Source: Ginsengibacter sp. (GTDB lineage: Bacteria > Bacteroidota > Bacteroidia > Chitinophagales > Chitinophagaceae). From it: DNA of 64,000 nucleotides. The translations under genes and the position numbers were made by a program. The notes below the pieces were generated by a model. The model had not been told where the DNA came from and made no database searches. It saw only the letters and a program-made list of their open reading frames with translations. The stretch spans positions 314-64,313 of the forward strand of contig JBDTSD010000007.1 of NCBI GenBank assembly GCA_039931355.1. The letters are read 5' to 3'. This document shows positions 1 through 64,000 of the stretch, one piece after another; within the stretch, counting starts at the first letter, position 1; every line of letters begins with the position of its first letter.

Positions 1-969
1 CATCGCTCCATTGAAAAAATGTGTGAGAGCCTTACTTATCGTCAATTCATTTATGTTACCAGCCGCATGGATTACCTTTCTTCACATATCAACAACCACG
101 CGTGTGCGTTATGCGTAGAAAAAGGCTTGCAGGTGGAAGTTCCTTCAAGAGCGCAGGTAATAAGGGTATTGCTGGACGAGCTCACAAGAATTGCATCGCA
201 CGAATTGTGGTGGGGCGCTATGGCTATGGATTTAGGCGCTTTCACTCCTTTCTTTCACGCGTTCAGGGAAAGGGAATCCATCAACGATATTATGGAAGAA
301 ACCTGCGGGGCAAGGTTGACAATGAACTTTATTGTTCCGGGCGGCCTGATGGCTGACATTCATCCCAATTTTCAAAAGAGAGTAAAAGAGTTTATCAGTT
401 TGTATAAATCGAAAGTCAGAGAATATGACGAACTGGTTACCGGAAATGTTATTTTTCAAAACCGCATGAAAGGCGTTGGATATTTATCCGGTGAAGATGC
501 GATATCGTACGGGTGCACCGGGCCAACAGCGAGAGGAAGCGGAGTGCATTGTGATATCCGGAAATTATATCCGTATGAAATCTATGATAAACTCGATTTT
601 GATGAAGCCCTGGAAACGGCCGGAGATTCCTTTGCCCGGTATATGGTACGCATAAGAGAAATGAATGAATCCATAAAAATTATAGAGCAATTAATTGATA
701 ATATTCCTGAAGGAGATTTCCAGGCTAAGACGAAGGTGGTCATAAAATTACCCAAAGGAGAATTTTATTCAAGAGTGGAAACGGCGCGTGGTGAGTTAGG
801 TGTTTATATTGTAAGTGAAGGAGGAACCACGCCATACCGGATAAAATTTCGCTCCCCGGGATTTTCTAATCTTTCCGCGCTAGACCACATGGCAAGAGGA
901 AGTAAGTTGGGAGATCTCGTAGCGATGATGGGAACGTTGGATTTGGTGATACCGGATATAGATAGGTAA
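1..969 (+). CDS. nuoD: NADH-quinone oxidoreductase subunit D, 5'-truncated by the window edge
   Basis: Frame open from base 1 (HRSIEKMCE); RMDYLS, ELTRIASH, GPTARGSG, ETARGELG and C-terminal LDLVIPDIDR motifs of the 49-kDa subunit. Confidence 0.95.
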   Translation, partial: HRSIEKMCESLTYRQFIYVTSRMDYLSSHINNHACALCVEKGLQVEVPSRAQVIRVLLDELTRIASHELWWGAMAMDLGAFTPFFHAFRERESINDIMEETCGARLTMNFIVPGGLMADIHPNFQKRVKEFISLYKSKVREYDELVTGNVIFQNRMKGVGYLSGEDAISYGCTGPTARGSGVHCDIRKLYPYEIYDKLDFDEALETAGDSFARYMVRIREMNESIKIIEQLIDNIPEGDFQAKTKVVIKLPKGEFYSRVETARGELGVYIVSEGGTTPYRIKFRSPGFSNLSALDHMARGSKLGDLVAMMGTLDLVIPDIDR

Positions 970-974
970 AAAAA

Positions 975-1090
975 GCCCCTCTAACTCCCCGAAGGGGAGA
1001 ACAAGGAAAGACGTGAATGAAACAAATATGTTTTTGAAATATCAAATTTTAAAGTCGCCAACTTTCAGTTCCCTCTCCTTCGGAGAGGGG
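975..1090. repeat. Inverted pair of C-rich/G-rich palindromic elements (family P)
   Basis: gcccctctaactccccgaaggggaga (975-1000) right after the nuoD stop; ccctctccttcggagagggg (1071-1090) before the nuoH start. Confidence 0.8.
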
Positions 1091-1108
1091 TTGAACTGAG
1101 GCCAAGTC

Positions 1109-2185
1109 ATGTGGAGCTTTTCTAAAATAGCAGGGTCAATTCACCAATGGTTGAATCAAACTTTCAACTCAACATTGGCAACCATTATTGAAATGGTAAT
1201 TGCAGGTGTTTGTGTTATCGGTTTATTTGCATTATTAGGATTGGTCCTGGTGATTATGGAACGTAAAGTTTCTGCATGGATACAAATAAGACTGGGGCCA
1301 AACCGGGTAGGGCCAAAAGGAATGCTTCAATCTTTAGCCGATACTGTAAAATTATTGGTAAAGGAAGGCCTCACTCCCTCCGGAGCCGACAAATTTTTAT
1401 TCAATCTCGCCCCTCTTATTGCGATGATCGTAGCCATGCTGCTGATGGCTCCGTTAGCTTTTGCAAAAGATTTCCAGATGTGGGATTTAAACATAGGTGT
1501 ATTGTATGTCTCTGCTATATCATCTGTGTCTGTCATCAGTATTTTGATCGCCGGATGGTCGAGTAATAATAAATATTCACTAATGGGAGCCATGCGTAGT
1601 GGCGCACAGATCGTGAGCTATGAATTGTCTGCGGGATTTTCTGCACTCTCAGTGGTAGTGCTGGCAGGCAGCTTAAATTTGAATACAATTGTTCAATCAC
1701 AGGCAGATGGATGGTGGATATTTAAAGGACACATCCCTGTAATGATTTCTTTTGTGATTTTTATTATTGCAGTAACCGCTGAAACAAACCGTGCGCCGTT
1801 TGATTTGGCAGAAGCGGAGTCAGAATTAACAGCCGGTTTTCATACAGAATATTCAGGGATGAAATTCGCTCTGTTTTTTCTTGCGGAATACGTAAATGTT
1901 TTTATCGTATGCGCAATTGGAGCTACGCTGTTTCTTGGCGGATGGATGCCTTTTCACATCGGGCATTGGAGTGGTTTTAATCATGTGATGGACTATATTC
2001 CATCAAGCATCTGGTTTTTTGGAAAAACATTTTTTTTAATTTTCCTGATCATGTGGTTCCGGTGGACATTCCCAAGGCTGCGTATTGACCAGCTATTAAA
2101 TCTTGAATGGAAATATTTGTTACCGATAAGTATGTTTAATATTTTATTGATAACAGCAATTGCAATATTGGGCTGGTATTTTTAG
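1109..2185 (+). CDS. nuoH: NADH-quinone oxidoreductase subunit H
   Basis: ERKVSAWIQIRLGPNRVGP, AETNRAPFDLAEAESEL, RWTFPRLRIDQ motifs; multiple TM segments. Confidence 0.97.
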   Translation: MWSFSKIAGSIHQWLNQTFNSTLATIIEMVIAGVCVIGLFALLGLVLVIMERKVSAWIQIRLGPNRVGPKGMLQSLADTVKLLVKEGLTPSGADKFLFNLAPLIAMIVAMLLMAPLAFAKDFQMWDLNIGVLYVSAISSVSVISILIAGWSSNNKYSLMGAMRSGAQIVSYELSAGFSALSVVVLAGSLNLNTIVQSQADGWWIFKGHIPVMISFVIFIIAVTAETNRAPFDLAEAESELTAGFHTEYSGMKFALFFLAEYVNVFIVCAIGATLFLGGWMPFHIGHWSGFNHVMDYIPSSIWFFGKTFFLIFLIMWFRWTFPRLRIDQLLNLEWKYLLPISMFNILLITAIAILGWYF

Positions 2186-2222
2186 AAGCCCCCGGCCCGC
2201 CTGGGGCGGGGAGAAGAAGAAG

Positions 2223-2375
2223 CACCCAGCCCCGAAGGGGAGAAAAGGCAGGTTTTAGAATATGTATACAATCTTAGACTTTTGATTAAAAAGACATTTG
2301 AATACTTCATATAATGAGCGACACTCCAAATAACCTGAAGTCTTCCCAGGCTCCCCCTTCGGGGGCGGGGGGGGC
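2223..2375. repeat. Inverted pair of family P elements; the right copy lies inside the nuoI reading frame
   Basis: cacccagccccgaaggggag (2223-2242) and ctcccccttcgggggcggggggggc (2351-2375). Confidence 0.8.
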
Positions 2376-2838
2376 TTATTTTAAAGACATTTTCAAAGCA
2401 ATAAAATCTTTATTCATTGGGCTAAGACGAACAGGATATTATTTTACCCATCATAAAGAAATCATTACACAAGAATATCCTGATAACAGGGATACTTTGA
2501 ATTTGCCTGAAAGATTTAAAGGAGAAGTTGTGATGCCACATGATGAAAACAATGAACATCGTTGCACCGGTTGTACAGCTTGTGAACTCGCTTGCCCCAA
2601 TGGAAGCATTAAAGTAATTACACAATTTGATATTACGCCTGAAGGGAAAAAGAAAAAAGCAATTGACAAATTAGTCTATCATCTCGAGCTATGTACCATG
2701 TGCAATTTATGTATTATCGCCTGCCCGTCAGACGCGATAGTAATGGCGCAAACATTTGAGCATAGTGTTTTTGATCGTAGCGAGCTAACGAAAATTTTAA
2801 ATAATCCCGGTTCAAAAATAATGGAGGGAGTAGAATAA
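2314..2838 (+). CDS. nuoI: NADH-quinone oxidoreductase subunit I with a repeat-derived N-terminal extension
   Basis: ITQEYPD motif; two 4Fe-4S motifs CTGCTACELACP and CTMCNLCIIACP. Confidence 0.95.
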   Translation: MSDTPNNLKSSQAPPSGAGGAYFKDIFKAIKSLFIGLRRTGYYFTHHKEIITQEYPDNRDTLNLPERFKGEVVMPHDENNEHRCTGCTACELACPNGSIKVITQFDITPEGKKKKAIDKLVYHLELCTMCNLCIIACPSDAIVMAQTFEHSVFDRSELTKILNNPGSKIMEGVE

Positions 2839-2840
2839 TA

Positions 2841-3398
2841 ATGAGTGGATCAACAATTATATTTTATATGCTGGCTGCGCTTACTTTAGTGAGTGGGGTG
2901 CTTGCCGTAAGTACCCGCCAAATATTCAGGGCTGCCATCTTTTTATTGTTTTCTTTAATTGGTGTTGCAGGTTTGTATTTCTGGATGCAGTACGAATTTA
3001 TTGCAGCGGTGCAAATTGTAGTTTACGTTGGTGGCATTACGGTACTGATAATATTCTCCATTTTTTTAACGCAGCAGGCGGGAGAAAAAATGCCGAAACA
3101 AAAAATGGGTCGGCAAATGTTTTCAGCATTGGCGGCCTTTTGCGGATTTGCATTGGTCATGACACAGGTGTTCCAACATACATTCACCGGAACCGATAGG
3201 CAACCGTTGGAGCAGGATGTCGCAAACATAGGAACACAAATGCTTTCAGTAAATGGTGGCGGCTATGCTTTGCCGTTTGAAGTAGTAAGCATGTTGTTGC
3301 TGGCAGCTTTAGTTGGTTGCATTGTTATAGCTATTCCTTCAAACTCCCCTAAAGCAGGAGAACTCAAATCCACAAAACTTAAAAACGAATCCGTATGA
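2841..3398 (+). CDS. nuoJ: NADH-quinone oxidoreductase subunit J
   Basis: EFIAAVQIVVYVGGITVLIIF and LPFEVVSMLLLAALVG motifs; operon position. Confidence 0.95.
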   Translation: MSGSTIIFYMLAALTLVSGVLAVSTRQIFRAAIFLLFSLIGVAGLYFWMQYEFIAAVQIVVYVGGITVLIIFSIFLTQQAGEKMPKQKMGRQMFSALAAFCGFALVMTQVFQHTFTGTDRQPLEQDVANIGTQMLSVNGGGYALPFEVVSMLLLAALVGCIVIAIPSNSPKAGELKSTKLKNESV

Positions 3399-3709
3399 TG
3401 CAACCGGGTCTCTATCATATTTTATTTATCAGTGCACTACTTTTTTTTATAGGAGTGTATGGATTTTTTACAAGAAGAAATTTAATAACAATCCTCATGA
3501 GTGTAGAGTTGATATTGAACAGCGTTAATTTGAATTTTATCGCTTTTAATAAATACCTGTGGGCAGATAAATCCGACGGCTTGTTTTTTACCATATTTAT
3601 AATTGCTATCGCCGCTGCAGAAGCTGCTGTAGCGATTGCAATCATTATTAATTTATACAGAAGCCATCATTCAATAGAAGTGGAAAGCGCAGAAGAAATG
3701 AAATATTAA
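3395..3709 (+). CDS. nuoK: NADH-quinone oxidoreductase subunit K
   Basis: RRNLITILMSVELILN, IAAAEAAVAIAI motifs. Confidence 0.96.
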   Translation: MMQPGLYHILFISALLFFIGVYGFFTRRNLITILMSVELILNSVNLNFIAFNKYLWADKSDGLFFTIFIIAIAAAEAAVAIAIIINLYRSHHSIEVESAEEMKY

Positions 3710-3755
3710 ATATTAATTCCTTTTGGATAAAACTTTAAAAACAACCAAGAACTAA

Positions 3756-5690
3756 ATGCCTGATCCGATTTATATAGCGCTGATACCTTTACTGCCCCTG
3801 GCAGCATTTGTATTGCTCGGTCTATTTGGAAGAAAATATTTTAAGAACGCATCGGGCGTTATCGCGACTGTTTTATTATTTGCGTCAACTGTTCTTGCGT
3901 TCTACACTGCTTATGGTTACTTCTTTGATTTTGGTAAAGTAAATGGTATTTATGAAAAAGTAGTGCCATTGACAATTACCTGGCTTGAATTTTCAAAAGG
4001 TGTTTCTATTGATATGGGAATCGTGTTAGATCCTATTTCGGTGATGATGCTTGTAGTGGTAACTTTTGTTTCCCTTATGGTGCACATTTATAGCCTTGCC
4101 TACATGAAAGGTGAGGAACGCTTTGCAACGTACTATTCATTCCTGGGATTGTTTACTTTCTCTATGTTGGCTTTGGTAATCTCTTCCAATATTTTTCAGA
4201 TGTATATTTTCTGGGAACTGGTTGGCATTTCTTCTTTTTTACTGATCGGTTTCTGTTATGATAAACCCAGTGCCGTTGCTGCCTGTAAGAAAGCTTTTAT
4301 CGTAACACGCTTCGCGGACCTTGGATTTTTAATTGGCATACTTGTGCTCTCTTTTTATGCAGGCACATTAGATTTTAATACACTTATTCAGCGATTAACA
4401 TTACCCGGTTCGGAAGAATTAGATACCGCCTTAGCCTCATCATTTATTGGCATCTCAGCATTGACGTGGGGAATGGTGTTGGTATTTATAGGAGCTGCCG
4501 GCAAGAGTGCAATGTTTCCTTTGCACATTTGGCTGCCCGATGCGATGGAAGGCCCAACACCCGTTTCCGCTTTGATACATGCCGCAACTATGGTGGTGGC
4601 AGGCGTTTATTTAGTGGCCAGGCTATTTCCTGTCTTTGCAATATCAGCACCGGAAGCTTTACAATTGGTCGCTTATGTTGGCACACTTTCGGCATTAATA
4701 GCCGCAATTATTGCGTGCACACAAACTGATATAAAAAGAGTCCTGGCATTTTCCACCATGTCCCAGATCGGGTATATGATGTTTGCGTTGGGTGTATCGA
4801 AATATGGTGGTGAAGACGGGTTGGGTTACACCGCTTCCATGTTCCATTTATTTACACATGCAATGTTTAAGGCGTTGTTGTTTTTAGGTGCAGGTGCGGT
4901 TATTCATTTTATTCATAGCAATGAAATGAAGGACATGGGTGGATTGAGAAAACAATTGCCGGTTACCCATATTACATTTTTAATTGCATGCCTTGCCATT
5001 TCCGGTGTGCCGCCTTTCTCCGGTTTTTTTAGCAAAGAAGAAATTTTATTGGCGGCCTGGCAACAAAACAAATTGATCTATTGGATTGCGCTATTTACTT
5101 CAGGGCTCACAGCTTTTTATATGTTCCGTTTATATTTTAGAATTTTCTGGAACAATACAAATAACGCACATGCTGAGCACCATGGTGAAGGTGGCTTTGC
5201 AATCCTGCTACCAATGATTTTACTGGCCATCGGTGCTGCTGCCGCGGGTTTTATTCCTTTTGGAAATTTTGTTACTACTGACGGAACGGCAATTGAATCG
5301 CATTTCGATTTAGCATTTTCAGCTTCGCCGGTTGCGTTAGGACTTGCGGGCATTATTGCAGCGATGTGGTTATATAAAAAACAAAATGAAAGGCCGGGAA
5401 AACTGGCTGCTTCTTTAGGTGGCTTATATAAACTTGCAGTTCATAAATTTTATATAGATGAGATCTACCTGTTTATAACAAAGAAAATTGTATTCAATCT
5501 TATTGGAAGACCAGCAGCATGGTTCGACAGGAATGTAGTAGATGGAATAGTGAATCTAACGGGAAACGTTACACTGGTGATTTCAGGGGGCATTAAAAAA
5601 TTTCAATCCGGGAAAGTACAGCAATATGCTGTTTACTTTTTGACGGGTGTTATTTTGTTGGCGGTGTTATTCATTTATGTTTTCAGGTAG
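3756..5690 (+). CDS. nuoL: NADH-quinone oxidoreductase subunit L
   Basis: FIFWELVG-like segment, GKSAMFPLHIWLPDAMEGPTPVSALIHAATMV, HLFTHAMFKALLFL. Confidence 0.97.
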   Translation: MPDPIYIALIPLLPLAAFVLLGLFGRKYFKNASGVIATVLLFASTVLAFYTAYGYFFDFGKVNGIYEKVVPLTITWLEFSKGVSIDMGIVLDPISVMMLVVVTFVSLMVHIYSLAYMKGEERFATYYSFLGLFTFSMLALVISSNIFQMYIFWELVGISSFLLIGFCYDKPSAVAACKKAFIVTRFADLGFLIGILVLSFYAGTLDFNTLIQRLTLPGSEELDTALASSFIGISALTWGMVLVFIGAAGKSAMFPLHIWLPDAMEGPTPVSALIHAATMVVAGVYLVARLFPVFAISAPEALQLVAYVGTLSALIAAIIACTQTDIKRVLAFSTMSQIGYMMFALGVSKYGGEDGLGYTASMFHLFTHAMFKALLFLGAGAVIHFIHSNEMKDMGGLRKQLPVTHITFLIACLAISGVPPFSGFFSKEEILLAAWQQNKLIYWIALFTSGLTAFYMFRLYFRIFWNNTNNAHAEHHGEGGFAILLPMILLAIGAAAAGFIPFGNFVTTDGTAIESHFDLAFSASPVALGLAGIIAAMWLYKKQNERPGKLAASLGGLYKLAVHKFYIDEIYLFITKKIVFNLIGRPAAWFDRNVVDGIVNLTGNVTLVISGGIKKFQSGKVQQYAVYFLTGVILLAVLFIYVFR

Positions 5691-5736
5691 AATTTCTGAA
5701 TCTATAAGTATTGAAAAGTGAGATCACTTAAAAGGT

Positions 5737-6013
5737 AATTGCAATGACCTTTCCCAAAGGGATGCATTGCATAGGTCATGGAATAAGAACAGAGTAATAA
5801 TTTTCTTTAGCCAAAAATATTTTTGGCTAAAGCCAATATAAATTTTTAAAATCATCCACGATCTAAAGATCGTGGTAAATGGAATAATGTAAGGAAGTTT
5901 GAAAGATAATTGCCATGACCTTTAGGTCGTAGGATAATAACAAAGTAGTAATTGGCTTTAGCCAAAATAAATTTAGAATCACGCACGATCTATAGATTGT
6001 AGTATTGGAATAA
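5737..6013. repeat. Composite REP-like cluster: two degenerate tandem units with several hairpins
   Basis: Hairpins ctttagccaaaaa-ta-tttttggctaaag (5805-5832), ccacgatc-taaa-gatcgtgg (5856-5875), ccatgacc-ttta-ggtcgtagg (5913-5933); each unit starts taattgcNatgacc and ends tggaataat. Confidence 0.75.
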
Positions 6014-6055
6014 TGCGGGCAATCATCGAACTAATATTTTGAATAAGAAAAACAG

Positions 6056-7534
6056 ATGAATCTATTATTACTCTTAGGAATTCCTTTATTCACTGCTCTT
6101 ATGGTGTTGCTTTCACGCAACCAGCAGCAGGTGAAATGGATTTCATTGTCCGGTTCTGTTGTTCAATTGGCGTTGGCTTTTATTTTACTATTTGCTTTTC
6201 GTGAAGAAAGAGCCATGAATAATACGTCACAAATGTTTTTTGAACAGAACTATTCATTATTCGCTTCACTGAATATTAATTTTCATATTGGTGTTGATGG
6301 TATTTCCGTCGCGATGGTTTTGCTCACTTCATTTGTGTTAATAGCAGGTGTGTTGGTGTCATGGAATATAGAAAAAATGACAAAGGAATTCTATTTCCTG
6401 CTGATGCTGCTTGCGCTGGGCGCTTATGGATTTTTTATATCGCTCGATCTATTTGTCCTTTTCTTTTTTCTTGAAATTTCTGTTATACCAAAATATCTTC
6501 TTATCGGAATTTGGGGAAGTGGTAAAAAAGAATACGCGGCTAATAAACTAGCGCTGATGCTGATGGGAGGCTCCGCATTAATATTAGTTGGAATACTCGG
6601 ATTATATTTTACAACCGGCCACAGTTTTGATTTAATGAATATTTCAAAAACAAATATTCCTGTTGAAGTTCAGCATATCGTATTTCCATTATTATTTATT
6701 GGCTTTGGTGTGTTCACTGCATTGTTCCCTTTTCATACATGGGTGCCCGATGGACACTCATCTGCGCCAACTGCCGGCTCGATGTTTCTTGCAGGCATAT
6801 CCATGAAACTGGGTGGATACGGGTGTTTACGTGTTGCTACCTATCTCTTGCCTGAAGGAGCAAAAGAATATGCCAATATCATAATCATTCTTTCATCTAT
6901 AGCAATTTTGTATGGCGCCTTTGCTACAATGATGCAGAAGGATTTGAAATATATCAACGCTTATTCGTCTGTGAGCCATGTTGGCTTTAGCCTGTTGGGC
7001 ATTGGCATGCTTACTCAAACCGCTATTACCGGATCATTAATACAAATGGTTTCTCATGGCTTGATGACGGCTCTTTTCTTCGCCGTTATTGGAATGATTT
7101 ACGACAGAACACATACAAGAATAGTTGGCGAAATGGGTGGGCTTATGAAAGTAATGCCTTTTATAACTACTGCGTTATTTATCGTGGGGCTTTGCTCACT
7201 TGGTCTTCCGGGGTTGAGTGGCTTCGTGGCCGAGATGACCGTGTTCATGGGCTCGTGGCAGCACGATGATTACTTTCACCGCATTGCTACAATCGCCGCT
7301 ACCATGTCGATAGTGGTGACGGCTGTATATATTTTAAGAGCGGTTGGAGCCACGGTAATGGGTCCTATAAAAAATGAAAATTATTTACAACTGAAAGATG
7401 CAACATGGAATGAAAGACTCGCAGCCGTAATATTAGTAGCGGGGATTATAGCCATAGGCGTTGCACCTGGTTGGCTTATCGATTTGCTAAAGCCCGCTGC
7501 CGAAGAAATTATGAACAGGATTTCAGGAAGCTGA
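6056..7534 (+). CDS. nuoM: NADH-quinone oxidoreductase subunit M
   Basis: GVDGIS, PFHTWVPDGHSSAP, AYSSVSHVG, LGLPGLSGFVAE motifs. Confidence 0.96.
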   Translation: MNLLLLLGIPLFTALMVLLSRNQQQVKWISLSGSVVQLALAFILLFAFREERAMNNTSQMFFEQNYSLFASLNINFHIGVDGISVAMVLLTSFVLIAGVLVSWNIEKMTKEFYFLLMLLALGAYGFFISLDLFVLFFFLEISVIPKYLLIGIWGSGKKEYAANKLALMLMGGSALILVGILGLYFTTGHSFDLMNISKTNIPVEVQHIVFPLLFIGFGVFTALFPFHTWVPDGHSSAPTAGSMFLAGISMKLGGYGCLRVATYLLPEGAKEYANIIIILSSIAILYGAFATMMQKDLKYINAYSSVSHVGFSLLGIGMLTQTAITGSLIQMVSHGLMTALFFAVIGMIYDRTHTRIVGEMGGLMKVMPFITTALFIVGLCSLGLPGLSGFVAEMTVFMGSWQHDDYFHRIATIAATMSIVVTAVYILRAVGATVMGPIKNENYLQLKDATWNERLAAVILVAGIIAIGVAPGWLIDLLKPAAEEIMNRISGS

Positions 7535-7546
7535 TAAAATTTTAGA

Positions 7547-8947
7547 ATGACTGAATTTTTTACATTAATGAAAAGCGAGTTGGTGGTGACAGCCATCATA
7601 TTCCTGTTGCTGTTTATAAAAATCGGCAAAGGGATAAAAAACGGGCCATTGTTATCACTGATACAGTTAGTGTTATTGATCAACTTTATTACCGGCTTTT
7701 TTTTCAATAAAGAAGGCAGCCTGTTTGGCGATATGTTCCATACGAATGCACTGATTGTTTTCCAGGAAAATATTTTAAGCCTTGCAGTATATCTTATCTC
7801 ATTGCTTTGTTCAGGATGGCTCAGGAAAAGCCAGCACATGGCTGAGTTTTTTATACTTATGCTATCGGCATTGCTTGGAATGTTCCTAATGATTTCCAGC
7901 GGCAATTTGTTGATTTTTTATCTCTCACTGGAACTGGCTACTATCCCGGTTGCCGCAATGGCTAATTTTGATTTGGAGAAAAAACGTTCTTCTGAGGGCG
8001 CTATGAAAATGATTTTGTCTTCCGCATTTTCATCAGCTATTTTACTATTTGGAATTTCATTATTGTATGGCGCCACCGGAACTATCAGCTTCGCGGAAAT
8101 ACCACAACATTTAATTAGCTCATCACCATTGCATGTAATGGCATTTGTATTCCTGTTTACTGCTTTTGCTTTTAAGCTATCTATAGTTCCCTTTCATTTA
8201 TGGACGGCCGATGTTTATGAGGGTTCACCGATTGCGGCCACTTCTTTTTTATCAGTTGTATCGAAAGGATCTGTTGCCTTTATTTTTATTACCGCGTTGT
8301 ATAAAGTATTTCAGCCCATGGAAGGGGCATGGTACTACATGCTGGTAATACTTGCTATAACGACCATGGTTATAGGTAATTTGTTTGCCTTGCGCCAGCA
8401 AAACATCAAAAGGTTCCTGGCTTTTTCGTCTATTGCGCAGGTTGGCTTCATCCTGGTAGGTATGAGCAGCAATAGTACTTCCGGCATTACTTCAGTTGTG
8501 TATTTTGTGTTGATTTATGTTTTCTCTAATCTCGCGGCCTTTGGCGTTGCGTCTGTTATTTCAGAAAATTCCGGGAAAGAAAATATTGATGATTATAAAG
8601 GATTATATAAAACCAATCCCTTTCTTAGCTGGATATTAGCATTGGCTTTATTTTCGCTGGCCGGTATTCCTCCAACTGCGGGCTTCTTTGGCAAACTTTT
8701 CCTTTTGACGGCAGGCGGTTCAAAAGGAAGCTACTGGTTTATCACGATTGCTGCATTAAATATGATCGTTTCACTATACTATTACCTGCGGGTGATAAGA
8801 GCTGTTTTCATGGATAAGAATGATAAGCCTGTAGAGAAAATAAAACCTGGCTCAGATGTGATGTTTGGATTAATTATTTGCGGAGTTGCTATTGTGTTGT
8901 TGGGTTTCATGAGTTGGATATATGATCACATAAATTCATTAAGTTAA
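7547..8947 (+). CDS. nuoN: NADH-quinone oxidoreductase subunit N
   Basis: FKLSIVPFHLWTADVYEGSP, KRFLAFSSIAQVG, SLAGIPPTAGFFGK motifs. Confidence 0.96.
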   Translation: MTEFFTLMKSELVVTAIIFLLLFIKIGKGIKNGPLLSLIQLVLLINFITGFFFNKEGSLFGDMFHTNALIVFQENILSLAVYLISLLCSGWLRKSQHMAEFFILMLSALLGMFLMISSGNLLIFYLSLELATIPVAAMANFDLEKKRSSEGAMKMILSSAFSSAILLFGISLLYGATGTISFAEIPQHLISSSPLHVMAFVFLFTAFAFKLSIVPFHLWTADVYEGSPIAATSFLSVVSKGSVAFIFITALYKVFQPMEGAWYYMLVILAITTMVIGNLFALRQQNIKRFLAFSSIAQVGFILVGMSSNSTSGITSVVYFVLIYVFSNLAAFGVASVISENSGKENIDDYKGLYKTNPFLSWILALALFSLAGIPPTAGFFGKLFLLTAGGSKGSYWFITIAALNMIVSLYYYLRVIRAVFMDKNDKPVEKIKPGSDVMFGLIICGVAIVLLGFMSWIYDHINSLS

Positions 8948-8954
8948 CTTCATC

Positions 8955-9344
8955 ATGGCTATAAATAAAAATCATCAATTCGAAGAATTGGATGGCGTTA
9001 AATGCGGTATTGTAGAAAAAAATGTAGCACCCGAAAGAGTCGCCTTTTTGAAAAGTTTACTGGAGCTTAATGGTTACACAGTAGTATCAGTTCCTTCGCC
9101 ACTACCTAAAGCAGCACCTGTAAGTGTTCCAAAGGAAGGCGAAACAGCACCTCCTGGTGTTCCGCCCGAAACGACTCCTGAAACATTTACGGTTGGTGTA
9201 ACAGATTATACGTTCAACCCAATCAATGCCATATTTGGAAGGCTGCTAAAAACAGAGAACGGGCATATCGTTACGCTGGCTTATTGGCATCAGGAAGAGT
9301 CCGTTAGTCATGATGAAATTCCCTATTACGAAACCGGGAAATGA
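8955..9344 (+). CDS. Hypothetical protein closing the nuo operon
   Basis: 129-aa ORF 7 bp after nuoN; two globular segments joined by a Pro-rich linker. Confidence 0.75.
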   Translation: MAINKNHQFEELDGVKCGIVEKNVAPERVAFLKSLLELNGYTVVSVPSPLPKAAPVSVPKEGETAPPGVPPETTPETFTVGVTDYTFNPINAIFGRLLKTENGHIVTLAYWHQEESVSHDEIPYYETGK

Positions 9345-9399
9345 CATAGCCATATTATTTCATAAGCTTTCCATCTTCCGCTAATACACAATAACCAGG

Positions 9400-9407
9400 T
9401 ATTTTTG
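9400..9407 (+). promoter_or_regulatory. Candidate Bacteroidota -7 promoter box for ppdK
   Basis: tatttttg matches TAnnTTTG; -33 box not clear. Confidence 0.35.
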
Positions 9408-9582
9408 TAGCCGGTCCCGGTGTTTTGAAGCAACATTTATTCTCTCTCTCTCTCTTTCTTACTGATCATCACTTGTGCATTTATTGTCCAAAAAATGATG
9501 AGAATCATAAACTCATTTGATTTTCATTTTGATCTATAACAGATTAAACAACTATCTCTGTATTCATCAAAAATTGTTTTTT

Positions 9583-12336
9583 ATGAAAAAAAATATAGCA
9601 CCCGCGAAGTATGTATATTTCTTCGGAGGTAATAAAGCAGACGGTAATGAATCTATGAAAAACCTGCTGGGCGGCAAAGGGGCAAACCTGGCTGAAATGG
9701 CGGGTCACCCAAAACTGCGATTACCTGTTCCGCCGGGTTTTACCGTGACCACAGATGTATGCACCTATTATTACGAAAATAAAAAAACATACCCGGGTGC
9801 ATTAAAGAAACAAGTGGAAGAAGCGATCGCCAAAATGGAAAAGCTTACCGGTAAAAAGTTTGGGGATGAGAAGAATCCATTACTTGTATCCGTACGTTCA
9901 GGTGCCCGGCGCTCAATGCCCGGAATGATGGAAACAGTATTAAATGTAGGGCTAAATGAAAAAACCATCAAGGGAATCATCGCACAAAGCGGCGACGAGC
10001 GTTTTGCTTATGATGCCTATCGCCGGTTGATCATGATGTATGCGGATGTGGTGATAGAAAAAGGCGGTGGTATAGAAATAAAAAACGGAAAAGGCATTCG
10101 CAAAATGCTGGATGAAAAGCTGGGGGATGTCAAGAAAAAGAAGGGATACACCAGTGATACAGATCTTACCGCAGCCGAACTAAAAGAACTCGTAAAAGAT
10201 TACAAGCAAAGTGTAAAAAAATTATTGGGTACAACTTTTCCGGATGATCCCTGGGAACAACTTTGGGGTGGTATTGGCGCTGTGTTCAGTAGCTGGAATG
10301 GAAAAAGAGCGGTGGAATATCGCCGGATTGAAAAAATTCCGGATGAATGGGGAACAGCCGTAAATGTGCAGGCAATGGTATTTGGAAATATGGGTACCGA
10401 CAGTTCTACCGGGGTCGCTTTCACACGAAATCCTGGTACCGGAGAAAATAAATTTTATGGAGAATACCTGGTGAATGCCCAGGGTGAAGATGTGGTGGCA
10501 GGAACCCGCACACCAGCCCCGGTGAATGAATATTCAAAAAATTCACAAAGCAAACAATTCAAAACACTGGAAAAATTAAAGCCTGCTTTATACCAGGAAT
10601 TATACGGCTACCAGAAGAAACTGGAGAAGCATTATAAAGATATGCAGGATATTGAATTCACCATTGAGCAGGGGAAACTGTATATGCTGCAATGCCGGGT
10701 AGGTAAAAGAAATGGCATTGCTGCAGTAAGGATGGCAACAGAAATGTATGCTGAAAAACTCATTGATGCAAAGACAGCTATCATGAGGGTTGGCCCCAAT
10801 CAACTGGTGGAATTATTACTGCCGATGCTTGATCCAAAAGCTGAATTATTAAATACAGTAATTGCAAAAGGACTACCTGCAGGCCCCGGTGGCGCCAAGG
10901 GCCGCGTCGTATTTACTTCCAATGATGCGGTAGAGTGGGCACATAAGGGAGAAAAAGTAATCCTGGTTCGCGAAGAGACCTCACCGGAAGATGTGGATGG
11001 CATGCATAAGTCCGAGGCCATCTTAACTTCAAAGGGTGGCATGACATCGCATGCCGCGCTGGTAGCAAGAGGCTGGGGCAAATGCTGTATCGTTGGTTGC
11101 GGCGATATTGAAATACACCATGACACCAAAACATTTCATGCAAAGAATGGCGTAATAGTTAAAGAGGGAGATCTTATCACATTAAATGGAACCCGGGGAT
11201 TAGTATATGAAGGCAGTTTGCCATTAGTGGCAATTGACCTGGATAAAAACCAATCCTACAAAGATCTTATGAAACTCGTTGACAAAGTGAAGGATATGGG
11301 AGTTCGCACCAATGCAGAAACACCCGGTGATGCAATGCAGGGATTAAAATTTGGTGCAGAGGGCATCGGCTTGTTCCGTACTGAACACATGTTTTATGGA
11401 GAAGGAAGCGTACAACCACTGTTCCTGCTGCGCAAAATGATCGTTAGCAAAACAGAGCCGGAACGAAAAAATGCGTTGAATGAACTATTTGTTTATGTAA
11501 AGAAGGATATCAAAAACACCCTGAAAGTAATGAATGGCCACCCTGTTACCATTCGTTTATTGGATCCACCATTGCATGAATTCGTTCCGCATGATGCAGA
11601 AAAACTTCATCAATTGAGCAGGGAGCTTGGTATCAGTATGGGCCTGTTGAGGAGAAGGGTGTTGGCATTGCATGAAAATAACCCTATGCTTGGACACCGG
11701 GGAGTTCGTTTAGGAGTGAGTTACCCGGAAGTCACAGAGATGCAGGTGAGGGCTATACTTGAGGCAACGGCTGAACTGATTAAATCCGGCAGGAAAGCGT
11801 TCCCCGAAATAATGGTGCCGGTGACATGCACGGTAAATGAATTGATTCACCAGAAAAAAATCGTTGACAGGGTATATAAAGAAGTATGCGAAAAAACAAA
11901 AATGAAAAGCATACCTTATCTCTATGGTACCATGATTGAAATACCCAGGGCAGCCATACGAGCTGACCGGATGGCGGAAGTTGCAGACTTCTTTAGCTTT
12001 GGAACAAACGATCTCACTCAAATGAGTTTTGGCTTCAGCCGCGACGATATAGGTGGATTTTTACCAAATTATCTTGACCTGAAATTGTTGAAGGACGATC
12101 CTTTTCAAACTATTGACCAGGATGGCGTGGGTGAACTAATAAAATTAGGAACCGAAAGGGGACGTAAGACCAAACCAAACCTCAAAGTCGGAATCTGCGG
12201 AGAACATGGTGGCGATGCCGAAAGCGTAAAATTCTGCCATCGCATTGGAATGAATTATGTAAGCTGCTCGCCCTTCCGCGTGCCTATAGCAAGACTGGCG
12301 GCCGCACAGGCAACAATAGAATTTCCCAGGAAATAA
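9583..12336 (+). CDS. ppdK: Pyruvate, phosphate dikinase (start placed at ATG 9583)
   Basis: LGGKGANLAEM, VSVRSGA, GGMTSHAALVARG (phospho-His), SFGTNDLTQ, ICGEHGG. Confidence 0.97.
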   Translation: MKKNIAPAKYVYFFGGNKADGNESMKNLLGGKGANLAEMAGHPKLRLPVPPGFTVTTDVCTYYYENKKTYPGALKKQVEEAIAKMEKLTGKKFGDEKNPLLVSVRSGARRSMPGMMETVLNVGLNEKTIKGIIAQSGDERFAYDAYRRLIMMYADVVIEKGGGIEIKNGKGIRKMLDEKLGDVKKKKGYTSDTDLTAAELKELVKDYKQSVKKLLGTTFPDDPWEQLWGGIGAVFSSWNGKRAVEYRRIEKIPDEWGTAVNVQAMVFGNMGTDSSTGVAFTRNPGTGENKFYGEYLVNAQGEDVVAGTRTPAPVNEYSKNSQSKQFKTLEKLKPALYQELYGYQKKLEKHYKDMQDIEFTIEQGKLYMLQCRVGKRNGIAAVRMATEMYAEKLIDAKTAIMRVGPNQLVELLLPMLDPKAELLNTVIAKGLPAGPGGAKGRVVFTSNDAVEWAHKGEKVILVREETSPEDVDGMHKSEAILTSKGGMTSHAALVARGWGKCCIVGCGDIEIHHDTKTFHAKNGVIVKEGDLITLNGTRGLVYEGSLPLVAIDLDKNQSYKDLMKLVDKVKDMGVRTNAETPGDAMQGLKFGAEGIGLFRTEHMFYGEGSVQPLFLLRKMIVSKTEPERKNALNELFVYVKKDIKNTLKVMNGHPVTIRLLDPPLHEFVPHDAEKLHQLSRELGISMGLLRRRVLALHENNPMLGHRGVRLGVSYPEVTEMQVRAILEATAELIKSGRKAFPEIMVPVTCTVNELIHQKKIVDRVYKEVCEKTKMKSIPYLYGTMIEIPRAAIRADRMAEVADFFSFGTNDLTQMSFGFSRDDIGGFLPNYLDLKLLKDDPFQTIDQDGVGELIKLGTERGRKTKPNLKVGICGEHGGDAESVKFCHRIGMNYVSCSPFRVPIARLAAAQATIEFPRK

Positions 12337-12354
12337 TACTACATCATGAGAATC

Positions 12355-12390
12355 AATGCCCGGAATTATTTTATTCGGGGCATTTTTATT
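12355..12390 (+). terminator. Rho-independent terminator of ppdK
   Basis: aatgcccggaat-tatttt-attcggggcatt followed by a T-run. Confidence 0.75.
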
Positions 12391-12498
12391 TTCAAAATAA
12401 ATTGCAACCTAAATTATCTTCAGAACTTCTTACCTGTCGTAAATTAATATGAGCATTTTTTAACAACAAAAACGAGCATGTAGCTCTTGTAGATGCGA

Positions 12499-12537
12499 GT
12501 TGAGCAATGGATTCAAATCTCCCGATGGCTATCGTGA
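12499..12537 (+). repeat. Direct repeat copy 1 (includes a cccgatNNNNatcggg-type element)
   Basis: gttgagcaatggattcaaatctcccgatggctatcgtga, near-identical to 15263-15301. Confidence 0.85.
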
Positions 12538-13104
12538 CAATAATCTATAATATCCATCTTATCTTCTTTTAAAACATTAAAGCAATTATAGACAAGGTCA
12601 TGGCCATGGGTGAATGAAAAAAGATGCATCCACTTAGCAGGGAAAGATGCAGAAATACAATGAGTAAACATCGGAGCGTTTATATTTTACAGACATAATG
12701 CTAAGATAAGAAGATGGCTTGTCTTTAATTCGAAGACCGTTCAGGCATCGGGGTTTCATTTCCTGCTTTCCTATTAATTGTTAGTTTATTTAAAAAAGGA
12801 AATGAAAGCCCGCCGGGAAAGTATGGCCAAGCCCGGGCACGGGTGGATAGGTTGGGCTTCGGAAGAAGACGGAACTTCGGAGGCTGACTTCATTTAACCA
12901 AGCCAATAGATTCTTTTTAAAACTAACTCACAAAGGACCGGGAGATTGTAACATTTATTATACATATACCCTTCATCAGTGTATTTGTGGAAGAATCATA
13001 TTTTGTAATGATTCAAATCATCAAATATTAATATTGACATCATAATTAACCGAACCATTTCGCCTGATCTTTGCGTTATAAATTTTAATCAAAAATCAAG
13101 ACAA

Positions 13105-14361
13105 ATGAAAAATCTTGTTATACTCGGAGCCGGAACCGGCGGCACAATTATGGCGAATCACTTGCATCATCATTTGAAAAAGCCTGATTGGCAAATAAGC
13201 ATTATCGATGAACGCAAAGAACACTATTATCAGCCAGGGTATCTTTTTCTTCCTTTTGACATGTATGCTCCCGAAGATATTATAAAGACAGTTGAGGAAT
13301 TTATACCAAAGGAAGTTAAACTCATTAAGAAAAAAATAGATCGTATCCTGCCAAGCGATAATAAAATTAAACTCGATGGAGGTGAAGAATTAATTTATGA
13401 TATTTTAATAATTGCCACAGGCGCAAAAATAGCGCCCGAAGAAATAGAAGGAATGAAAGGCGCTGAATGGCAAAAATCTGTTTTTGATTTTTACACTTTC
13501 GAAGGTGCACTGGCTTTACGAAATAAATTGAGAGAATGGGAAGGCGGAAAATTGGTAGTGCATATAACAGAGATGCCGATTAAATGCCCGGTGGCTCCGC
13601 TGGAGTTTACTTTTTTAGCAGATTCATTTTTTAAGCACAAGCACATTCGCGATAAAGTTGACATAACTTATGTAACACCTTTGAGCGGCGCATTTACAAA
13701 ACCCAAAGCCACGGAAGCTCTTGATCATTTGCTTGAAGAAAAAAATATAAACATTGAAAGTGATTTTGCAATTGAGCATGTAGATAATGAAAAGAAAGAG
13801 ATTGTGGATTATGGCGGAAGAAGCATTCCATTTGATTTATTGGTAACGGTGCCCACCAATAAAGGAGATGATTTAATTGAAAGGTCAGGTATGGGTGACG
13901 ATTTAAATTATGTGCCTACGAATAAAGCCACGCTCCAATCAAAGGAATACGAAAACATTTTTGTGATAGGAGATGCAAGTAATATACCTGCGTCTAAAGC
14001 TGGCTCTGTTGCACACTTCGAAGCAGAAATATTGACTGACAATATCCTGCTTTATATAAAAGGAGAACCGTTAAAGGAAGAGTTTGACGGACATGCAAAC
14101 TGTTTCATTGAAACAGGAAATGGCAAAGCATTGCTAATAGATTTCAATTATACACATGAACCTGTAGAAGGAAGTTTTCCGTTCCCCGGCATTGGCCCTT
14201 TGCGTTTGCTCAAAGAAAGCAGGATGAACCATATGGGTAAGCTTGCTTTCAGATGGATCTATTGGAATGTTTTGTTGAAAGGAACACATATACCTTTCGT
14301 TTCTGCAACTATGTCGGAGAGTGGAAAACATTATGATAAAGTAGAGAGCGTTTCTAATTAA
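13105..14361 (+). CDS. sqr: Sulfide:quinone oxidoreductase family flavoprotein
   Basis: GAGTGG FAD motif, HYYQPGYLF, IKCPVAPLE (Cys), FDGHANCFIETG (Cys). Confidence 0.85.
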   Translation: MKNLVILGAGTGGTIMANHLHHHLKKPDWQISIIDERKEHYYQPGYLFLPFDMYAPEDIIKTVEEFIPKEVKLIKKKIDRILPSDNKIKLDGGEELIYDILIIATGAKIAPEEIEGMKGAEWQKSVFDFYTFEGALALRNKLREWEGGKLVVHITEMPIKCPVAPLEFTFLADSFFKHKHIRDKVDITYVTPLSGAFTKPKATEALDHLLEEKNINIESDFAIEHVDNEKKEIVDYGGRSIPFDLLVTVPTNKGDDLIERSGMGDDLNYVPTNKATLQSKEYENIFVIGDASNIPASKAGSVAHFEAEILTDNILLYIKGEPLKEEFDGHANCFIETGNGKALLIDFNYTHEPVEGSFPFPGIGPLRLLKESRMNHMGKLAFRWIYWNVLLKGTHIPFVSATMSESGKHYDKVESVSN

Positions 14362-14393
14362 ATTATTTAAATCATCATTTAAAAAAACAAAAT

Positions 14394-14702
14394 ATGGAAA
14401 GGACAATAACGGGTAAATCAATAACCGTAAACGAAGAAGGGTACTTAAAAGATTTTAGCCAATGGGATGATAAAGTGGGAGAAGCATTAGCTGCTGAAGC
14501 TGATATCGTTCTGACTCCAAGACATTGGGAAGTTATAAAGTACCTGCAAAATGAGCAAAAGAACCAGGTAGCGCTTAGTATACGACGTATTGGAAAAAGC
14601 GGCGTAGTAGATATTAAGGAGTTGTACCAATTATTTCCAATGGCGCCGTTAAAAACCGCAACAAAAATTGCCGGTATACCCAAGCCTGCAAGTTGTATTT
14701 AA
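14394..14702 (+). CDS. tusE: TusE/DsrC family sulfur relay protein
   Basis: NEEGYLKDFSQWD, LTPRHWEVI, KIAGIPKPASCI with a single penultimate Cys. Confidence 0.88.
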   Translation: MERTITGKSITVNEEGYLKDFSQWDDKVGEALAAEADIVLTPRHWEVIKYLQNEQKNQVALSIRRIGKSGVVDIKELYQLFPMAPLKTATKIAGIPKPASCI

Positions 14703-14714
14703 AAAAAATAAATT

Positions 14715-15260
14715 ATGTCAATTATGTATGAAGAAAATGAAGCAACTGCTATACTCGGGAAAAGTGATGCAGCAGTTAAACATGAGAATAACAAAACAAT
14801 AAAAAAGATGATGATCATCTTATCCAAAGGAACCCTTGAAAATGTGTATGCCGCTTTTGTATTGGCAAACGGTGCAAGAATGGAAGGTATAGAAGCGGAA
14901 ATGTTCTTTACTTTTTTTGGGTTGGAGGCAATTCACAAAAAGAAACTGGAGCACCTGCATGTGGCTACTGTAGGCAATCCTGCTATGCACATGCCCACAA
15001 TGTTGGGTGGCTTGCCTGGTATGGAAGCCCTGGCTACTCACATGATGAAAAAAGAAATGGAAAAAATTGATATGCCGGATATACTTGAGTTTTTGGATAT
15101 TCTATCCGCTTCCGGTGTAAAATTATGGGCATGCAAATTAGCGATGGATATGTTTCATTACAAGAAAGAAGATTTGTATGACGGTATCGATGATGTAATT
15201 ACAGTAGGTGATTTTTATAAAGAGAGTGCAGGTGAAGGAGTGCACATGCTGTTTGTATAA
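14715..15260 (+). CDS. DsrE/DsrF/DrsH-like (DsrE2-type) sulfur transfer protein
   Basis: IILSKGTLE, FFTFFGL, KLWACKLAMDMF conserved Cys. Confidence 0.85.
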   Translation: MSIMYEENEATAILGKSDAAVKHENNKTIKKMMIILSKGTLENVYAAFVLANGARMEGIEAEMFFTFFGLEAIHKKKLEHLHVATVGNPAMHMPTMLGGLPGMEALATHMMKKEMEKIDMPDILEFLDILSASGVKLWACKLAMDMFHYKKEDLYDGIDDVITVGDFYKESAGEGVHMLFV

Positions 15261-15262
15261 GC

Positions 15263-15301
15263 GTTGAGCAAAGGATTCAAATCTCCCGATGGCTATCGGG
15301 A
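15263..15301 (+). repeat. Direct repeat copy 2
   Basis: gttgagcaaaggattcaaatctcccgatggctatcggga, 2 bp after the dsrE-like stop. Confidence 0.85.
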
Positions 15302-15483
15302 TTACAAAATAAAATCGAGCCTACCGGACAGGCGGCCCTACGGCTCTTGCAGAGTAATCGTTCTCCTTAGCTTTTAAATTGAAAATGTAATTAAAGCCCT
15401 CCAAATTCAATGTTTTTATTTTACGAAACTTGATTTAATTATAGCTGGCAGGTAAGAAGTTCTGAACTTTATACCTTAACCTC

Positions 15484-16212
15484 ATGGTAGTAAAAATTTA
15501 TTTGATCCAACCGTAAAACAGGAGATGATTGACCGGGTTAATCAGCTGACACCAGGTACAAAACCTTTATGGGACAAAATGGATATTGCTCAAATGCTGG
15601 CGCATTGCCGTCAGCCCATCGAAGTGACATTTGGGAATAGCAATGTGAAAGGAAGTTTCATTCTTAAACTTATCGGCCCTCTTTTTAAATCGGTTTTGTA
15701 TAATGAAAAAACTTATACTGCAAAAGGGTCAAAACCGTGAATTGTTAGTTTGAAAAACCTTACTATTTTATGATAAAAATGCGAGGCATTTTTCCTTCGT
15801 GCTCTTTGTTTCTTTGTGGTAAAGAAAAACTTTTGCGAAACAAAAGAAGAAACAACTGACCACCAAGAGCACCAAGAACACGAAGAATTATTTCTGCGAA
15901 ATAATTTCATACAATGTCGATTCTAATTGTCTGCATGGAAAAGAAAGTTTTTCATCTACGAAACCCATTTCACTAATTTGTCCCTTGCGAGCTATACAAG
16001 CAAGGCATGCCTACTGATAAATCGTATATAATGGCAGGATTACAAAAAGATTTTGAAAAAGAGCGTTCAAACTTACTTGCGATGCTTAACCGTTTTTCTC
16101 CAGGCACTATAGTACTTGAAAAACACCCGGTATTTGTTAAGCTTACGAAAGATTAATGGAGCAAGGCAACCTGGAAACACCCTGATCATCACCTGCGGCA
16201 ATTTGGAGTTTA
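15484..16212 (+). pseudogene. DUF1569/DinB-like gene split by an insertion, with a 5' frameshift and an internal stop
   Basis: N-half KNLFDPTVKQEMIDRVNQLTPGTKPLWDKMDIAQMLAHC; C-half resumes near 15999: QGMPTDKSYIM..KDFEKER..HPVFVKLTKD*WSKATWKHPDHHLRQFGV*. Confidence 0.85.
15719..15997. mobile_element. MITE-like non-autonomous insertion (~280 bp)
   Basis: tatac at both junctions (15714-15718, 15993-15997); imperfect terminal IR tgcaaaagggtcaaaa / tttgtcccttgcga; internal IR 15795-15820 vs 15859-15885. Confidence 0.6.
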
Positions 16213-16232
16213 AAAGAGCGGATGCAGGGAAA

Positions 16233-17225
16233 CTATGATTTTACTCCTTCAAGGATTTTGATATAATTCGCTCTTTCATATGCAGTAGGATCAGGAATAT
16301 TTTGCTGACTCATATGGCCCTTAAAAGACTCAACACTATCGAAGCCCATTTCATCCATCCAGGCCTGTAATTCCCTGTTCATAGTCTTCAGGTAAGGTAT
16401 CCCATTCTTATACAGTGATGAGGCGGTCATCACTGCATCCGCACCAGCAAGAATATATTTGATCACCTCAGTGGCAGATTGAACTCCGGTAGTTGCTGCC
16501 AATGATAAATTCACTTTTCCATATAACAAACCTATCCATAGTAAAGGAAGCCTTATTTCTATGGATTCACTAAAATGCAAATCGGTTTTGAGTGTAAGCT
16601 TAGCAATATTAAAATCAGGCTGATAAAAACGATTAAAAAAAACGAGCGCATCTGCACCTGCCTTTTTCATTCGCAAAGACATATTGCCCATCGCACTGAA
16701 ATAAGGATTTAGTTTTATCGCAACCGGAATTTTTACCGCACCTTTTATAGCTGCAATAATATTGAGATAGCGATGTTCCACTTCTGAAGAAGACATGGCA
16801 ATATCTCCCGGGATAAAAAATATATTAACTTCTATGCCATCGGCACCAGCCTGTTCCATCTGTTTCGAATAGTCAATCCAGCCCTCATTCGTAATGCCAT
16901 TCAAGCTTCCAATGACAGGAATATCAACCCGCTCTTTTGCCATCCTGATTTTCTCCATGTATTCAACGGTGCCCACATTGTAATTATCCAAATCCGGAAA
17001 ATAATCCGAAGCCTCCGCAAAAGAATTGGTGGTTTCAGCTATTACTTCTTTAAAACTCGCTTCTTCCTTTTTTATCTGTTCTTCAAATAACGAAAACATT
17101 ACTACAGCTCCGGCACCACTGTCTTCCATTTGTACAATATTATCAGTCTCTTCAGATAACGTGGAGGCGGATACTATAATCGGCGAATTTAATTTCAACC
17201 CCATGTAGGTGGAATATATTTTCAT
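16233..17225 (-). CDS. Dihydroorotate dehydrogenase-like flavoprotein, non-canonical (start placed at ATG 17225)
   Basis: TYMGLKLNSPIIVSAS, SLFEEQI, PVAIKLNPYF, FNRFYQPD, ATTGV; lacks the NxSCPN catalytic loop. Confidence 0.85.
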   Translation of the reverse strand: MKIYSTYMGLKLNSPIIVSASTLSEETDNIVQMEDSGAGAVVMFSLFEEQIKKEEASFKEVIAETTNSFAEASDYFPDLDNYNVGTVEYMEKIRMAKERVDIPVIGSLNGITNEGWIDYSKQMEQAGADGIEVNIFFIPGDIAMSSSEVEHRYLNIIAAIKGAVKIPVAIKLNPYFSAMGNMSLRMKKAGADALVFFNRFYQPDFNIAKLTLKTDLHFSESIEIRLPLLWIGLLYGKVNLSLAATTGVQSATEVIKYILAGADAVMTASSLYKNGIPYLKTMNRELQAWMDEMGFDSVESFKGHMSQQNIPDPTAYERANYIKILEGVKS

Positions 17226-17236
17226 AAAACTATTTT

Positions 17237-20200
17237 TCAATTATGAATAGGAACAAAATCGCTTGCTTTTTTTGTAGCCAGCTCTTCATAGTTTTTCCAT
17301 TTAAGATTAACCAGGTCTTGTGCATGTTTCATCAGTTTATCTGCCTCATCCGGGTTAGTAACAGTCAGTATTTTATACCTCAATTCATTGTACGCATAAT
17401 CTTTCAATGCAATAGTTGGTCTCGGCGAATCCAATACAAATGGATTTTGATTTTTATTTCTCAGCGTTGGGTTATATCTCAGTAGTGGCCAGTGCCCGCT
17501 TGCTACCGCTTTGTTTTGCTGATCCAGGCCATTTTTCAAATCATAACCGTGAGCAATACAGGGGCTGTATGCTAATATCAATGACGGGCCATCATAAGCG
17601 TCTGCTTCTCTCATGGCAAGTAATGTTTGTTGCGGATTAGCGCCAAATGCCACTCTCGCCACGTAAACATTCCCATAAGAGATTGCCTGCATCGCCAGGT
17701 CTTTTTTGCCTCCACGCTTACCTCCGGCAGCGAATTTGGCAGTGGCGGCTGTTGGTGTAGCTTTAGAAGATTGACCACCGGTATTTGAATATACTTCGGT
17801 ATCAAGCACCAGCACTTTTACATTTTTTCCGCTTGCCAGGGCATGGTCAAGTCCTCCATAACCAATATCATAAGCCCATCCATCACCACCCACTAACCAC
17901 ACACTCCGGCGAACGAACTGATCGCAAACAGATAATAAATGATTCGCGGCCGGAGAATTCATTGTTTTCAATTTCTCTTTCAACTGTTGAATTCTTTTTC
18001 GCTGATTTTCTAATTCAGATTCCTGGATTTGTTCTGCAGCCAGGATTTCATTTACAAAATTTTCTCCTAATTCATTTTTCAATTCTAACAGGAATTGTTT
18101 AGCAATATCAAGTTGCTTATCCGCAGTAATTCGCATGCCCAACCCAAATTCTGCATTGTCTTCGAACAAAGAGTTGGACCAGGCTGGTCCCCTGCCCTCT
18201 TTATTCATAGACCAGGGCGTCGTGGGAAGATTGCCGCCATAAATAGAGGAACAGCCAGTTGCGTTTGCTACTAATAAGCGATCTCCAAATAGTTGCGATA
18301 ACAGTTTCAGGTAGGGCGTTTCACCACAACCGGCACAGGCTCCTGAAAATTCAAACAATGGTTCAAGAAATTGTGCTCCATGCACCGTAGAGAAATCTAT
18401 TTTTGACCTGTCGTTCCATGTAATGGTTTCAAAGAAATCAATGTTTTGTTTTTCGGTCTCTAATACTGGCGCTTTTTCAACCATATTGATGGCTTTACGG
18501 GAACGGTTAGCCGGATCTGTAGCCGGACAAGCTTCCACGCATAGATTGCACCCGGTGCAATCTTCAAGATAAACCTGCAAAGAATATTCTGTTTCAGGAA
18601 ATCCTCTTGCATTTATGGGTGCATATTTAAAGTCTCCGGGCGCCTTTTTCAAATTGTCTTTGTGATAGAACTTAGCCCTTATCACGCTGTGCGGACAAAC
18701 GTATGCGCAGTTGCCGCATTGAATACACAGGTCAGGTTCCCATTGAGCAACCACGTCTGACACATTTCTTTTCTCCCATTGCGTGGTTCCGCTGGGGTAA
18801 GTGCCATCTACAGGCAATTTACTTACGGGGAGGTCATCGCCATGGCCTGCCATCATCATAGCAGTTACCTGTTGTACAAAATCGGGAGCGTTTTCTGAAA
18901 CTGTAAGTGTACTGTAATCAACCGAAGAAACTTTTTGTGGAACATCCACTTCAAATAAATTTTCCAATGTAGCATCAACGGCTTTAAAGTTTTGTTCAAC
19001 TACTTTCTGCCCCTTTTTGAAATAGGATTTTTCAATTGACTTTTTAATTTGTTTAATAGCGTCTTCTCTTGGCAATACACCGGATAAAGCAAAGTAACAT
19101 GTCTGCATGATTGTATTAACACGGCCACTCATTCCCGTATCTCTTGCAACTGTTGTGGCATCTATCACATATACTTTTAATTTCTTATCAATGATCATCT
19201 TCTGAGCCTGCCCGGTTAACTTATCCCACACCTCATCTTTGTTATAGGGGCTGTTAATTAAAAAGGTCGCGCCATCTTTTGCAAATTCCAGCATTTGAAC
19301 TTTTTCTATAAAGTTGAACTGGTGGCAAGCAATAAAATCAGCTTTAGTGATCAGGTAGGGCGCCCTGATTGGTTTTGGTCCGAACCTTAAATGGGATACC
19401 GTTCTTGCACCTGATTTTTTTGAATCATATACAAAGTAACCCTGGCCGAACAGGTCAGTATTTTCACCGATTATCTTTATAGTATTTTTATTAGCGCCTA
19501 CAGTTCCATCCGCACCCAACCCAAAGAATAATCCTTGTCGCCATTCTGATTCGTCTAATGTGAACGAAGGATCATAAGCCAGGCTGGTGAATGTAACATC
19601 ATCATTAATGCCTATTGTAAAACTATTTTTTGGTTGTTTCTTTTTTAGTTCATCGAATACGCCTTTTACCATTGCCGGTGTAAACTCTTTGGAAGAAAGA
19701 CCGTAACGGCCACCAACAATATTTGGCAATTTCTCTAGCTTTCCCTGTTGCAGGGCTTCGACCAATACAGCCAGCACATCCTGGTACATTGGTTCACCGG
19801 CTGCGCCGGATTCTTTAGTTCTGTCTAATACAGCTATTGATTTTACCGAAGCAGGTATTGCTTTAATAAGATGTTCCAGAGAAAATGGCCTGTACAACCG
19901 AACCTGTATAACTCCTGTTTTTTCGCCTTTGTCATTCAATGCCTTCACCGTTTCCACTACGGTTTCTCCACCCGAGCCCATGATGAAGACTATCTGTTCA
20001 GCATCAGGGGCGCCGGAATATTGGAAGAGTTCGTAAGTTCTCCCGGTCATTTTCTCAAAATCATTCATCACTTCTTCTACGATGCCTGGCAAATTATTAT
20101 AAAAGCTGTTCACGGTTTCTCTTGCCTGGAAATATACATCCGGGTTTTGCGCTGTCCCCCGTATAAATGGATGTTCAGGGTTCAATCCCCTGTTGCGGTG

Positions 20201-20815
20201 AGCAATCACCAGTTCGTCTGGTACCATTGATTTTATCTGTTCATCACTCAACAACTCAAGTTTATTTACTTCATGTGACGTGCGGAAGCCGTCAAAGAAA
20301 TGAAGAAAAGGAATTCTTGATTTCAAAGATGCAACCTGTGTAATCAATGCAAAATCGTGCGCTTCCTGTACACTCGCAGAACTTAACATTGCAAAACCCG
20401 TAGTTCTTGCCGCCATCACATCCTGGTGATCACCAAAGATGGAAAGCGCCTGTGCCGCTAATGAACGGGCGGCGACATGAAATACTGTCGGCGTAAGTTC
20501 CCCGGCAATTTTGTACATGTTGGGCAACATCAACATCAGACCCTGCGAAGCAGTAAATGTTGTTGTAAGCGAGCCCGTTTGCAAAGCACCGTGTACTGTG
20601 CCGGCAGCGCCGCCTTCGCTTTGCATTTCCATCACTTCAGGTGTGGAGCCCCATATATTCTTTATTCCTTTTGAAGCCCACTCGTCAGCCAGTTCGGCCA
20701 TGGTGGATGATGGTGTAATGGGATAGATGGCACAAACTTCATTCACCCGATAGGCAACATAGGCTGCCGCTTCGTTTCCATCTATCGTCGCAATTATTTT
20801 TTTATTACCTGGCAT
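17237..20815 (-). CDS. nifJ: Pyruvate:ferredoxin/flavodoxin oxidoreductase (homodimeric type)
   Basis: IDGNEAAA, YPITPSSTMAE, SEGGAAG, CIQCGNCAYVCPH, FSGACAGCGETPY, GGDGWAYDIGYGGLDH. Confidence 0.97.
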   Translation of the reverse strand: MPGNKKIIATIDGNEAAAYVAYRVNEVCAIYPITPSSTMAELADEWASKGIKNIWGSTPEVMEMQSEGGAAGTVHGALQTGSLTTTFTASQGLMLMLPNMYKIAGELTPTVFHVAARSLAAQALSIFGDHQDVMAARTTGFAMLSSASVQEAHDFALITQVASLKSRIPFLHFFDGFRTSHEVNKLELLSDEQIKSMVPDELVIAHRNRGLNPEHPFIRGTAQNPDVYFQARETVNSFYNNLPGIVEEVMNDFEKMTGRTYELFQYSGAPDAEQIVFIMGSGGETVVETVKALNDKGEKTGVIQVRLYRPFSLEHLIKAIPASVKSIAVLDRTKESGAAGEPMYQDVLAVLVEALQQGKLEKLPNIVGGRYGLSSKEFTPAMVKGVFDELKKKQPKNSFTIGINDDVTFTSLAYDPSFTLDESEWRQGLFFGLGADGTVGANKNTIKIIGENTDLFGQGYFVYDSKKSGARTVSHLRFGPKPIRAPYLITKADFIACHQFNFIEKVQMLEFAKDGATFLINSPYNKDEVWDKLTGQAQKMIIDKKLKVYVIDATTVARDTGMSGRVNTIMQTCYFALSGVLPREDAIKQIKKSIEKSYFKKGQKVVEQNFKAVDATLENLFEVDVPQKVSSVDYSTLTVSENAPDFVQQVTAMMMAGHGDDLPVSKLPVDGTYPSGTTQWEKRNVSDVVAQWEPDLCIQCGNCAYVCPHSVIRAKFYHKDNLKKAPGDFKYAPINARGFPETEYSLQVYLEDCTGCNLCVEACPATDPANRSRKAINMVEKAPVLETEKQNIDFFETITWNDRSKIDFSTVHGAQFLEPLFEFSGACAGCGETPYLKLLSQLFGDRLLVANATGCSSIYGGNLPTTPWSMNKEGRGPAWSNSLFEDNAEFGLGMRITADKQLDIAKQFLLELKNELGENFVNEILAAEQIQESELENQRKRIQQLKEKLKTMNSPAANHLLSVCDQFVRRSVWLVGGDGWAYDIGYGGLDHALASGKNVKVLVLDTEVYSNTGGQSSKATPTAATAKFAAGGKRGGKKDLAMQAISYGNVYVARVAFGANPQQTLLAMREADAYDGPSLILAYSPCIAHGYDLKNGLDQQNKAVASGHWPLLRYNPTLRNKNQNPFVLDSPRPTIALKDYAYNELRYKILTVTNPDEADKLMKHAQDLVNLKWKNYEELATKKASDFVPIHN

Positions 20816-20920
20816 TATTTGTTGAATTAATACATTTATAAATTTAAACTTAACAACATTGATTTTGCTTTAGTTCCGTGTGTGATAGCTTCATTCGTTT
20901 TTAATGAAAAATCGCCCCCA

Positions 20921-22549
20921 TCAAACCTTTACACCCGGTTCGGGGATCATTTCTATTGCATGGCAGGGACATTGCTCATAACACACTCCGCAACCGGTGC
21001 AGGCATCGAAGTTGAATTTATAACGGTTACCCTTACCCAGTTTTATGATGGCATCTTCCGGGCAGGCTCCAAAGCATCCATCACATTCAAAACAGTTACC
21101 GCAACTCAGGCATCGCTGCGCTTCAAATCTTGCTTCCGGTTCTGTGAGGCCTGTAATCACTTCGTCAAAACTTTTTATTGCAACAGCCGGCGGCAGTTTC
21201 TCCTGCTCCTGTTGGGGAGCATCTGTTTTGTACCACATATGCAGTTTACGATAGCCGGCGGTCGGATGCTTATCCGGTTTTTCGTAAGGTTCCTGCATCA
21301 AAAAAGCGTCGATATATTTTGCTGTTTTTTTCCCCTGGCCTATGGCAATAGTTGAGCTCCTGTTTTCACCGGGCAGCATATCCCCTCCGGCGAAAATTCC
21401 TTCATAGCCCGTCATACGTTGTGCATCGATTTTTACAGTTTCATCTTCGCCGAAGGTGATACCGGGAACGGAACGGAGAAACCCCGAGTCAGCTTCCTGT
21501 TTGTTGGCTATGATCAACACATCTGCTGCTATTGTTTCGTATTCATTTGTACCCAGCGCTTTTCCTTTTTCCACAACCATCTTCTCCAATGTAATATTGT
21601 TATTTGTAACAGATTTGATACTTCTTAAAAGCTGCACATCCACCCCTTCTGCCAATGCATCCTCCGTTTCATAATCATACGCAGGCATCAGTTTTTTATC
21701 GCCGGGGAAATAAACAGAGACTTCTGAATTCAACCTTTTTACAATACGGGCAAGGTATAAGGCCAGTTTTCCACCGCCATACACCACCACTTTCTTGTAA
21801 GAGTATGGAGATGTATATAACGCCAATTCATTAAAGAAAGCAAATGCGTTTGTGATGTATATTGATTTATCATCTTGAAAATCTTCTTTTCGTATTTGCT
21901 GAGCGCCGGTAGCAAGATACACGGCATCAAAGTTGCCGACTTTCTTTTCCATCAGCACATCGTTCACTTTGTAATTTAACCTGATCCTGACACCCAATGT
22001 TACAATGCGATTGATCTCTGCATCGAGTATCTCTTTTGGCAAACGATAATCCGGAACTCCTGTCCACAAAAGGCCACCTGCATGGCTACCTGCTTCAAAA
22101 ATCTCGACCGTATGGCCCATGCGCACCAGGTGATAGGCGGCGGATAAACCAGATGGGCCTGCTCCTATTACCAATACTCTTTTACCCGTCGGATTCGAAA
22201 GAAATTGTATCGGCCATTTGCGGGCGATCGCTTCATCACCAATAAACCTTTCGATGGCGTGAATATTTACAGTGGTATCAATGTGTGTGCGGTTACAACC
22301 TGTTTCGCAGGGCTTAACACATACCCGGCCCATAACAGCCGGAAAGGGATTGTCTTCCACAAGAACCTCAAAAGCTTCGAAATAATTACCAGCCTGTGCG
22401 TGTGCCATCCACCCCTGTATATTTTCACCGGCGGGGCAAGCACTGTTGCAGGGAGGCATGAAATCAACATACACAGGCCGGCGCACTCGTTTGGGGCCGG
22501 TGCCTTCGGCGTGTATAGTAAGGTCGATAGGTTTAGTAATATCAAACAT
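20921..22549 (-). CDS. GltD-like FAD/Fe-S oxidoreductase with a C-terminal 2x[4Fe-4S] ferredoxin domain
   Basis: PPCNSACPAG, GRVCVKPCETGCNR, IGAGPSGL, RCLSCGNCFECDGCFGACP, CTGCGVCYEQCPC. Confidence 0.9.
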   Translation of the reverse strand: MFDITKPIDLTIHAEGTGPKRVRRPVYVDFMPPCNSACPAGENIQGWMAHAQAGNYFEAFEVLVEDNPFPAVMGRVCVKPCETGCNRTHIDTTVNIHAIERFIGDEAIARKWPIQFLSNPTGKRVLVIGAGPSGLSAAYHLVRMGHTVEIFEAGSHAGGLLWTGVPDYRLPKEILDAEINRIVTLGVRIRLNYKVNDVLMEKKVGNFDAVYLATGAQQIRKEDFQDDKSIYITNAFAFFNELALYTSPYSYKKVVVYGGGKLALYLARIVKRLNSEVSVYFPGDKKLMPAYDYETEDALAEGVDVQLLRSIKSVTNNNITLEKMVVEKGKALGTNEYETIAADVLIIANKQEADSGFLRSVPGITFGEDETVKIDAQRMTGYEGIFAGGDMLPGENRSSTIAIGQGKKTAKYIDAFLMQEPYEKPDKHPTAGYRKLHMWYKTDAPQQEQEKLPPAVAIKSFDEVITGLTEPEARFEAQRCLSCGNCFECDGCFGACPEDAIIKLGKGNRYKFNFDACTGCGVCYEQCPCHAIEMIPEPGVKV

Positions 22550-22721
22550 ATTAAAACTAATAATTTTGAAAGATTAATTTTCTAAGTAGTAATCAAGGGG
22601 CTGTTAAACCGCTGTAAAATAGAATAACCAGCTCTTAGAAAAGATGATAAAATTCACATTAAAGAATGATATTGATCACACGCCTTCCCGCAAATTAGCC
22701 GGGATCGTATCATCTGGGTGA

Positions 22722-22844
22722 TTATACCGCAATGCAAGCCAGCCTTAAACTCAGGCAATAAACAAAGAATACCACACAGTAATAAAGTGAAACTGCCACC
22801 GCTAAGAAGGCTATGTATTGCAACCATGAAATTCCTGAAAGTAT
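22722..22844 (-). pseudogene. Possible remnant of a small membrane protein gene
   Basis: Frame reads ILSGISWLQYIAFLAVAVSLYYCVVFFVY with ATA where ATG would be expected; resemblance to Bacteroidota ICE-associated small proteins is from memory only. Confidence 0.25.
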
Positions 22845-23195
22845 GTCCTCGTATTTTTTTTAAACAAATAGCATAAGGGTGAAAAACCACCTTTTACCTC
22901 CGACTATGCTGGTAACTGCTGGCGCCAATGACAGCTGTGTTGGGTAAACCTTGTTATCCTGCACATGGACTACAACAGTGGGGATGGGAGCGGTCAAAGT
23001 ATGGAACAGGCATTGATAACTGGGATTTTGTATTTGAATTTATTGTGAATGAGTGGGGGTTGTGAGGTAGGGTTGTCTAGACTACTGTTGGTGTTTTTGG
23101 CATGGCTTTGCATGTGGCATTTACTCTCACACGAGAGCAACGACAGTTCTTATCTAATGAGATGTAAAATATCATTTATCTTTCATATCATTACA

Positions 23196-23212
23196 GTCAG
23201 GTTTATCCTGAC
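23196..23212. promoter_or_regulatory. Palindromic operator candidate upstream of abiEi
   Basis: gtcagg-tttat-cctgac, 9 bp before the ATG, downstream of a near -7 box (tatctttc). Confidence 0.55.
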
Positions 23213-23221
23213 ATATTTACT

Positions 23222-24043
23222 ATGAAGAATAAATATATATCAACGCAGTCCAATGAATTGCTATCTTATTTCAATGAGCAGAATAAGGCTGGTTTTGATT
23301 ATAGTGAGGCTTTCAGAGCATTGCCAGAGTCAAAGGACAGCACTCTTCGGGAGCTACTTAGCGACATGACAAAACGAGGACTTTTAATGCGATTAAAAGA
23401 AGGTGTTTATTACATCATTCCCTACGAGCAAAAGGCTGAATCATTTATGCCCGACTGGCATTTGATAGCAGAGCATTTGGTAAAAGATGCCAAACACTAT
23501 ATCGGTTACTATTCTGCTTTGCAAATTCATAACCTGATTACTCAACCTTCTTTAAAAGAACAGATTGTTGTTTCCAGACAACTCCGGCCATCAGAAATAA
23601 AAATCAAAAATGTTTCTTTTCAATTTATTTATCACAATGAAAAACATTTTTTTGGAGCAAAAAAAATATGGATAGATAATTTCAACAAGGTGCTTTGCTC
23701 AGACTTAGAAAAAACTTTTGTTGATTGCCTTTTCAAACCTGATTATGCTGGTGGCATGGTTGAAATAGCAAGAGCCATTTATATCTCAAAAGATAAAATC
23801 AAATTTGATACGTTGTTTGAGTATGTCAAAAAATTTAATTCACAAGCGGTAATAAAACGGTTGGGATTTCTTTTAGAAACGCTGGAAATAAATAACAGTA
23901 TAATTGATGAATTACAGAAACTTAAAACTACCTCTTATGTAATTGCGGATACAGAATTACCAAAAACGGGAAAACGAATCAGCAGATGGAGCATTCAGCA
24001 GAATATAGAAACGGAAACAATTAAATCAGCTATTTACACATGA
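23222..24043 (+). CDS. abiEi: Type IV TA antitoxin, AbiEi family transcriptional regulator
   Basis: N-terminal wHTH (LSDMTKRGLLMRLKEGVY), YIGYYSALQIHNL, SDLEKTFVDCL, KRLGFLLE. Confidence 0.88.
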   Translation: MKNKYISTQSNELLSYFNEQNKAGFDYSEAFRALPESKDSTLRELLSDMTKRGLLMRLKEGVYYIIPYEQKAESFMPDWHLIAEHLVKDAKHYIGYYSALQIHNLITQPSLKEQIVVSRQLRPSEIKIKNVSFQFIYHNEKHFFGAKKIWIDNFNKVLCSDLEKTFVDCLFKPDYAGGMVEIARAIYISKDKIKFDTLFEYVKKFNSQAVIKRLGFLLETLEINNSIIDELQKLKTTSYVIADTELPKTGKRISRWSIQQNIETETIKSAIYT

Positions 24044-24864
24044 TTAAGCCCATAGAGATAAAACAGAAGGCAAGAGAAGCGGGCGTTCGTGACCAGCAGA
24101 TAGAAAAGGACTATGTGCTTTCATGGATATTGAATGGTGTTGCACAACATGAACAGCTTTCAAAAATAATTGTATTTAAAGGTGGGACTGTTTTAAAGAA
24201 AATTTATTTCGAAGACTATCGGTTTTCTGAAGACCTTGATTTTACATTACTCAACAATGAAATAACCAATGAACAAATATTTACCTGGTTCAAAGAAACG
24301 TTTGAATATATTTTGGAAGAAGCAAACATAGTGCTCGGAATTATTAACCCCGATAGTAATCGGGGCAGGCCCGAACATGAAGATGGCGGTATCAATTTTT
24401 ACATCAGCTATACCGGTCCGCTTGGCGGGCAAGGCAATAATAAAAGAGTAAAAGTTGATATTTCCAGAAGTGAAAAACTGGAATTTGAACCGGTATTGAA
24501 AACGGGTATCATTGGCTATTCTGATTTAGAAGAACATCAACTATTATGTTATTCGCTTGAAGAAGTGTTGGTAGAAAAAATGCGGACAGTTATGCAGCGG
24601 ATGCAGGCAAGAGATTTTTATGACATCTGGTTTTTATTGGAACACCATGGGATGGATGCAGCATTTCATATAAATGAATTTGCAAAGAAATGTGCCAGCA
24701 AGAATTTGAACTACCTTGATTTCCCTAAAAAATTAGCCGAACGGTTACCACAATACAAAGGACGTTGGAAAAGCTCCATGAATGAACAGATAAAAAACTT
24801 ACCGGATTTTGAACAGGTAGAAAGAGAAGTGCAAAGACATTTAAAGAAATTGAAATTACAATGA
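24040..24864 (+). CDS. abiEii: Type IV TA toxin, AbiEii nucleotidyltransferase
   Basis: EKDYVLSWIL, FKGGTVLKKIYF, RFSEDLDF, EKMRTV, ARDFYDIW; ATGA overlap with abiEi. Confidence 0.92.
   Translation: MIKPIEIKQKAREAGVRDQQIEKDYVLSWILNGVAQHEQLSKIIVFKGGTVLKKIYFEDYRFSEDLDFTLLNNEITNEQIFTWFKETFEYILEEANIVLGIINPDSNRGRPEHEDGGINFYISYTGPLGGQGNNKRVKVDISRSEKLEFEPVLKTGIIGYSDLEEHQLLCYSLEEVLVEKMRTVMQRMQARDFYDIWFLLEHHGMDAAFHINEFAKKCASKNLNYLDFPKKLAERLPQYKGRWKSSMNEQIKNLPDFEQVEREVQRHLKKLKLQ
24347..24364. repeat. cccgatNNNNatcggg palindrome (family Q) in frame inside abiEii
   Basis: ccccgatagtaatcgggg within the segment encoding NPDSNRG. Confidence 0.7.
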
Positions 24865-24865
24865 C

Positions 24866-24952
24866 CAGTAACGGACCGATGGTTAAAGAATGCTGGACAA
24901 ACAAATTTATTCAGCAAAAGCTGAATTGCTTCAATTTTAATCCTTGTTAGCC
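24866..24952 (+). repeat. Degenerate attC-like element after abiEii
   Basis: cagTAAC 1 bp after the stop ... GTTAGCC, with weak internal inverted complementarity. Confidence 0.35.
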
Positions 24953-25172
24953 GCCTTGGAATTTGGCGTCTTCCCGGGAGAGTATAAATGGTGATCGGAA
25001 AAATTTTATTAAAGGAGATAAGATACCCGATAGCCTTGGATTTGATTGGTTAGTGCATGGTGACGGCATTAATTTTTCGCGGAACACCCATAGGGGCTAA
25101 AAAAAGAAGTGAATCTATTGGTCGATGTAAGTTGTACTTTTAAAAAAATTTCTGTATCAAAAATTAAACATA

Positions 25173-25451
25173 ATGGCATCTCCCAAAGATCTTAAGATTC
25201 TAGCTGTTAAGAATTCAAATCCTGAGTTGTATGAAAAAGTAATGAAAGGTGATATGAGTATACAAGATGCATACAATGAAACAAAAAGAATACAGTTAGG
25301 TCTTAGTGAGTTCAGAGGAAAAAACTCTAAGAAAAAAGAATTTAGCACTGATTTTAAAAGAATAATTCAATTGCACAATCCGTCGTCGGATGAACTTATC
25401 ACTGAAATAAAAAAAGCCTATCCATTAACTTGGAAGGAATTTTTAAAATAA
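25173..25451 (+). CDS. Small helical hypothetical protein
   Basis: 92-aa ORF with AT-rich leader; PELYEKVMKGDMSIQDAY resembles a helical motif recalled from ParB-associated proteins. Confidence 0.65.
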   Translation: MASPKDLKILAVKNSNPELYEKVMKGDMSIQDAYNETKRIQLGLSEFRGKNSKKKEFSTDFKRIIQLHNPSSDELITEIKKAYPLTWKEFLK

Positions 25452-25488
25452 ACTTTGTTCCAGGGGTTAAGTTTTTGTTGGTTAACAC

Positions 25489-25496
25489 TACATTTG
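25489..25496 (+). promoter_or_regulatory. -7 promoter box upstream of the sigma-like gene
   Basis: tacatttg matches TAnnTTTG exactly. Confidence 0.5.
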
Positions 25497-25617
25497 TATA
25501 GAGAATTTTACATATTATTTTTAAACCGGAGCGTTTCTGACACCGTAGGGGTTCAATAGTAGCCCCTCTGAATCAACAGAACAACAGTTGCAGAACACTC
25601 CACAAATCTGCACTGTA

Positions 25618-26244
25618 ATGGACAAACAATCCAAGCCGGGTTATTACATTTTCCATCCTGAAAAAGGCAACGAATTATTTTTACTCCGTGCTGCAAAGGC
25701 CAGCGATAAATTGCATGCAAGAGCCGCAAAGAATCAACTCATTATTGACAATGAAGGTTTTCTTCGGGCTACAATTCAAGAATGGGTCGGATTAAAATCA
25801 TTTATTGACTTTGACTATTTGCTTGAAGAAGCACGAATCTCTTTTTTTACAGCCATTGAGAAATATGACTTGAATCAAGATGTTTCAATTCGTACTTACG
25901 CAAAGTTCCATCTCATGGAATTGAGAAGGCAAACTTTTAGGCCAACAAAATTCACGGAGTTTAAAAAAGAATATTGCGGAGAAACATTTTTTCTTCCGAA
26001 TCCTGATTTCAAAAATTTTGACTTGAAAGCAATCGTAATGACTGCTCTGGAAAAAGCACTCACTATACTTGAACAAGAAGTAATCTACATGCACTTTTTT
26101 GAAGGATACAAAAAGAGGCAGATTGCATTGCAACGCCAATGTTCGGAAGCGAGAGTTTGCACCATTGTAAAAAATGCTCTCCCGAAACTCAAAGTATATC
26201 TCCTAAGTATCGGCATCGTTCCCGGATTTCTCGAACTCAATTAA
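25618..26244 (+). CDS. Sigma-70 family factor-like protein (regions 2 and 4 only; ATG 25618 or TTG 25588)
   Basis: AKNQLIIDNEGFL (2.1), LLEEARISFFTAIEKYD (2.2), SIRTYA (2.3), LTILEQEVIYMHFFEGYKKRQIA..SEARVCTIVKNALPKLK (region 4 HTH). Confidence 0.75.
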   Translation: MDKQSKPGYYIFHPEKGNELFLLRAAKASDKLHARAAKNQLIIDNEGFLRATIQEWVGLKSFIDFDYLLEEARISFFTAIEKYDLNQDVSIRTYAKFHLMELRRQTFRPTKFTEFKKEYCGETFFLPNPDFKNFDLKAIVMTALEKALTILEQEVIYMHFFEGYKKRQIALQRQCSEARVCTIVKNALPKLKVYLLSIGIVPGFLELN

Positions 26245-26285
26245 ACAATCAATCAAATAATTTCAAACAAATTAATTCAAACAAA

Positions 26286-28112
26286 ATGGAAGCAACAGTT
26301 AAAACAAATGAGATAGAATCTCTACAAGGTTTAGAACGCCAACGGGCATTTCTTGACACTATCAAAGCAGGGGGCACAAAGGATGATTCCTTTTTCGTTA
26401 CCGAAAAAGTAATGGAGAGTATGCGTGATAGCGGCTACCGCGACATACGCAAAGCTCTTAATGATTTAATGGATAATGCTGAACAAGCCGGAGCAAAGAA
26501 AATTGCAATTATAACCACGACTGAAAAGGAGAATGTAAAAGGTGCAAGAGAAAAAATTTCAAATATTGCTGTTATTGATGATGGACATGGAATGTTCCCA
26601 GAGATGTTAGAGATTGCGGTTAAGTGGGGAGGCACAGACAGACATAACCAAAGAGATGGGTTAGGAAGATTTGGTTTTGGCCTGCCAACCGCATCCATAA
26701 GCGTAACCCGTGTGTATGAAGTTTACTCCAAAACAAAAGGAGGTGATTGGCACAAAGTAAAAGTTGACCTTAATGAAATTGCTAAGAAAGCAATGACAAG
26801 CGGAGGCAACGCATCTTTTACTCCACAGTTTGAAAAAGGAACTCCACCCGCTTTTGTAAAAGAGTATATCAAAAAGCAATGGAAGAAAGACGACCTCGAA
26901 CACGGCACAGTTGTTTTGCTTTTGAATCCTGATAGAATTAGAAGTTATGCTTTACCACAAACTTTTCAACGAAAGATGTTAGAAAATATTGGATTAACCT
27001 ATCGACACTTTATGCCCGATTTAAATTTTTCGGTTAACGATAAGAAAGTTGAAATGATAGACCCACTTTTCCTAAATCCCAATTGTATGGGCTATGATGT
27101 AGGCAACGGTCATTTTGCTGAAGGGCTTGATGAAATGATAATCCCCGTTAAAAATAAGTTGGCAAATGGGAAGGATATTGTTGGTAATATAAGATTGAGG
27201 TTTTCATTTATGCATCCTAAGTTTCAAAAGGGCGACCCAGAGAAATACACTAATAAGGGAGAGATTCCTATCCGAATGAATACCATGAAAGAAAACAATG
27301 GTTATTTCATTGTGTGCAGAGCGGGTCGCCAAATTGATGTTGTGAGGGATACAAATTATCAAAGCAATAATGATAATACAACAATTGTCAACTATGATGT
27401 TAACTGGGGCATTGAATTACACTTTGAACCAATCTTAGATGAACTATTCGGGATTACGACGAATAAGCAACAAGTTGAAATTGATTCTTATCTCTGGGAT
27501 ATTTTTAAAGAGAATAACATACCAGCAATTGTTACTTCTTTTCGCTCAAGGCATAAAAAACTAATAACAAAAGATGAAGTTATCACCGAGGAGAAAAAAG
27601 ATGAGAGCAGAAGTTCAGAACAAATAATGACTGATGCTGACAAGTTCGACCAACTTGAATTGCCTATTTTAAAGAAGGAACAAGGAGAAGAAAAGCTCAG
27701 GGAAAAAGCAGAAGAAATTGCGCAGAAGGAAAATGAAAAAGTCGAGACGGTTGTCGAAAGAATGGAAATAGAAGCAGAGAAAAAGAAATTCAAAATTGAA
27801 TTCACTGACTTCCCTGGGGCACCGTTCTACGATGTTGAAATTTGGGGTAAGCAAATCAGAATTAAGATTAATACTGCACACCGTTTTTATGCTGACATTT
27901 ATTCACAGCAAGACCATCGAGGAAAAACAGCAATTGAACTCTTGTTATTTGTATTTGGAAAATGTGAAGCTGAGTCAGATGGCGAGAAGCAACTTTTTTA
28001 TGGCAACGAAAGATTTGAATGGTCGAAGCAACTTGATTTGAGATTGAAGATGCTTGACAAGCAAGACCCAATGGCTGATAAACTTTCTTTCGTAGAGGAA
28101 GAAGCGAGTTAA
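26286..28112 (+). CDS. MORC-type GHKL ATPase 1 (start placed at ATG 26286)
   Basis: RDSGY, NDLMDNAEQA (N-box), DDGHGM (G1), GRFGFGLPTASIS (G2); S5-like RAGRQID and ELFGITTNKQ; charged helical linker; INTAHRFY tail domain. Confidence 0.88.
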   Translation: MEATVKTNEIESLQGLERQRAFLDTIKAGGTKDDSFFVTEKVMESMRDSGYRDIRKALNDLMDNAEQAGAKKIAIITTTEKENVKGAREKISNIAVIDDGHGMFPEMLEIAVKWGGTDRHNQRDGLGRFGFGLPTASISVTRVYEVYSKTKGGDWHKVKVDLNEIAKKAMTSGGNASFTPQFEKGTPPAFVKEYIKKQWKKDDLEHGTVVLLLNPDRIRSYALPQTFQRKMLENIGLTYRHFMPDLNFSVNDKKVEMIDPLFLNPNCMGYDVGNGHFAEGLDEMIIPVKNKLANGKDIVGNIRLRFSFMHPKFQKGDPEKYTNKGEIPIRMNTMKENNGYFIVCRAGRQIDVVRDTNYQSNNDNTTIVNYDVNWGIELHFEPILDELFGITTNKQQVEIDSYLWDIFKENNIPAIVTSFRSRHKKLITKDEVITEEKKDESRSSEQIMTDADKFDQLELPILKKEQGEEKLREKAEEIAQKENEKVETVVERMEIEAEKKKFKIEFTDFPGAPFYDVEIWGKQIRIKINTAHRFYADIYSQQDHRGKTAIELLLFVFGKCEAESDGEKQLFYGNERFEWSKQLDLRLKMLDKQDPMADKLSFVEEEAS

Positions 28113-28114
28113 GT

Positions 28115-28139
28115 AAAAGGGGGCTAACGTCCCCCTTTT
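28115..28139 (+). terminator. Intra-operon hairpin between the two ATPase genes
   Basis: aaaaggggg-ctaacgt-ccccctttt. Confidence 0.55.
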
Positions 28140-28152
28140 AAATTTCACAAAC

Positions 28153-29643
28153 ATGGAAACAAGTATTATACAGTTTCAGAATTTTATTATTGCTACAAGA
28201 GATTCGGGCTACAAAAGCACTGCATCTGCCTTAGCAGAATTAGTTGACAATGCTATCGAAGCTCATGCGACTAAAGTTGAAATTCGAATTATCAAAGTTG
28301 ATGAATCAGAAAATGAGCAGTATGAAGTTTATGTAGTTGACAATGGAAAAGGAATGACAGAAAACGAACTCAATCTTGCTTTGCAATTCGGAGGGAGTTC
28401 ACGATTCAATTCACGAAGTCAACTTGGTCGCTATGGAATGGGATTACCAAATAGTTCTTTGAGCCAAAGCCGGAGGGTTGAAGTAACGACATGGAAAAAC
28501 AAAGGCGCATTTATCAGCAACTACCTTGATGTTGATGAGGTGATTGATAAAAAACTTACTTATTTGCCAAAACCTAAAAAATCCACAGAATGTTCTTTAC
28601 CAATTCATAGTAAGTCAGGGACTATAGTTCGGTGGAAAAAATGCGACCGCCTGTCGTTTAAGTATTTGAAAAGTTTGGTGAAGCATATCCAATTTGAATT
28701 GGGAAGAATTTTCCGTTATGCAATTTGGCGTGGGGTGGAAATAAAAGTGTGCAATGAAAAAGTAATTGCCTTTGACCCGCTTTTCATTGGCGAAGGAGTG
28801 AGTTTGAAAGGTGGTGTTCCTTATGGCAAGGAATTGCATTACGAAATAAAGTTACCAGGTAATGAAAAAAATATTTCGGATGTGCGGGTGCGATTTATTG
28901 AATTGCCTGTGCAGGATTGGGCAAAGTTGCCTAATGAGGAGAAACGAAGAAACCAAATCACGAAGTGTGCAGGTGTAACAATTCTTCGTGCTGAAAGAGA
29001 AATTGATTACGGTTGGTTTTTCATGGGAGAAAAGCGCAAGGAAAATTATGATGACTGGTGGCGGTGTGAAATTTCTTTTAGTCCTGATTTGGATGAAGTG
29101 TTTGGTGTAACACATACCAAACAAGAAATAAAGCAAACGGAGTTCATGAATAACATTCTTGTGCCTGACATGGAACAAACAGCACGGGCATTGAATAATC
29201 GAGTGCGCTTGAATTTTATTGACCTGAAGAAAACGCATCCTGCAGTTTATTCAAAACAGCAACTTGAACGAACTGATGTGTACTTGCCTGCGCTGAAAAA
29301 AAATGGAGGTGTTGTTACAAAGATGAATGCCAGCAGTAAAATCAAGGGTCTGCAATATGAAATCGTGACGAAGGAATTGAAGGACGACATTTTTTTTGAT
29401 GTCGAAGAAATTCAAAACTGCATTGTATTGACCGTGAACACTGCTCATTTATTTTATGACAAAGTTTTTAAAGCACTGCACGAGCGAAGGATAAACAATG
29501 TAGCAGGGTTTATCAAAGTCATGGAGATGCTGATCTTTGCTGCTGCAAGGTCAGAGTTTGCATTTACTGGAAGAAAGGAAGGCAAGATTATTTCGGACTT
29601 CAAAAAAGAATGGAGTTCTCAGTTAAAAACATTTATTAGTTAA
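28153..29643 (+). CDS. MORC-type GHKL ATPase 2, paralogue of ATPase 1
   Basis: RDSGY, AELVDNAIEA, DNGKGM, GRYGMGLPNSSLS, RAEREID, DEVFGVTHTKQ, VNTAHLFY. Confidence 0.9.
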   Translation: METSIIQFQNFIIATRDSGYKSTASALAELVDNAIEAHATKVEIRIIKVDESENEQYEVYVVDNGKGMTENELNLALQFGGSSRFNSRSQLGRYGMGLPNSSLSQSRRVEVTTWKNKGAFISNYLDVDEVIDKKLTYLPKPKKSTECSLPIHSKSGTIVRWKKCDRLSFKYLKSLVKHIQFELGRIFRYAIWRGVEIKVCNEKVIAFDPLFIGEGVSLKGGVPYGKELHYEIKLPGNEKNISDVRVRFIELPVQDWAKLPNEEKRRNQITKCAGVTILRAEREIDYGWFFMGEKRKENYDDWWRCEISFSPDLDEVFGVTHTKQEIKQTEFMNNILVPDMEQTARALNNRVRLNFIDLKKTHPAVYSKQQLERTDVYLPALKKNGGVVTKMNASSKIKGLQYEIVTKELKDDIFFDVEEIQNCIVLTVNTAHLFYDKVFKALHERRINNVAGFIKVMEMLIFAAARSEFAFTGRKEGKIISDFKKEWSSQLKTFIS

Positions 29644-31664
29644 TGGAAAAGGAAGTAATAAATATAGAGCCGAAATTAAGCAAGGTGCAACTTGAAATGT
29701 TTTTGAATTTCTGCAAGCGGGTGAAGAAATCGGTGAACAGAAAAAGAATTGATGTGAGAATTGAATTTTTGGTGAAGGAGAAAGAGGAAGTGAATGGGCA
29801 ATATAGTGGAAAGGGATTTCATCCACATACAGATTTGGCTTTCATGGAAAATTTGATTTTGGATTTGATGTTGCAAGATTGGGAACTGATAGTGAACAGA
29901 GGAAAGATTTTGCTGGAGTTGGAAACATTGGACATGAAGGATAAAAATCTTGACGATGAAAAAGCGAAAACGAGGCGCAGGCATTTATTAGCCAGAGATG
30001 TGCAACTGAAAGAAACTTCAGTAAGAGATTTCATTCGAGGAATGGAAAAAAGGCGACTAACTTCCAAAGGCTGGCAGTCGATCTTTTCTATTATGCGTGA
30101 TGGCAGTGAATTGAAAAAACTGTTGAATGAAGTAAAGCACCTTGCAACAGAAGACAAGAAGGTTGATGCGCTCAACAAAATTGTAAGGCCTTACATTCAG
30201 GTTGTCGAACCCACAGAAAAATGTGAGCAAACCGGCTTGGCTCTCTCTGACATTTGGAGATACTTCAGACACACCTGGATTAACGAATACAAATCGTTGC
30301 CGGGAAGATCAATGTCAATTTTGATTCGTGATGCTGCTGCACCCAATCACCCGGTGATTGGCATTGCAGCTCTTGGTAGCTCTGTTGCACAACAAACTTG
30401 CAGAGATGAATGGATAGGTTGGAATGGCGAAACATTTATTGAACGATTGAAAAATGACCCATCAGCAAAGCTTGGAAAATGGATTATTGAAACATTGGAA
30501 ATGCTTCTTAGTGAAATCTATCTGAAAGATTTTTTTAAGAGCAAAATCATTTCTCTTTCTGACATCAGAAATCCTTCATCGGAAAAAATAAAGGAGTTGC
30601 GTGAACTGTCGCTTCTGTTTAAGGCCAAGCACATGAACAACCCTGAAACTGCAAAGTTTAGTGTTGGTAACGATGAAATGAGTTGGTCCCAACGAGCCGA
30701 AACAAATTTGTTCAAGAGCAAAAGAGCGACTCTGCTTGCAGAACTGCTCGGAATAAAAATGATGCTGAACAAATATGAGTTCACGAAGGGAACGAAGAAA
30801 GAATTGGAAAGGTGTTTGGAGAATACAGATTTTCGAAATGCTGTAGAAAGATTAGCAAGAAAAGCAAAGTCCATTCACGTTGGAATAAATATGATGGACA
30901 TTATTGTTGCCGGTTCTGTTGCTCCTTATAATCATTTGCTGGGAGGTAAACTTGTTTGTATGATGCTGACGAGCCCTGAACTTACCCAATACTATAATGA
31001 GAAGTATGGGGAATATGTGAGTTTAATTGCTTCTTCTATGAGTGGCAAGGCACTTGTGCGGAAGCCGCAACTTGTAATGCTTGGCACTACAAGTTTGTAT
31101 GGGGTTGGAAGCAGCCAATACAACAGAATAAAAATTCCTGTTGAAGAAATCGGTGGGAAGAAAGGCCACAAAATAGAATACAAGGAACTTGGATTCAGCG
31201 AGGGCTTTGGTTCGTTTCATTTCAGCAGTAACACAATCACTTTAGCAGATGCTGTTGCTGGGCGTGAAAGTGGTAGAAAGCGTGTGAACAGTATTTTCGG
31301 TGAAGGTGCAAATCCATTGATAAGAAAGTTGAAAGACGCAATGGAGCATTTAGAGTTGGAGAGTAATCCAATTTTAAATCATCGTAACAAAAGAGTAGTA
31401 TATGGGATTGCTTTAGCAGAAAATTTTGGTGATGTTTTGCTGGGCTTAGCCGAGCGACCTAAGTATTTAATACCACAAGGAAAGCCAAAATTGCAAAGCG
31501 AGTTGATTGGCAAGTATTGGATAAAGCGATGGCTACTTAACCGAATTAAGAATGATGAAATTTTAGAAAAAGTTAATATGCATTCTCTATCATATCCGAT
31601 CACACATGGAGCAAGAGTGCCGCTAAATGAAGACGAAAATCAACTGGCATTATTTAATACTTGA
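29643..31664 (+). CDS. druA: DruA / DUF4338-like protein
   Basis: WRYFRHTW..LPGRSMSILIRDAAAPNHPVIGIAAL, RDEWIGW, GSVAPYNHLLGGKLV, GTTSLYGVGSSQYNR; TAATG coupling to ATPase 2. Confidence 0.78.
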   Translation: MEKEVINIEPKLSKVQLEMFLNFCKRVKKSVNRKRIDVRIEFLVKEKEEVNGQYSGKGFHPHTDLAFMENLILDLMLQDWELIVNRGKILLELETLDMKDKNLDDEKAKTRRRHLLARDVQLKETSVRDFIRGMEKRRLTSKGWQSIFSIMRDGSELKKLLNEVKHLATEDKKVDALNKIVRPYIQVVEPTEKCEQTGLALSDIWRYFRHTWINEYKSLPGRSMSILIRDAAAPNHPVIGIAALGSSVAQQTCRDEWIGWNGETFIERLKNDPSAKLGKWIIETLEMLLSEIYLKDFFKSKIISLSDIRNPSSEKIKELRELSLLFKAKHMNNPETAKFSVGNDEMSWSQRAETNLFKSKRATLLAELLGIKMMLNKYEFTKGTKKELERCLENTDFRNAVERLARKAKSIHVGINMMDIIVAGSVAPYNHLLGGKLVCMMLTSPELTQYYNEKYGEYVSLIASSMSGKALVRKPQLVMLGTTSLYGVGSSQYNRIKIPVEEIGGKKGHKIEYKELGFSEGFGSFHFSSNTITLADAVAGRESGRKRVNSIFGEGANPLIRKLKDAMEHLELESNPILNHRNKRVVYGIALAENFGDVLLGLAERPKYLIPQGKPKLQSELIGKYWIKRWLLNRIKNDEILEKVNMHSLSYPITHGARVPLNEDENQLALFNT

Positions 31665-31677
31665 TAAAACAAATCTT

Positions 31678-32169
31678 ATGGCAAGGAAAGTTTTTTTTAG
31701 TTTCCAATTTCAAAAGGATCATTGGCGGGCAGGGCAGGTGAGAAGTATTGGAGCGATAGAAGGTAACTCTGAAGTCTCAGATAACAAATGGGCAGAAATA
31801 AAAGCTCAAGGAGATAACGAAGTAAAAAAATGGATTAATGAAAATATGATTGGGAGAACTTGTTTAGTTGTTCTAATCGGTAATGGAACAGCTGATAGGA
31901 AATGGATAAACTACGAAATTGAAAAGGCTTGGAACGACAAAAGAGGTGTTGTCGGAATATATGTCCACAATTTAAAAAATAGCGCAGGTGAACAAGATGA
32001 CAAAGGTTATAACCCATTCGATTATGTATATCATGATGGAAAGAAACTTTCATCTATTGTAAAAACATTCAATTCAATTTATTCAACCAGTACATACGTT
32101 TACGATGATATAAAAAATAATCTTGTGAATCTTATAGAAGAGGCTATTAAAATTCGGGACAATAATTGA
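31678..32169 (+). CDS. thsB: ThsB-like TIR-domain protein (DUF1863/MTH538; start placed at ATG 31678)
   Basis: MARKVFFSFQF..DHWRAGQVR, IKKW-like EVKKWINENM, LVVLIG..TADRKWINYEI (catalytic Glu), GVVGIYVHNLK, GYNPF. Confidence 0.88.
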   Translation: MARKVFFSFQFQKDHWRAGQVRSIGAIEGNSEVSDNKWAEIKAQGDNEVKKWINENMIGRTCLVVLIGNGTADRKWINYEIEKAWNDKRGVVGIYVHNLKNSAGEQDDKGYNPFDYVYHDGKKLSSIVKTFNSIYSTSTYVYDDIKNNLVNLIEEAIKIRDNN

Positions 32170-32213
32170 AAACGCAAAAATTTACCTATTGTGAGGATTT
32201 TGTTTAATCCCAA

Positions 32214-32239
32214 GGTGCCGCCAGCATCCGCTGGTGACC
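32214..32239. repeat. Short REP-like hairpin at the right edge of the island
   Basis: ggtgccgccagc-atcc-gctggtgacc. Confidence 0.4.
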
Positions 32240-32416
32240 ACTATTAAAATAAAATCTGAAATGCTATTTAATCGTTTTTTCACATCTCCCCAACGAAACT
32301 GGACTTCCTGATCCTCTTCCCCGTCATCTCAAAAATTGCAGTGACCAATTCGGTGCAAAAAGCAGCGAACCGCTCCACCGCATAAATAAAAAACTCCTCG
32401 GCACTTTACGATTCCC

Positions 32417-33661
32417 TCACAACCAAAGCGAACCAATTGCAAATAACAACGCCACTGTCATTACCAGCAAACCAGTTTTTAGAAAATCCCAGGCGGTAAC
32501 ATTGATGCCTTCCCGCCGCAAGGCAACAAGCCAGAGAATGGTTGCAAGTGAGCCGGTGACAGAAAGGTTGGGGCCGAGGTCTGTGCCGATAAGGATAGCG
32601 CTCTTTATCATGCCGGGCACCTCTCCGGATTGCACCACGTGCCCGGCAATAAGGCCTGCGGGCAGGTTGTTTACCAGGTTGCTGGCAAAGGCGACAATAA
32701 AACCGCAGCCCCATATAGTTGCGGTTATGGATCTACTGATACCCTGCTGCAAAATTGTTGACAGCATATCAATCAGCCCGGTTTTATCAAGCGCTTCCAC
32801 TATTATAAAGAGGCCTGCAACTAATAGCAGTACAGACCAGGTCATACCTTGTAAAACTCTTTGTGGACTTTTCTTTGCAGCCAGCAACACTATGGCTGTA
32901 GTCAATACACCTGTGATGGCCGTAGGCAAGCCGAGTTGTAAATCCAATGCAGAGGCGATAAGTAAAATAATCGCGGTAGCCGCAATACCCCATAAGGCAG
33001 TTCTTCCGCCATTTGTAAGCGCTGGTATTTCAATGCGGGTTTCAATTGTTTGACGGATGTTTTTGCGTTGCACCAGGTAAAGTATTATGTAGGTCACCAC
33101 TATAGCACAAACGGAAGGCAGCGAATATAGTTGCAACCATTGCTTCAAGGGTGGCATGCGGCTTCCATAGATTACCAGGTTAGCCGGGTTGGAAATGGGC
33201 AATACAAAAGAAGCAGCATTCGCTACGAAGGCGCAGATAAGCAGGTAAGGAAGCGGGTTCTTTACTTTGGCTGCTTTTGTAGCTGCAATCACAGCAGGCG
33301 TAAGTACAACAGCAGTTGCATCATTGGATAAAAATACCGTGACGAGCGTGCCTGTTATGTACATCAAAAGAAAGAGCCGGTTGCTTGAACCTTTGGCTAT
33401 ATTGGTAGCGTGGGCGGCCAGCCAGTCAAAGAGCTTTTCTTCGCGGGCTGTTTCTGCCAGCAGCATCATACCGGTTAAAAATAAATAGACATCTGTACCC
33501 CTGTTGATTCCTGTAAACCCTTCTGCCGGAGATATAAGTCCGCACGCTAGCAACAGTATCGCGCCACCTACAGCCCACACGACCTCCGGCACTTTGAAAG
33601 GGCGTATGATAACCCCGGTTATAGATAAAAATGCAATGCTCCAGGTAGCAACGTGGTTCAT
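32417..33661 (-). CDS. ArsB/NhaD family permease (arsenic transporter-like)
   Basis: LSNDATAVVLTP, ANAASFVLPISNPANL, SNLVNNLPA, LGPNLSVTGSLATILW. Confidence 0.88.
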   Translation of the reverse strand: MNHVATWSIAFLSITGVIIRPFKVPEVVWAVGGAILLLACGLISPAEGFTGINRGTDVYLFLTGMMLLAETAREEKLFDWLAAHATNIAKGSSNRLFLLMYITGTLVTVFLSNDATAVVLTPAVIAATKAAKVKNPLPYLLICAFVANAASFVLPISNPANLVIYGSRMPPLKQWLQLYSLPSVCAIVVTYIILYLVQRKNIRQTIETRIEIPALTNGGRTALWGIAATAIILLIASALDLQLGLPTAITGVLTTAIVLLAAKKSPQRVLQGMTWSVLLLVAGLFIIVEALDKTGLIDMLSTILQQGISRSITATIWGCGFIVAFASNLVNNLPAGLIAGHVVQSGEVPGMIKSAILIGTDLGPNLSVTGSLATILWLVALRREGINVTAWDFLKTGLLVMTVALLFAIGSLWL

Positions 33662-33678
33662 ATTTTATTTAAGAGATG

Positions 33679-33686
33679 CAAATGTA
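33679..33686 (-). promoter_or_regulatory. -7 promoter box for the ArsB-type permease
   Basis: Minus strand tacatttg, 17 bp upstream of the ATG. Confidence 0.55.
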
Positions 33687-33836
33687 ATCCAATGCAAGGC
33701 TCGATCTATGCGACTATGCCTGTTTCAAAAATAAAATAATAAGATGGAGTGGATCGTATTGAAAATCCCCTTGCATAAAGAAGATTCAAACCTGGTAGGC
33801 AGGTTTAATATGGAAACAGTGTGCCGTTTAGAAGGA

Positions 33837-34253
33837 TTATTTTAAAAAAGACTCAACTGCAAGCATATATCCCTTAATCCCAAAACCAAAAATAGTGCCT
33901 GCGCATTTGGCCGTAATGTGTGAGTATTTCCTGAATTCTTCCCGTGCTTCTATATTGGAAATATGTACTTCTACAACCGGCACTTTTATCGCGGCTATTG
34001 CATCGCCAATGGCAATTGACGTATGAGTATAAGCTCCGGCATTTAAAATAATACCGTCCATTTTTAAAGCAGCGCGTTGTAGTTCATTTATTAATTCACC
34101 TTCAACATTACTTTGATAATAATCAAAATCAATGTTCTCATATTTCTTACGGATCTTATTGAAATATTGTTCGAAAGATTCCCCTCCATAAATGTCAGTT
34201 TCCCTTGATCCAATAAGGTTCAAATTTGGGCCGTTTATTATTGCAATTTTCAT
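33837..34253 (-). CDS. aroQ: Type II 3-dehydroquinate dehydratase (start placed at ATG 34253)
   Basis: INGPNLNLIG, QSNVEGELI, NAGAYTHTSIAI, VEVHISNI. Confidence 0.96.
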   Translation of the reverse strand: MKIAIINGPNLNLIGSRETDIYGGESFEQYFNKIRKKYENIDFDYYQSNVEGELINELQRAALKMDGIILNAGAYTHTSIAIGDAIAAIKVPVVEVHISNIEAREEFRKYSHITAKCAGTIFGFGIKGYMLAVESFLK

Positions 34254-34254
34254 A

Positions 34255-34277
34255 CCCTCTAACTCCCTCAAGGGAGA
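34255..34277. repeat. Family P element abutting the aroQ start
   Basis: ccctctaactccctcaagggaga, same consensus as 975-1000. Confidence 0.75.
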
Positions 34278-34327
34278 TTTTATTTTAAAAGTTATTAATG
34301 CTTTTTCGTTATCAAAAATACTTCAAT

Positions 34328-35443
34328 TTACCCTTCAACGCTGGAGGCCATCAAGCCAAAAAACTGGTCGAATAAATACCGGCTGTCGTGTGGGCCCGGC
34401 GTGGCTTCAGGATGGTATTGCACCGAAAATGCAGGACGGTCTTTAAGCCTTATACCTTCAATTGAATCATCATTTAGATTAACGTGGGTTATCTCGATGT
34501 TTTCACTTTCTTTTATGGCTTCTGCATCCACACCAAATCCATGGTTCTGAGTCGTGATTTCACACTTGCCTGTTATTAAATTTTTTACCGGGTGATTTAA
34601 ACCTCTGTGGCCATGGTGCATTTTAAATGTAGGTATATCATTTGCCAAAGCAAGCAATTGTTGCCCAAGGCAAATTCCAAATAAAGGCCTTTTTGCTGCA
34701 AGTATTTTTTTAATAGTAGTAACGGCTTTATGCAATGGTTCAGGATCACCCGGACCATTACTTATAAAGTAACCATGCGGCTTAAAGTTTTCAATTTCTT
34801 CAAATTCTGTATCTGCATTAAACACTTTCACAAAAGCACCTCTCTCAATCATGCAGTTTAAAATATTCTTTTTAATTCCGTAATCAAGCGCCGCAACCCG
34901 CACTTTACTATTTTCATCACCAATGGTATAACTATCTTTTACAGAAACCTTACTGGCAAGTTCCAAACCGTCCATTGAAGGCACACCAGCAAGCATTTCT
35001 TTTAGTTCATCTATACTTTGGCCTTCTGAAGATATTATGCAATTCATGGCGCCATTACTTCTTACATGTGTAACCAGCGCACGGGTATCAATGCCATCTA
35101 TCGCCACAATATTTTGCTTTTCAAAATATTGCTGCAGGGAATCGTTTGCAGCAAAACGGGAATATTGTTCTTCGAGGTTTCTGCCTATTATTCCTTTCAC
35201 TTTAACCGAGTCGCTTTCAACATCTGTTTCATTTACGCCGTAGTTGCCAATGTGTACGCTGTTCATTATTACTATTTGCCCATAATAGCTCGGGTCAGTA
35301 AATACTTCCTGGTAACCAGTCATGCCGGTATTAAAACAAATTTCGCCGGTGGCAGTACCAATTTTTCCAAAAGCTTTGCCCTGGAAAATATTGCCATCTT
35401 CTAAAATTAAAACTGCGGAGCGTGGAGGATTTTGATCAGACAT
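34328..35443 (-). CDS. carA: Carbamoyl-phosphate synthase small subunit
   Basis: FNTGMTGYQE, SNGPGDP, GICLGQQ, QNHGF, SVQYHPEATPGPHD. Confidence 0.97.
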   Translation of the reverse strand: MSDQNPPRSAVLILEDGNIFQGKAFGKIGTATGEICFNTGMTGYQEVFTDPSYYGQIVIMNSVHIGNYGVNETDVESDSVKVKGIIGRNLEEQYSRFAANDSLQQYFEKQNIVAIDGIDTRALVTHVRSNGAMNCIISSEGQSIDELKEMLAGVPSMDGLELASKVSVKDSYTIGDENSKVRVAALDYGIKKNILNCMIERGAFVKVFNADTEFEEIENFKPHGYFISNGPGDPEPLHKAVTTIKKILAAKRPLFGICLGQQLLALANDIPTFKMHHGHRGLNHPVKNLITGKCEITTQNHGFGVDAEAIKESENIEITHVNLNDDSIEGIRLKDRPAFSVQYHPEATPGPHDSRYLFDQFFGLMASSVEG

Positions 35444-35534
35444 TTATAAGGTTTTGCAAAGAAAAGGAAATGAGGGGAAAATCAATTCTATTTTTTATCA
35501 AATTCTTTCTTTGGATAAGTTTAAAATAAAGGGC

Positions 35535-35560
35535 AAAAAAAAGCCCCGTTTGAACGGGGC
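35535..35560 (-). terminator. Terminator of the alpha ribosomal operon
   Basis: Minus strand gccccgt-tcaa-acggggc-tttttttt after the rplQ stop. Confidence 0.85.
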
Positions 35561-35572
35561 AAAATATATAAA

Positions 35573-36181
35573 TTAAGCTTTTACTTCGGGCTCAGTATTA
35601 TCAGGCTCTTCTACGGGCGCTTCAGTTGCAGGATTATCAGCCGGTACGGGTTCTGTAACTGGTGTTTCTTCCGCAGGTTCTACTTCAGCATCTGCAGATT
35701 TTGCTGCTACTTCTGTTGTTGCTGCTACTTCTGGTTGAGCCGAAGCAGCTTTTTTACCTCTTCCTGCCCTACGTGTTTTCTTAGTAGCAGTTTCCTGCTC
35801 ACCAATACCTTTGCCATAAACTTCATTGTAATCAACCAATTCAATCATTGCCAATTCAGCATTATCACCTACCCTTTTTCCCAACTTAATCACGCGGGTA
35901 TATCCACCGGGGCGTGAAGAAGTTTTTGCACTGATCACATCGAATAATTCTTTCACCGCTTCTTTATCCTGGAGGTGGCTAAACACGAGCCTGCGCTGGT
36001 GTGTAGTATTATCTTTTGCCTTTGTTATCAATGGTTCCACATAAGGGCGCAAGGCTTTTGCTTTTGCTAATGTAGTTACGATTCTTTTGTGCTGAAAAAG
36101 CTGTGCCGCGAGGTTGCCTAACAAGGCTTTGCGGTGGCTGGCTGTCCTGCTTAAATTGTTGTTTTTATTTCCGTGACGCAT
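35573..36181 (-). CDS. rplQ: 50S ribosomal protein L17 with an acidic C-terminal tail
   Basis: [28 protein letters not shown]. Confidence 0.98.
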
Positions 36182-36238
36182 GACTGTTGTTTTATAGGTT
36201 ATACCGTGTCAGGAATTATAACCTTTATTATTAATTGC

Positions 36239-36271
36239 CCTTCGATCCTTCGACAGGCTCAGGATGACAGG
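36239..36271. repeat. gtcatcctgagcctgtcgaagg-type REP element
   Basis: ccttcgatccttcgacaggctcaggatgacagg between rpoA and rplQ. Confidence 0.6.
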
Positions 36272-36301
36272 CTTTAGGTGACTTTACTAATGTTATCAAG
36301 T

Positions 36302-36328
36302 CTCCCTTTCGGGGAGATTTAGAGGGGC
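36302..36328. repeat. Family P element after the rpoA stop
   Basis: ctccctttcggggagatttagaggggc. Confidence 0.8.
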
Positions 36329-36331
36329 TAC

Positions 36332-37327
36332 TTATTCGTCGTCAAGCTTTAGCTTGCTAAGATCCATTCCGAAACCAAGACCTCTTTCATTCAGCACCTG
36401 CTCAATTTCACTTAAAGACTTCTGCCCGAAGTTTCTAAACTTCATAAGGTCTTCCTGCTCATACTGTACTAACTCACTCAATGAATTAATCTTAGCTGCT
36501 TTCAGGCAATTGAATGCTCTTACCGACAGGTCAAGATCTTCCAATGGCGTTTTCAATACTTTACGAAGTTGTAAAGTTTGTTCATCTACAAGGTCTTCTT
36601 TCTTCTCTTCTTTATTATCGAAAGTGATATTCTCATCAGTAATGATCATCAGGTGTTGGATCAATATTCTTGATGCCTGCTTCACTGCTTCTTCAGGGTG
36701 AATGGTACCATCGGTAACCACATCCATCACGAGCTTTTCGAAATCTGTTCTTTGCTCAACCCTTGTATTTTCTATGCTGTATTTTACATTTTTGATTGGC
36801 GTGTAAATAGCATCAACTGCTATATATCCAAAATGTGAGCTCTTTTCCCTGCTCTCTTCTGCGGGTACATAACCACGGCCTTTACCAATCGTAATTTCGA
36901 TATCCAGCTTTGCTGAGCTATCCATTGTACAAATCAATAATTCCGGGTTCATTACTTCATATGATGGAGACGCATCGCCTATCATACCTGCAGTGAATTC
37001 AGATTTATTTTTTAAAGAAAGACTTATTTTTTCTGTGCCTGCATCCTGGTCAGTTTTCTTTTTAAAACGTACCTGCTTCAGGTTAAGAATAATTTCTGTG
37101 ACATCTTCTGTTATGCCTTTGATAGTAGCAAATTCATGATCAGCTCCGGCGATGCTTATGCCTACAATAGCATAGCCTTCCAAAGAATTAAGCAATACCC
37201 TGCGCAAAGCATTGCCAATGGTTACACCGTAACCTGGTTCTAACGGACGGAACTCGAATTGTGCTTCAAAATCAGTACTTTTCTGGAGAACGATTTTGTC
37301 TGGCTTTACAAAATTTAAAATGGCCAT
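36332..37327 (-). CDS. rpoA: RNA polymerase alpha subunit
   Basis: PLEPGYGVTIGNALRRVLL, DAIYTPI, LSVRAFNCLK, RNFGQKS. Confidence 0.98.
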   Translation of the reverse strand: MAILNFVKPDKIVLQKSTDFEAQFEFRPLEPGYGVTIGNALRRVLLNSLEGYAIVGISIAGADHEFATIKGITEDVTEIILNLKQVRFKKKTDQDAGTEKISLSLKNKSEFTAGMIGDASPSYEVMNPELLICTMDSSAKLDIEITIGKGRGYVPAEESREKSSHFGYIAVDAIYTPIKNVKYSIENTRVEQRTDFEKLVMDVVTDGTIHPEEAVKQASRILIQHLMIITDENITFDNKEEKKEDLVDEQTLQLRKVLKTPLEDLDLSVRAFNCLKAAKINSLSELVQYEQEDLMKFRNFGQKSLSEIEQVLNERGLGFGMDLSKLKLDDE

Positions 37328-37346
37328 TTTTTATTTTGTTTTTGAT

Positions 37347-37427
37347 ACCCCAAACCCCTAAAGAGGCTTAAAGCGTGTTATAAATTAATGTTCAAAAAAA
37401 CCTCATTCCCCTTTAGGGGTTAGGGGC
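37347..37427. repeat. Inverted pair of family P elements between rpsD and rpoA
   Basis: accccaaacccctaaagaggct (37347-37368) and tcccctttaggggttaggggc (37407-37427). Confidence 0.8.
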
Positions 37428-37431
37428 GGGT

Positions 37432-38037
37432 TTACTTACTGTACAATTCCACGATAAGTTGTTCCTTAATATTTTCCGGAACACTTTCTCTTTCGGGATA
37501 TGCAATGAACGTGCCCTGCATATTTGCTTCGCTCCATTCAATCCAATTAAATTTTGGATTCTTTGGCCGAAGATTTCCTGTAATATTAGTATTGCCAGAA
37601 GTTTTTTCTTTCAAACTAATTACATCTCCCGGTTTCAAAGAGTAGGATGGAATATTCAACACGCTATCATTAACGGTAATGTGTTTATGTGAAACAAGTT
37701 GCCTCGCAGCCTGCCTGCTGGGAGCGATTCCCATACGGAAAACTGTATTATCAAGCCGTGCTTCAAGAAGCTTTATCAGGTTTTCACCGGTTACACCTTT
37801 ACGGCGTGATGCTTCATTAAATGTGTTGCGGAATTGTTTCTCCAATACACCGTAAGTGTATTTGGCTTTTTGCTTTTCGCGAAGTTGAAGTGCATATTCA
37901 CCAAGGCTTTTGCGCTTGCGTGCTGCACCGTGCATTCCGGGAGGATTGCTGTTTTTAGTTAGCCACTTGCCGTTGCCGGTAATGGGTTCACCAAAAATCC
38001 TGGAAATCTTGGTTTTTGGTCCTGTGTAACGAGCCAT
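37432..38037 (-). CDS. rpsD: 30S ribosomal protein S4
   Basis: [38 protein letters not shown]. Confidence 0.98.
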
Positions 38038-38055
38038 AATTGTTATTGATTTTTT

Positions 38056-38104
38056 AGTGTCGGTATATCATCATTAAAAATCAAAAATTAATGATACACC
38101 CGGT
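38056..38104 (-). promoter_or_regulatory. Candidate structured leader upstream of rpsD
   Basis: Minus strand gggtgtatcattaa...ttaatgatgatatacc hairpin. Confidence 0.4.
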
Positions 38105-38113
38105 TATTAAAAA

Positions 38114-38183
38114 TATGTACGATGTTTGATGTACGATGTGCAATGTAACATCGCAGATCTCACCTGGTATGTCGTACATTCTA
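38114..38183. repeat. Short tandem/inverted repeat patch (gtacgatgt / tcgtacat)
   Basis: tatgtacgatgtttgatgtacgatgt ... gtatgtcgtacatt. Confidence 0.55.
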
Positions 38184-38597
38184 CTAAACTCTTCTTTTCT
38201 TGGGAGGCCTGCAGCCATTATGAGGTAAAGGAGTCACATCTTTTATCATTACTATTTCAATACCTGATTGTGATAAAGACCGGATAGCACCTTCACGCCC
38301 TGAGCCCGGCCCCTTTACAAAAACATCAACACGCTTCAAGCCGGCATCCAATGCTACTTTCGCTGCATCAGCTGCTGCCATTTGGGCTGCATAAGGGGTA
38401 TTCTTTTTAGAACCCCTGAAACCCATTTTACCGGCAGATGACCAGGAAATTACCTGCCCCTGCTTGTTGGTTAGACTAATAATAATGTTGTTGAAACTTG
38501 CAACGATGTGTGCGTCTCCGTAATGCTCAACTTTTACAATTCTTTTTTTAGAGGATGCTTTCGCACCTGTTGCTTTTTGATTGGAAGCTTTTGCCAT
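38184..38597 (-). CDS. rpsK: 30S ribosomal protein S11
   Basis: [38 protein letters not shown]. Confidence 0.98.
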
Positions 38598-38630
38598 AAT
38601 TTGAACTAATAGGTAATCTTTAAAAATTTA

Positions 38631-38648
38631 CCCCGATAAAATCGGGAC
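38631..38648. repeat. Family Q palindrome, intergenic
   Basis: ccccgataaaatcgggac. Confidence 0.65.
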
Positions 38649-38743
38649 TGAATCAACCCTCCTTCCGGCTTACTGGAGATCGGTGTTAATTCAAAAAAAA
38701 CAGTAAGCCTTATTTATATTTTCCCTTACGGATACTGTCCTTG

Positions 38744-38764
38744 TCCCCCTTCAGGGGCCAGGGG
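38744..38764. repeat. Family P element after the rpsM stop
   Basis: tcccccttcaggggccagggg. Confidence 0.75.
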
Positions 38765-38765
38765 T

Positions 38766-39146
38766 TTATTTCTTAGGTGCTTTCTTTTTACCAGCAACTG
38801 TCTTACGCTTTCCTTTACGTGTGCGGCTGTTAGTACGGGTACGCTGCCCACGAAGTGGCAAACCTTTACGATGTCTCAACCCACGATAACAGGCAATATC
38901 GAGCAATCGCTTAATGTTTGTTTGTGTTTCACTACGAAGTGCTCCTTCTGTTTTGAACTCACCGCTTATTACATTTCTTATAGCAGTCTGTTCTTCATCA
39001 TTCCACTCATTTACCTTCTTGTCATAATTTACATTAGACTTATCCAGAATGTAACGGGCAGTGGAAGGACCTATACCATATATATAAGTAAGTCCGATAA
39101 CACCTCTTTTGTTTTTTGGTAAATCAATACCGGCAATACGAGCCAT
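38766..39146 (-). CDS. rpsM: 30S ribosomal protein S13
   Basis: [38 protein letters not shown]. Confidence 0.98.
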
Positions 39147-39187
39147 CTGTGTCTTTAATTTTTAATTATCAATTTCTTTTCTTCTTT

Positions 39188-39231
39188 CCCCCTTTAGGGG
39201 TTCCGGGGTATCCCCCTTTAGGGGTTAGGGG
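39188..39231. repeat. Two tandem family P elements after the rpmJ stop
   Basis: ccccctttaggggttccgggg and tccccctttaggggttagggg. Confidence 0.85.
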
Positions 39232-39232
39232 T

Positions 39233-39349
39233 TTATCCCTGCCTTTGCTTAAAGCGTGGATTTTTTTTGTTAATTACGTACAATCTTCCTTTACGCCTAA
39301 CTATTTTACAGTCAACGCTTCTTTTTTTTATAGATGCCCTTACTTTCAT
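39233..39349 (-). CDS. rpmJ: 50S ribosomal protein L36 (absent from the ORF track)
   Basis: Hand translation: [38 protein letters not shown]. Confidence 0.97.
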
Positions 39350-39381
39350 ATTCTTTGTTTTATTAAGCTTTTGTTAAGCTT

Positions 39382-39600
39382 CTATTTATATCTAAAAATG
39401 ATTCGCCCTCTTGAAAGATCATAAGGACTCATTTCAACGCCGACTTTGTCTCCAGGTAGAATTCTGATGTAATGCATGCGCATTTTACCGGAAATAGTCG
39501 CCAAAATTTCATGCCCATTTTCAAGCTTTACCCTGAACATCGCATTGGATAAGGCTTCCAGGATCGTACCGTCTTGTTTAATTAATGCTTGTTTGGCCAT
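39382..39600 (-). CDS. infA: Translation initiation factor IF-1
   Basis: [37 protein letters not shown]. Confidence 0.98.
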
Positions 39601-39616
39601 ACTATTTTTGGGAGCG

Positions 39617-39624
39617 CAAAGATA
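39617..39624 (-). promoter_or_regulatory. -7 promoter box for the infA-rplQ operon
   Basis: Minus strand tatctttg(c), 16 bp upstream of infA. Confidence 0.7.
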
Positions 39625-39687
39625 AGAGATAATAATTTAATTTTACAAAAAAAGCGCTACCTATTACCTAATCATTCAAAAACCATT

Positions 39688-40365
39688 ATGAGACTAAAAT
39701 CAATCGCCCTCTTTTCTTTATTGGTTCTCATTCTCTCCTGTAAAAAAAATGACAACACAACCAACCCACCACAGAATGATACCTATTTAACCAGTTCTTC
39801 GGGAAGTAGCTGGAGTTATCATGTAATTGATAACTCAGGTGCCGTGCCCCCGAGTGACTATACACTTACGGCAACATCTGCAGACACAAGCATCAGTGGA
39901 AAAAGCTATCACATTTTCACCAATTCTGCAGGTGGCAATCAATATATGACTGTCATCGGTCATGATTATTACCAATTTGATTCATTGCCTACCGGAGTAA
40001 GCAATGCGATAATTGACAGGCTCTATCTAAAGGATAATGTAGCTGTCGGCGGCACCTGGAGCCAAAATGTAAATGTTGATATACCTGGCTCAACCATTCC
40101 TATACCTTTCACTGTTTCCAATTCTATAGCTGAAAGTGGAATATCAAGAACGGTACACGGTGTTGTTTATAATGATGTAATTCACGTTTCCACGCAGATA
40201 AGCTCTGCTTTTATTCCGCCTTCATCACTTACTACGAGTATTGATACCTGGTACGCAAAAAAATATGGACTGATTGAAAATACAAGCGTCGTTCATTTAG
40301 ATTTTTTCGGAATAGTGCAGGATGTAAATACAGCAACTACACTAACGGCTGCTACACTGAAATAA
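39688..40365 (+). CDS. Predicted lipoprotein (start placed at ATG 39688)
   Basis: Signal peptide with lipobox ILSC followed by KKNDN; beta-rich body ending WYAKKYGLI. Confidence 0.8.
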   Translation: MRLKSIALFSLLVLILSCKKNDNTTNPPQNDTYLTSSSGSSWSYHVIDNSGAVPPSDYTLTATSADTSISGKSYHIFTNSAGGNQYMTVIGHDYYQFDSLPTGVSNAIIDRLYLKDNVAVGGTWSQNVNVDIPGSTIPIPFTVSNSIAESGISRTVHGVVYNDVIHVSTQISSAFIPPSSLTTSIDTWYAKKYGLIENTSVVHLDFFGIVQDVNTATTLTAATLK

Positions 40366-40770
40366 TCACATAATATCATCGGTCAGATGAACCTTCGTCA
40401 TTGAATGGTAGTGGTTTTGTAACTCGTGTAAAGAAATGGGATGAAGCATAATTCTCTTTTCATTTCTATACCACATTTCAAAATTGGTAAAATTATCCTG
40501 CGTTGGGCATTGAATGCGAAAAGCACCCTTCGAATACTTTACTGAGCCATCATCATTTACCCCTTTCTGAAATTTTAATTTCATTAGTTGATTTTCATCA
40601 AGAGGAATCGGGTAAAGATCGTCAGTCTTGAAATAAAAATCCTGTACACCATTGTAGATGTTAACTTCCTTTTCGTCGTTATTAAAGCCGCTTACTTCTC
40701 CCTGCCATGCCTGTCCATCAGATTCTGCAAGTACATAGTCACCTATTTTCAGATCGCTGAATTTTATCAT
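40366..40770 (-). CDS. Hypothetical protein
   Basis: 134-aa ORF with natural composition (MIKFSDLKIGDYV). Confidence 0.75.
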   Translation of the reverse strand: MIKFSDLKIGDYVLAESDGQAWQGEVSGFNNDEKEVNIYNGVQDFYFKTDDLYPIPLDENQLMKLKFQKGVNDDGSVKYSKGAFRIQCPTQDNFTNFEMWYRNEKRIMLHPISLHELQNHYHSMTKVHLTDDIM

Positions 40771-40848
40771 GTTTTATATTTTATTCTAAAAAATAAAGAG
40801 GATTAAAACTAAGAGAAAAAAAAGATAAGACAAAAAACATTTGGTCTT

Positions 40849-42006
40849 TCACTCCGCCCAGCTCATTACATACTTATCATCTTCTATTTCAAGTGCCTGC
40901 TTCGTAAGTTGCAACGGGTGAAAAGTATCAACCATCACAGCAAGCTCTTTCGTCTCTTTCATTCCAATACTTTTATCAACAGCACCGGGGTGTGGGCCGT
41001 GCGGAATACCACCGGGATGAAGTGTTATCATGCCTCTTGTAACGTGCTTGCGGCTCATAAAATCACCATCCACATAATATAGTACTTCATCACTATCAAT
41101 ATTACTATGGTTGTAAGGAGCAGGTATTGATTCTGGATGATAGTCATACATTCTTGGCACAAAAGAACATACCACGAAATTATTTCCTTCAAAAGTCTGG
41201 TGTACAGGCGGCGGCTGATGCACCCTGCCTGTTATGGGTTCAAAATCATGTATAGAAAAAGCAAACGGATAGCAACAACCATCCCAACCTATCACGTCAA
41301 AAGGATGATGCAAATAATGGATGCCGTACATCATTCCTTTTTTTTTGGTCATAATAAGAAAATCTCCTTTTACATCATGCGTTTGAAGGTTTGCAGGCAC
41401 CCTTATATCCCGCTCGCAGAAAGGTGAGTTTTCCATTAGTTGGCCAAATTTGCTTACATAGCGTTTAGGATAACGTATAGGGCTAAACGATTCTAATATA
41501 AAAAGGCGATTTTCTTCTGTATCAAAATCCACCTGGTAAATAGTGCCTCTCGGGATAATGACGTAATCACCATAGCCGAACCTAATATCCCCATAAATAG
41601 TTTTTATATTACCCGTTCCTTCGTGTACAAAAATCATTTCATCTGCATCTGCATTTTTATAAAAATAACTGCGCATACTTTCCATAGGAGCGGCAAGAGA
41701 AATATGGCAATCATTATTAACTAACACAGGCTTCCTGCTTTTTATATAATCTTTTTCAGGGTTTATTTTAAAGCCCTGGAAGCTGCGGTGCTGCAGCATT
41801 TTTTCTTCTGCTACTTCAGGTGCTACGGAATGTGGCTTGTCAGTTTTGATAATTTGGGTAGGCGGATGTGTATGATAAAGCAAAGAAGAATCAGATGAAA
41901 AACCTTCCGTAGAAAACAATTGCTCCGAATATAAAGTGCCATCGGGTTTACGAAACTGTGTGTGTCTCTTATGTGGAATGGAACCGGCTTGCTGATAGTG
42001 GGGCAT
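40849..42006 (-). CDS. hmgA: Homogentisate 1,2-dioxygenase
   Basis: FYKNADADE, VHQPPPVHQTF, PYNHSNIDSDEVLYY, HPGGIPHGP. Confidence 0.93.
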   Translation of the reverse strand: MPHYQQAGSIPHKRHTQFRKPDGTLYSEQLFSTEGFSSDSSLLYHTHPPTQIIKTDKPHSVAPEVAEEKMLQHRSFQGFKINPEKDYIKSRKPVLVNNDCHISLAAPMESMRSYFYKNADADEMIFVHEGTGNIKTIYGDIRFGYGDYVIIPRGTIYQVDFDTEENRLFILESFSPIRYPKRYVSKFGQLMENSPFCERDIRVPANLQTHDVKGDFLIMTKKKGMMYGIHYLHHPFDVIGWDGCCYPFAFSIHDFEPITGRVHQPPPVHQTFEGNNFVVCSFVPRMYDYHPESIPAPYNHSNIDSDEVLYYVDGDFMSRKHVTRGMITLHPGGIPHGPHPGAVDKSIGMKETKELAVMVDTFHPLQLTKQALEIEDDKYVMSWAE

Positions 42007-42168
42007 CTTTTTGAATTAGGAATTAGGAATTGGGAACATTCTTGTCTTTATTTTCTTCAAATTTAATCATTAGGGTACTTCTAAAAACTACTTTTTCAAA
42101 AAGGGATTTTATATTTTTCTGACAATATTATAGACCCGCTGATTTTACTCAGTTTTTCTTCCGGGGGT

Positions 42169-42447
42169 TCATAAAAAACGCATGAAGCTGAAGCGATCCG
42201 TTATTTGAAATTCCATTTGCTCATCCCTTAAACCAAAATACTCCTGTGATATCAAAATCTTAAACATCATTATTATATGATCGAAGGGCGGCCTTCCACC
42301 AAGCCCCTTTGGTTTCCTTTATCAAATACTTGTTCAGCAAATACTTCCCAGTCTGTAGAGGTCTTTAATCTTTCCAATAGGTCACCCAACTTGCTGATCC
42401 CTTCTAACTTGAATTGCTCATCAAATATCCCCCGTCTTTTTACTCAT
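42169..42447 (-). pseudogene. IS5-family transposase N-terminal remnant
   Basis: Hand translation with frameshifts: GIFDEQFKLEGISKLGDLLERL..DWEVF..GRP / MMFKILISQEYFGLRDEQMEFQITDRFSFMRFL*. Confidence 0.8.
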
Positions 42448-42588
42448 AACTTTTTTTTCATCTTAGACATCCGCTTAGATTTGTTCCATCTTTCATTGCG
42501 TTTTTGGAACTATCCATTAAGATAAATTGCCATAATTCCCTCAATAATATTTTGCTGACATCTTTAATAAATAGCTACCTTGCTTTAC

Positions 42589-42870
42589 ATGAATTCAAAG
42601 GTTATTGCATTACCGGCGAGAAGAAAACAACCCGTGCTTTCCAGGCTTATGATTGTTTCACTAATAGAGGCTGGCGTACGCCAGCACAGGGAAATTCCAT
42701 TTGGCCCGGCAGACATAAAGGGCGGCTCTTTCGGCGCACTGATCACAAGGGGCCTCGTAGTGCTTACAGACGTGGTGGTAAAAAACCGTACGCAATCTTT
42801 GTGGCAGGTAACCCCGGAAGGATTTGAGATATTACGCGGGCTGGGTGTAAACCTGTATGATTATAATTAA
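42589..42870 (+). CDS. Small hypothetical protein, possibly winged-helix (ATG 42589)
   Basis: ALITRGLV and WQVTPEGFEIL resemble a wHTH wing; precedes the CheB/CheR gene. Confidence 0.55.
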   Translation: MNSKVIALPARRKQPVLSRLMIVSLIEAGVRQHREIPFGPADIKGGSFGALITRGLVVLTDVVVKNRTQSLWQVTPEGFEILRGLGVNLYDYN

Positions 42871-42958
42871 AGTAAATTTTCGCCTGCCAATAGTACATAG
42901 ATTGCTTTCAGCATTTTTGAAAGCCTACTAATAACGTTAGCCTATACCTGCACGACAA

Positions 42959-45900
42959 ATGCCCTACATGCCTAAAGTTCCGAAAGCTGTTTCAAAAAAA
43001 ATTCCTTCAAAAAAGCTATTCCCGGTTGTGGGTGTTGGCGCATCTGCAGGAGGACTGGAAGCGTTTAAAAAACTGGTGGGCGCTATACCAGCCAATTCCG
43101 GCATGGCTTACATATTGGTACAGCATCTGCATCCCGAACATAGCAGCACGCTGCCCGAAATTTTACAGAGAGAAACTTCTATACCCGTGCAGGAAGTAAG
43201 CGATAATGTAAAAGTAAAGCCGGACAACATCTATGTGATCCCCTCGAACAGCATGCTGGTGGCAAATGATGGCGTGTTGCAACTGAGCCCGAGGCCGGCC
43301 GGCAAGAAAAATAATTTGATAGATATTTTCTTTTCATCGTTGGCGGAGGTGCATCAAAACCAGGCAATAGGCATCGTGCTTTCCGGTACGGGAATGGATG
43401 GTACCATAGGGCTAAAAAAAATTAAAGATCACGGCGGTGTCACCTTTGCGCAAGACCCTGCTTCCGCCGCTTATGAAGATATGCCGCAGAGCGCCGTAGA
43501 AGCGGAGGTGGCAGATTTTATTATGCTGCCGGAAGAAATGCCGCACCGGTTAATGGAGATTATACGCACCCTGGAAAATTTTGATGAGGATGACAAACCG
43601 GGGAATGGTGAAAAATCAGAAGAGGAAAGTTACCGCAACGTGCTCTCGCTTGTGCGCCTTAAGTTTGGGGCAGACTTTAATTTTTATAAACAAACTACTA
43701 TACGCAGGCGCATACTGCGCCGCCTGGCAATGCTTAAAGTAGAAAAAATAGCCGATTACCTGCGGCGGCTACAAGATAGCAGGGAGGAGCAGGAAACATT
43801 GTTTCGCGATCTTCTTATACCGGTTACTTCTTTTTTTCGCGATGCTAAAACTTTCAAAAACATTTGTGAAAGCGTTTTCCCCGAACTTTTGAAAGATATC
43901 CCGATAACTATCGGGACACATGTAAACCCCTTACGCATTTGGGTGGCTGGCTGCTCTACCGGTGAAGAAGCCTATTCCCTGGGTATATGCCTCTACGAAT
44001 TTCTTAGTGATAAAGCCTCCAACATCAAGGTCCAGATTTTTGCTACCGATATTTCCAAATACTCCATTGCAAAAGCGCGGGCTGGGGTATATAGCACACG
44101 TCAACTGGAGGGCATTTCCGATGCAAGGCTGCAACAGTTTTTTTCGAAGGCTGATGGAAGCTACCAGATAAAAAAGATCATAAGGGATATGTGTGTATTC
44201 GCCACGCATAATTTTCTAAAAGATCCCCCTTTTGCCAGGATGGACTTCATCAGTTGCCGGAATGTGCTCATCTATATGGAGCCCATTCTGCAGAAAAAGG
44301 CATTTGCTATTTTTCATTATGCACTCAACGAGAAAGGATTTTTGCTGCTGGGGAAATCTGAAAGTGCGGGAAGTTCGGGGCTTTTTCGGCAGGCGGACAA
44401 AAAAGATAAAGTCTTTACTAAAAAATTATCATCGGGGAAATTCATTAATGTTAATTCTTTTTCACGGGAAGAGAAACTTAAAGACACAGATTATGCATTC
44501 AGGGGCAATGAGCGCAACAAGGATGATTTTCAAAAAAATGCCGATGATATTTTATTGGCAAAATATACACCGCCCGGGGTGATAGTGAATGAGCAGTTTG
44601 ATATTTTGCAATTCCGCGGATCAACAGGGCCATACCTGGAGCCGTCGCCAGGCAAAGCCAGCCTGAACGTGCTAAAGATGGCAAGGTATGGTTTAGCATT
44701 TGAGTTGCGGAACGGGTTGCACAAAGCAAAGGCTGCACGCAAGGCTTTTACAAAAGAAGGCATACCCGCAGACGATGGAAAAAAAGTGGTAAGCATTGAA
44801 GTAATTCCTTTGCTTAATACGATAGATCTTCACTTTCTTATTCTATTTAGAGACCATGAAGTACCTGTAGGCAAGGCAAAGCCCGGCGACAAAGAGAACA
44901 GGCAATATAAATCTATAGCCGCGGCAAAAGACGCTCGCGTGCTACAACTGGAGAAAGATCTTTTACAGGCACGCGAAAATATGCGCAGCATCACTGAAGA
45001 CCAGGAAGCCGCCAATGAAGAATTGCAAAGCGCCAACGAAGAATTGCTGAGCGGAAGTGAAGAATTGCAAAGCCTTAACGAGGAACTGGAAACAAGCAAA
45101 GAGGAACTGCAAAGCACTAATGAAGAACTGATAACCGTAAACCAGGAACTTTTTGACCGTAACGAACAGTATAACAGGTCGCGCCTATACGCAGAGGCAA
45201 TCGTAACTGCTGCGCATGAGCCCTTATTAGTGCTCAATCACAATTTTACCGTAAAGAGCGCCAATAAGGCTTTCTTCAATATTTTCGCTTTAACAGAAAA
45301 GGAAACCCTGGGCAAAGTGTTATTTACGCTGCAAAATGATGGCTGGAATATTTTCGGCCTGAGGGACCAGTTGCTACGCATACAAAGCAAAACGGAAGCC
45401 TGGCTGGAATGGGAAACCACTTACAATTTTCCGGGCATGGGAGAGCGTACTATTGTTTTTAATGCACAGCCGATACCCGAAGAAGACGAAAAGCATTTGA
45501 TATTGCTGGCGCTTGACGATATCACCGAAAAAAAGAAGGCCGGGCAATTGCAAGACCTGGAAAACCTGAAGCTTATTTTAGACTCTGTTAACCAGATAAC
45601 TTTTTCAACATCCGCAGCCGGTGAGTTTACATATTTCAATAATTATTTTCTCGACTATGCCGGCATATCGCTGCGGCAGGCGCTGGAAGAAGGCTGGCTC
45701 CCTTTTGTAAAGCCGCAGCAGCAGGAGGAAGCCACCAAAGCGTGGGAGCATTCGATAAGCACGCTTAATAATCTCAATATAGAGCTGGAGCTAAAGAGAA
45801 AAAGCGATGGAATGTACCGCTGGCATATCTGCCGCGCATTAGCTATTGTGAATGAAGCGGGGCAGGTTGCCTCCTGGGTGGGCACCGCGACGGATATACA

Positions 45901-46591
45901 GGAGCAAAAAATAAAGGAAAAGGAAAAAGATGATTTCGTAAGCATCGCGAGCCACGAGCTAAAAACCCCGCTTACTTCCGCTAAGGCATTTGTGCAATTA
46001 TTGGAGCATGGCCTGAAACGAAAAAATGATGATGACCTTATTTTTGCAGAAAAAGCAAGCGCATCCATTGACAGGATTAATGAACTTGTGGCAGAGCTAC
46101 TTGATGTAAGCAAGATACAGCACGGAAAGTTCGGGCTGAAAGTTACTTCTTTCGACTTTAATAAAATGCTCATCGATGTAATTGAGAGCGTACAGATGAT
46201 AACGCCTTCACATAAAATAATGCTCGAAAACAGTGTACACCAAAAGGTAAGTGGCGACCATGACAGGCTGGGGCAGGTAGTGAATAACCTGCTTAACAAT
46301 GCTGTAAAATATTCCCCAAAGTCCGATGAAATTTTAGTAAGGTCATCAATGCAGAGCGGTGAGATAAAAGTTTCTGTAAATGATAATGGTATTGGTATAA
46401 GCAAGAAAAACCTGAATAAAGTTTTCGATCGCTATTACAGGGAGGAAGGAAGAGCGATGCAATTCCAGGGATTAGGTATAAGCCTTTCCATTTCAAAAGA
46501 AATAATACAACGACACAATGGCAAAATATGGGCGGAGAGTGAACCCGGTAAAGGAAGCACTTTCTATTTTACATTATCCGCAGGCACATAA
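42959..46591 (+). CDS. CheB-CheR-PAS-histidine kinase fusion
   Basis: GVGASAGG, VQHL, LSGTGMDG (CheB); IWVAGCSTGEEAYS, SCRNVLIY (CheR); coiled coil; PAS; SHELKTPL, NAVKYS, GKGSTF. Confidence 0.93.
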   Translation: MPYMPKVPKAVSKKIPSKKLFPVVGVGASAGGLEAFKKLVGAIPANSGMAYILVQHLHPEHSSTLPEILQRETSIPVQEVSDNVKVKPDNIYVIPSNSMLVANDGVLQLSPRPAGKKNNLIDIFFSSLAEVHQNQAIGIVLSGTGMDGTIGLKKIKDHGGVTFAQDPASAAYEDMPQSAVEAEVADFIMLPEEMPHRLMEIIRTLENFDEDDKPGNGEKSEEESYRNVLSLVRLKFGADFNFYKQTTIRRRILRRLAMLKVEKIADYLRRLQDSREEQETLFRDLLIPVTSFFRDAKTFKNICESVFPELLKDIPITIGTHVNPLRIWVAGCSTGEEAYSLGICLYEFLSDKASNIKVQIFATDISKYSIAKARAGVYSTRQLEGISDARLQQFFSKADGSYQIKKIIRDMCVFATHNFLKDPPFARMDFISCRNVLIYMEPILQKKAFAIFHYALNEKGFLLLGKSESAGSSGLFRQADKKDKVFTKKLSSGKFINVNSFSREEKLKDTDYAFRGNERNKDDFQKNADDILLAKYTPPGVIVNEQFDILQFRGSTGPYLEPSPGKASLNVLKMARYGLAFELRNGLHKAKAARKAFTKEGIPADDGKKVVSIEVIPLLNTIDLHFLILFRDHEVPVGKAKPGDKENRQYKSIAAAKDARVLQLEKDLLQARENMRSITEDQEAANEELQSANEELLSGSEELQSLNEELETSKEELQSTNEELITVNQELFDRNEQYNRSRLYAEAIVTAAHEPLLVLNHNFTVKSANKAFFNIFALTEKETLGKVLFTLQNDGWNIFGLRDQLLRIQSKTEAWLEWETTYNFPGMGERTIVFNAQPIPEEDEKHLILLALDDITEKKKAGQLQDLENLKLILDSVNQITFSTSAAGEFTYFNNYFLDYAGISLRQALEEGWLPFVKPQQQEEATKAWEHSISTLNNLNIELELKRKSDGMYRWHICRALAIVNEAGQVASWVGTATDIQEQKIKEKEKDDFVSIASHELKTPLTSAKAFVQLLEHGLKRKNDDDLIFAEKASASIDRINELVAELLDVSKIQHGKFGLKVTSFDFNKMLIDVIESVQMITPSHKIMLENSVHQKVSGDHDRLGQVVNNLLNNAVKYSPKSDEILVRSSMQSGEIKVSVNDNGIGISKKNLNKVFDRYYREEGRAMQFQGLGISLSISKEIIQRHNGKIWAESEPGKGSTFYFTLSAGT
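43898..43917. repeat. Family Q palindrome in frame inside the CheR domain
   Basis: atcccgataactatcgggac encodes IPITIG(T). Confidence 0.75.
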
Positions 46592-46970
46592 AATGAATTC
46601 TAATTGTATGATTGATTATTAGGTATTTTAATGTGAATCAGTTAACGAACCCTTAAATATTCCCCTCCAATTTTTATAAGTATTACAACAGAGCAGTATT
46701 TGTTAGCCGCCACATTAGCTTTAATAGCTTCTCCCCTTTTGAAAAGAATATACAGGTGGTTTTAGTAAATTGAGTAAGGACAATCCTCCAATTCTGCCTT
46801 TTATTTTATCGCATGGAACTTGTTAATTTATTACCCTAAGGGGCTGATAATTCCATTATATGACGTCTTATTGTAAGGGCATGATAGTTGATATTTTAAA
46901 GAAAAGTGAAAAGCAAATAGTCATTAATCTTTGAAGCATTTAAAACCTCTAACTAGTAAAATAAATAATC

Positions 46971-48122
46971 ATGAAAAATATATTAAAATTCTTTTTTGCA
47001 TTACTAATTACCGTTGCATCGGTAAGTTATACAAATGCACAAGTCAGTATTTCAGTAAGAATAGGCCCGCCGGCTCTGCCTGTTTATGAGCAGCCATATG
47101 TGCCCGGCGATGGATACATGTGGGTGCCTGGTTATTGGGCTTACGATGGCGGATATTATTGGGTTCCCGGCATGTGGGTATTACCACCAGAAACCGGGTT
47201 TCTGTGGACGCCTGGTTATTGGGGCTTTACAAATTCGTTCTATAGATGGCACTCGGGCTATTGGGGAAGAAATGTAGGATACTATGGTGGAATAAATTAT
47301 GGACACGGCTATGGCGGCCGCGGTTATTATGGCGGCGAATGGCGCGGAAGAAGTTTCAGGTATAATACCGCTGTAACCCGCGTAAATACTACTGTTATTC
47401 ATAATACTTACATTAACAGAACCGTGGTGAATAACAATACTATTATAAACAAAAACAGGGCGAGCTATAACGGTAACGGTGGAGTAGCGGCCAGACCCAC
47501 AAGGCAGGAAGAAGTGGCAGTAAAAGAAACGCATGTAAGGCCAACATCCTTACAGTTATCACATCAAAGTGAAGCTAAAGCAGATAAGCGACAGTTTGCA
47601 TCAGCAAATGATGGTCGCCCCGCAAAGCTTATAGAGGAAGGGAATGCAAATAATAATAATCATGCTGCTATAGAGAAAGCTCGTGTAACACACAATGATA
47701 ATAATAATCATAACGCAGCGGATAACAGGCCTCGTGTGGCCACCAAAGAGCCAACACAACAAAGTGCAACCAACCAACAAATTCTCCGGGACAAGGCAAA
47801 ACAGGATGCAGCGAGACAGCAACAAATAAATGCCGCAAGAGCTGACGATCAAACAAAGGAAGCTGTACAAAATCAGCAGCGTCAGCAACAGGCAAGGGTT
47901 GACAATCAAAGAAAAGAGGCAATACAAAATCAGCAGCGTCAGCAACAGGTAAACGCTGACAATCAAAAAAGGCAACAGGTGCAGAACCAGCAGCGTCAGC
48001 AGCAGGTAAATGCCAACAATCAAAGAAGGCAACAGGTGCAGAACCAGGAGCGGGTGCAGCAAAGGAATAATCCAGGTAAGCAAGTTCAGCCTCGTGCGCA
48101 AGAGAACAGGCGTAAGAAATAA
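46971..48122 (+). CDS. Secreted YXWGXW-repeat protein with a Gln-rich tail
   Basis: Signal peptide, GPPALPVYEQP, YMWVPGYW, WVPGMW, WTPGYW; QNQQRQQQ repeats. Confidence 0.88.
   Translation: MKNILKFFFALLITVASVSYTNAQVSISVRIGPPALPVYEQPYVPGDGYMWVPGYWAYDGGYYWVPGMWVLPPETGFLWTPGYWGFTNSFYRWHSGYWGRNVGYYGGINYGHGYGGRGYYGGEWRGRSFRYNTAVTRVNTTVIHNTYINRTVVNNNTIINKNRASYNGNGGVAARPTRQEEVAVKETHVRPTSLQLSHQSEAKADKRQFASANDGRPAKLIEEGNANNNNHAAIEKARVTHNDNNNHNAADNRPRVATKEPTQQSATNQQILRDKAKQDAARQQQINAARADDQTKEAVQNQQRQQQARVDNQRKEAIQNQQRQQQVNADNQKRQQVQNQQRQQQVNANNQRRQQVQNQERVQQRNNPGKQVQPRAQENRRKK
47867..48048 (+). repeat. 57-bp (19-aa) coding tandem repeat, about 3 copies
   Basis: acaaaatcagcagcgtcagcaacagg... recurs with period 57. 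Confidence 0.85.
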
Positions 48123-48143
48123 AAGAACTATACTTGATAAAAG

Positions 48144-48177
48144 GAAGGCTTTATACAATGTTATAAGGCCTTTTTTT
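48144..48177 (+). terminator. Probable terminator
   Basis: aaggctttatac-aat-gttataaggcctt followed by a T-run. Confidence 0.55.
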
Positions 48178-48593
48178 ATGAGATGCATAAGGCGAACTAA
48201 AAGAGATATTGTTGAGTCTGATTACTAATTGAGATAATGACACCTATACTATATTTTTAGAAAAGCATTTATACCTAACGCAAAGGGCTACACGAAACAG
48301 GATACAATTTCTTTTATTCGTCTTTTCAATTTATTCTTTTCGGATATTTTGAGCCAACATGTGTAATGTTTTTTTTGGGGAGTAGCCTTTTTACGTTATA
48401 GCGAATATGGCTGATTCAAAAAAGGTGTTTTACCCCTTTGAATTGTTGAAAGGGTTTATTAGTTTAGGAGGGTCTAACCTGATTAAAAGCGCCCAACAAC
48501 AAGTCTTATTTATCTAATTTTCAAAGAAATAACCGGAACTTTTACTTACCTCAGTACGAAACTTTCAGGAAAAATAGTTGTCAAGTATTTTTT

Positions 48594-49121
48594 TTGTTAG
48601 TTAAAATTCATAACGTGAACTATATTATCAAATCAATTTGTGTGGCTTTATTGTCTACAATAATTTTAAGTAATGCCTTCGGTCAACATCGTATTGAACT
48701 AAGAATAAATCCGGCTACCGGATTATTAGCCGACCCTGGTACCGAAATAGTGTTACCCGGTGAATACGTGTTGTGGAGCATAAAACCTGGCGAAAATATT
48801 AGTTGGTTTCGGATCGAAGGTGCTAATCCTCCATGCAACAACTTACCGGCCAGTGGCGGTTATTCCCGGGAGAGAGGAGATGTCAGGCCAAGAGAGCCTC
48901 GTCGCGATTGGAAGTACAGAATAATTTATGTGCTCACAACAAGTCCCGAAAGAAAACAATTAGATCCCAAAATTGCTATCCGGCCAACGAGAGACATAAA
49001 TAATTCAATATTAATGTTCTTTTTAGGAGCCATAGTTCCTTTACTAACATCTATATTATTTTACCGAAAATGGAAGGCCGCCAAATCTGAGCTTGAAAAA
49101 CTTAGTACACCAAAATCATAA
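48594..49121 (+). CDS. Hypothetical membrane-anchored exported protein (start uncertain)
   Basis: Signal-like N-terminus, beta-rich domain ending LDPKI, C-terminal TM plus RKWK. Confidence 0.6.
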   Translation: MLVKIHNVNYIIKSICVALLSTIILSNAFGQHRIELRINPATGLLADPGTEIVLPGEYVLWSIKPGENISWFRIEGANPPCNNLPASGGYSRERGDVRPREPRRDWKYRIIYVLTTSPERKQLDPKIAIRPTRDINNSILMFFLGAIVPLLTSILFYRKWKAAKSELEKLSTPKS

Positions 49122-49224
49122 TATTTGTAACTTATCAGCCAAACGCAGGTGGGTCCTGGAGAAATGTCTTGAGCTCTATAATTATCCGCAAAATACGGTC
49201 ACAAATTTCTGTTCACCATCAGCC

Positions 49225-51264
49225 ATGTGTAATAAAAAAACCTATTTCCTTTTATTAGCCTTCTGCTTATTTACCATGTACCGTGGTTTTGCACAGGATC
49301 AAAAAGTAGCTGATAGTCTTAAAATTATTTACCAGCGGGATACAGCAGAAGGCATCTCAAAGTACAATTTACTTATAGATCTTTCTTTCAATGAAGTAAG
49401 GGATTTAAAACAAGGTGTGCGGTATGCGGAAGAATTGATAAGTCTATCCCGACAGGCAGGTGACGACAAATACCTTAGTGCCGGTTATTTTTGGAAGGGG
49501 ACGAAAGAAAGATTGCTTGGCAACCTGGATACGGCGCTAAATGCACTCTTTAAAAGCGCTGAAATAGCGAAACGATCACATCTTTCTAAAAGTGAAGGAA
49601 ACGCTTATGAAGAAGTAGCAAACATTTACTCAGTCGCAAAAAACCACCAGACCGCGATGCTTTATTACAATAAAGCTATAACTGCGATGCGGCAATCTAA
49701 TGATTCAAATAGCCTGGCTTCTGCACTGGCTAACGCAGGTGATGAATTCCTTAATATTAAAAAATATGATTCTGCATTTTCGTATTTAAACGAAGCAAAG
49801 ATCATTTTCGATAATTTGAATTACCTGACTGGAAAAGTCTATTGCCTCGGTAATCTTGGTGTAGTGTATGCTAATCTTGGCAATAATGATCTTGCCGAAA
49901 AAAATATAAATGACGCCATTCGCATATTGGAAGAATCACAGGATTATTATCCAATCTGCGACTATCTTCTTCCTATGGCTGAGGTATATTCCGATAAAGG
50001 AGACATGCAGACAGCATTGAATTATGCACTAAGGAGTTTGAGCCTGGCTGACAAATACAAGTTAAAAGAACAGATTGCCAATGCTAACCTTAAAGTGTCA
50101 GAGCTATATGAAAAAATGGGAAACCTGGGCGAAGCTCTTAAACATTATAAAAATTATATAGCCTACAGGGATAGCCTTAGTAATATTAAATCCGTGCAGG
50201 CTATGTATAATTTGCAGTCCCGGTTTGATAACTCCCAGCATCAGGCCCAGGTGAAATTGCTCAATCAACAGGAAAGAAATCAGCGAAATTTATTGATTTC
50301 CCTGATGATCATATTTGGTTTAACGGTAATAACACTTGGCATCATATTGAGAAATAATAAGAGTAAACAAAAAGCCTATAAAATTTTAGATAAACAAAAG
50401 CAGGAAACAGATAAAGAAAAAGCAAAGGCGGAAGATGCGCTTAGAGAATTGCAGGCAACGCAAATGCAATTAATGCATCGCGAACGTATGGCTTCACTCG
50501 GCGAGCTTACCGCCGGCATTGCCCACGAGATACAAAACCCACTCAACTTTGTAAATAACTTTTCAGATGTGAATGCTGAGTTGTTGGATGAACTTCAACA
50601 GGAATTAAAAAAAGGAAACGTAGGTGAAGCATTATCTATTTCAAATGGCATCATAGAAAACGAGCAAAAAATAAATCATCATGGCAAGCGGGCAGATGCT
50701 ATTGTAAAAGGTATGATGCAACATTCGCGGTCGAGTACAGGGCATACAGAACCAACTGATATAAATGCATTGGCCAGTGAATATTTAAAACTCAGCTATC
50801 ACGGCCTCCGTGCAAAAGACAAAAGTTTCAATGCAACCATGGATACCCATTTTGATGAGAATCTTCCAAAAGTTAATATCGTGCCGCAGGACATAGGCAG
50901 GGTATTATTGAATTTATGCAACAATGCGTTTTACTCGGTGACAGAAAAAAAGAAGGACCCCCAGCCCCTAAAGGGGAGTGAAGAATACGAACCAAAAGTA
51001 ACAGTGACCACAAAGGCTCTAAAGCCCCCTTTAGGGGGTTTGGGGGTAGAAATTTCTGTAAAAGATAATGGCACCGGCATTCCCCAAAAAATAACTGATA
51101 AAATATTCAACCCGTTTTTCACCACCAAGCCTGCGGGGCAGGGCACGGGTCTGGGGCTATCGCTCAGTTACGACATCGTAAAAGCCCATGGTGGTACCAT
51201 TACCATCAACACCAGGGAAGGTGAATTTGCTGAGTTTATTATCCGCATTCCTGCAAATACATAA
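49225..51264 (+). CDS. TPR-sensor histidine kinase (start placed at ATG 49225)
   Basis: Signal peptide, TPRs, TM, ASLGELTAGIAHEIQNPLNF, DNGTGIP, FFTTKP, GTGLGL. Confidence 0.93.
   Translation: MCNKKTYFLLLAFCLFTMYRGFAQDQKVADSLKIIYQRDTAEGISKYNLLIDLSFNEVRDLKQGVRYAEELISLSRQAGDDKYLSAGYFWKGTKERLLGNLDTALNALFKSAEIAKRSHLSKSEGNAYEEVANIYSVAKNHQTAMLYYNKAITAMRQSNDSNSLASALANAGDEFLNIKKYDSAFSYLNEAKIIFDNLNYLTGKVYCLGNLGVVYANLGNNDLAEKNINDAIRILEESQDYYPICDYLLPMAEVYSDKGDMQTALNYALRSLSLADKYKLKEQIANANLKVSELYEKMGNLGEALKHYKNYIAYRDSLSNIKSVQAMYNLQSRFDNSQHQAQVKLLNQQERNQRNLLISLMIIFGLTVITLGIILRNNKSKQKAYKILDKQKQETDKEKAKAEDALRELQATQMQLMHRERMASLGELTAGIAHEIQNPLNFVNNFSDVNAELLDELQQELKKGNVGEALSISNGIIENEQKINHHGKRADAIVKGMMQHSRSSTGHTEPTDINALASEYLKLSYHGLRAKDKSFNATMDTHFDENLPKVNIVPQDIGRVLLNLCNNAFYSVTEKKKDPQPLKGSEEYEPKVTVTTKALKPPLGGLGVEISVKDNGTGIPQKITDKIFNPFFTTKPAGQGTGLGLSLSYDIVKAHGGTITINTREGEFAEFIIRIPANT
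50958..51046. repeat. Inverted pair of family P elements, both in frame inside the kinase ATPase domain
   Basis: cccccagcccctaaaggggag (PQPLKG) and ccccctttagggggtttggggg (PPLGGLG). Confidence 0.85.
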
Positions 51265-51566
51265 TGCCTTATTTCCATTGTAAAAGTGAGCACTTCTATT
51301 GGGGTAAAAAGTATGTATTAAAATTTAGTAACGCTTAAAAGCTATTAATGCTAATTTCTTTTCAATGGGCTTTTCTCATACGAAAACGAATGACAACTAC
51401 ACGAGTGCAAGTAATGAAAGAAATGCCTTTGGGGGTGATATTAATTTGAATTCGGACTTGTTAAGCATCCTTGCAATCGGCTTCAAATTCTTTCTGTAAG
51501 TTATTATGATGTAAGTAAGCTTCAATAAAAAAATAAAGTCTGCGCCTGCGATGTATTGCTCAGATT

Positions 51567-53078
51567 TTATTTTTCGGCTTGTAGTGTCTCAATTTCGTTA
51601 ACTGTGTGCATGGAATCTTTCAGGTTGCCATACAATTTTTTAAAAACCGGGTAATATTTTTTATGTGCCGAAAAGTTTTCTTCAACCGGTTCAATTATAA
51701 TTTCATTTGCCGGTATTAATGATTGGTAATCTTCAATGAGATTCATCGCTTTCATATAGAGCATTGCTGCTCCATAAGACGACGCATCTTCTGCCTGTAT
51801 GCTGCAAATCTTCTTCCCTGTTACATCAGCCAATATCTGAATCCACGTACCGGAATGGATGAACCCTCCACTTACATTAAGCTGCCGGATAGGCCCGGCA
51901 GACTCTTCTATTATTTCCAAAATATTATTTAATGCGTAACAAACTCCTTCTATTGCAGCTCTTGAAAAATGCGCTTGTGTATGAAATGATTTTATTCCAA
52001 AAAATACAGCGCTCGCCTTTTCATCCCATACAGGTGCACGCTCTCCATGCAGGTAAGGAAGAAATATTAATCCCTGGCACCCTGCTTCTGTATTGGCAAC
52101 TTTGTTAAAAAACTGCACATAATCTTTATCAACAGGATTGATATTTTCAAGAAAATTTTTCATCATCCATTCTAACACGTTTCCACCGTTATTGACTGGT
52201 GCACCGCAGATAAAGGTGCCGCCTTCCAGTACATAATTAAAGATCATCGCTCCAAAATTAAATACCGGTGAGCTGTGCGCTATTCTTACTGCGCCGCTTG
52301 TTCCAATGGTAAGTGCGGCTGTACCGGGCTCCAAGGAAAAGCTCCCAATATTTGCAAGACATCCATCGCTTGCTCCAATGCAGAATTGGGTGTCTTGAGA
52401 AATCTTCAATTCTTCAGCAATATTTGAGCGAATTTTATTCCGCATGAAATTAGTAGGAACGATAGCAGAAAGTTGTTCCGCATCAATATTGCACAATTGT
52501 AAAGATTGCTTGTTCCAAATATTTTCTTCAATATTAAATAATCCCGTAGCAGAAGCAATTGACTGATCAATCTCGTACTCACCAAATAACCTGTGCCATA
52601 TAAATTCTTTGATAGAAATAAATTTAAAAGCCTTTGCAAAAATCCCCGGCTGGCTCCTGCTGAACCAAATAATTTTGCACAAAGGCGACATGGAGTGAAT
52701 TGGGGTACCGCTTTGCCTGTAAATACTTTCAGCGACATCTGATTGACGAATTTCTTCAGCTATCTTTTCACTTCGCGTATCAGCCCAGGTAATCAGGTTA
52801 GTAATTGGATGGTTATTTTTATCAATAACAATAAGGCTGTGCATGCAACTGCTGAAACTAACAGCAAAGGGTACCTGCTTCAAAATATTTGTTACATCAA
52901 TTAAGCAATTTCTAAAAGCCTTCCATATTATTTCGGGGTCTTGCTCAGAATAGCCGTGAGGCGCATCTAAACCGGAATAATGAAACTGGGCGGAAGCAAT
53001 CACTTCTCCTGAATAATTTAAGGCAACTGCTTTTGTGCTTCCAGTGCCCAGGTCTATACCTATTATATATGGTTCCAT
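51567..53078 (-). CDS. gntK: Gluconokinase, FGGY family
   Basis: IGIDLGTGSTKA, TPIHSMSP, GASDGCLAN, TIGTSGAVR, GERAP. Confidence 0.85.
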   Translation of the reverse strand: MEPYIIGIDLGTGSTKAVALNYSGEVIASAQFHYSGLDAPHGYSEQDPEIIWKAFRNCLIDVTNILKQVPFAVSFSSCMHSLIVIDKNNHPITNLITWADTRSEKIAEEIRQSDVAESIYRQSGTPIHSMSPLCKIIWFSRSQPGIFAKAFKFISIKEFIWHRLFGEYEIDQSIASATGLFNIEENIWNKQSLQLCNIDAEQLSAIVPTNFMRNKIRSNIAEELKISQDTQFCIGASDGCLANIGSFSLEPGTAALTIGTSGAVRIAHSSPVFNFGAMIFNYVLEGGTFICGAPVNNGGNVLEWMMKNFLENINPVDKDYVQFFNKVANTEAGCQGLIFLPYLHGERAPVWDEKASAVFFGIKSFHTQAHFSRAAIEGVCYALNNILEIIEESAGPIRQLNVSGGFIHSGTWIQILADVTGKKICSIQAEDASSYGAAMLYMKAMNLIEDYQSLIPANEIIIEPVEENFSAHKKYYPVFKKLYGNLKDSMHTVNEIETLQAEK

Positions 53079-53434
53079 TCTTTTTTATATAGAAAGATAT
53101 GAAACTTGTTTCTTTTATTTTGGCCCCTCGCCCAATGGCATGATATTTATTTGCGCAGATACTGGGTCAACAAACTTCATTGAAATTTAGGTTAGTATCC
53201 TGGTAGCCTCGGTTAGACATAATTCACACAGCCTTATCTGGATAAAAAAAGTCCCGGAAAATATTTAATAAATCCGGGGAAATTTAAAAACCCTTTGGCA
53301 GATTTATAGTAATACAGCCCAGGTTCAACTGTGTGCAAAAAATTTTGAAGAAGAACAATAAATTAAAATAGCTGCCGTTTAAGTAATAGAACAAAAAAAC
53401 AGTAAAATTACTATGATGGTAAAATAAATGATAT

Positions 53435-53442
53435 TAGCTTTG
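53435..53442 (+). promoter_or_regulatory. -7 promoter box for the T9SS cargo gene
   Basis: tagctttg(c) matches TAnnTTTG. Confidence 0.5.
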
Positions 53443-53659
53443 CGGCTTCACTTACATATATCTCCTACAAAAGGTGCATCAATACCCCCAAACTGCTGAT
53501 GCACAGAAACAAATTCCATTTAAAGGAATCAATTCCATTATGAATTTAGGGTTACCTAATATCCTTTGTAATTATCAATATGATGCAGGCATTTATCTGT
53601 ATCACGCACTAATCCTGCATTCTCATGAGGCCGTTTATTTAAATTTATAAACCCCCTTT

Positions 53660-56600
53660 ATGAAAAGATTTTTTACCCCGGCTACCATTTTGAATTTTAT
53701 TCAAAAAAATGTTTTTTTCCTTCTATTATTTTTATACAGCAACGCTGTAATGGCCCAGCAGGTAACTGAGGTTATTACCGATTTTGGTGGCTACTGGAAG
53801 TCAGCCGTGGGAGCTTTAAATGCAACCTACCCGAACACGAGTCATAATTTGCTTTCCTTTAAATACAATTCCGTTGTTTATTCTACCGGCGCTAATGATA
53901 ATAAATTAGATGCTAATGGCATATCCTATGTTGCTGGTGATTTCAGGGGCTTTCCTATAACTTCTATCGGTGGTAAAGTTACCAGCGGCACTTCCGTTTA
54001 TGCAGCCCTTGCCAGCAAGTACGATGGTGTGCCCAATGGATTTAGTAATCCACTGCCTTCATTGAAAATGAATGATGTGTTGATTGACGGTATTCATGGG
54101 TTGGACCTCGGAACCGGCGTAACAAATATACCTGCTTCGTCCATCATCACCTTTCCTGTCACTGCCGTTCAAATGTATGCTATATCAGATGAACAGCCGG
54201 ATATTGTAATGACACAAATTGCTGATCCTTCTGCAAACGGGGACACGCTGTATTTTATAGACAGTGCCGGAGCAATTGTAGGTAATAAGATTGCCATTAA
54301 CTGGAGTACTGTTAGTAAATTAGGAACTTACTATCTTGATCTATATACTTTCCCCGTTGGTGCTTTGTGTGACACCGCAAAAATAAATGGCACTAGTGCC
54401 AGCGAAACAACCCGCGATATACGCCTCCTTGCCTTTAAATTATCGGATTTTGGAATAACTATCACAAATGTTTCTACTATTAAACAATTTATCTTGAGAG
54501 AAAGTGGAACCAGTGATCCGGCTTTTGTTGCTTACAATGCCGGGGCCCTCACCATTCCTGCGCCTGAAATTACGGTACAGCCTGTTGCGCAGATCGTATG
54601 CCCTGATGTTTCCAATAGTGTTACTTTCTCTGTTACTGCAACGGGTGGATCTCTTAGTTACCAATGGAGAAAAAATAATACCGATATTTCAGGAGCTACC
54701 AGCAGAAATTATACGATCTCCAGCGTGACATCAGCAAGCGCAGGCGCTTACAATGTGGTTGTCACAAACCCTGTTGGGTCGGTGGCGAGCAATACTGTTT
54801 ATCTTAATCTATCTATCAGCGTGCAACCATCACCAGCGGTACAGGTTATTGCAACCGGTGCAAGTTGTACATTGTCAGTGAGTGCAAACAATGCAACTTC
54901 TTATCAATGGAGAAAAGGCAGCACAGATATTTCAGAGGCTACTTCAGCCACTTACATAATAAATCCTGTAAACACTGCAGACACTTCAAGCTATTCTGTT
55001 CTGGTGAAGAATGATATAGGTGAAGGTTGCGCTAATATCATCAGTAATACTGTGAAGGTAATTGGGTCGAATATTTTGTATTCAAAAGCTAACGTTAATT
55101 TGAATATTGCCGGCAGTTGGGGTGTTGCCACAGATGGCAGCGGAAGTTCACCGGTAAATTTTACCAGGGCTGAACATATATTTATAGTAAAGAACAATGC
55201 TTCTACCGGGGGAAATTTAACCATTGCAGGAACTCTTGATGTAGCCAATGCCGTTACGACTATTACTCCTAATACCACACTTGATTCACGTAAGATTATA
55301 CGGTCGGGCAGCGGAGCTTTAGCTGGCTCAGCAACTGCAAACCTTACAGTAAGAGATACGTCAAACTTATATTTTAAAGCACCAAATAATATACTTAAGA
55401 ACTTTACTATTTATAACGGCAAAACCAGTTTACTAAATGCTTTGTCCATCACGGCAGGCAGTACACCCGGCTCAGTAATTATGGACGGAGGAACACTATT
55501 TACAGGCGACAGCCTTACTATTAAAAGTGATGCGAGCGGTACCGCCAGTGTAGCGACAGTTGCGAGTGGCGCATCTATTACGGGACAGGTAACTGTTGAG
55601 CGGTTTATTCCGGGTGTAAAAAAAGCGTGGCGTTTTTTAGCAGTTCCTACCGTTCCCGGCCAAAGCATTCATGATGCATGGCAAGAGAACCAGGATGCTA
55701 ATTCAACATCACTTGCTGGTAAAGGCATACAGTTAACAGGAAACGTCGTTGGATGGAACACAAAAGGATTTGATTTATATAGTTCCACCCCATCAATAAA
55801 AACATATAACTCTGCCAACAATACATGGGTAGGTGTTAACTCTACATTAGATCCGTTTTCGGCTACGGCTGGGGGTTATATGACCTTTATCAGGGGAGAC
55901 AGGACCTCTAATTCTTTTTACTCGCCGGTAACTTCTACCGTTTTGCGTACAAAAGGCCAGCTTTATGTTGGTGACCAGGCTAATATTTCTGTAACAGCAA
56001 AGCAATTTATTGCAGTAAACAACCCTTATGCTGCTGCACTTGATATTCGTCAGATATATAATTCTGCTAACCTTTTCTTTTACGTTTGGGATCCTAACCT
56101 GGCAAGTTCGCTTGGCTACGGCGGATACCAAACATTGGTAAAAGGCGCATCAGGAGATTACACAGCTATCCCTGGCGGTGGAAGCTATTCCGGTACAAAC
56201 GCTAACTTAATTCAAAGCGGTTCCGCTTTCTTTGTTTACAATAATGATGGCGGGAACTTAACCATAAAAGAAAGTGCAAAGGCCAGCGTAAATCCTAATA
56301 CAATTGCCTTTACACCCACTACTGCGCCTGTTGAGAACAAGAGTGTAACAATACAATTGTATGGTGTAGACGCTGCCGGCAATGCAACATTACTCGATGG
56401 AGTATTGCAGGATTTCGATGAAACCTACAGCAGCGGCATAGACGGGATGGACGCTCAAAAACTTACGAATACTTCTGAAACTTTTTCCATTAAAACACAA
56501 GGACAACTATTATCTGTAGAAAGAAGAAATGCATTTTTTCAAAATGATACAACCTTTTTGAACCTGACTGCTGTAAAGGCACAGGCTTACAGAATAGTAT

Positions 56601-57322
56601 TGAATACAAAAAACCTTGACGGTGTAGCGGCATTTTTAGAAGACAGTTATTTAAAAACAAAAACTCCTATAATTGTTGATGGCACTACAGCTTATGACTA
56701 TACAATTGTGAACATCCCAGGATCTTATGCGGCTGATAGAATGAAAATTATATACCAGCAGCAGAAAGTATTGCCAGTAACTTTTACCTCGATATCTGCA
56801 ACACAAAAAGGTAAAGACATAGCTGTAGAATGGAAGGTGGAAAATGAAAGCAACATGAAGCAGTATGAAGTTGAGAAATCAATTGACGGAAATAATTTTT
56901 CAAAAGCAGCTACACTTGCAGCAAACAACAAAGGAACAGAAACTTTTAGCTGGTTAGATGTTGCAACTGTTACAGGCTACAATTATTACCGCATCCGCAG
57001 TGTAGATATAAACGGCAAGACCGCTTACACGCAAATTGTAAAAGTACAGTTAGGCGGTATCACTAAGCAGGAAATAAGCATATTCCCGAATCCCATTGTG
57101 AACGCGGTTATCAATCTTCAATTAACTAACCAGGCGAAAGGAATATATCATGTACGTGTAATGAATCAGGTCGGTCAGCCTGTATTGTTCAAAGAAATCA
57201 ATCACAGCGAAGGCAGCAGCACAGAAACTTTTCAGCTTAATAAAAATCTTGCTCGCGGCATGTACCAGGTAGAAATAACTAATCCGGCCGGCGAGGTAAA
57301 ATCAGTTAAAATAATAAATTAA
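53660..57322 (+). CDS. Large secreted protein with two Ig-like domains and a T9SS type A C-terminal domain
   Basis: Signal peptide; LSYQWRKN and SYQWRKG Ig repeats; LPVTFTSISA, YYRIRSVD, IFPNP, LARGMYQV. Confidence 0.92.
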   Translation: MKRFFTPATILNFIQKNVFFLLLFLYSNAVMAQQVTEVITDFGGYWKSAVGALNATYPNTSHNLLSFKYNSVVYSTGANDNKLDANGISYVAGDFRGFPITSIGGKVTSGTSVYAALASKYDGVPNGFSNPLPSLKMNDVLIDGIHGLDLGTGVTNIPASSIITFPVTAVQMYAISDEQPDIVMTQIADPSANGDTLYFIDSAGAIVGNKIAINWSTVSKLGTYYLDLYTFPVGALCDTAKINGTSASETTRDIRLLAFKLSDFGITITNVSTIKQFILRESGTSDPAFVAYNAGALTIPAPEITVQPVAQIVCPDVSNSVTFSVTATGGSLSYQWRKNNTDISGATSRNYTISSVTSASAGAYNVVVTNPVGSVASNTVYLNLSISVQPSPAVQVIATGASCTLSVSANNATSYQWRKGSTDISEATSATYIINPVNTADTSSYSVLVKNDIGEGCANIISNTVKVIGSNILYSKANVNLNIAGSWGVATDGSGSSPVNFTRAEHIFIVKNNASTGGNLTIAGTLDVANAVTTITPNTTLDSRKIIRSGSGALAGSATANLTVRDTSNLYFKAPNNILKNFTIYNGKTSLLNALSITAGSTPGSVIMDGGTLFTGDSLTIKSDASGTASVATVASGASITGQVTVERFIPGVKKAWRFLAVPTVPGQSIHDAWQENQDANSTSLAGKGIQLTGNVVGWNTKGFDLYSSTPSIKTYNSANNTWVGVNSTLDPFSATAGGYMTFIRGDRTSNSFYSPVTSTVLRTKGQLYVGDQANISVTAKQFIAVNNPYAAALDIRQIYNSANLFFYVWDPNLASSLGYGGYQTLVKGASGDYTAIPGGGSYSGTNANLIQSGSAFFVYNNDGGNLTIKESAKASVNPNTIAFTPTTAPVENKSVTIQLYGVDAAGNATLLDGVLQDFDETYSSGIDGMDAQKLTNTSETFSIKTQGQLLSVERRNAFFQNDTTFLNLTAVKAQAYRIVLNTKNLDGVAAFLEDSYLKTKTPIIVDGTTAYDYTIVNIPGSYAADRMKIIYQQQKVLPVTFTSISATQKGKDIAVEWKVENESNMKQYEVEKSIDGNNFSKAATLAANNKGTETFSWLDVATVTGYNYYRIRSVDINGKTAYTQIVKVQLGGITKQEISIFPNPIVNAVINLQLTNQAKGIYHVRVMNQVGQPVLFKEINHSEGSSTETFQLNKNLARGMYQVEITNPAGEVKSVKIIN

Positions 57323-57382
57323 TAAACAAACAAGGGCGCCCCTACCGCCTGGAATATCTACGCCTTGCCTAAACAGAAAAAA

Positions 57383-57420
57383 AGACTACTCTGAAAATGA
57401 AAATGAGTGGTCTTTTTTAT
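57383..57420 (+). terminator. Probable terminator
   Basis: aagactactc...gagtggtctt followed by a T-run. Confidence 0.55.
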
Positions 57421-57838
57421 TTGATGAAAACGATGCTATACTTACTTTTTTATTTTGACCTTTTAACCAAGTCAAATAAATATAGCATGTTTAAAAGCTT
57501 TAAATAAAAAGAGGTTCGTCTATAAGCGTTTGTCATTTTTGGAAATATCAGGTGGATTTTATGCGGACTATAAAATTTTTATATTTAGAAACGACGCTCT
57601 TATAGGCAAACTTTCTTTTCTGCAACCGGATGATATTACAAATATTACTTTTGGTTTTGTGCTCAGGAATTTTAAGAAACGATTGGGCAAAGCAAGTCTT
57701 TTGCCCGGGTATTTTATTGACAACGGTTTTTGCAACAACCTGATAAAACTTTCGAAAATAAAACCGGGGACAACCGTACCGGAAGATATACCGATTCTAA
57801 CTGCTGCGCATTAAGTAAATTGAGCAAAATATTTTACC

Positions 57839-58789
57839 ATGAAAATATTATGTATTGGCGAGGCATTGATTGATATGATTTGCACAGATACGGGATCACC
57901 GCTTTCCAAAGGGGAACATTTTTTAAAAAAACCAGGTGGCGCTCCCACCAATGTTGCTGCGGCGATTGCAGCTCTTGGAGGTGATGTGCTGCTATCTGCA
58001 AAAGTAGGCGCAGACCCGTTTGGGCAACAGCTTATTGATACCATGAAAGACTTCGGCGTATCAACCATTTGGATGGTGCAGGATAAAAATTATTTTACGA
58101 CGTTTGCTTTTGTTTCTCTCATGCCTGATGGTGAAAGAGATTTTGTTTTTAATCGTGGAGCGGATGGTCAGCTTACTGAAGACGATTTGGAAGGGATTGA
58201 TCTCGACTCTTTTTCAATTATTCATTTTGGATCAGCCACGGCCTTTCTTCCGGGCCCTTTGCAACAGGCATATAAAGCTTTGTTGCAAAAAGCTTTGGAT
58301 AAAAATATTTTTATCAGCTTCGATCCTAATTACCGGCAGTTACTTTGGAAAACAGAAACAGCAGCATTCATTGAGCAGAGCTGGTATTTCATGGAACGAT
58401 GCCATTTTTTTAAGGTAAGCGATGAAGAAGCGATGCTACTCACCGGGAGTTCATCGGTGAATGTTGCGGCAACAATTTTATCAGAAAAAACCAATGCAAC
58501 ATTTGCAATCACACTCGGTAAAGAAGGCACGTTATTAATGCATGAAAAAAATAAAACGATAGTTGGCACTATACCTGTAAAGTCTATAGACAGCACGGGT
58601 GCAGGCGATGCATTTGTCGGAGCAATCTTGTACCAGCTCCGCAATTATTCTTTACCGATGATAAAAGCAATGCATGCAGAAGATTGGGAAGTTATAATAG
58701 CAAATGGTAATAAAGCCGGGGCAAGAACGTGTGAATATATGGGCGCTATGGAAGCCTTTAAACATTTAAGCAGCCAGATTTTCGATTAA
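57839..58789 (+). CDS. PfkB family carbohydrate kinase (fructokinase-like)
   Basis: GGAPTNVA, SFDPNYR, DSTGAGDAFVG. Confidence 0.92.
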   Translation: MKILCIGEALIDMICTDTGSPLSKGEHFLKKPGGAPTNVAAAIAALGGDVLLSAKVGADPFGQQLIDTMKDFGVSTIWMVQDKNYFTTFAFVSLMPDGERDFVFNRGADGQLTEDDLEGIDLDSFSIIHFGSATAFLPGPLQQAYKALLQKALDKNIFISFDPNYRQLLWKTETAAFIEQSWYFMERCHFFKVSDEEAMLLTGSSSVNVAATILSEKTNATFAITLGKEGTLLMHEKNKTIVGTIPVKSIDSTGAGDAFVGAILYQLRNYSLPMIKAMHAEDWEVIIANGNKAGARTCEYMGAMEAFKHLSSQIFD

Positions 58790-58801
58790 TAACGCTAACG
58801 T

Positions 58802-60748
58802 ATGTACGATTTTAAACTTCATTCCCAGGTTGGCAATATCCTGGGAAACTCATCTTTAAAAGATGACAATTACAATTCATTTTACACAAGGTTTATTGCA
58901 AATGCTTCCTGCATTGATAATCTGTTTAAAGAAATATATGGGGAGAATAAAAATTACAATGATCTTTTTAAAAAACTTCTGCAAACTATACATTGGGCAT
59001 TCGAAAATCGTCCGCAACAGTTAAAAGAGCGGGATATTGAAAAGCTCAAAAAAGAACATTGGTTCATAAGTAATGAACTCTGCGGAATGAGTTTATATGT
59101 GGATAGGTTTGCCGGCACCATTTCAAATCTTAAAGAAAAACTTTCTTACCTGGAAGATTTAGGTATAAATGTTTTGCACCTGATGCCTCTATTCAAAAGC
59201 CCGCCCGAAGCCAGTGATGGGGGTTATGCAGTTTCGGATTTCCGTAAAATTGATAAACAATTTGGAACACTTGAAGACCTGCAGCAACTCCAGGAAAAAA
59301 TGCTGCAAGAGAGTATGTATCTCATGACGGATATAGTGCTCAACCATACATCTGACCAGCATGAGTGGGCGACGAAGGCGAAAGCAGGAGATAAAAAATA
59401 CCAGGATTTTTTTAACATGTATGACGATCGCACGATGCCGGATGAATTCGAAAAAACTATGAAGGAAATTTTCCCGGAGGTTGCTCCCGGCAATTTTACC
59501 TGGGTGGAAGAATGCAAAAAATGGGCGATGACTGTTTTTCATAATTATCAATGGGATCTTAATTATCACAACCCGGAAGTGTTTATTGAAATGCTGGATA
59601 CAGTATTTTTTTATGCAAATATTGGAGTTGATATTTTACGGATTGATGCACCTGCATTTATTTGGAAGGAGTTGGGAACTACCTGTACGAATCTTCCTCA
59701 GGCACATACACTTTTGCAATTGATAAAATTATGTGTTGAAGTTGCTACACCGGGTATGGCCTTGTTGGGAGAAGCCATACAGCGTCCGCGACAAATAATG
59801 GGATATTTTGGAAATGGAAATTTTGTTGCAAGGGAATGTGATTTTCTTTACAAAGCTCCGCAGATGGCTTTGCAATGGGATGCGCTGGCAACGGGTGATA
59901 CACGTGTAATGCTGGCTGCACAGGAGGTTCTTTTGCAAAAGCCTTTTGGCACTTCCTGGATCACTTATACGAGGTGCCATGATGATATTGGCTTAGGTTA
60001 TGACGATGATATGATTGAAGCCGCAGGGTATAACGCTTATGCACACAGGCAGTTTATGAAGGATTATTATTCCGGAAAATATGAAGGCTCTCCTTCGAGA
60101 GGCGGCTTGTTTTCTTTTAATGCTAAAACAGGAGACGCACGCATCAGCGGATCATTGGCTTCACTCGCCGGTTTGGAAAAAGCGATGGAAGAAAATGACA
60201 GTAATCAAATTGAATTATCAATGCGTAAAATTTTAATGATGCAGGCTTTCAGCTTTTTTATTGGTGGATTGCCTATGTTATTTTATGGAGATGAAATTGG
60301 CTATATAAATAATGAAGCCTATTTGAGTGAACCCGAAAAAAGCTACGATAACAGGTGGATGCACCGCCCGATAATTGATTGGAAAAAGAATCAATTAAAA
60401 GATGAAATAGGGACGACTGAAAATCAAATATTCACGGGTACAAAAAAACTTTTAAGCATTCGTAAAAAAATGACGGCCATAGAAGACAGAAGTAACCTTA
60501 CATGGATTACTTCACACAATATTCACGTAGCGTCATTTATAAGGCATACTGATGAACAGCAAATATTTTGCTTGTTCAATTTCAGTAACAAAGAAGCCTT
60601 TGTAACCTGGTATGCCTTTAAAGAAAATGGATATGCTCCGCAAAAATTATACGATCACTGGACGGGAAAATATTATAATGTGGGAAATGATGATGAGTAT
60701 TTGATTATTGAGTCTTATGGGTTTCATGTGATGGAGAAGATAAAATAA
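58802..60748 (+). CDS. GH13 alpha-amylase family protein, amylosucrase-like
   Basis: DGGYAVSDF, DIVLNHTS, QWDLNY, LRIDAPAF, GEAI, RCHDDIG. Confidence 0.88.
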   Translation: MYDFKLHSQVGNILGNSSLKDDNYNSFYTRFIANASCIDNLFKEIYGENKNYNDLFKKLLQTIHWAFENRPQQLKERDIEKLKKEHWFISNELCGMSLYVDRFAGTISNLKEKLSYLEDLGINVLHLMPLFKSPPEASDGGYAVSDFRKIDKQFGTLEDLQQLQEKMLQESMYLMTDIVLNHTSDQHEWATKAKAGDKKYQDFFNMYDDRTMPDEFEKTMKEIFPEVAPGNFTWVEECKKWAMTVFHNYQWDLNYHNPEVFIEMLDTVFFYANIGVDILRIDAPAFIWKELGTTCTNLPQAHTLLQLIKLCVEVATPGMALLGEAIQRPRQIMGYFGNGNFVARECDFLYKAPQMALQWDALATGDTRVMLAAQEVLLQKPFGTSWITYTRCHDDIGLGYDDDMIEAAGYNAYAHRQFMKDYYSGKYEGSPSRGGLFSFNAKTGDARISGSLASLAGLEKAMEENDSNQIELSMRKILMMQAFSFFIGGLPMLFYGDEIGYINNEAYLSEPEKSYDNRWMHRPIIDWKKNQLKDEIGTTENQIFTGTKKLLSIRKKMTAIEDRSNLTWITSHNIHVASFIRHTDEQQIFCLFNFSNKEAFVTWYAFKENGYAPQKLYDHWTGKYYNVGNDDEYLIIESYGFHVMEKIK

Positions 60749-60802
60749 TTTTTGAAAATTTAGAACTTCCAAAAAATTGGAGCAACACAAAATTCAATAG
60801 TT

Positions 60803-60967
60803 ATGAGAGTAAAAGAAATAATCAAATTAATCGAAGAAAACGGGTGGTTTCAGGTGAGGCAGAAAGGAAGTCACAGACAATTTAATCACCACACAAAGCG
60901 GGGAACAGTCACAGTGGCGGGGAAACCTAACGACGACTTAGCCGAGGAACTGAAAAAAGTATTTTAA
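60803..60967 (+). pseudogene. hicA: HicA mRNA interferase, apparently frameshifted near the C-terminus (absent from the ORF track)
   Basis: MRVKEIIKLIEENGWFQVRQKGSHRQFNHHTKRGTVTVAGKPNDDLA; the expected GTEKSILKQ tail lies in another frame. Confidence 0.8.
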
Positions 60968-61021
60968 AGCAGTCAGAATTGAATAAACATCTTTTTAATA
61001 ATAAAAAATTAATTCTACAGA

Positions 61022-61294
61022 ATGGAAAAGTACCTGGTGATAATTGAGAAGGCAGAAAATAATTATTCCGCATTTAGTTCTGATGTGACCGGATGTGTTG
61101 CAACCGGGACAAGCGTAGAAGACACGACTGCGGCTATGAAAGAAGCTATGGAATTTCATTTAGAAGATATGAGCGAAATGCCGCATGCCAAAGGCATAAG
61201 CCAGCATATTAATGACGGAATATTTAGGAATGGCGAAGTTGCTGAAGTATTTTTTATTACGGAAGTAGAAGTTCAAATTCCTCATAATGCCTGA
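61022..61294 (+). CDS. hicB: HicB family antitoxin
   Basis: YLVIIEK..YSAF..DVTGCVATG..EAMEFHLE. Confidence 0.88.
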   Translation: MEKYLVIIEKAENNYSAFSSDVTGCVATGTSVEDTTAAMKEAMEFHLEDMSEMPHAKGISQHINDGIFRNGEVAEVFFITEVEVQIPHNA

Positions 61295-61345
61295 GAATAA
61301 AAGTGAGCAATAGTAGTTATAAAAGGTCTTCTTTCTTACTTTTTA

Positions 61346-61380
61346 AAGTTCCTCTAACTTTTGAAGTTCCTCTAACTTTT
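61346..61380. repeat. Tandem 17-bp repeat overlapping the trehalase stop
   Basis: aagttcctctaactttt twice (61346-61362, 61364-61380); inverse-related to gaacttccaaaaaattggag near 60763. Confidence 0.6.
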
Positions 61381-62883
61381 TAATAGTTGAGAACTTTCTA
61401 AAAATTGCTTCAGCGCCAAATAAACCCCATTAGTCCAGCCAAAGCCGTCTTGGGCTTCGTACTCTCCCCCACCTGCGGTAAGGTCCGTTGCCACTACATT
61501 ATATTTCTCCATCATCTTGCCGGTGTTTTTATAAACGCTTTCATTGATTTGCATCCATCTTTCAGCAATGTCCTTTGCTAATTCTTCATGACCGTAATTT
61601 CTTAATCCTGCTACGGCAATCCATTGAAGCGGTGCCCAGCCATTCGGAGCATCCCATTGCTGATCGGTGGTTTCGGTGGTAGTAATAAGGCCGCCGGATT
61701 TTAAAAAGTCGCTTTTAATTATTTCTGCGACTGCATCTGCCTGCTTTTGTGAAGCAATATTAAAATACAAAGGGAATGCAGCCGCAAGCGTGAAGGAATT
61801 CGTTTGAGATGAGATAGTATAATCATAATCAAAATAAAAACCTTTCTCCTCATTCCAGCAATATTTGTCAATGGCATCTTTTCGTTTAACCGCCAGCGTT
61901 ATGAACTTTTCAGCGGAAGTTTTATTACCAGAAAATTCATAAGCAGCAGCGATTGTTTGCTCCAGGTTTAACACAAGACAATTAAGATCAACAGGAATAA
62001 TATCTTCCGTATGAATACTTTTAAATCCTTTATTGTCTTTAAACCAGCGTGATGAAAAATCCCATCCCGACTCACAAGCCGCACGCAGATGGCGGTATAA
62101 ATCTTTTTTATTTTCAACACCTTGCGAAAGCTTTATTTCCTTTTGATATGCTTCCGGCCTTGGCGTATCATATTCATCCCAATAATGATTGAGAATACTG
62201 CCATCGGGCAAACGCGTTACATGATTTACATTCAGATTTTCAGGACTTAGCTGCTCATTTCCTTTCATCCAAAAATTATATTCCTTCTCAAGTTGTGACA
62301 GATAATCAAATAATATCTTTCTTCCTTTTTCTTCACTCAATAAATTTACCATGCAAGAGAAAAAAGGTGGTTGTGACCTTCCAACAAAGTATGTACGATT
62401 ACCATTGGGTATATAACCAATCTCATCTACAAGGAAAGCGAAATTATCAACCACATTTTGTATCATGTCAATACGCCCGGAGACCTGCAAACCAAGCATG
62501 GTAAAGAAGCTATCCCAATAATAGATTTCCCTGAAACGCCCGCCAGGTACGATATAGGAATGCGGCAAATCAATTAGTGAATTATTTGTCTTTTCAGCTT
62601 TTCTTGTTAACACATCCCAAAGATTTTCGATATGGCTTTTCACTGGCAGGGAAGTATCACTTTTATACCCGGAGGCAATTTTCTCAGGTTCCTGGAAATA
62701 TTCATGAACGAAATCTGACAAATTAAAATCCGTGTTATCTTTTTCGGATTCATAACGTTCACGAATAGCCGCTAATTCTTCCTTAGGCGTGCAATCAACA
62801 AAAGTTTTATTATCAGGGAAAACTTTTTGTAACTGTACCTGTTCAAATAATTCACCTAAATCAAAAATACTGTTTGCTTCCAT
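61372..62883 (-). CDS. treF: Alpha,alpha-trehalase (GH37)
   Basis: PGGRFREIYYWDS, RSQPP, ESGWDFSSRW, QQWDAPNGWAPLQW, QDGFGWTNG. Confidence 0.95.
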   Translation of the reverse strand: MEANSIFDLGELFEQVQLQKVFPDNKTFVDCTPKEELAAIRERYESEKDNTDFNLSDFVHEYFQEPEKIASGYKSDTSLPVKSHIENLWDVLTRKAEKTNNSLIDLPHSYIVPGGRFREIYYWDSFFTMLGLQVSGRIDMIQNVVDNFAFLVDEIGYIPNGNRTYFVGRSQPPFFSCMVNLLSEEKGRKILFDYLSQLEKEYNFWMKGNEQLSPENLNVNHVTRLPDGSILNHYWDEYDTPRPEAYQKEIKLSQGVENKKDLYRHLRAACESGWDFSSRWFKDNKGFKSIHTEDIIPVDLNCLVLNLEQTIAAAYEFSGNKTSAEKFITLAVKRKDAIDKYCWNEEKGFYFDYDYTISSQTNSFTLAAAFPLYFNIASQKQADAVAEIIKSDFLKSGGLITTTETTDQQWDAPNGWAPLQWIAVAGLRNYGHEELAKDIAERWMQINESVYKNTGKMMEKYNVVATDLTAGGGEYEAQDGFGWTNGVYLALKQFLESSQLLKS

Positions 62884-63001
62884 TATTATTTTTATTAAGA
62901 TCGTTAATCAATTGCGATTGATTCGCTTACCCTTAAGGCTTGCCGAAGTGCGGGCAATAGAATTACGCCCGGCTAACTGAAACTAAACTTATGTCAAGTT
63001 A

Positions 63002-63499
63002 CTATTGTTTGAATTTATTAAGAGTATCGTCAATTAAGTGTTCAATTTTTAAAAAATTGTTTGATAGGTTTACTATCTCGCTTTGAAAATTTTCAAGGTC
63101 AATTTTATGCCAGCCTTCCATCAAAGTCAACGGCCCAAAATTCACGCTTATGTTTTGCCATTCATGTGCATAGTCTTTAAAACTTTCTCTAAAAGTGTCT
63201 GCAAATTTCCTGCTTTGTATTGAATAGCCCTTTAAGTTCCGCAATTTTAAAGCATGAATATTGTAAAATATTTTTTGATCGTTTATTGCTTCATCGTTTA
63301 GCCAAATAGAAAAGAAAATTCTCGTATCAGCCGTTAACGGGTCTTGAAGAGGGTTAGTCCACGATTTTTTATAAAGTTTTAGAAAAACAGAATTTAAAAC
63401 TTCGCCAACAGCAACTTCAACTTGTCTTTTTTGAAGTACTTTTTTGTCAAGTTTGTCTGCAGCTTTTTGAAATGTGTCTAAGTAGCTTTTATACTTCAT
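63002..63499 (-). CDS. Hypothetical protein
   Basis: 165-aa ORF with natural composition. Confidence 0.7.
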   Translation of the reverse strand: MKYKSYLDTFQKAADKLDKKVLQKRQVEVAVGEVLNSVFLKLYKKSWTNPLQDPLTADTRIFFSIWLNDEAINDQKIFYNIHALKLRNLKGYSIQSRKFADTFRESFKDYAHEWQNISVNFGPLTLMEGWHKIDLENFQSEIVNLSNNFLKIEHLIDDTLNKFKQ

Positions 63500-63506
63500 T
63501 TATTTT

Positions 63507-64000
63507 TTAAATTTTCGAGGTAGTAAGGTCTTTCGCAATAACCGCTAACTCTTTCATTGAGTCCTTTTTTTGTAAGCGATTAAAAAATATCAGGCTAACA
63601 ATAAGAATACCTATCGGCACAAGCGAAAAATAAAATGCCGTTTGACCGCCATAAGCCTCGAAGATATGGCCTGTAATTATTGAACCTGTTGTGCCGCCAA
63701 GCGCTGAAAATATTACAATCAGTCCGCTCATAGGTGCATGTTGCCTTTTAGGCAAAGCACTTAAAATTACTGAATTGATAGCCGGATAGACAGGAGCAAG
63801 TAATAAACCAATTACCGGAAATATAAAGGCAACAAAAGGTGCATTAGCCCAACTGTTTATGGCGGTTAGCTGCAATGAAGATGCTAAAGGAATTACGAGT
63901 AAAACAAGTATAGCGGCACCTACCAGGCAAATTATCAGTACCAACAACCAATGTATTTTTCGCAATACGATACCAGCGATAAAGCGGCCCAAAGCAGTAG
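63507..64000 (-). CDS. MFS transporter, C-terminal part (runs off the window)
   Basis: Multiple TM helices, PVYPAINSVIL, FSALGGTTG. Confidence 0.85.
   Translation of the reverse strand, partial: TALGRFIAGIVLRKIHWLLVLIICLVGAAILVLLVIPLASSLQLTAINSWANAPFVAFIFPVIGLLLAPVYPAINSVILSALPKRQHAPMSGLIVIFSALGGTTGSIITGHIFEAYGGQTAFYFSLVPIGILIVSLIFFNRLQKKDSMKELAVIAKDLTTSKI

Follow-up and report, generated by a model that had tools for sequence, protein, structure and literature searches.

A gene-boundary hairpin repeat family in a Chitinophagaceae bacterium and its candidate partner, a DUF559 nuclease

Few non-coding features of bacterial genomes are as common as REP-type repeats. To our knowledge, what is understood of their biology comes almost entirely from Proteobacteria and from a single enzyme family, RAYT; Liang et al. 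2015 (Mol Cell) reportedly found REPs close to stop codons. DUF559 is an uncharacterised nuclease with thousands of homologues, and we know of no case in which PD-(D/E)XK nucleases carry out transposition alone. One classification groups DUF559 with Vsr and a group I intron homing endonuclease (PMC3424549). REPs and REPINs are defined by a GTAG or CGTC tetranucleotide at one end (PMC3733652).

Here we describe a C/G-rich hairpin repeat hosted by a Chitinophagaceae bacterium (Ginsengibacter sp.), whose genome carries ~100 copies, and its distribution in a 64,000-nucleotide stretch of that genome (the window). The family consensus is AA-CCCC-NNN-CCCC-(TAAA/TGAA/GAA)-GGGG-AA(C). Each unit comprises a single-stranded stretch, AA-CCCC-NNN, and then a G:C hairpin of 4-5 bp, CCCC-TRAA/GAA-GGGG; some subfamilies have an extra arm of ~10 nt beyond the hairpin. 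We refer to the spare C-block of the unit as the head and to its opposite, G-rich end as the tail. A or AA flanks both sides in ~70% of copies, and flank repeats of greater length are confined to tandem arrays. The unit is a short, imperfect and dispersed palindrome, intergenic in 69 of 102 strict cores, and is found singly, in tandem arrays, as in-frame inserts in coding sequence and in inverted pairs (doublets) with heads outward. The copies in the window are as follows.

976..999 (+): variant CCCC-TCTAACT-CCCC-GAA-GGGG-AG, C-first in the nuoD sense; begins 6 nt past the nuoD stop (967-969)
1071..1103 (+): related subfamily, CCCTCTCC-TTCG-GAGAGGGG-TTGAACTGAGGCC, G-rich end last; ends 5 nt upstream of the nuoH ATG (1109)
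2189..2211 (+): variant hairpin CCCCC-GG-CCCGCC-TGG-GGCGGG-G; begins 3 nt past the nuoH stop (2183-2185)
2223..2242 (+): C-first copy, CACCC-AG-CCCC-GAA-GGGG-AG; left half of the nuoH-nuoI doublet
2353..2374 (-): right half of the nuoH-nuoI doublet, G-last in the nuoI sense; codons 14-21 of nuoI
34255..34276 (+): degenerate copy, CCC-TCTAACT-CCC-TCAA-GGG-AG; head 1 nt from the start codon (CAT, 34251-34253) of a minus-strand gene, 33837..34253
36302..36327 (-): variant CCCC-TCTAAATCT-CCCC-GAAA-GGG-AG, C-first in the rpoA sense; 4 nt past the rpoA stop
37348..37366 (+): slightly decayed copy, CCCC-AAA-CCCC-TAAA-GAGG, G-last in the rpoA sense; ends 20 nt upstream of the rpoA ATG; right half of the rpsD-rpoA doublet
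37408..37431 (-): C-first copy, ACCCG-CCCC-TAA-CCCC-TAAA-GGGG; abuts the rpsD stop (37432-37434); left half of the rpsD-rpoA doublet
38745..38765 (-): C-first copy, A-CCCC-TGG-CCCC-TGAA-GGGGG; 1 nt past the rpsM stop (38766-38768)
39188..39232 (-): two tandem C-first copies, immediately past the rpmJ stop (39233-35; L36 identified by Pfam)
50956..50979 (+): E1, in frame in the HATPase_c domain of a histidine kinase; reads DPQPLKGS
51022..51048 (-): E2, in frame in the same histidine kinase and inverted relative to E1; reads KPPLGGLGV

The family is real and its abundance lies far above chance. Within the window, CCCC-N(2-4)-CCCC-N(3-4)-GGGG matches 9 times, at 7 distinct sites, where shuffles predict 0.01, and the core CCCC-N(3-4)-GGGG has 10 against 0.69, bearing out the enrichment on which the initial annotation had staked the family; strict cores number 9 where arithmetic predicts 1.3. 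Genome-wide, we counted 102 oriented cores versus 12 for the G-first mirror, and a reversed-pattern control gave 0 in 330 genomes. The initial count of at least 14 copies was close, since the strict copies and the variants (976-999, 1071-1103, 2189-2211, 34255-34276 and 36302-36327) total ~13-14. Its one-nucleotide spacer between C-blocks fitted only 2 sites; the true spacer is 2-4 nt, and we set the search pattern to N2-4 in place of N1. Rfam 15 covariance models gave no match at gathering score in the window, with chance-level scores only at 36200-39700, and literature searches with exact core strings returned chance occurrences only. In a genome from another family (G028), the 17 matches proved to be a coding repeat in paralogous ~700 aa genes, outside the element family.

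C-first copies had been claimed after the stops of nuoD, nuoH, rpmJ (twice), rpsM, rpsD and rpoA, and we found each at its site; after the nuoJ stop, for which a copy had likewise been claimed, none is present. G-last copies likewise stand upstream of nuoH (the related subfamily), inside nuoI and upstream of rpoA. The site formerly assigned to aroQ is the interior of a 679-aa TPR-HisKA-HATPase_c kinase ORF, next to an FGGY kinase gene on the other strand. That the window holds no transposase for these repeats was correct.

Across the genome, heads meet stops in 37 cases and tails in 6; across 120 independent metagenome contigs the figures are 42 and 3, so the orientation relative to gene direction is non-random, as had been proposed from the window. 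The element's own TAA supplies the stop in 17 of the 42 metagenome cases, and in these contigs an ATG lies ≤7 nt beyond the head in 9 cases and beyond the tail in 0. Heads lie a median of 5 nt from stops (n=91) and 13 nt from starts (n=50), with tail distances of ~100 nt. One rule unifies these observations: the head faces the nearest ORF end and usually touches it. Insertion linked to transcription had been suggested as the cause, but both orientations share one transcript (C-first after stops, G-last before starts), so a simple transcribed-strand insertion bias cannot be responsible. Replication-strand bias fares no better: the gene-relative rule holds in the plus-strand nuo operon and again in the minus-strand ribosomal operon 35 kb away, and polarity therefore tracks the direction of the gene and not of replication.

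Doublets are head-outward by 17:1 in this genome and by 37:0 in the metagenome contigs. They bracket whole spacers, in stop/start (14), stop/stop (7) and start/start (0) contexts, and their own spacers range broadly from 30 to 157 nt. We take polarity to be the geometric outcome of two facts, that pairs are always head-outward and that units sit exactly at ORF ends, since together these bring the head against a stop or a start. The transcript then reads stop, C-rich head, hairpin at stops and hairpin, G-rich head, ATG at starts. Head-outward copies 0.5-4.5 kb apart enclose no full-length IS, only host genes, including MenD, LysA, TrpB, a phosphoglycerate mutase and permeases.

The family is restricted to Chitinophagaceae and some relatives. 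Within one genus its distribution is patchy (8/18 genomes), and at orthologous sites in ~80% identical species the element is kept, with varying copy number and visible decay. The copy following nuoD (identified by Pfam) recurs at the same position in three relatives (L122, L123, L125), and the element type upstream of nuoH is found there in 6 genus genomes too. In-frame inserts occur in the histidine kinase, NuoI, TrpB, LeuRS and an IcmF-like mutase, adding 5-11 residues or a whole nuclease domain. The nuoI copy is translated as APPSGAGGA within an N-terminal extension confined to the clade with the element; NuoI of other genomes begins MFIVKYIKEVF. In the kinase, third-position (synonymous-site) identity is 92% in the E1 core versus 48% in its flanks. 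The E1-E2 interval is 48 nt of native kinase coding sequence and some paralogues carry E2 alone, which indicates that the two halves arrived separately.

A nuclease gene other than RAYT flanked by the element had been named as something to look for, and we found one: a DUF559 gene on a contig of this genome (C8:4744-5118), bracketed by a head-outward pair. The cores of the pair, at 4680 and 5193, fit precisely between the stop of a GH77 gene and the ATG that follows. Bracketed genes match Pfam PF04480 with E-values of 1e-30 to 1e-36 (101-124 bits; curated cut-off 20.6) and PDB 3hrl with E 1.4e-13. At 17 loci from relatives, chosen through the protein alone, C-first cores lie upstream in 16/17 and G-last cores downstream in 14/17, with 0 of the opposite form on either side. 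We distinguished at least 7 contexts, including in-frame domains inside LeuRS and the IcmF-like mutase with related palindromes flanking. Most orthologues occupy one syntenic locus in relatives, and one locus holds two tandem DUF559 genes. Among the DUF559 papers surveyed by title and abstract, none deals with hairpin repeats or gene-boundary cassettes. A regular-expression search for GIY-YIG nucleases found nothing, and we found no DDE transposase parent for the family. DUF559, being mostly at one syntenic locus, could equally be cargo or a doublet-targeting parasite, a counterpoint to any reading of it as a partner.

Because the same head-outward pair brackets DUF559 genes, we read the nuclease and its hairpins as the partner unit of a REP/REPIN-like family served by a non-RAYT enzyme, and we give this reading a probability of roughly 0.55. 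By analogy, the cassette would correspond to a RAYT flanked by its own REPs, with another enzyme in its place. The nuclease would move or maintain the hairpins, selection would retain only boundary-hugging copies, and the transcribed stems may affect mRNA stability, processing or coupling. We considered whether doublets are deletion derivatives of the cassette. Their spacers show no detectable similarity to one another, nor similarity above chance to the non-coding cassette ends, so this descent is not demonstrable.

The alternative that survives best, though we think it rather unlikely, is that the repeats are a functional RNA device in which hairpins protect mRNA 3' ends and pairs form a 19-26 bp stem that sets an upstream stop beside a downstream start. 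Translational coupling, start masking or an RNase III processing site are the proposed outcomes, and the 8-nt head would be a spacer holding the hairpin just outside the ribosome. Such a role would suit the finding that heads abut stops or starts only in co-directional or convergent (transcribed) spacers, the few copies in divergent spacers never abutting. It would also suit the doublets that fill the entire stop-to-start gap, with TAA running into CCCC at one end and GGGGT into ATG at the other (C2:92977-93083 in this genome; the nuoD-nuoH spacers of L127 and L133), and the predicted long-range stems, with MFE of -33 to -71 kcal/mol and z of -2.3 to -10. However, a pair in the opposite arrangement would give an equally long stem, so the stem alone leaves the 54:1 head-outward bias without an explanation. 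Nucleotide-level conservation within the coding region is consistent with the device, as are the other hairpins that relatives without the family carry at the same positions and the absence of U-tracts, by which the family would escape termination inside operons. Yet patchiness within one genus, variable copy number and decay at orthologous sites, tandem arrays, unrelated proteins that carry inserts in frame, and the nuclease link argue for a repeat with its own dynamics. The comparison of G:U with C:A mismatches, as a sign of RNA-level selection, had n=12 only.

It is improbable that this is a classical REP/REPIN family whose mobilising RAYT is missing from the fragmented assembly (94% complete, 365 contigs), even though the overall anatomy is REP-like. 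The element is without the GTAG or CGTC tag that defines such families (PMC3733652), and the expectation that a RAYT would be flanked by the repeat failed: the genome's four RAYT genes, all intact, lie beside other, GTAG-type REPs. Including 17 further loci in 5 relatives, no Y1 gene (PF01797) is flanked by the full element, and the RAYT loci of four other element-rich genomes lack it; the single RAYT in 523 kb of element-bearing metagenome DNA has a different REP. One RAYT-associated REP family of the genome also occurs in the window (5760-6050). In one relative (G110), hairpins whose core is similar, TCACCCC-TTC-GGGGTGA, do flank two RAYT genes. With other REPs at the RAYTs of the genome, the 5 relatives and the metagenome flanks, we rejected RAYT as the mobiliser. 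Finally, that DUF559 is a small selfish gene landing in pre-existing doublets, as some insertion sequences target REPs, while the hairpins spread otherwise, is hard to credit: the unrelated cassette ends and doublet spacers, the single prevailing locus and the tandem pair would fit, but LeuRS and the IcmF-like protein contain, in frame, the nuclease domain along with its flanking palindromes, a combination that is easier to explain as one travelling unit.

The partner-unit reading could be taken further, to a new kind of REPtron-like system. In it, a Vsr-like DUF559 passed on by vertical descent would maintain or spread the hairpins, and pairs would have been co-opted as mRNA stop-to-start clamps for coupling or processing; we regard this extension as speculative, with the odds well against it. 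Upkeep could involve nicking of T:G mismatches in extruded hairpins, such that palindromes self-repair in an AT-rich genome.

Together, these observations suggest a Bacteroidota lineage in which a REP-type lifestyle is paired with a different nuclease, DUF559, under a very clean positional rule whereby the head touches a stop or start codon. DUF559 gains a testable candidate substrate. For annotators, the repeat accounts for odd ...PNP* tails, extended N-termini and the loops or domains that interrupt conserved enzymes in frame. The family also makes it simple to ask whether hairpins at gene boundaries adjust the expression of operons where bacteria work without Shine-Dalgarno sequences.

Unlike intrinsic terminators, the hairpins here are followed by AAC or AGA on the sense strand, have no U-tract and are sited inside operons. 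Rickettsia palindromic elements are likewise tolerated in frame within conserved proteins but are 100-150 bp long and belong to a different lineage, whereas the inserts here amount to 5-11 residues or an entire nuclease domain. The initial annotation termed the family REP/MITE-like. That label points in the right direction, given hairpin repeats that are short, doublets that are inverted, tandem arrays, copies in frame and a patchy spread across lineages. As in Correia/NEMIS, ERIC and RUP elements, there are 19-32 nt terminal inverted repeats, co-transcription with neighbours and predicted long RNA hairpins; unlike in MITEs, the TIR-like arms enclose no conserved internal sequence or size, and no DDE parent was found. 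In the A-rich flanks a target-site duplication cannot be called. The bracketed genes, by their PF04480 and 3hrl matches, resemble the Vsr/DUF559/I-Bth0305I clade, though no intron or intein is involved. From REP/REPIN-RAYT systems the family differs in several ways. Its consensus ends in AA-CCCC and GGGG-AA and carries no GTAG/CGTC tag, and in place of a Y1 HUH transposase its repeats bracket a DUF559/Vsr-like PD-(D/E)XK nuclease. Its doublet spacing varies broadly (30-157 nt) and is not discrete, and its head sits much closer against ORF ends than has been reported for REPINs, whose doublets are described as random in extragenic space. The two have in common a 20-35 nt hairpin repeat in ~100 copies, mostly after genes in co-directional or convergent spacers; the folding of inverted doublets, whose spacers are poorly conserved, into long hairpins; the occurrence of units alone, in ordered tandem clusters and, occasionally, in frame within genes; repeat termini that supply stop codons; and one nuclease gene, bracketed by repeats and inherited vertically (PMC3733652, PMC3116915).

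The repeat is a C/G-rich hairpin (AACCCCTAACCCCTAAAGGGGAAC) dispersed through the source genome, a 5.12-Mb Chitinophagaceae MAG with 38.7% G+C in which the window spans C7:314-64313. Orienting and stacking 102 genome copies gave the consensus AA-CCCC-NNN-CCCC-loop-GGGG-AA(C), in which a CCCC-loop-GGGG core is preceded by a spare C-block and spacer; we call this 5' side the head and the opposite end the tail. Loops are mostly TAAA (48 copies), GAA (22), TGAA (17) or TGGA (8), and some subfamilies share about ten further conserved bases, such as GGGGAACTAAGTTAGT or GGGGAACTTAGATC. The initial annotation placed a single nucleotide between the C-blocks, a spacing found at 2 sites only. Its expectation of an excess over chance held up: C4/G4 runs cluster at ~13 sites in the window, with 9 matches to the two-block pattern (7 distinct sites; 0.01 expected) and 10 to the core (0.69 expected). 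By our own arithmetic, the 9 of 102 strict cores that fall in the window compare with 1.3 expected. Genome-wide, C-first hairpins with element loops number ~100 versus 12 for the G-first mirror, and the reversed, non-complemented pattern had no matches in the 31 + 301 genomes scanned. Tandem arrays with a fixed flank (C82:4995-5162, five copies, period 37; C2:20156-20228, three copies, period 27) suggest local amplification through slippage or unequal exchange. Short G:C palindromes with longer loops at 24348-24365 (CCCCGATAGTAATCGGGG) and 35544-35559 (CCCCGTTTGAACGGGG) lie outside the family.

Our own gene calls, made by scoring the codon usage of ORFs, gave 4218 genes over 87% of the genome and placed 69 of the 102 cores between genes and 33 within called ORFs. 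Polarity was tested on ORF ends alone, independently of start calls, by reading each element in the C-first sense and scoring ends of ORFs of at least 80 aa from 30 nt before to 20 nt after the start of the head. An ORF ended at the head in 37 of 96 full elements, with exact abutment in 8 and the end inside the element in 8, versus only 6 at the tail (two-sided p ~2e-6, our own binomial arithmetic). Eight elements had the ATG of a long ORF at most 25 nt beyond the G-rich end, and two had one beyond the tail. The polarity rule that the initial annotation drew from the window holds across the genome. Most of its individual sites stood: copies follow the stops of nuoD, nuoH, rpmJ (twice), rpsM, rpsD and rpoA and precede the starts of nuoH, nuoI and rpoA. 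There is no such site at nuoJ, and the copy assigned to 'aroQ' sits inside a kinase gene. Because plus-strand nuo and minus-strand ribosomal genes in the window both obey the rule, polarity follows genes, not replication.

An exact-match scan of public metagenomes provided a replicate on 120 independent contigs. At these loci, chosen by an exact 19-mer, a stop lay at the head in 42 of 92 copies versus 3 at the tail (p ~1e-9). The element's own TAA serves as the stop in 17 of the 42, giving protein tails that end ...P* or ...PNP*. An ATG lay at most 7 nt beyond the head in 9 copies (GGGGTATG, GGGGCATG) and beyond the tail in none. Across 233 metagenome copies, the median distance from the head was 5 nt to a faced stop (n=91) and 13 nt to a faced start (n=50), and the tail stood ~100 nt from the other gene; only 6 copies occupied divergent spacers, none abutting. 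MenD orthologues from two metagenomes (L241 and L279) end within the element (…ENP*, …TPNP*), and TrpB orthologues at L259 and L302 carry N-terminal extensions encoded by it (…PLQGLGVNSPLGVGG…).

Inverted neighbours are arranged with heads outward in 17 cases versus 1 in the source genome, and in 37 versus 0 on metagenome contigs. These doublets lie between a stop and a start (14), between two stops (7) and never between two starts. One on contig C2, which follows the gene for an aldolase of the DeoC/LacD family (Pfam), spans its entire gap, TAA|CCCC...GGGGT|ATG, and in two relatives a doublet fills the nuoD-nuoH spacer. The best short statement of the polarity is 'head faces the ORF', a consequence of head-outward units sitting exactly at ORF ends. 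Doublet spacers are 30-157 nt, A+T-rich and without mutual similarity. As RNA or single-stranded DNA, the predicted fold of a doublet is a stem of 19-26 bp with the spacer looped out (MFE -33 to -71 kcal/mol; z -2.3 to -10 versus mononucleotide shuffles). A U-tract followed none of the hairpins.

Orthologous sites were compared across 30 genomes from the genus. In the four nearest relatives (~80% nucleotide identity) the element recurs at matching positions, downstream of rpsM and rpsD and ahead of rpoA, with one to three copies, some decayed. At these positions, more distant genomes have hairpins that are unrelated or repeats from other families, and the nuo spacers follow the same pattern. 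An N-terminal extension of NuoI containing a translated copy (MSDTPNNLKSSQAPPSGAGGAYFKD) is limited to the element-bearing clade; other genomes begin MFIVKYIKEVF. Matches to CCCCNNNCCCCTRAAGGGG numbered 53 in the source genome. Within its genus, 8 of 18 genomes had 2-18, and 5 of the family's 16 other genera had up to 32. A few members of the order or class had some, and ~225 genomes representing other families in the phylum had none. One apparent element-bearing outlier (G028) was rejected, its matches being a coding repeat.

Two copies, E1 and E2, lie in frame in a histidine kinase.

Window 50956-51048: element pair in a TPR histidine kinase gene, HATPase_c domain

The most similar kinase loci in public records are titled Chitinophagaceae and Hanamia. 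In each of 29 homologues compared, exactly 5 + 5 residues are absent where the two copies lie. Between the copies, 48 nt encode the native EEYEPKVTVTTK strand, which means that the halves did not arrive as a single inserted block. Paralogues and orthologues have neither copy, the second only or both, which suggests stepwise gain. Among seven related clade genes carrying E1, four-fold third positions of its 18-nt core are 92% identical (66/72 pairwise, the pairs not being independent) versus 48% in the flanks (69/143). This pattern indicates that E1 is kept at the nucleotide level, through selection or conversion.

RAYT genes, which encode the Y1 transposases of REP repeats, were candidate partners in the initial annotation; none is flanked by the full element among the four intact genes of the source genome, the loci of five relatives or the single RAYT from 523 kb of element-bearing metagenome DNA. 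The source genome's four each lie beside other palindromes (GTTCCTACGGAAC, GCCCTGAAAGGGC, GCCACGGCCTTCAGGCCGTGGC), and two RAYTs of another genome (G110) carry a simpler hairpin, TCACCCC-TTC-GGGGTGA. The GCCACGGCCTTCAGGCCGTGGC family also occurs in the window.

Window 5760-6050: two tandem units of ~151 nt each in the nuoL-nuoM spacer, palindromic family TTTAGCCAAAAATATTTTTGGCTAAAGCC plus CCACGATCTAAAGATCGTGG

These units match the flanks of the RAYT gene C21:39452-39793, placing a classical REP-RAYT family in the same operon. The rpsK-rpsD spacer (38095-38175) holds palindromic GTACGATGT/ACATCGTAC repeats whose 23-30 nt stretches match many genus genomes at 93-100% identity, marking another dispersed family. 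The rpsM-rpsK spacer (38600-38735) contains a ~130 nt segment (…AAGGCTTAC…CCAGTAAGCCGGAAGGAGGGTTGATTCAG…stem…AAAGATTACCTAT), conserved in nearly all 30 genus genomes and without an Rfam match, that may be a ribosomal-protein leader. Three tandem 57-nt repeats (47841-48027; 77-84% identical) form the Gln/Asn-rich repeat of ORF 46971..48122.

Listing small ORFs between two element copies revealed one recurrent family, four genes of 120-127 aa that match DUF559 (PF04480; E 1e-30 to 1e-36). A flanked nuclease gene of another kind, the alternative raised by the initial annotation, thus exists.

C8:4744-5118: DUF559 gene between a C-first copy (core 4680) and a G-last copy (core 5193)
C36:25237-28794 and C68:16704-20459 (reverse-strand coordinates): leucyl-tRNA synthetase and IcmF-like B12 mutase genes with DUF559 domains

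The C8 protein matches PDB 3hrl (E 1.4e-13); a GH77 glucanotransferase (...TPNP*) takes its stop from the loop of core 4680, and core 5193 lies 5 nt before the next ATG. For an unbiased test we searched by DUF559 protein instead of repeat, obtaining 2092 homologues and taking 17 loci. C-first cores lay upstream in 16/17 and G-last cores downstream in 14/17, with the opposite form on either side in 0/17, most of these loci being one syntenic locus (GH77 - DUF559 - MR_MLE) and others following PEP carboxylase. Loci found by repeat are placed elsewhere again, such as downstream of trpB. One metagenome contig (L337:309-1042) carries two tandem DUF559 genes at its GH77/MR_MLE locus. Within the source genome, two further, complete DUF559 domains sit in frame in the synthetase (residues 596-701) and mutase (228-335), flanked by head-outward related palindromes that encode peptides such as PSPQAERG... 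and SPSPGGGRG....

The classification in PMC3424549 groups DUF559 with Vsr and with a homing endonuclease from a group I intron; of 25 surveyed papers that mention DUF559, none, by title and abstract, concerns hairpin repeats. The non-coding ends of the cassettes have no counterpart in doublet spacers. Judged by linkage, the nuclease could be a mobiliser, a maintainer (for example, one that nicks extruded hairpins in a mismatch-directed way) or a parasite of doublets.

Placement at ORF ends may reflect selection against copies that break ORFs or leaders, or transcribed hairpins may be used for 3'-end protection or as a stem bridging stop and start; both could apply. Conservation at synonymous sites, together with copies placed 1-7 nt from start codons, speaks for elements that are more than tolerated. 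The defining GTAG/CGTC tag and cognate RAYT of the REP/REPIN class (PMC3733652, PMC3116915) are missing, and we therefore file the element as a variant of that class, not a member. It is like the class in anatomy, placement and life-style: both have sites downstream of genes, termini that give stop codons, in-frame copies, inverted dimers that favour one arrangement around poorly conserved spacers, and one nuclease gene bracketed by the repeats.

What the first reader, a model, noticed from the sequence alone, without database searches (positions are those of the whole stretch)
23222..32169. Nine-kb co-oriented defence-type island with an unfamiliar gene set
Seen: abiEi, abiEii, small ORF, sigma-like, MORC, MORC, druA-like and TIR genes, all on +, between two minus-strand housekeeping blocks. 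Known: AbiE, DruA and ThsB belong to three different defence systems and bacterial MORCs are usually linked to restriction-modification. None of the usual partners (DruE, ThsA, methylase, nuclease) is present. I do not recognise this combination as a named system.
Basis: partly seen in the sequence, partly recalled or inferred. Interest (0 to 1): 0.75.

Follow-up and report, generated by a model that had tools for sequence, protein, structure and literature searches.

The report
Defence island: AbiE, helicase-less Druantia relative, orphan ThsB
The 9-kb island is not one new system. It is three separately inherited anti-phage units side by side, and the middle one (a private sigma factor, two MORC-like ATPases and a long DruA protein) is a widespread, unnamed and untested relative of type I Druantia that lacks the Druantia helicase.

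Summary

The eight genes are not one system. AbiEi/AbiEii is a complete, known toxin-antitoxin pair. The TIR gene is a true ThsB whose close homologues sit just after ThsA in ordinary Thoeris operons. Here ThsA is missing, and the gene downstream of related cassettes differs from locus to locus.

The conserved unit is a 93-aa ORF, a sigma factor, GHKL1, GHKL2 and a long DruA.
- GHKL2 lies directly upstream of long DruA in 74 of 80 genome loci from many phyla.
- In most loci this pair heads a type I Druantia-like operon: an unknown 966-aa protein, DruD, DruE and a PD-(D/E)xK nuclease.
- In the remaining loci, as here, it carries sigma plus GHKL1 instead. Among loci with full flanks the counts are 2/19/33/1, and the partner switches at least 10 times on the DruA tree.
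- GHKL2 folds like MORC2/3/4.
- The sigma gene follows a structured leader RNA that has no Rfam family. The window's own copy matches it only weakly.

No DruE, DruD or ThsA lies in the 64 kb. The rest of the genome could not be searched.

I found no paper or PADLOC model for this cassette. This scan has already met the same cassette in at least four other genomes. Function and mechanism remain inferred.

The parts
23222..24043 (+). AbiEi antitoxin of a type IV toxin-antitoxin / abortive-infection pair (unit 1)
   Evidence: PADLOC AbiEi PDLC02267, 1.7e-95, profile positions 1-251 of 252. Overlaps AbiEii by 4 nt.
24040..24864 (+). AbiEii nucleotidyltransferase toxin (unit 1). It carries an in-frame 18-nt palindrome at 24348-24365.
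   Evidence: Pfam PF08843, 2.7e-36; PADLOC PDLC02304, 6.5e-94. Palindrome.
25173..25451 (+). Conserved 92-aa ORF of unknown function at the head of the cassette (unit 2)
   Evidence: No Pfam, PADLOC, NCBIfam or PHROG hit. 85% identical homologue in the same position in L088. Also present in L010, and in L003/L011 directly before GHKL2.
25525..25617 (+). Leader RNA before the sigma gene: a divergent copy of a conserved structured element plus a hairpin ending 2 nt before the AUG. A Bacteroidota-type -7 box, TACATTTG, lies about 30 nt upstream.
   Evidence: Model R1, built without the window, hits 17 loci at E<0.004, every checked hit lying just before the sigma gene. In the window its best hit is at exactly this spot, but only 10 bits, E 0.33. 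Pair counts. Single-sequence folds. Promoter boxes. No Rfam family.
25618..26244 (+). Small sigma-70-family factor (regions 2 and 4), always paired with GHKL1 (unit 2)
   Evidence: TIGR02937 5e-11 (42.5 bits, cut-off 42.9). Sigma70_r4 3e-5. PHROG 351 sigma factor 1e-12 over residues 23-206. Homologues lie directly upstream of GHKL1 in more than 17 loci.
26286..28112 (+). GHKL1: longer MORC-like GHKL ATPase, full-length paralogue of GHKL2 (unit 2)
   Evidence: HATPase_c_3 3.6e-17. 26% identical to GHKL2 over 552 columns, E 5e-36. Bergerat motifs conserved across 118 family members. 220 clusters at 50% identity with E<=1e-30.
28119..28134 (+). G+C-rich hairpin with a T-rich tail between the two ATPase genes. 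Its position is conserved at the junction of the two gene pairs in other phyla.
   Evidence: Terminator-like site. Equivalent hairpins with different sequences are visible in L006-L008, L086, L088, L013, L016, L022, L052, L064 and L090.
28153..29643 (+). GHKL2: MORC-like ATPase (GHKL plus S5/transducer domain), the constant partner of long DruA (unit 2)
   Evidence: HATPase_c_3 6.6e-25. PDB sequence hits MORC2/3/4, 4e-9. AF2 model pLDDT 84.5; Foldseek MORC3 3e-14 over about 420 columns. Directly upstream of DruA in 74 of 80 loci. Shares 1 nt with the druA start.
29643..31664 (+). Long DruA: N-terminal extension of about 170 aa, then a DUF4338 domain split by a helical insert of about 145 aa (unit 2)
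   Evidence: PADLOC DruA1 PDLC00001, 6e-175. The Pfam DruA profile matches in two pieces, profile 42-129 at residues ~175-271 and profile 129-296 at residues 415-600. AF2 model pLDDT 87. 3525 database homologues and 470 genome loci.
31678..32169 (+). Orphan ThsB-type TIR protein (unit 3), 13 nt after the druA stop
   Evidence: PF08937 8.8e-24; PADLOC ThsB 1.5e-69; PDC-M50B 2.4e-57. Homologues at 80% and 60% identity follow ThsA (SIR2-STALD) in Thoeris operons. No ThsA in the window.

Best explanation
The island is a small defence island made of three units that are inherited separately.

1. A complete AbiEi/AbiEii toxin-antitoxin (abortive infection) pair.
2. A five-gene cassette: 93-aa ORF, sigma factor behind a structured leader RNA, MORC-like ATPase GHKL1, MORC-like ATPase GHKL2, long DruA.
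3. An orphan ThsB TIR gene, left without its ThsA.

The cassette is a helicase-less relative of a long-DruA, type I Druantia-like system.

Shown:
- GHKL2 and long DruA are a near-obligate, translationally coupled pair.
- This pair almost always carries one of two partner modules, either 966-aa protein/DruD/DruE/nuclease or sigma plus GHKL1. It rarely carries both and almost never neither. The partner has been exchanged many times.
- GHKL2 has a MORC fold, and both ATPases keep their ATP-binding motifs.
- In related loci the sigma gene sits behind a host-type promoter and a conserved leader that can fold in two ways. One fold buries the stretch just before the start codon.

Inferred:
- A GHKL2 dimer and DruA (acyltransferase-like according to PMC10853773) form the part that engages or marks invading DNA or a phage product.
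- In the helicase form, DruE and the nuclease then destroy the DNA.
- In the form seen here, the output is the private sigma factor. It would be kept off by its leader RNA and possibly held by GHKL1, as the GHKL-fold anti-sigma SpoIIAB holds sigma F. On infection it would redirect or sequester RNA polymerase.

I put about 0.8 on the three-unit anatomy and the Druantia kinship, about 0.6 on an anti-phage role for the cassette, and about 0.25-0.3 on this particular mechanism.
For: Anatomy and family hits.

The cassette recurs without AbiE or the TIR. Downstream neighbours vary: a full Thoeris system, an OLD-family nuclease, ParE.

GHKL2 lies upstream of DruA in 74 of 80 loci.

Helicase-type operon, GHKL2-DruA-966aa-DruD1 (3.6e-120)-DruE1 (E=0)-PD-(D/E)xK nuclease.

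Contingency on 55 loci with at least 8 kb on both sides: both partners 2, sigma/GHKL1 only 19, helicase only 33, neither 1. Fisher p 1.4e-11, not corrected for relatedness. At least 10-12 forced partner switches on the DruA tree.

Distant GHKL1 homologues (about 40% identity) are again found in the order sigma-GHKL1-GHKL2-DruA.

MORC fold of GHKL2. ATPase paralogy and motifs.

Leader RNA. No Rfam family.

ThsB homologues in Thoeris operons.

Low GC. Defence and mobile-element neighbours of related cassettes (RES-Xre, ParE, OLD nuclease, Thoeris, ICE genes).

No description in PADLOC 2.0 or in the searchable papers.
Against: No experiment exists for any member of the cassette. Even for canonical type I Druantia I found no paper describing what DruA does.

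The acyltransferase fold of DruA was not confirmed here. Foldseek gave no significant PDB match; the best hit, E 0.89, was a MYST acetyltransferase. No GNAT Pfam hit appeared.

No sigma-dependent promoter was identified.

The window's own leader matches the covariance model only weakly (10 bits, E 0.33), and the covariation support is moderate (73% of cells paired against 65% in shuffles).

All three metagenome contexts of distant GHKL1 homologues carry both sigma-GHKL1 and helicase-module genes (DruE in two, the 966-aa partner in the third). So 'alternative partners' is a tendency, not a rule.

A DruE or ThsA gene could lie on another contig of this genome, which I could not search.

The 13-nt gap between druA and thsB fits co-transcription, so the TIR may not be functionally independent here.
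Confidence: 0.6

Rival explanations
1. All eight genes form one new composite defence system. AbiE, the sigma/MORC/DruA genes and the TIR would act together, for example with the TIR as the cassette's effector.
For: All genes are co-oriented and tightly packed in one low-GC block. thsB starts 13 nt after druA, so co-transcription is likely. A related cassette in a Cyclobacteriaceae genome is followed by a full Thoeris system. Iyer et al. 2008 report TIR domains fused or adjacent to one paraMORC family.
Against: Neither AbiE nor this ThsB family recurs next to the cassette in the 80 genome loci or in the closest relatives (86%, 78% and 68% DruA identity). The downstream gene is different each time. 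The Thoeris ThsB proteins of L001 are only distant relatives of the window's TIR (1e-27). The TIR's close homologues are in ThsA-ThsB operons. A 308-nt gap with a reverse-strand terminator-like hairpin separates AbiE from the cassette.
Confidence: 0.12
2. The cassette is only the decayed or split front end of an ordinary long-DruA type I Druantia system. The helicase half was lost, leaving a non-functional remnant, or is encoded elsewhere in the genome and still works with it.
For: In 47 of 80 loci the GHKL2-DruA pair sits with 966aa-DruD-DruE and without GHKL1. Some loci hold both modules. The rest of this genome could not be searched. An earlier scan report (e1-2876395) described one such front end truncated by an insertion sequence.
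Against: All five cassette genes are intact here, with conserved catalytic motifs. Nineteen loci with full 8-kb flanks, from several phyla, have sigma-GHKL1 and no helicase module. Only 1 of 55 has neither partner, which is not what random decay would give. The partner type switched at least 10 times. The sigma-GHKL1 pair has its own conserved leader and junction hairpin.
Confidence: 0.2
3. The cassette is not an immune system. It would be a regulatory or maintenance module of mobile elements: a private sigma factor with chromatin-like MORC ATPases that control or silence element genes.
For: Related cassettes lie on integrative or conjugative elements (ArdC, TrwB, serine recombinase, T4SS genes). 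Eukaryotic MORCs silence DNA. The sigma factor suggests gene control. No nuclease or other obvious killing domain is present.
Against: The core pair is shared with an operon containing DruD, DruE and a nuclease, which match PADLOC models of the type I Druantia defence system. Neighbours are mostly defence genes and toxin-antitoxin pairs. In this window it lies between housekeeping genes with no mobility genes. Only 7 hits were found in 2.9 million viral contigs.
Confidence: 0.08

Closest known systems
Type I Druantia (DruA-DruB-DruC-DruD-DruE; Doron et al. 2018, cited from my own knowledge; PADLOC models DruA1, DruD1, DruE1)
   Same: DruA (DUF4338) is present and matches PADLOC's long DruA1 model over its full length (6e-175). 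In 47 of 80 related loci the same GHKL2-DruA pair is followed by DruD1 (3.6e-120), DruE1 (E=0) and a DruK-like PD-(D/E)xK nuclease.
   Different: The window has no DruE, the hallmark of every Druantia type, and no DruB, DruC or DruD. It adds a MORC-like ATPase before DruA plus a sigma factor and a second ATPase, none of which has a Druantia model in PADLOC 2.0. In the related helicase operons a 966-aa protein with no PADLOC or Pfam hit stands where DruB/DruC would be.
Prokaryotic MORC/paraMORC ATPases of restriction-modification-like operons (Iyer, Abhiman, Aravind 2008, PMC2292703)
   Same: GHKL plus S5 ATPase module with intact ATP-binding motifs. Association with an SF2 helicase and a restriction-endonuclease-fold nuclease in the helicase-type relatives. 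Patchy distribution spread by horizontal transfer.
   Different: No methylase, helicase or nuclease lies next to them here. The partners are DruA and a sigma factor, and neither 'sigma' nor 'acetyltransferase' occurs in that paper's text (0 hits each). Two paralogous ATPases in tandem share a family-specific C-terminal domain.
Thoeris type I (ThsA SIR2-SLOG/STALD plus ThsB TIR)
   Same: The TIR protein is a full-length ThsB (1.5e-69). It is 80% identical to a ThsB that directly follows ThsA in another Bacteroidota-like contig.
   Different: There is no ThsA in 64 kb. The gene follows druA instead.
AbiE type IV toxin-antitoxin system
   Same: Both proteins match over their full length, and the genes overlap by 4 nt.
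   Different: Nothing apart from an 18-nt palindrome translated in frame within AbiEii.
SpoIIAB/sigma F (GHKL-fold anti-sigma factor). A functional analogy only, from my own knowledge.
   Same: A GHKL-fold protein encoded next to a small sigma factor. GHKL2 gives a weak hit to the anti-sigma F model TIGR01925 (0.0023).
   Different: SpoIIAB is a 146-aa kinase, whereas these are 500-600-aa MORC-like ATPases. No SpoIIAA-like partner is present. No binding has been shown.
Menshen/Mza (MzaB) and Tiamat, defence systems built on GHKL/GHL ATPases
   Same: The N-terminal GHKL domain gives the only PADLOC/NCBIfam defence hit for both ATPases (MzaB 8e-12 and 1e-16). Tiamat shows that a GHL ATPase can itself defend against phage (abstract listed).
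   Different: Scores of 45-76 bits lie far below the MzaB cut-off of 850, and only about 150-200 N-terminal residues match. No other Mza genes are present.

Membership tests
AbiE (type IV TA / abortive infection) | AbiEi antitoxin and AbiEii (DUF1814 nucleotidyltransferase) toxin encoded as an adjacent bicistronic pair | tested here: met
   PADLOC AbiEi 1.7e-95 and AbiEii 6.5e-94, both full length. Pfam PF08843 126 bits against a cut-off of 22.5. 4-nt overlap.
AbiE (type IV TA / abortive infection) | Toxicity neutralised by the antitoxin; phage abortive infection | not testable with these tools
   Needs expression and phage assays.
Druantia type I | DruA (DUF4338) | tested here: met
   PF14236 109 bits against a cut-off of 27. 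PADLOC DruA1 PDLC00001 6e-175.
Druantia type I | DruE, the large YprA-family helicase with DUF1998/MZB, hallmark of all Druantia types | tested here: not met
   tblastn with a DruE1 protein from L069 found nothing in the 64-kb window. No PADLOC DruE hit among the island ORFs. The rest of the genome could not be searched.
Druantia type I | DruB, DruC and DruD | tested here: not met
   No PADLOC DruB/C/D hit among the island ORFs. tblastn with DruD and the 966-aa partner found nothing in the window.
Thoeris | ThsB TIR-domain protein | tested here: met
   PF08937 84 bits against a cut-off of 21.2. PADLOC ThsB PDLC00433 1.5e-69, profile positions 1-163 of 164. The WINYEIE motif with its Glu is present.
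Thoeris | ThsA effector (SIR2 or TM/macro plus SLOG/STALD) in the same locus | tested here: not met
   tblastn with the ThsA of L001 found nothing in the window. No SIR2 or STALD hit in the island.
MORC / paraMORC GHKL ATPases | Bergerat ATP-binding motifs (ExxxNxxD, DxGxG, GxxGxG) | tested here: met
   Intact in both proteins and near-invariant in 118 GHKL1 and 75 GHKL2 relatives. The GHKL1 general-base position is E in 79 and D in 39 sequences, and D in the window.
MORC / paraMORC GHKL ATPases | GHKL domain followed by an S5-fold transducer domain | tested here: met
   The GHKL2 model (pLDDT 84.5) aligns over about 400-430 columns with the MORC3, MORC2 and MORC4 ATPase modules, E 3e-14 to 5e-13, TM 0.43-0.54. 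For GHKL1 this is inferred from full-length paralogy.
MORC / paraMORC GHKL ATPases | The MORC-specific sequence motif that separates MORC proper from paraMORC1-5 (Iyer et al. 2008) | not tested
   I did not have the family alignments, so 'MORC-like' is the safe label.
Sigma-70 family (ECF-like, regions 2 and 4) | Region 2 and region 4 domains above the curated thresholds | tested here: inconclusive
   TIGR02937 42.5 bits against 42.9. Sigma70_r4 23.9 against 24.1. Both are just below cut-off. PHROG 351 sigma factor 1e-12 over residues 23-206. Homologues in related loci hit Sigma70_r2 and r4 without a weak mark.
Sigma-70 family (ECF-like, regions 2 and 4) | Binds core RNA polymerase and directs it to a cognate promoter | not testable with these tools
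   No candidate target promoter was found upstream of GHKL2.
Menshen/Mza (MzaB) | Full-length match to the MzaB equivalog | tested here: not met
   45.2 and 75.6 bits against a cut-off of 850; N-terminal GHKL domain only.
Any Rfam RNA family (for the sigma leader) | Match at or near a family's gathering score | tested here: not met
   Nothing relevant in window 22500-32500 at E<=1, and nothing at gathering score in six loci with strong leader copies.
PADLOC candidate system PDC-M50 | PDC-M50B together with PDC-M50A | tested here: inconclusive
   The TIR matches PDC-M50B at 2.4e-57, but no island ORF matched a PDC-M50A model. What the A component is could not be looked up.

The most novel reading that the evidence does not exclude
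The sigma-GHKL1 pair is a true alternative effector arm to the DruE helicase-nuclease. This would be an immune system whose output is a private sigma factor. That factor would be held off by a riboswitch-like leader RNA and perhaps by a MORC-like anti-sigma ATPase. After the MORC-like ATPase/DruA core detects infection, it would capture or redirect host RNA polymerase. That would be a defence logic not described for any known system, and it would also give the first functional handle on DruA.
Probability: 0.22. Interest if true: 0.85.

Novelty: new variant of a known kind. Interest (0 to 1): 0.6.

Why it matters
I found no paper in the searchable library that explains what DruA does or how type I Druantia senses phage.

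This work shows that a long form of DruA is locked to a MORC-like ATPase, and that this pair can swap the whole helicase-nuclease arm for a sigma factor and a second ATPase. That splits the system into a conserved core and exchangeable arms, each of which can be cloned and tested.

If the helicase-less form protects by itself, it would be a new kind of immune output (transcriptional) and a bacterial setting in which to study MORC ATPases, which silence foreign DNA in plants and animals. The leader RNA before the sigma gene would be a new regulatory RNA class present in several phyla.

For genome annotation, the lesson is that 'DruA', 'ThsB' and 'AbiE' hits lying side by side should not be merged into one system. 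Current tools miss the cassette altogether.

Tried and rejected
1. One eight-gene system. Rejected because AbiE and the TIR are not conserved with the cassette.
2. TIR as a core part. Rejected because its close homologues are in Thoeris operons, and the ThsB proteins next to the L001 cassette are only distant relatives.
3. GNAT fold of DruA. Full-length Foldseek against the PDB gave nothing significant (best E 0.89). The profile search against PDB sequences gave nothing. Permissive Pfam scans of sub-fragments gave only DruA itself. The claim therefore rests on PMC10853773 alone.
4. RNAalifold on a plain MAFFT alignment of 19 leaders predicted no structure. A hand-given structure and a covariance model were needed.
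5. A cassette-specific (ECF-type) promoter. A GGAAA-N17-CGTAT-like motif seen by eye in some Bacteroidota loci did not hold across loci. The elements nearest the leader are host-type promoters. No shared motif was found upstream of GHKL2.
6. 'Asymmetric catalytic sites' of the two ATPases. The GHKL1 base position is D here, but it is E in 79 and D in 39 relatives, always acidic, so inactivation is not supported.
7. Island borders. No tRNA, integrase domain, att-like direct repeats or empty-site comparator was found.
8. Phage origin. Only 7 of 2.9 million viral contigs carry a long DruA.
10. Literature. Searches for DruA, DUF4338, GHKL, MORC, sigma and GNAT found no description of the cassette.

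Full report
**What is in the window.**

The + strand between 23.2 and 32.2 kb carries nine ORFs.
- AbiEi (23222-24043) and AbiEii (24040-24864) match PADLOC models over their full length (1.7e-95 and 6.5e-94). AbiEii also matches Pfam PF08843.
- After a 308-nt gap come a 92-aa ORF with no family hit and a sigma-70-like gene (TIGR02937 5e-11, Sigma70_r4 3e-5, phage sigma PHROG 1e-12).
- Two GHKL ATPase genes follow (HATPase_c_3 3.6e-17 and 6.6e-25).
- Next is a 673-aa DruA, which matches PADLOC's 675-position DruA1 model at 6e-175.
- Last is a ThsB-type TIR (1.5e-69).
- A 58-aa ORF at 23049-23225 has no homologues and is probably not a gene.

Probable true starts are 25618 for sigma, 26286 for GHKL1 (a 99% identical database protein has 608 aa) and 31678 for ThsB, 13 nt after the druA stop.

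The flanks are - strand housekeeping genes: PFOR, a GltD-like oxidoreductase, an ArsB/CitMHS transporter, aroQ and carA. GC drops from 0.44-0.48 to 0.34-0.40 inside the island. I found no tRNA, integrase domain or bordering repeats.

**Which genes belong together.**

The DruA protein has thousands of full-length homologues of about 672 aa. It has 470 hits among one-genome-per-species contigs. I fetched 80 of these loci with 10-kb flanks and clustered their ORFs.
- A GHKL2-type ATPase gene lies directly upstream of druA in 74 of 80 loci, and any GHKL paralogue is found in 77 of 80.
- In the window the two genes share one base.
- AbiE never recurs.
- A TIR of the window's family appears in only two of these genome loci. 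In one it belongs to a complete Thoeris system beside the cassette. In the other it lies about 9 kb away.
- Among the closest relatives (86%, 78% and 68% DruA identity) the gene after druA is different each time: a ParE toxin-antitoxin pair, a DUF1508 gene followed by an OLD-family nuclease, or a full Thoeris system.
- By contrast, the 93-aa ORF (85% identical in L088), sigma and GHKL1 do recur in the same order.

So the island holds three units: AbiE, the five-gene cassette, and the TIR gene.

**The TIR.**

It belongs to a tightly conserved family of 163-165-aa ThsB proteins. Homologues at 80% and 60% identity sit immediately after a SIR2-STALD ThsA and before a second TIR gene, the canonical Thoeris arrangement. 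One in Neomoorella is an orphan in a decayed island. The window has no ThsA. The gene is intact and keeps the conserved Glu of WINYEIE. Whether it works with a ThsA elsewhere, is a remnant, or is used by the cassette cannot be decided here.

**Relation to Druantia.**

In 47 of the 80 loci the GHKL2-DruA pair, without GHKL1, is joined to three or four further genes.
- A protein of about 966 aa with no Pfam or PADLOC hit.
- A protein matching PADLOC DruD1 (3.6e-120).
- One matching DruE1 (E=0; DEAD, Helicase_C and MZB domains).
- Often a PD-(D/E)xK nuclease resembling DruK.

This is a type I Druantia-like operon with a MORC-like ATPase in front. None of the papers I could search mentions that ATPase.

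In 27 loci the pair is joined to GHKL1, usually preceded by the sigma gene. Only 3 of those 27 also have the helicase module. Restricting to the 55 loci with at least 8 kb on both sides gives: both 2, sigma/GHKL1 only 19, helicase only 33, neither 1. Fisher p is 1.4e-11, uncorrected for relatedness.

On a DruA tree the partner type changes at least 10-12 times across starred branches, often between close relatives. The pattern is therefore not one old split.

The association is a tendency, not a law. Three metagenome contexts found through distant GHKL1 homologues all show sigma-GHKL1-GHKL2-DruA together with helicase-module genes: DruE in two of them, the 966-aa partner in the third. The two gene pairs can also be convergent or divergent (L015, L060), which marks them as separate transcription units.

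**The proteins.**

*GHKL2.* It gives PDB sequence hits only to MORC2/3/4 and MutL. Its AlphaFold model (pLDDT 84.5) matches the MORC3, MORC2 and MORC4 ATPase modules at 3e-14 to 5e-13 over about 420 columns, so it has both the GHKL and the S5 domain. Hsp90, SMCHD1 and topoisomerase VI-B follow.

*GHKL1.* It is a full-length paralogue of GHKL2: 26% identity over 552 columns, with a shared C-terminal 'NTAHxFY' domain. Both families keep the Bergerat motifs. The GHKL1 general-base position is Glu or Asp, so I see no evidence for a dead subunit. GHKL1 has 220 representative clusters at E<=1e-30 in 1.84 billion proteins.

*DruA.* It models well (pLDDT 87) but has no significant structural neighbour in the PDB. 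The best hits, at E about 1, are MYST acetyltransferases. The Pfam DruA domain is split in this long form by an insert of about 145 aa and preceded by an extension of about 170 aa. Aravind's group annotates DUF4338 as a GNAT-like acetyltransferase domain (PMC10853773). I could not confirm that here.

**The leader RNA.**

An earlier report of this scan pointed to a leader RNA before the sigma gene, and I tested the lead.
- Upstream regions of sigma genes from 19 loci share a 5' GGnGGUUY segment, an internal hairpin, a GAACCUCC segment, and a hairpin ending a few bases before the AUG.
- When the downstream arm is removed, the 5' segment pairs with GAACCUCC instead. This gives two mutually exclusive folds, one of which buries the ribosome-binding stretch.
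- A covariance model built from 13 loci found 17 loci at E<0.004. Three of them were not in the seed (L087, L052, L018). All checked hits lie just upstream of the sigma gene.
- Pair counts give 73% of cells paired against 65% in shuffles. The covariation score is 0.38 against 0.25 (0 of 500 shuffles reach it), and slid controls are lower.
- The alternative long-range helix also holds: 69% paired, with covarying pairs, on an alignment not fitted to it.
- The support is moderate.
- The window's own copy is divergent. It is the best hit in the 10-kb region and sits in the expected place (25525-25603), but scores only 10 bits, E 0.33.
- No Rfam family matches.

Immediately upstream, the promoter follows the host: TTGACA-N17-TATAAT-like in Acidobacteriota, Verrucomicrobiota and Spirochaetota, and the Bacteroidota TAnnTTTG box in Bacteroidota, the window included. 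That fits constitutive transcription with control at the RNA level.

Between GHKL1 and GHKL2, a G+C-rich hairpin, often with a T tail, is conserved in position but not in sequence. In the window it lies only 18 nt before the GHKL2 start codon. GHKL2-druA must therefore be reached by read-through.

**How it most likely works.**

Shown:
- the gene linkage;
- the exchangeable partner modules;
- the MORC fold and intact ATP sites;
- the leader, the host-type promoters and the junction hairpin.

Inferred:
- The MORC-like GHKL2 dimer and DruA form the constant core that recognises or marks invading DNA or a phage product.
- In the helicase form, DruE and the nuclease are the executioners.
- In the form present here, the sigma factor is the output. 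It would be kept untranslated by its leader and possibly held by GHKL1, as the GHKL-fold anti-sigma SpoIIAB holds sigma F (analogy from my own knowledge). When released it would redirect or sequester RNA polymerase.

I give this mechanism about 0.25-0.3, an anti-phage role for the cassette about 0.6, and the three-unit anatomy about 0.8. Rivals are a single composite system (0.12), a decayed or split ordinary Druantia (0.2) and a mobile-element regulatory module (0.08).

**Known or new.**

AbiE and ThsB are known. The cassette fails the membership test for Druantia, because DruE, DruB, DruC and DruD are not met in the window. It also fails for Menshen (MzaB scores far below cut-off). PADLOC 2.0 has no model for either ATPase or for the sigma factor. 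My searches of PubMed Central and bioRxiv found no description. I class it as a new variant of a known kind.

This scan has already reported the same cassette from at least four other genomes. My results, obtained independently from this window, agree with those reports on the Druantia kinship, the ATPase paralogy and the leader RNA.

**Limits.**

I could not look for DruE or ThsA on other contigs of this genome, nor check transcription. A database record shows the protein on a 64,409-base contig, so the window is probably almost a whole contig of a metagenome-assembled Bacteroidota genome. Its nearest relative is an Ohtaekwangia bin with 87% DruA identity.

Noticed in passing
window 28119-28134, and the GHKL1/GHKL2 junctions of L006-L008, L086, L088, L013, L016, L022, L052, L064, L090: A G+C-rich hairpin, often with a T-rich tail, sits between the two ATPase genes in cassettes from several phyla. 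Its sequence differs but its position is kept. In the window only 18 nt remain before the GHKL2 start codon. It may be a leaky or regulated terminator that sets the ratio of the two gene pairs.
   Followed up: partly
window ~25491-25498, and 80 nt upstream of the leader in 18 loci: The promoter in front of the sigma leader is of the host's own type: TTGACA/TATAAT outside Bacteroidota and TAnnTTTG in Bacteroidota. The cassette appears to adapt its promoter to each host while keeping the leader RNA.
   Followed up: partly
window 24348-24365 and 43899-43916: A perfect 18-nt palindrome, CCCCGATAGTAATCGGGG, is translated in frame inside AbiEii as NPDSNRG. A second copy with 3 mismatches lies 19.5 kb away. 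Chance expectation is 0.03 matches. Another first-stage note treats this as a small palindromic element family.
   Followed up: partly
L087:3816-8034: In a relative with 78% DruA identity the leader RNA is well preserved (46 bits). Between it and druA, however, the gene caller reports only many short ORFs. This may be a decayed sigma/ATPase region or a low-quality contig.
   Followed up: no
L069 (Halotalea alkalilenta) and L070 (Castellaniella daejeonensis), whole loci: Two bacteria of different classes carry almost identical GHKL2-DruA-966aa-DruD-DruE-nuclease loci (DruA branch lengths 0.0012). Close copies also occur in Myxococcota, Desulfobulbus and an Acidobacteriota bin. This points to very recent horizontal transfer.
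   Followed up: no
L001:5042-5428 and a cluster of 13 loci (c25): A small YunG-family gene (PF24585) lies near the cassette in 13 of 80 loci, on either side and on either strand. It is absent from the window. Its role is unknown.
   Followed up: no
L069:12175-15072 and homologues in 40 loci: The protein of about 966 aa that stands where DruB/DruC would be in the long-DruA Druantia-like operon has no Pfam or PADLOC hit at all. A recent preprint says type I/II Druantia encode inactivated McrB-like CnuB homologues (10.1101/2025.09.15.676423). Whether this protein is one of them was not tested.
   Followed up: no
window 31678-32169 and P0242-P0361: This ThsB family is unusually well conserved for a defence TIR: 57-62% identity between Bacteroidota, Firmicutes, Ignavibacteriota and a Saccharibacteria (TM7) genome.
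   Followed up: no

Follow-up and report, generated by a model that had tools for sequence, protein, structure and literature searches.

The window, a 64,000-nucleotide stretch of contig JBDTSD010000007.1 from Ginsengibacter sp., encodes at positions 26286-31664 two full-length paralogous MORC-like GHKL ATPases, here called G1 and G2, and a 673-aa DruA protein. Together with the sequence upstream they form a cassette on the forward strand in the order leader RNA, sigma-70-family factor, G1, terminator-like hairpin, G2 and long DruA. The structured leader RNA 5' of the sigma gene (25526..25617) was delineated by its layout, MFE z-scores and covariation, and is followed by a private sigma-70-family factor of 208 aa with regions 2 and 4 (25618..26244; TIGR02937, Sigma70_r4). 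G1 is a long MORC-like GHKL ATPase of 608 aa (26286..28112; HATPase_c_3, 1.4e-17), and the G1-G2 interval contains a GC-rich hairpin and then a T-run (28119..28145), detected as a match in a consensus scan. G2 is a MORC-like GHKL+S5 ATPase of 496 aa (28153..29643; HATPase_c_3, 6.6e-25). A TAATG junction at 29641-29645, where druA overlaps the G2 stop codon by one base, connects it to the long DruA (DUF4338; 29643..31664). This overlap had already been noticed in a sequence-only reading of the region, as had the motifs RDSGY, GR[FY]GxGLP, RAxRxID, FGxTxxKQ and NTAHxFY, all five of which are present in both ATPase translations. The unit proposed in that reading was too small, however, as the sigma gene, the leader RNA and the hairpin between G1 and G2 had been overlooked. 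All four ORFs of the cassette are intact and retain the family-invariant residues, and the same gene order occurs in dozens of unrelated contigs, far beyond chance. The region is a complete, selectively maintained cassette, and its four genes (sigma factor, G1, G2 and long DruA) recur together in many bacteria.

The cassette is located in a small low-GC island and is adjoined by an AbiE system; PADLOC identifies AbiEi and AbiEii upstream of it and ThsB downstream. The ThsB-like TIR gene (31678..32169, same strand; PADLOC ThsB1 1.5e-69, Pfam ThsB_TIR 8.8e-24) directly adjoins the cassette and was considered as a part of it. This was rejected, since the 84 related loci examined, a biased sample that goes back to the 80 best among at least 558 metagenome matches, yielded no TIR homologue; in the nearest relative (L001), different genes follow the cassette. 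It is therefore probably a separate island gene. With regard to Thoeris, no ThsA is adjacent, and a search of the genome yielded no canonical ThsA either; the sole SIR2_2 protein of the genome is weakly SIR2-TIR-like and located on another contig. Restriction-modification genes are absent from the cassette.

For the G1 ORF, the first ATG is located at 26139, and the start at 26286 is backed by its homologues, among them a database protein of 608 aa with 99% identity. According to hhalign, the families of G1 and G2 are paralogous over their full length (490 aligned columns, probability 100, E 4.7e-89) and have their whole architecture in common, including the C-terminal domain. In a Foldseek search with the predicted G2 model (pLDDT 82.6), the best PDB folds were the ATPase modules of MORC3, MORC2 and MORC4 (E 3e-14, about 400 columns, TM 0.50-0.58), and the matches cover both the GHKL domain and the S5-like transducer. 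The earlier designation of the pair as MORC-type GHKL+S5 ATPases thus holds at the level of the fold, and from its full-length paralogy with G2, G1 can likewise be expected to combine a GHKL domain with an S5-fold transducer. The ATPase motifs of G2 are intact; E29, N33, D63, G65 and the GRYGMGLP block (G92-G97) are invariant in 37 sequences, and N429, H432, F434, R466, E468 and W487 are conserved in the C-terminal domain. The G2 family comprises 1,482 cluster representatives at 50% identity and E<=1e-30. In G1, the Bergerat motifs N, DxGxG and GxGxG are present and a charged insert is found, and an Asp occupies the position of the expected catalytic Glu (ALNDLMDN). A change specific to the window was considered and rejected, because this Asp is fixed throughout the window-type subclade (37 of 94 homologues), whereas more distant G1 proteins keep the Glu. 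Among the matches listed, G1 adjoins a sigma-like gene in most loci, and four of four G1 homologues, chosen solely for lying on long contigs, adjoin both a sigma-like gene and DruA. At least 12 further loci of various lineages have a GC-rich hairpin at the same position between G1 and G2; that of the window is terminator- or attenuator-like.

The long DruA aligns with the PADLOC DruA1 model of 675 positions over residues 62-667 (6e-175) and with Pfam DruA (3e-31). It has more than 3,500 homologues, and 112 columns are invariant in 31 sequences with identities down to 47%, E554 among them. Its domain, DUF4338, has been described as a GNAT fold that is also found fused to DndF (PMC10853773). The predicted model (pLDDT 83) contains large helical inserts, and a search of the PDB with the whole model repeatedly returned MYST and Eis acetyltransferases at insignificant values (E about 1). 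A profile search of the PDB sequences returned only noise and no match to solved GNATs. In the model, an invariant segment, Y429...G434-G435-K436, follows a beta-strand, as a CoA loop would. The distribution of the protein is sporadic, since of 401 sampled genomes from the phylum, the Ginsengibacter source genome alone carries a full-length long DruA. Scanning genome contigs with the single DruA protein yielded only one locus, so an alignment against metagenome contigs was used for the comparison of loci.

The sigma factor matches the sigma70-ECF model TIGR02937 over positions 2-165 of 165 with 42.7 bits, which is 0.2 below the cut-off of 42.9, and Pfam Sigma70_r4 with 24.0 bits. Its homologues adjoining G1 elsewhere match both Sigma70_r2 and Sigma70_r4, and its region 4 resembles the SigF, SigG and FliA groups. 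The start at 25618 was selected by protein alignment, and leader and sigma gene together extend over 25526-26244, upstream of G1. The leader consists of a long-range helix P1, in which 25528-25535 pairs with 25594-25601 and the 3' strand carries CUCC, a hairpin P3 (25547-25567) and a 3' hairpin (25584-25616), which stops one base short of the sigma start codon. A putative inner helix P2 (GUUYRY with RYRAAC) was seen by eye and in single-sequence folds only. This layout is common to the regions upstream of the sigma genes in 18 loci, with MFE z-scores between -0.5 and -4.9 and a mean of about -2.7. In a MAFFT alignment including the window, 87% of the cells pair and 7 of 14 pairs show compensatory changes, values that were matched in 0-1 of 500 shuffles. 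RNAalifold succeeded on subgroup alignments only; when MAFFT had aligned the complete set of 18 leaders, or the inner domain, it predicted zero pairs, because the 5' anchors were misaligned. A search of Rfam with positions 24800-32400 of the window found no match for the leader at E<=1. Covariance model R1, trained on five leaders of subtype b, retrieved only its own training sequences, and the leader of the window, which belongs to another subtype, was not retrieved even with filters off.

Comparison of the related loci reveals a constant core and exchangeable modules. Among the matches listed, DruA is immediately preceded by G2 in 55 of the 59 loci that allowed a test, and the two genes overlap or are separated by at most 15 nt in 57 of 65. 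The invariant core is therefore a tightly coupled G2-DruA pair, to which two modules attach: sigma plus G1, and a DruD-DruE1 helicase cassette, whose components were identified as DruD1 and DruE1 by PADLOC. Across the 25 loci with full flanks, 11 have only sigma plus G1, 8 only DruE, 4 both and 2 neither. The two modules tend to alternate (Fisher p 0.015 for 25 loci, a value that ignores phylogeny), and their states are interspersed over the DruA tree. In the helicase-type relatives, G2-DruA is accompanied by a protein of about 975 aa (c3), DruD, DruE1 and a PD-(D/E)xK nuclease, and c3 has no Pfam, PADLOC or NCBIfam match. The sigma-G1 module is exchangeable, as can be seen in L001, where G2 and DruA are 90% and 87% identical to those of the window while G1 is only 33% identical. 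Another locus (L098) carries both sigma-G1 subtypes. The orientation and order of sigma-G1 relative to G2-DruA vary among loci, and each pair can occur alone. Integrases and other defence genes, as well as transposases and plasmid genes, are found near the homologous loci. Elsewhere, DruA occurs with the DruE helicase, SNF2 and DndFGH- or SspFGH-like proteins; on an archaeal plasmid, a long DruA is directly followed by SspF-, SspG- and FtsK-like genes.

These data also refine what the sequence-only reading had proposed. The trio of two MORC-like ATPases and DruA is conserved across related loci, and DruE, whose constant adjacency had been a concern, is missing from the surrounding 10 kb or so in 13 of the 25 full-flank loci. 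The tandem ATPase pair is not an invariant unit, as about 40% of the loci among the matches listed have G2 but lack G1. Nor does the ATPase G2 replace DruE, since G2-DruA is located beside DruD-DruE1 in 12 of the 25 full-flank loci. DruA, which that reading took for the catalytic or DNA-modifying subunit, is at most a candidate for such a role. If anything replaces DruE, it is sigma plus G1 and not G2; here, and in roughly 40% of the loci among the matches listed, the helicase part is missing and sigma plus G1 alone is attached.

DruE is a large YprA-like helicase with a DUF1998/MZB domain, and its absence was also examined at the genome level for the source genome, which is 94% complete, and the genome of L001, and neither has a match to DruE, DruD or the MZB domain (PF09369). 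Among the cassette proteins, no match to PADLOC DruB, DruC or DruD was found. Between these two genomes, dN/dS is 0.068 for G2 and 0.071 for DruA, which indicates strong purifying selection. The cassette is thus a maintained, helicase-less variant of the type I-like family of long-DruA Druantia, and the core, being preserved by selection where DruE is missing, must be active in its own right. It probably serves as a defence system against phages or plasmids.

The best explanation, in which we have moderate confidence, is a maintained G2-DruA core with a sigma-G1 regulatory or output arm, acting in anti-phage or anti-plasmid defence. G2 would be an ATP-driven dimerising clamp in complex with DruA, a presumed acyltransferase-fold protein, and both would form a sensing or marking core directed at foreign DNA or at proteins bound on it. 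Sigma and G1 would act as the regulatory or output arm, in which G1, probably a slow ATPase given the Asp at the catalytic-base position, would control the private sigma factor. The leader RNA may occlude the start region and thereby hold off sigma synthesis. Release of the sigma factor would then redirect RNA polymerase, resulting either in induction of the system or in transcription arrest in the infected cell, and in other loci the DruE helicase cassette would provide a different output. The functional link between sigma and G1 is suggested by synteny alone, and the output step is guesswork, as none of the four cassette proteins can be recognised as a nuclease or as another effector that would obviously kill or degrade. 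A tentative and rather less likely extension is that the cassette represents a new, self-sufficient type of immune system, in which a MORC-like clamp and a DruA acyltransferase would recognise or mark invading DNA, with a non-nucleolytic, transcriptional output: an RNA-gated sigma factor under a catalytically slowed G1 would reprogram or arrest RNA polymerase. If this were true, bacteria would have a counterpart to MORC-based silencing, although such silencing by the cassette is at present pure conjecture.

Other explanations have to be weighed against this. DruA could be a toxic GNAT-type acyltransferase that causes abortive infection by acting on charged tRNA or another molecule that the host cannot do without, with G2, G1 and sigma only sensing the infection and gating the toxin. 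GNAT toxins acting on charged tRNA exist in TacT and AtaT. The GNAT designation of DUF4338 (PMC10853773), the weak but recurrent MYST and Eis folds and the lack of a recognisable nuclease in the helicase-less cassette agree with a toxin, and a leader that may control sigma translation, together with the hairpin ahead of G2-druA, would suit a dangerous product. However, DruA is partnered elsewhere by DNA-directed proteins (DruE, SNF2, DndFGH- or SspFGH-like), which points to a role on DNA, its 673 aa with large helical inserts are unlike the small GNAT toxins, and no antitoxin-like partner was identified, so that we regard a toxin as fairly unlikely. A function outside defence, in which the sigma factor and the ATPases of a mobile-element regulatory module or stress circuit control the life cycle of the element or host genes, also appears unlikely. 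It would account for a private sigma factor with an RNA leader, for the integrases, transposases and plasmid genes near homologous loci, and for the lack of a recognised effector domain. Nevertheless, DruA belongs to the validated type I Druantia, G2-DruA is repeatedly found beside DruD, DruE1 and other defence helicases, the neighbours here are AbiE and ThsB, and the distribution is sporadic, as for defence genes.

That sigma-G1 and G2-DruA are two independent systems merely co-accumulating in defence islands is very unlikely. Their separate occurrence, their variable orientation and order, the terminator-like hairpin between them and the independent swapping of sigma-G1 would all be expected in this case. 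Against it stand the adjacency of DruA to all four sampled G1 homologues, the many top homologues of G1 and DruA found on the same contigs, the similarity of G1 and G2 over their whole architecture including the C-terminal domain, and the finding that no more than 10 kb separate G1 from DruA in 15 of the 25 loci with full flanks. The cassette as a decaying, non-working remnant of type I Druantia that lost DruB-E is disfavoured and extremely unlikely: the canonical partners are indeed missing from the genome, but the four ORFs are intact with their family-invariant residues, dN/dS between the two helicase-less genomes is about 0.07, and helicase-less loci recur throughout the DruA tree.

Since a MORC-like ATPase accompanies long DruA in nearly every case, this pairing names a missing component of Druantia. 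The two-protein core of G2 and DruA is an object for biochemical study, and the sigma factor, the leader RNA and the module swapping offer tangible starting points for finding out how such systems are activated. Foreign DNA is silenced by MORC ATPases in plants and animals, and with a MORC-like defence module in bacteria, the origin of this silencing function could be put to the test.

The searched literature on DruA and GHKL proteins, DUF4338, Druantia, MORC defence and sigma/GHKL pairs contained no description of a GHKL-DruA pairing, no paper naming or testing the cassette and no experiment on any long-DruA system. Type I Druantia, reportedly described by Doron et al. in 2018, is said to consist of DruA-DruB-DruC-DruD-DruE and to be an experimentally validated defence system (summarised in PMC7251935). 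To our knowledge, how it works has yet to be explained, and DruA is the most poorly understood of its components. Compared to type I Druantia, the cassette shares the DruA (DUF4338) protein, which matches the long PADLOC DruA1 model end to end, and in about half of the related loci G2-DruA is located beside DruD1 and DruE1. It differs in that the source genome has no DruD or DruE, the cassette has no DruB or DruC match, and two MORC-like ATPases and a sigma factor are present, which are part of no described Druantia type. In the helicase-containing relatives, the protein of about 975 aa without a PADLOC match stands where DruB and DruC would be expected. The cassette is a helicase-less relative of type I Druantia, and the pairing of DruA with MORC-like ATPases is new to the literature found. 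A DruA-type domain on a large, ATP-driven, DNA-directed machine is also known from DndFGH and SspFGH with GNAT (DUF4338) fusions (PMC10853773), whereas here no Dnd or Ssp genes are present and the ATPase partner is of the GHKL type.

The best PADLOC and NCBIfam match of G1 and G2 is MzaB, the ATPase of MZA, with a similar N-terminal GHKL domain (E 1e-16 to 3e-21). However, only about the first 130-210 residues align, the NCBIfam scores of 45 and 76 bits compare with a cut-off of 850, and no other Mza genes are present. Iyer, Abhiman and Aravind (2008, PMC2292703) described prokaryotic MORC and paraMORC GHKL ATPases in restriction-modification-like operons, in which nucleases and superfamily II helicases are frequent companions. 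The combination of GHKL and S5 with a family-specific C-terminal domain in operons of conflict systems is the same, but the partners here are DUF4338 and a sigma factor instead of a methylase, restriction endonuclease or helicase, a neighbourhood not listed in PMC2292703. A GHKL protein encoded with a transcription factor is also found in SpoIIAB/sigma-F and in CapK-CapS. G1 differs from SpoIIAB in being a 608-aa MORC-type ATPase and not a small anti-sigma kinase, and no STAS partner is present here. The CapK-CapS pair of a GHKL protein and a regulator turns on immune operons in response to ssDNA (PMC13373217), and in both CapK-CapS and the cassette, a GHKL protein and a transcription factor are placed ahead of an immune operon, which in the case of the cassette is a probable one.

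The window carries a conserved gene cassette in which two paralogous GHKL ATPases, G1 (26286-28112, 608 aa; Pfam HATPase_c_3, 1.4e-17) and G2 (28153-29643, 496 aa; HATPase_c_3, 6.6e-25), are encoded in the same orientation as the third gene, druA (29643-31664). The 673-aa product of druA is matched by the Pfam DruA family (3e-31) and, over almost its full length, by the 675-position PADLOC model DruA1 (6e-175). These Pfam and PADLOC matches bear out the three ORFs described in the sequence-only reading, two MORC-like ATPases followed by a DruA-like gene. Translation recovered the five motifs quoted there in both ATPases, and the TAATG stop/start overlap is present in the sequence. The unit exceeds this trio, as a gene for a 208-aa sigma-70-family protein (25618-26244) lies directly 5' of G1. 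Its start codon was set from an alignment; the protein spans TIGR02937 end to end, scoring 42.7 bits (cut-off, 42.9), and its region 4 matches Pfam.

For the analysis of gene neighborhoods, 80 metagenome loci, the best 80 of at least 558 matches, were gathered with an alignment of DruA homologs, and loci from genomes, assemblies and plasmids were added. G2 is located immediately 5' of DruA in 55 of the 59 loci with enough upstream sequence, and the two genes overlap or are separated by at most 15 nt in 57 of 65 loci. Locus L033 was counted as non-adjacent solely through overlapping ORF calls, and the real exceptions are the loci L027, L043 and L075. In the closely related L027 (3671-6661) and L043 (8984-11953), a 336-343-aa protein of unknown function that is not G2 precedes the long DruA and may take the place of the ATPase partner; a cNMP-binding protein is also encoded upstream in L043. 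Genes for an unknown protein of about 350 aa and a YunG-like protein of 133 aa recur beside G2-DruA in 17 loci, including L002 (12122-13575) and the nearest relative of the window, L001 (3615-5099).

Clustering of the neighbor genes yielded two recurrent accessory modules. The first consists of a sigma-like gene adjoining G1, with both order and orientation varying. The second is a helicase cassette that starts with c3, an uncharacterized protein of about 975 aa. Next come DruD (PADLOC DruD1, 4e-104) and DruE (DruE1, E-value 0), the latter containing a DEAD and an MZB domain, and these are frequently followed by a PD-(D/E)xK nuclease. Among 25 loci covering about 8-10 kb on both sides, 11 have G1 only, eight DruE only, four both and two neither. 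These states are scattered throughout the DruA tree, and G1 and DruE are negatively associated (Fisher p 0.015, uncorrected for relatedness). The suggestion that a MORC clamp replaces the DruE helicase module did not hold, since G2 coexists with DruE; it is rather sigma+G1 that is a candidate substitute for DruE. Four G1 homologs were additionally sampled solely for being on long contigs, and in all four G1 lies beside DruA and a sigma-like gene. One of these loci forms a single co-directional cluster with DruD, DruE and the nuclease, one lacks a helicase, one lacks G2 and one carries a second sigma-G1 pair. A plasmid of a Leisingera isolate encodes G1-like, G2-like, DruA, DruE1 and NERD genes. 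These varied combinations of partners indicate that G2-DruA is a constant core to which different large ATP-driven modules are joined.

Two further arrangements were observed. On the haloarchaeal plasmid NZ_CP127176.1 (L101, 11806-21596), SspF/DndF-like, SspG-like and FtsK-like genes come after the long DruA, a gene order which indicates that DruA also couples to DndFGH-type machinery; a divergent operon with a DruE-like helicase is present as well. In one clade (L094, 11558-17592, and L085), the place of DruD-DruE after c3 is taken by an SNF2/DpdE-like helicase (about 1,014 aa).

The Ginsengibacter genome, which is 94 % complete, contains no MZB-domain protein and no DruE1 or DruD homolog, and no MZB match was found in the genome of its closest relative, the Ohtaekwangia MAG that carries L001. 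The G2 proteins of the two genomes share 90 % identity and the DruA proteins 87 %, at dN/dS values of 0.068 and 0.071, respectively. Both proteins are under strong purifying selection, and the helicase-less state is, judging from these sequences, functional. The two G1 proteins share only 33 % identity and their sigma genes fall in different subgroups, which shows that the sigma-G1 module was replaced while the G2-DruA core was retained. Both sigma-G1 subtypes occur together in another related locus, L098. The window provides a Bacteroidota example in which DruE is absent genome-wide, selection on the core can be estimated and swapping of the sigma-G1 module is evident.

The G1 and G2 families are full-length paralogs: 490 columns of their profiles align with a probability of 100, an E-value of 4.7e-89 and 24 % identity (hhalign). 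A C-terminal domain with the motifs N..H.FY, R.E and WS is common to both. By sequence, the closest solved relatives are MORC2, MORC3 and MORC4, followed by MutL, in each case for the GHKL domain only. The AlphaFold model of G2 (pLDDT 82.6) has its best fold matches in the ATPase modules of MORC3, MORC2 and MORC4 (E-value 3e-14, about 400 columns, TM 0.50-0.58), with Hsp90, SMCHD1, Topo VI-B and MutL ranking behind them. The earlier description of these proteins as MORC-like GHKL+S5 ATPases is therefore justified at the fold level. With 1,482 cluster representatives at E<=1e-30 among 1.84 billion searched with its profile, the G2 family is large.

Every ATPase residue of G2 is invariant, and the catalytic Glu in the N-box of the GHKL domain is present in each G2 protein. 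The G1 of the window has Asp at this position (residue 59). A mutation private to the window was ruled out, as Asp is found throughout the window-type G1 subclade: ALNDLxDN is present in all G1 homologs of at least about 48 % identity, whereas more distant G1 proteins retain Glu (37 Asp versus 57 Glu among the matched homologs). The Asp suggests a slowed ATPase in this subclade.

DruA has more than 3,500 homologous proteins, and 112 columns are invariant across 31 sequences with identities down to 47 %. No solved relative was found by sequence profile, and a comparison of the DruA model (pLDDT 83) with the PDB gave no significant match, with MYST and Eis acetyltransferases recurring at E-values of about 1. 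Aravind's group has assigned the DUF4338 domain to the GNAT acetyltransferases and describes fusions of it to DndF as well (PMC10853773). The term acyltransferase fold is used for DruA on the basis of this literature and without confirmation by the fold search. Among the predicted viral structures of BFVD, the model significantly matches uncharacterized giant-virus proteins (Faunusvirus, 1.4e-8; Yasminevirus, 6e-6) and, more weakly, a tailed-phage fragment.

Several predicted regulatory elements accompany the genes. A leader RNA occupies the 92 nt that precede the sigma start codon (25526-25617). Its layout recurs ahead of the sigma gene in 17 other loci and consists, from 5' to 3', of a GGAG(G)-GUU strand, a hairpin in the interior, an AAC-CUCC strand and a final hairpin. 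In most loci the final hairpin pairs CCUCC with the Shine-Dalgarno sequence; in the two Bacteroidota-type leaders (those of the window and of L098a) it stops one to three bases 5' of the AUG. These two leaders are distinguished by a compensatory change from G-C to A-U. Folds of single leaders gave z-scores from -0.5 to -4.9, with a mean of about -2.7. From ten leaders aligned with MAFFT, among them that of the window, RNAalifold predicted a long-range helix and a hairpin with 87.4 % paired cells, compared to 77.6 % in shuffled alignments, none of 500 of which reached this value. Two-sided changes occur in 7 of 14 pairs, a number reached by 1 of 500 shuffles, and slid controls fell to 30-63 % paired. 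This nested architecture is shared by the other leader subtype, in which six pairs are compensatory. No Rfam match was found for the leader, and a covariance model built from five subtype-b leaders failed to retrieve that of the window. The link between the subtypes thus lies in their architecture and in the alignment statistics rather than in a single model. The CUCC strand can pair with either the 5' strand or the ribosome-binding region, which suggests a translational switch. About 30 nt 5' of the leader, TACATTTG (25489-25496) matches TAnnTTTG, the Bacteroidota -7 promoter consensus. The equivalent site in other phyla has a TATAAT-like box, which suggests that the leader is transcribed with a housekeeping sigma factor. 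A GC-rich hairpin with a T-run separates G1 from G2 (28119-28145), and at least 12 other loci have a similar hairpin in this position. Given this recurrence, a predicted terminator or attenuator probably separates sigma-G1 from G2-druA.

A complete AbiEi/AbiEii pair, a type IV toxin-antitoxin system of abortive infection, is located directly 5' of the cassette, on the sigma-gene side (23222-24864; PADLOC E-95 and E-94). Starting 13 nt past druA, an orphan ThsB-like TIR gene (31678-32169; PADLOC ThsB1, 1.5e-69) is conserved in none of the related loci, and the genome contains no canonical ThsA. A 448-aa protein on another contig (G000:C124:9352-9801; L102, 946-2292, minus strand) has a SIR2_2 domain with weak TIR/ThsB-like and STALD-like matches and could be a partner of the orphan ThsB or a separate defense gene. 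The whole 9-kb block has a lower G+C content than its flanks and is bounded by housekeeping genes, with pyruvate:ferredoxin oxidoreductase on one side and a CitMHS/ArsB-family transporter, aroQ, carA, rplQ and rpoA on the other. Neither a tRNA gene nor an integrase was found within the window.

The cassette is conserved, modular and under purifying selection, and its core is common to a Druantia type I-like family. Among 401 genomes of the phylum, a full-length long DruA occurs in this genome only, so the cassette is distributed like a defense gene set. In the most likely mechanism, G2 and DruA would form a complex that works on foreign DNA or on proteins bound to DNA, with sigma-G1 as a regulatory or output arm and DruE cassettes as an alternative output. 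No description of a GHKL-DruA pairing was found in the literature searched. A 2008 survey of MORC and paraMORC proteins lists only helicase, nuclease and methylase partners (PMC2292703), and no such ATPase is mentioned in a recent preprint that deals with the YprA family of helicases, to which DruE belongs. A precedent is provided by CapK-CapS, in which a GHKL protein and a regulator switch immune operons (PMC13373217); the cassette described here likewise pairs a GHKL protein with a regulator, in this case G1 with a sigma-70-family protein.

Follow-up and report, generated by a model that had tools for sequence, protein, structure and literature searches.

In the operon described here an intact druA gene of the long form is translationally coupled to the gene of a MORC-like GHKL ATPase. 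Structure prediction points to DruA being, very probably, a GNAT-fold protein whose closest structural match is the DNA-modifying enzyme Mom. The operon lies in a 64,000-nucleotide stretch of a Ginsengibacter sp. genome, the whole of which we refer to as the window, and comprises four genes: a sigma-70-like gene, two genes for GHKL ATPases (A-type and B-type) and druA (Table 1). In the literature that could be searched, no paper gives DruA a fold or function, ties DruA/DUF4338 to GNAT proteins or Mom, or connects Druantia or DruA with MORC or GHKL ATPases.

An intact long-form DruA and its operon

An initial annotation of the window had recognized a DruA-like protein with four conserved-looking blocks split by a helical insert. 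The family assignment is borne out by a Pfam profile search, in which the 673-residue product scores 109.1 bits against PF14236/DUF4338 (cut-off 27), and by the PADLOC long-form model DruA1 (PDLC00001), which aligns with the product over its full length (E 6e-175); the protein is an intact long-form DruA. The four blocks are likewise present, and a fifth family-wide block missing from the initial list, FG.G.N...R, is found at residues 552-561. Key residues of the four blocks are unchanged across 43 long-form homologues with identities as low as 46%. Aligned jointly at ~25% identity, 29 classical short and 13 long DruAs share G221, R222, D230, R254, D255, W260, P428, Y429, N430, G435, K436, T483, S484, S490, S491, Y493, N494 and R495; this alignment has ~45 invariant columns, all of which the present protein keeps. 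Such invariance, in the 43 homologues and in the short DruAs alike, argues that the four blocks do not arise by chance.

The split is also seen. The PF14236 match falls into two stretches, profile positions 30-129 on residues 163-271 and positions 129-296 on residues 415-600, so that an insert of 153 residues interrupts the profile at the single position 129. This insert is modelled as all-helical at high confidence, and its columns contain only gaps in 29 of 29 short DruAs of the joint alignment. In the N-terminal region, a basic helix bears the family-wide invariant residues K107, R111 and R118; the first 178 residues, searched against the ESM Atlas, gave no usable match. A tblastn search of 50,697 phage records found no DruA.

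The gene upstream, encoding the B-type ATPase, ends in a stop codon that overlaps the druA start by one base (TAATG), and druA is thus translationally coupled to it. The nearest solved relatives of the B-type protein in the PDB are the N-terminal ATPase domains of MORC2, MORC3 and MORC4; its N-box is intact (AELVDNA), and of 76 relatives 71 retain the Glu of this box, E29 in the present protein. The A-type protein is a full-length paralogue (26% identity to the B-type over the whole length, E 1e-35), whose start is probably the Met codon at 26286. It has Asp in place of the N-box Glu; a comparison of N-boxes among relatives led us to reject this change as a family feature. The sigma-70-like protein finds a weak FliA match in the PDB, and its homologues, detected in 17 loci, stand directly upstream of an A-type gene in 16 of these. 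The gene is an accessory companion of the A-type ATPase gene. Its true start may be a few codons downstream of the listed one. No nuclease or other obvious effector is recognizable in the four genes.

Table 1. Coordinates of the operon genes and of the regions and conserved blocks of DruA (positions in the window)
Feature	Residues	Position (strand)	Size, basis or remark
sigma-70-like protein		25588..26244 (+)	218 aa as listed; Pfam Sigma70_r4 E 3e-5
A-type MORC-like GHKL ATPase		26139..28112 (+)	657 aa as listed; HATPase_c_3 E 3.6e-17
B-type MORC-like GHKL ATPase		28153..29643 (+)	496 aa; HATPase_c_3 E 6.6e-25
druA, intact open reading frame		29643-31664 (+)	673 aa
DruA N-terminal region	1-175	29643..30167 (+)	helices and beta-hairpins (model secondary structure, pLDDT)
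DruA predicted GNAT core, N-terminal half	176-261	30168..30425 (+)	model alignment range and Pfam profile 30-129
DruA block LPGRSMSILIRDAAAPNHPVIG	219-240	30297-30362	
DruA block RDEWIGW	254-260	30402-30422	
DruA all-helical insert	262-414	30426..30884 (+)	long-form DruA only
DruA predicted GNAT core, C-terminal half	415-615	30885..31487 (+)	model, structural alignment, Pfam, alignment
DruA block PYNHLLGGKLV	428-438	30924-30956	
DruA block TTSLYGVGSSQYNR	482-495	31086-31127	
DruA C-terminal helices (invariant R629, W630, R634), low-confidence tail, stop codon		31488..31664 (+)	

Predicted fold of DruA

Two independent models, one of the 673-residue protein (pLDDT 85, pTM 0.84) and one of a classical short DruA (pLDDT 77), were compared with 48,161 PDB chains in a VIA search. 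For each model the top 50 matches are exclusively GNAT-fold proteins. Mom, a GNAT that modifies DNA, ranks first in both cases and is met again among the viral structural matches. The alignments of the long form span residues 176-602, cover about 140-172 residues and pass over residues 262-414, which is consistent with a GNAT core split by an insert. In Foldseek the rows are nearly all GNAT with weak E-values: nothing in the PDB was significant for the whole long-form model, and the best value for the short model was 4e-3. The initial annotation had suggested a GNAT-like fold for the split core, to be abandoned if the structure showed an unrelated fold or the PF14236 profile failed to match; the fold now predicted is that of a GNAT and the profile match is strong. 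We are therefore highly confident, on the strength of the models, that DruA has a GNAT fold, and we interpret its conserved blocks as a predicted GNAT-fold transferase core broken by a lineage-specific helical insert.

At the level of sequence the relation is not seen. Searching the DruA profile against all PDB chain sequences returned noise only, and hmmscan of the 43 long-form DruAs at E up to 10 retrieved no acetyltransferase or GNAT family and no PF25680. Profile comparison by hhalign with a 31-sequence Mom profile gave a probability of 0.1 with the full long-form alignment, and again 0.1 with a short DruA as master and the insert removed; the link between DruA and Mom is thus one of predicted structure only.

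We assign beta1, alpha1, beta2 and beta3 of the predicted fold to residues 176-261, the half that contains the PGR..RD..HPVIG and RDxWIGW blocks. The C-terminal half would begin with beta4, followed by PYNxLLGGK at the beta4-alpha3 junction, then by beta5 and alpha4 with TTSLYG..SSQYNR, beta6, a helical beta6-beta7 insertion and beta7. The FG.G.N...R loop, invariant and of low model confidence, falls inside this helical insertion. In GNATs the beta4-alpha3 junction holds motif A, the pyrophosphate loop for CoA. At this position DruA has an invariant, glycine-rich P-Y-N-x-L-L-G-G-K that departs from the literal Q/R-x-x-G-x-G/A, and Mom and the Fem-type tRNA-dependent GNATs likewise depart from the canonical motif.

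Two partner sets for a conserved core pair

To place the operon among its relatives we took a census of 80 loci from many phyla, those among 509 matches that resemble the query most. In 75 of the 80 a B-type MORC-like GHKL gene of ~500 codons stands immediately upstream of the long-form druA on the same strand; the two make up a conserved core pair that recurs in many phyla, and the B-type ATPase is very probably an obligate partner of long-form DruA. Two partner sets, largely exclusive of each other, accompany the core pair: X976-DruD-DruE in 47 of the 75 pairs, and a second GHKL paralogue, often with a sigma-like gene, in 22, the present operon included, while both sets occur together in three. 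The A-type gene as such is found in 27 of the 80 loci. Loci of the helicase set match PADLOC DruD1 (E 3.5e-120) and DruE1 (E 0). The helicase-less architecture (22/80 loci) extends over Bacteroidota, Verrucomicrobiota, Acidobacteriota, Spirochaetota and Planctomycetota. On the DruA tree, built with FastTree and carrying local supports only, the two sets interleave, and at least 12 switches are forced by well-supported branches. About 0.3% of species genomes have a long-form DruA in an operon with a MORC-like ATPase.

The initial annotation had also stated that there were no Druantia partners, which holds for this genome and fails for the family, as most relatives stand beside DruD and DruE. 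In the window, PADLOC finds no match to DruB, DruC, DruD or DruE among the druA neighbours. DruE1 was not found in the 94%-complete assembly: its model drew only a generic helicase-motif match (E 2.4e-4) of a kind also seen in control genomes, and the positive control worked, with DruE1 recovered at E 0 in the genome of a related locus (L074). DruD1 and X976 were also not found, in a search run without a positive control. With DruE, a large YprA-family helicase with a DUF1998/MZB domain, absent, the present genome does not classify as Druantia type I. By BLASTP, the B-type ATPase and X976 show no similarity to classical DruB or DruC.

The surroundings are of a defence type: the window has AbiEii and ThsB, and homologues elsewhere have Thoeris, an OLD-family nuclease or a RES-Xre pair beside them. 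ThsB was rejected as a member of the system, being near DruA in only two of the 80 loci.

A model for DruA function and its alternatives

What might a GNAT-fold protein do beside a MORC-like ATPase? We lean towards the explanation that DruA acts, with its MORC partner, as a transferase on nucleic acid. DruA is probably an active enzyme and would transfer acyl or aminoacyl groups. It would take them from a housekeeping donor (acyl-CoA or aminoacyl-tRNA), because no donor-supplying gene is conserved nearby. The acceptor would most likely be a nucleic acid, with DNA as the probable candidate, and we put DNA forward tentatively. The MORC-type ATPase may clamp or scan the DNA that DruA modifies. 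Systems built on DruE-like helicases contain modification modules, namely DruM in Druantia II, the Drm methylases in DISARM and 7-deazaguanine in Dpd, and DruA would be their non-methyl counterpart. In the present operon the second MORC and the sigma-like protein would supply the read-out arm in place of a helicase-nuclease.

An active GNAT might instead acylate a protein, an aminoacyl-tRNA or a small molecule, as a toxic or regulatory effector like TacT or AtaT that the MORC-like ATPase, serving as infection sensor, switches on. This seems rather unlikely to us: DruA is also found beside the full helicase set of DruD and DruE, a setting that gives less reason to expect a separate toxin, many of its invariant residues are basic, an additional helical insertion is positioned as in Mom, and MORC and paraMORC ATPases act on DNA in every described context (PMC2292703). 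Whether DruA is an enzyme at all can also be questioned, given that it does not have the canonical motif A, that a catalytic residue is not assignable and that sequence profiles give it no GNAT relation. It could then be a pseudo-enzyme, a non-catalytic GNAT-like scaffold or ligand sensor that binds DNA, a nucleotide or a CoA-type ligand and recruits the ATPase. We find this improbable, since ~45 residues kept between short and long DruAs at so low an identity are typical of an enzyme, and they cluster at the beta4-alpha3 and beta5-alpha4 junctions, where GNATs have their active site, and include Ser, Tyr, Asn, Asp, Arg and Lys.

It is also conceivable that the locus once held a Druantia type I-like system, lost DruD and DruE and is now decaying and without function. 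The missing DruE1, DruD1 and X976 would fit this history, as would the one clade member (L013) that keeps DruE next door, but we consider it highly improbable: the four genes are intact, every DruA family invariant and the coupling of the B-type gene to druA are retained, the helicase-less architecture recurs in five phyla, and the nearest genome with the same operon type is also without DruE.

What follows from these observations? A GNAT fold nearest to Mom makes DruA function testable, either as a DruA-dependent non-methyl DNA adduct or as use of acyl-CoA or aminoacyl-tRNA. The core of long-form DruA and MORC is missed by current definitions and alternates repeatedly between a Druantia helicase arm and a helicase-free one. 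This second arm, a further MORC often with a sigma-like protein, represents a candidate defence system that is widespread and unannotated, and it is a natural place to ask what prokaryotic MORCs do. Going further, we speculate that the B-type MORC and DruA might be a portable non-methyl DNA-marking core with interchangeable read-out arms, in which the GNAT, loaded by the MORC clamp, acylates or aminoacylates bases, and the second MORC with its private sigma-like factor does not cut DNA, marked or unmarked, but silences its transcription or re-programmes it. This extension is unlikely on present evidence; if true, it would describe a prokaryotic MORC-based epigenetic silencing system and would make Druantia type I a restriction-modification-like system with an acyl mark as its basis.

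Comparison with known systems

The GNAT toxins TacT, AtaT and ItaT have the fold predicted for DruA, as seen among the structural matches (7byy, 5fvj), and would resemble it in having a nucleic-acid-linked substrate (aminoacyl-tRNA, which they acetylate) and a role in biological conflict. They form, however, small toxin-antitoxin modules of two genes and have the canonical motif for acetyl-CoA, whereas DruA, 3-4 times larger, is coupled to an ATPase and lacks an antitoxin-like partner. In the described paraMORC operons the ATPase is found together with methylases, endonucleases and SF2 helicases (Iyer, Abhiman and Aravind 2008, PMC2292703). These operons are like the present one in placing HATPase_c_3 ATPases in a defence-type setting beside a probable modification enzyme; that paper describes for them no partner of the DruA/GNAT or sigma-like kind.

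The DruA of Druantia type I (PF14236; the ~409-residue classical form, as in Pseudomonas putida pKF715A) belongs to the same family, with the shared invariant residues, all motif blocks and a GNAT core in both models. The present protein differs in its longer N-terminal region and its helical insert, and in having a MORC-like ATPase gene upstream, a gene missing from the classical Druantia type I locus examined; the present locus is also without DruB, DruC, DruD and DruE.

The closest structural match is Mom of phage Mu (PDB 8BV8; PF25680), a GNAT that moves glycine from Gly-tRNA to adenine N6 in dsDNA and whose helical insertion is essential (PMC13219725). Its residues R111, S124, D149 and R151 are essential in the numbering of that study and invariant in our 31-sequence Mom alignment. 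Matched by eye, P-R-N of Mom may correspond to P-Y-N of DruA and G..G..Y-Q to G..S..Y-N, and the essential Ser has no obvious DruA counterpart. Mom gave DruA its longest aligned stretch, 172 of 202 residues. Both proteins have a putative non-canonical motif A that starts with P-x-N at the beta4-alpha3 junction, and towards the end of the fold both carry an additional helical element, which in the DruA model lies between the last two strands.

Family membership and predicted fold of long-form DruA

The druA gene, the last of a co-directional block, is an uninterrupted ORF of 673 residues. The protein scores 109.1 bits with Pfam DruA (PF14236), for which the cut-off is 27, and aligns end to end with the PADLOC long-form model DruA1 (E 6e-175); as PADLOC already holds such a model, the long-form protein itself is not new. 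The PF14236 match falls into two stretches (profile 30-129 on residues 163-271 and 129-296 on residues 415-600), so the profile is interrupted at one point by an insert. The four motif blocks proposed in the initial annotation are real and far beyond chance: located at residues 219-240, 254-260, 428-438 and 482-495, they contain residues that are invariant across 43 long-form homologues with identities down to 46%. A joint alignment with 29 classical DruAs of ~410 aa, at about 25% identity, preserves about 45 invariant columns, including G221, R222, D230, R254, D255, W260, D419, P428, Y429, N430, G435, K436, T483, S484, S490, S491, Y493, N494 and R495. A fifth invariant block, FG.G.N...R (G553, G555, N557, R561), had been overlooked. 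Residues 262-414 face gap-only columns in every short DruA.

From the secondary structure of an AlphaFold2 model built from the 43-sequence alignment (mean pLDDT 85, pTM 0.84), we assign beta1 to residues 183-188, a helix to 201-209, beta2 to 223-230 and beta3 to 238-245. An all-helical excursion (262-412, pLDDT mostly >90) is followed by beta4 (417-425), a helix starting at P428, beta5 (479-483), beta6 (510-518) and beta7 (585-590). The excursion and the break at profile position 129 bear out the earlier view of a core divided by a helical insert, and the predicted structures display a GNAT core, so that the GNAT-like transferase fold suggested from sequence is well supported by modelling. 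With matches up to E 10 allowed, hmmscan recovered no GNAT family for any of the 43 long-form DruAs, and sequence searches of the PDB yielded no relatives. The helices inserted after beta6 and before beta7 come with a low-confidence loop, residues 543-556, which bears most of the FG.G.N...R block; the corresponding loop of the short-DruA model likewise has pLDDT <50. Judging from the models, this loop may be mobile and serve in substrate binding or catalysis.

Uncharacterised giant-virus proteins in BFVD match the short-DruA model (Faunusvirus, E 2.9e-15; Yasminevirus, E 1.6e-12; Dasosvirus, E 9.6e-9), as does an uncultured tailed-phage fragment (E 4.5e-7). All are far nearer to this fold than any solved structure. 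A tblastn search of 50,697 phage records returned no DruA.

The operon and its island

Features of the druA block and its neighbourhood in the window
Feature	Position	Strand	Evidence
273-aa ORF and AbiEii gene (pair)	23222-24864	+	
AbiEii nucleotidyltransferase toxin	24040-24864	+	E 2.7e-36
Sigma-70-like protein	25588-26244	+	Sigma70_r4 E 3e-5
A-type GHKL ATPase	26139-28112	+	HATPase_c_3
B-type GHKL ATPase	28153-29643	+	HATPase_c_3
druA	29643-31664	+	PF14236, PADLOC DruA1
DruA loop, residues 543-556	31269-31310		pLDDT <50
ThsB-type TIR gene	31678-32169	+	PADLOC ThsB1 E 1.5e-69

The two GHKL ATPases are full-length paralogues with 26% identity, and the closest solved relatives of the B-type protein are the ATPase domains of MORC2/3/4. 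The stop codon of the B-type gene overlaps the druA start (TAATG). The A-type protein has Asp at the position of the catalytic N-box Glu (NDLMDNA); Glu is kept in 24 of 29 A-type relatives, and we therefore rejected an attenuated subunit as a general feature of the system.

The block sits in an island located at about 22.6-32.4 kb between housekeeping genes: pyruvate:ferredoxin oxidoreductase borders it at one end, and an ArsB/CitMHS transporter, aroQ, carA, rplQ and rpoA at the other. Its left portion, upstream of the block, consists of the AbiEii gene and an overlapping, preceding 273-aa ORF with no Pfam match, presumably the AbiEi-type partner. The ThsB-type gene starts 13 bases past the druA stop and has no ThsA nearby. 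ThsB-like genes occur near DruA in only two of the best 80 of 509 related loci, once within a complete Thoeris, and the gene was rejected as a member of the conserved module.

Long-form DruA loci across prokaryotes

Scanning 185,579 species, each represented by a single genome, for two long-form peptide signatures retrieved 509 relatives with both. The 80 best loci were analysed together with at most 10 kb of sequence on each side; they span Bacteroidota, Acidobacteriota, Verrucomicrobiota, Pseudomonadota, Planctomycetota, Spirochaetota, Gemmatimonadota and other phyla, and long-form DruA is also found on haloarchaeal plasmids. A B-type GHKL gene lies immediately upstream of druA on the same strand in 75 of the 80, mostly overlapping or a few bases apart, and an A-type GHKL takes this place in two: the MORC-like ATPase is an obligate partner of long-form DruA. 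This core pair is accompanied by X976 (a conserved protein of ~976 aa), DruD and DruE in 47 loci, by an A-type GHKL without the helicase set, as in the window, in 22, and by both partner sets in three. In the helicase set, DruD1 (E 3.5e-120) and DruE1 (E 0) are matched by PADLOC, and a PD-(D/E)XK nuclease is often present too. A sigma-like gene, found in 17 loci, adjoins the A-type GHKL upstream in 16, whichever strand carries that ATPase gene. X976 has no Pfam or PADLOC match; it stands between long-form DruA and DruD at 12187-15075 of the Halotalea alkalilenta (Halomonadaceae) locus L074 and in 41 other loci of helicase-bearing architecture. BLASTP detected no similarity of GHKL or X976 to DruB/DruC. 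The one classical short DruA locus examined (P. putida pKF715A) carries DruB, C, D and E without a GHKL.

The helicase arm and the MORC/sigma-like arm are exchanged as modules, and a FastTree phylogeny of DruA has the partner sets interleaved, with at least 12 switches forced by well-supported branches. The window DruA belongs to a nine-member Bacteroidota clade, eight of them helicase-free; its nearest relative is from an Ohtaekwangia MAG (87% identity). The H. alkalilenta locus hardly differs from that of Castellaniella daejeonensis (Alcaligenaceae), with tree branch lengths of 0.0016, a sign that the entire system was transferred horizontally a very short time ago. On a Hymenobacter canadensis plasmid, DruA is annotated as 1052 aa long, with an extension of about 480 residues at its C-terminus, and its neighbour is a 1578-aa DUF3883 protein. 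On a Natrialbaceae plasmid, a 705-aa DruA adjoins a divergently transcribed DEAD/DEAH helicase.

The host genome (5.1 Mb, 94% complete) has one DruA. DruE1 gave only a generic helicase-motif match there (E 2.4e-4). The DruE1 search reached E 0 in a known carrier of the gene and was likewise negative in the Ohtaekwangia genome, where the architecture is that of the window. Neither DruD1 nor X976 turned up in the host in searches run without a positive control. The description of DruA as lacking Druantia partners thus holds for the host genome and is incomplete as a heading, leaving out the obligate MORC-like partner and the DruD and DruE that most relatives adjoin.

DISCUSSION

What are the implications of a GNAT-like DruA for the system? 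The core of the predicted fold shows enzyme-like conservation, DruA is tightly coupled in an operon to a MORC-like ATPase, and the setting is a defence island, both in the window and at homologous loci, which carry Thoeris, an OLD-family nuclease and a RES-Xre pair. We propose that DruA would be an active acyl- or aminoacyl-transferase, fed by a housekeeping donor because no donor-supplying gene is conserved nearby. Acyl-CoA, acyl-ACP or aminoacyl-tRNA might be this donor. The acceptor would probably be DNA, which the MORC-type clamp would grip or scan. Other systems based on DruE-like helicases carry modification modules (DruM, Drm methylases, Dpd), to which DruA would correspond. Alternatively, DruA might be a GNAT effector that targets protein or tRNA, the ATPase being the sensor, or a scaffold without catalysis. 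That the locus is a decayed remnant is opposed by its recurring and intact architecture.

In the literature searched, no fold is assigned to DruA/DUF4338 and Druantia is not linked with MORC, GHKL or GNAT. The original paraMORC survey lists methylases, nucleases and helicases as partners, and describes neither an acetyltransferase nor a sigma-like one (PMC2292703). New here are the predicted fold of DruA, the obligate MORC partnership of its long form and a recurrent helicase-free architecture.

Phage Mu Mom is a GNAT that moves glycine from Gly-tRNA(Gly) onto adenine N6 in dsDNA; it has an atypical helical insertion, essential and thought to bind DNA, and its essential residues are R111, S124, D149 and R151 (PMC13219725). 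Mom gave the longest aligned stretch in both structure searches (long and short DruA models), and its lead over other GNAT matches, a Z difference <1, is a tie. Aligning DruA with a 31-sequence Mom profile by hhalign returned a probability of 0.1, and a specific closeness of the modelled fold to Mom is only suggestive. The likenesses, drawn from alignments and secondary structure rather than residue-level superposition, are these: canonical CoA motif A is not kept in DruA either, the beta4-alpha3 junction reads P-Y-N-x-L-L-G-G-K in DruA and P-R-N-x-E-S in Mom, and DruA too has a helical insertion, between beta6 and beta7.
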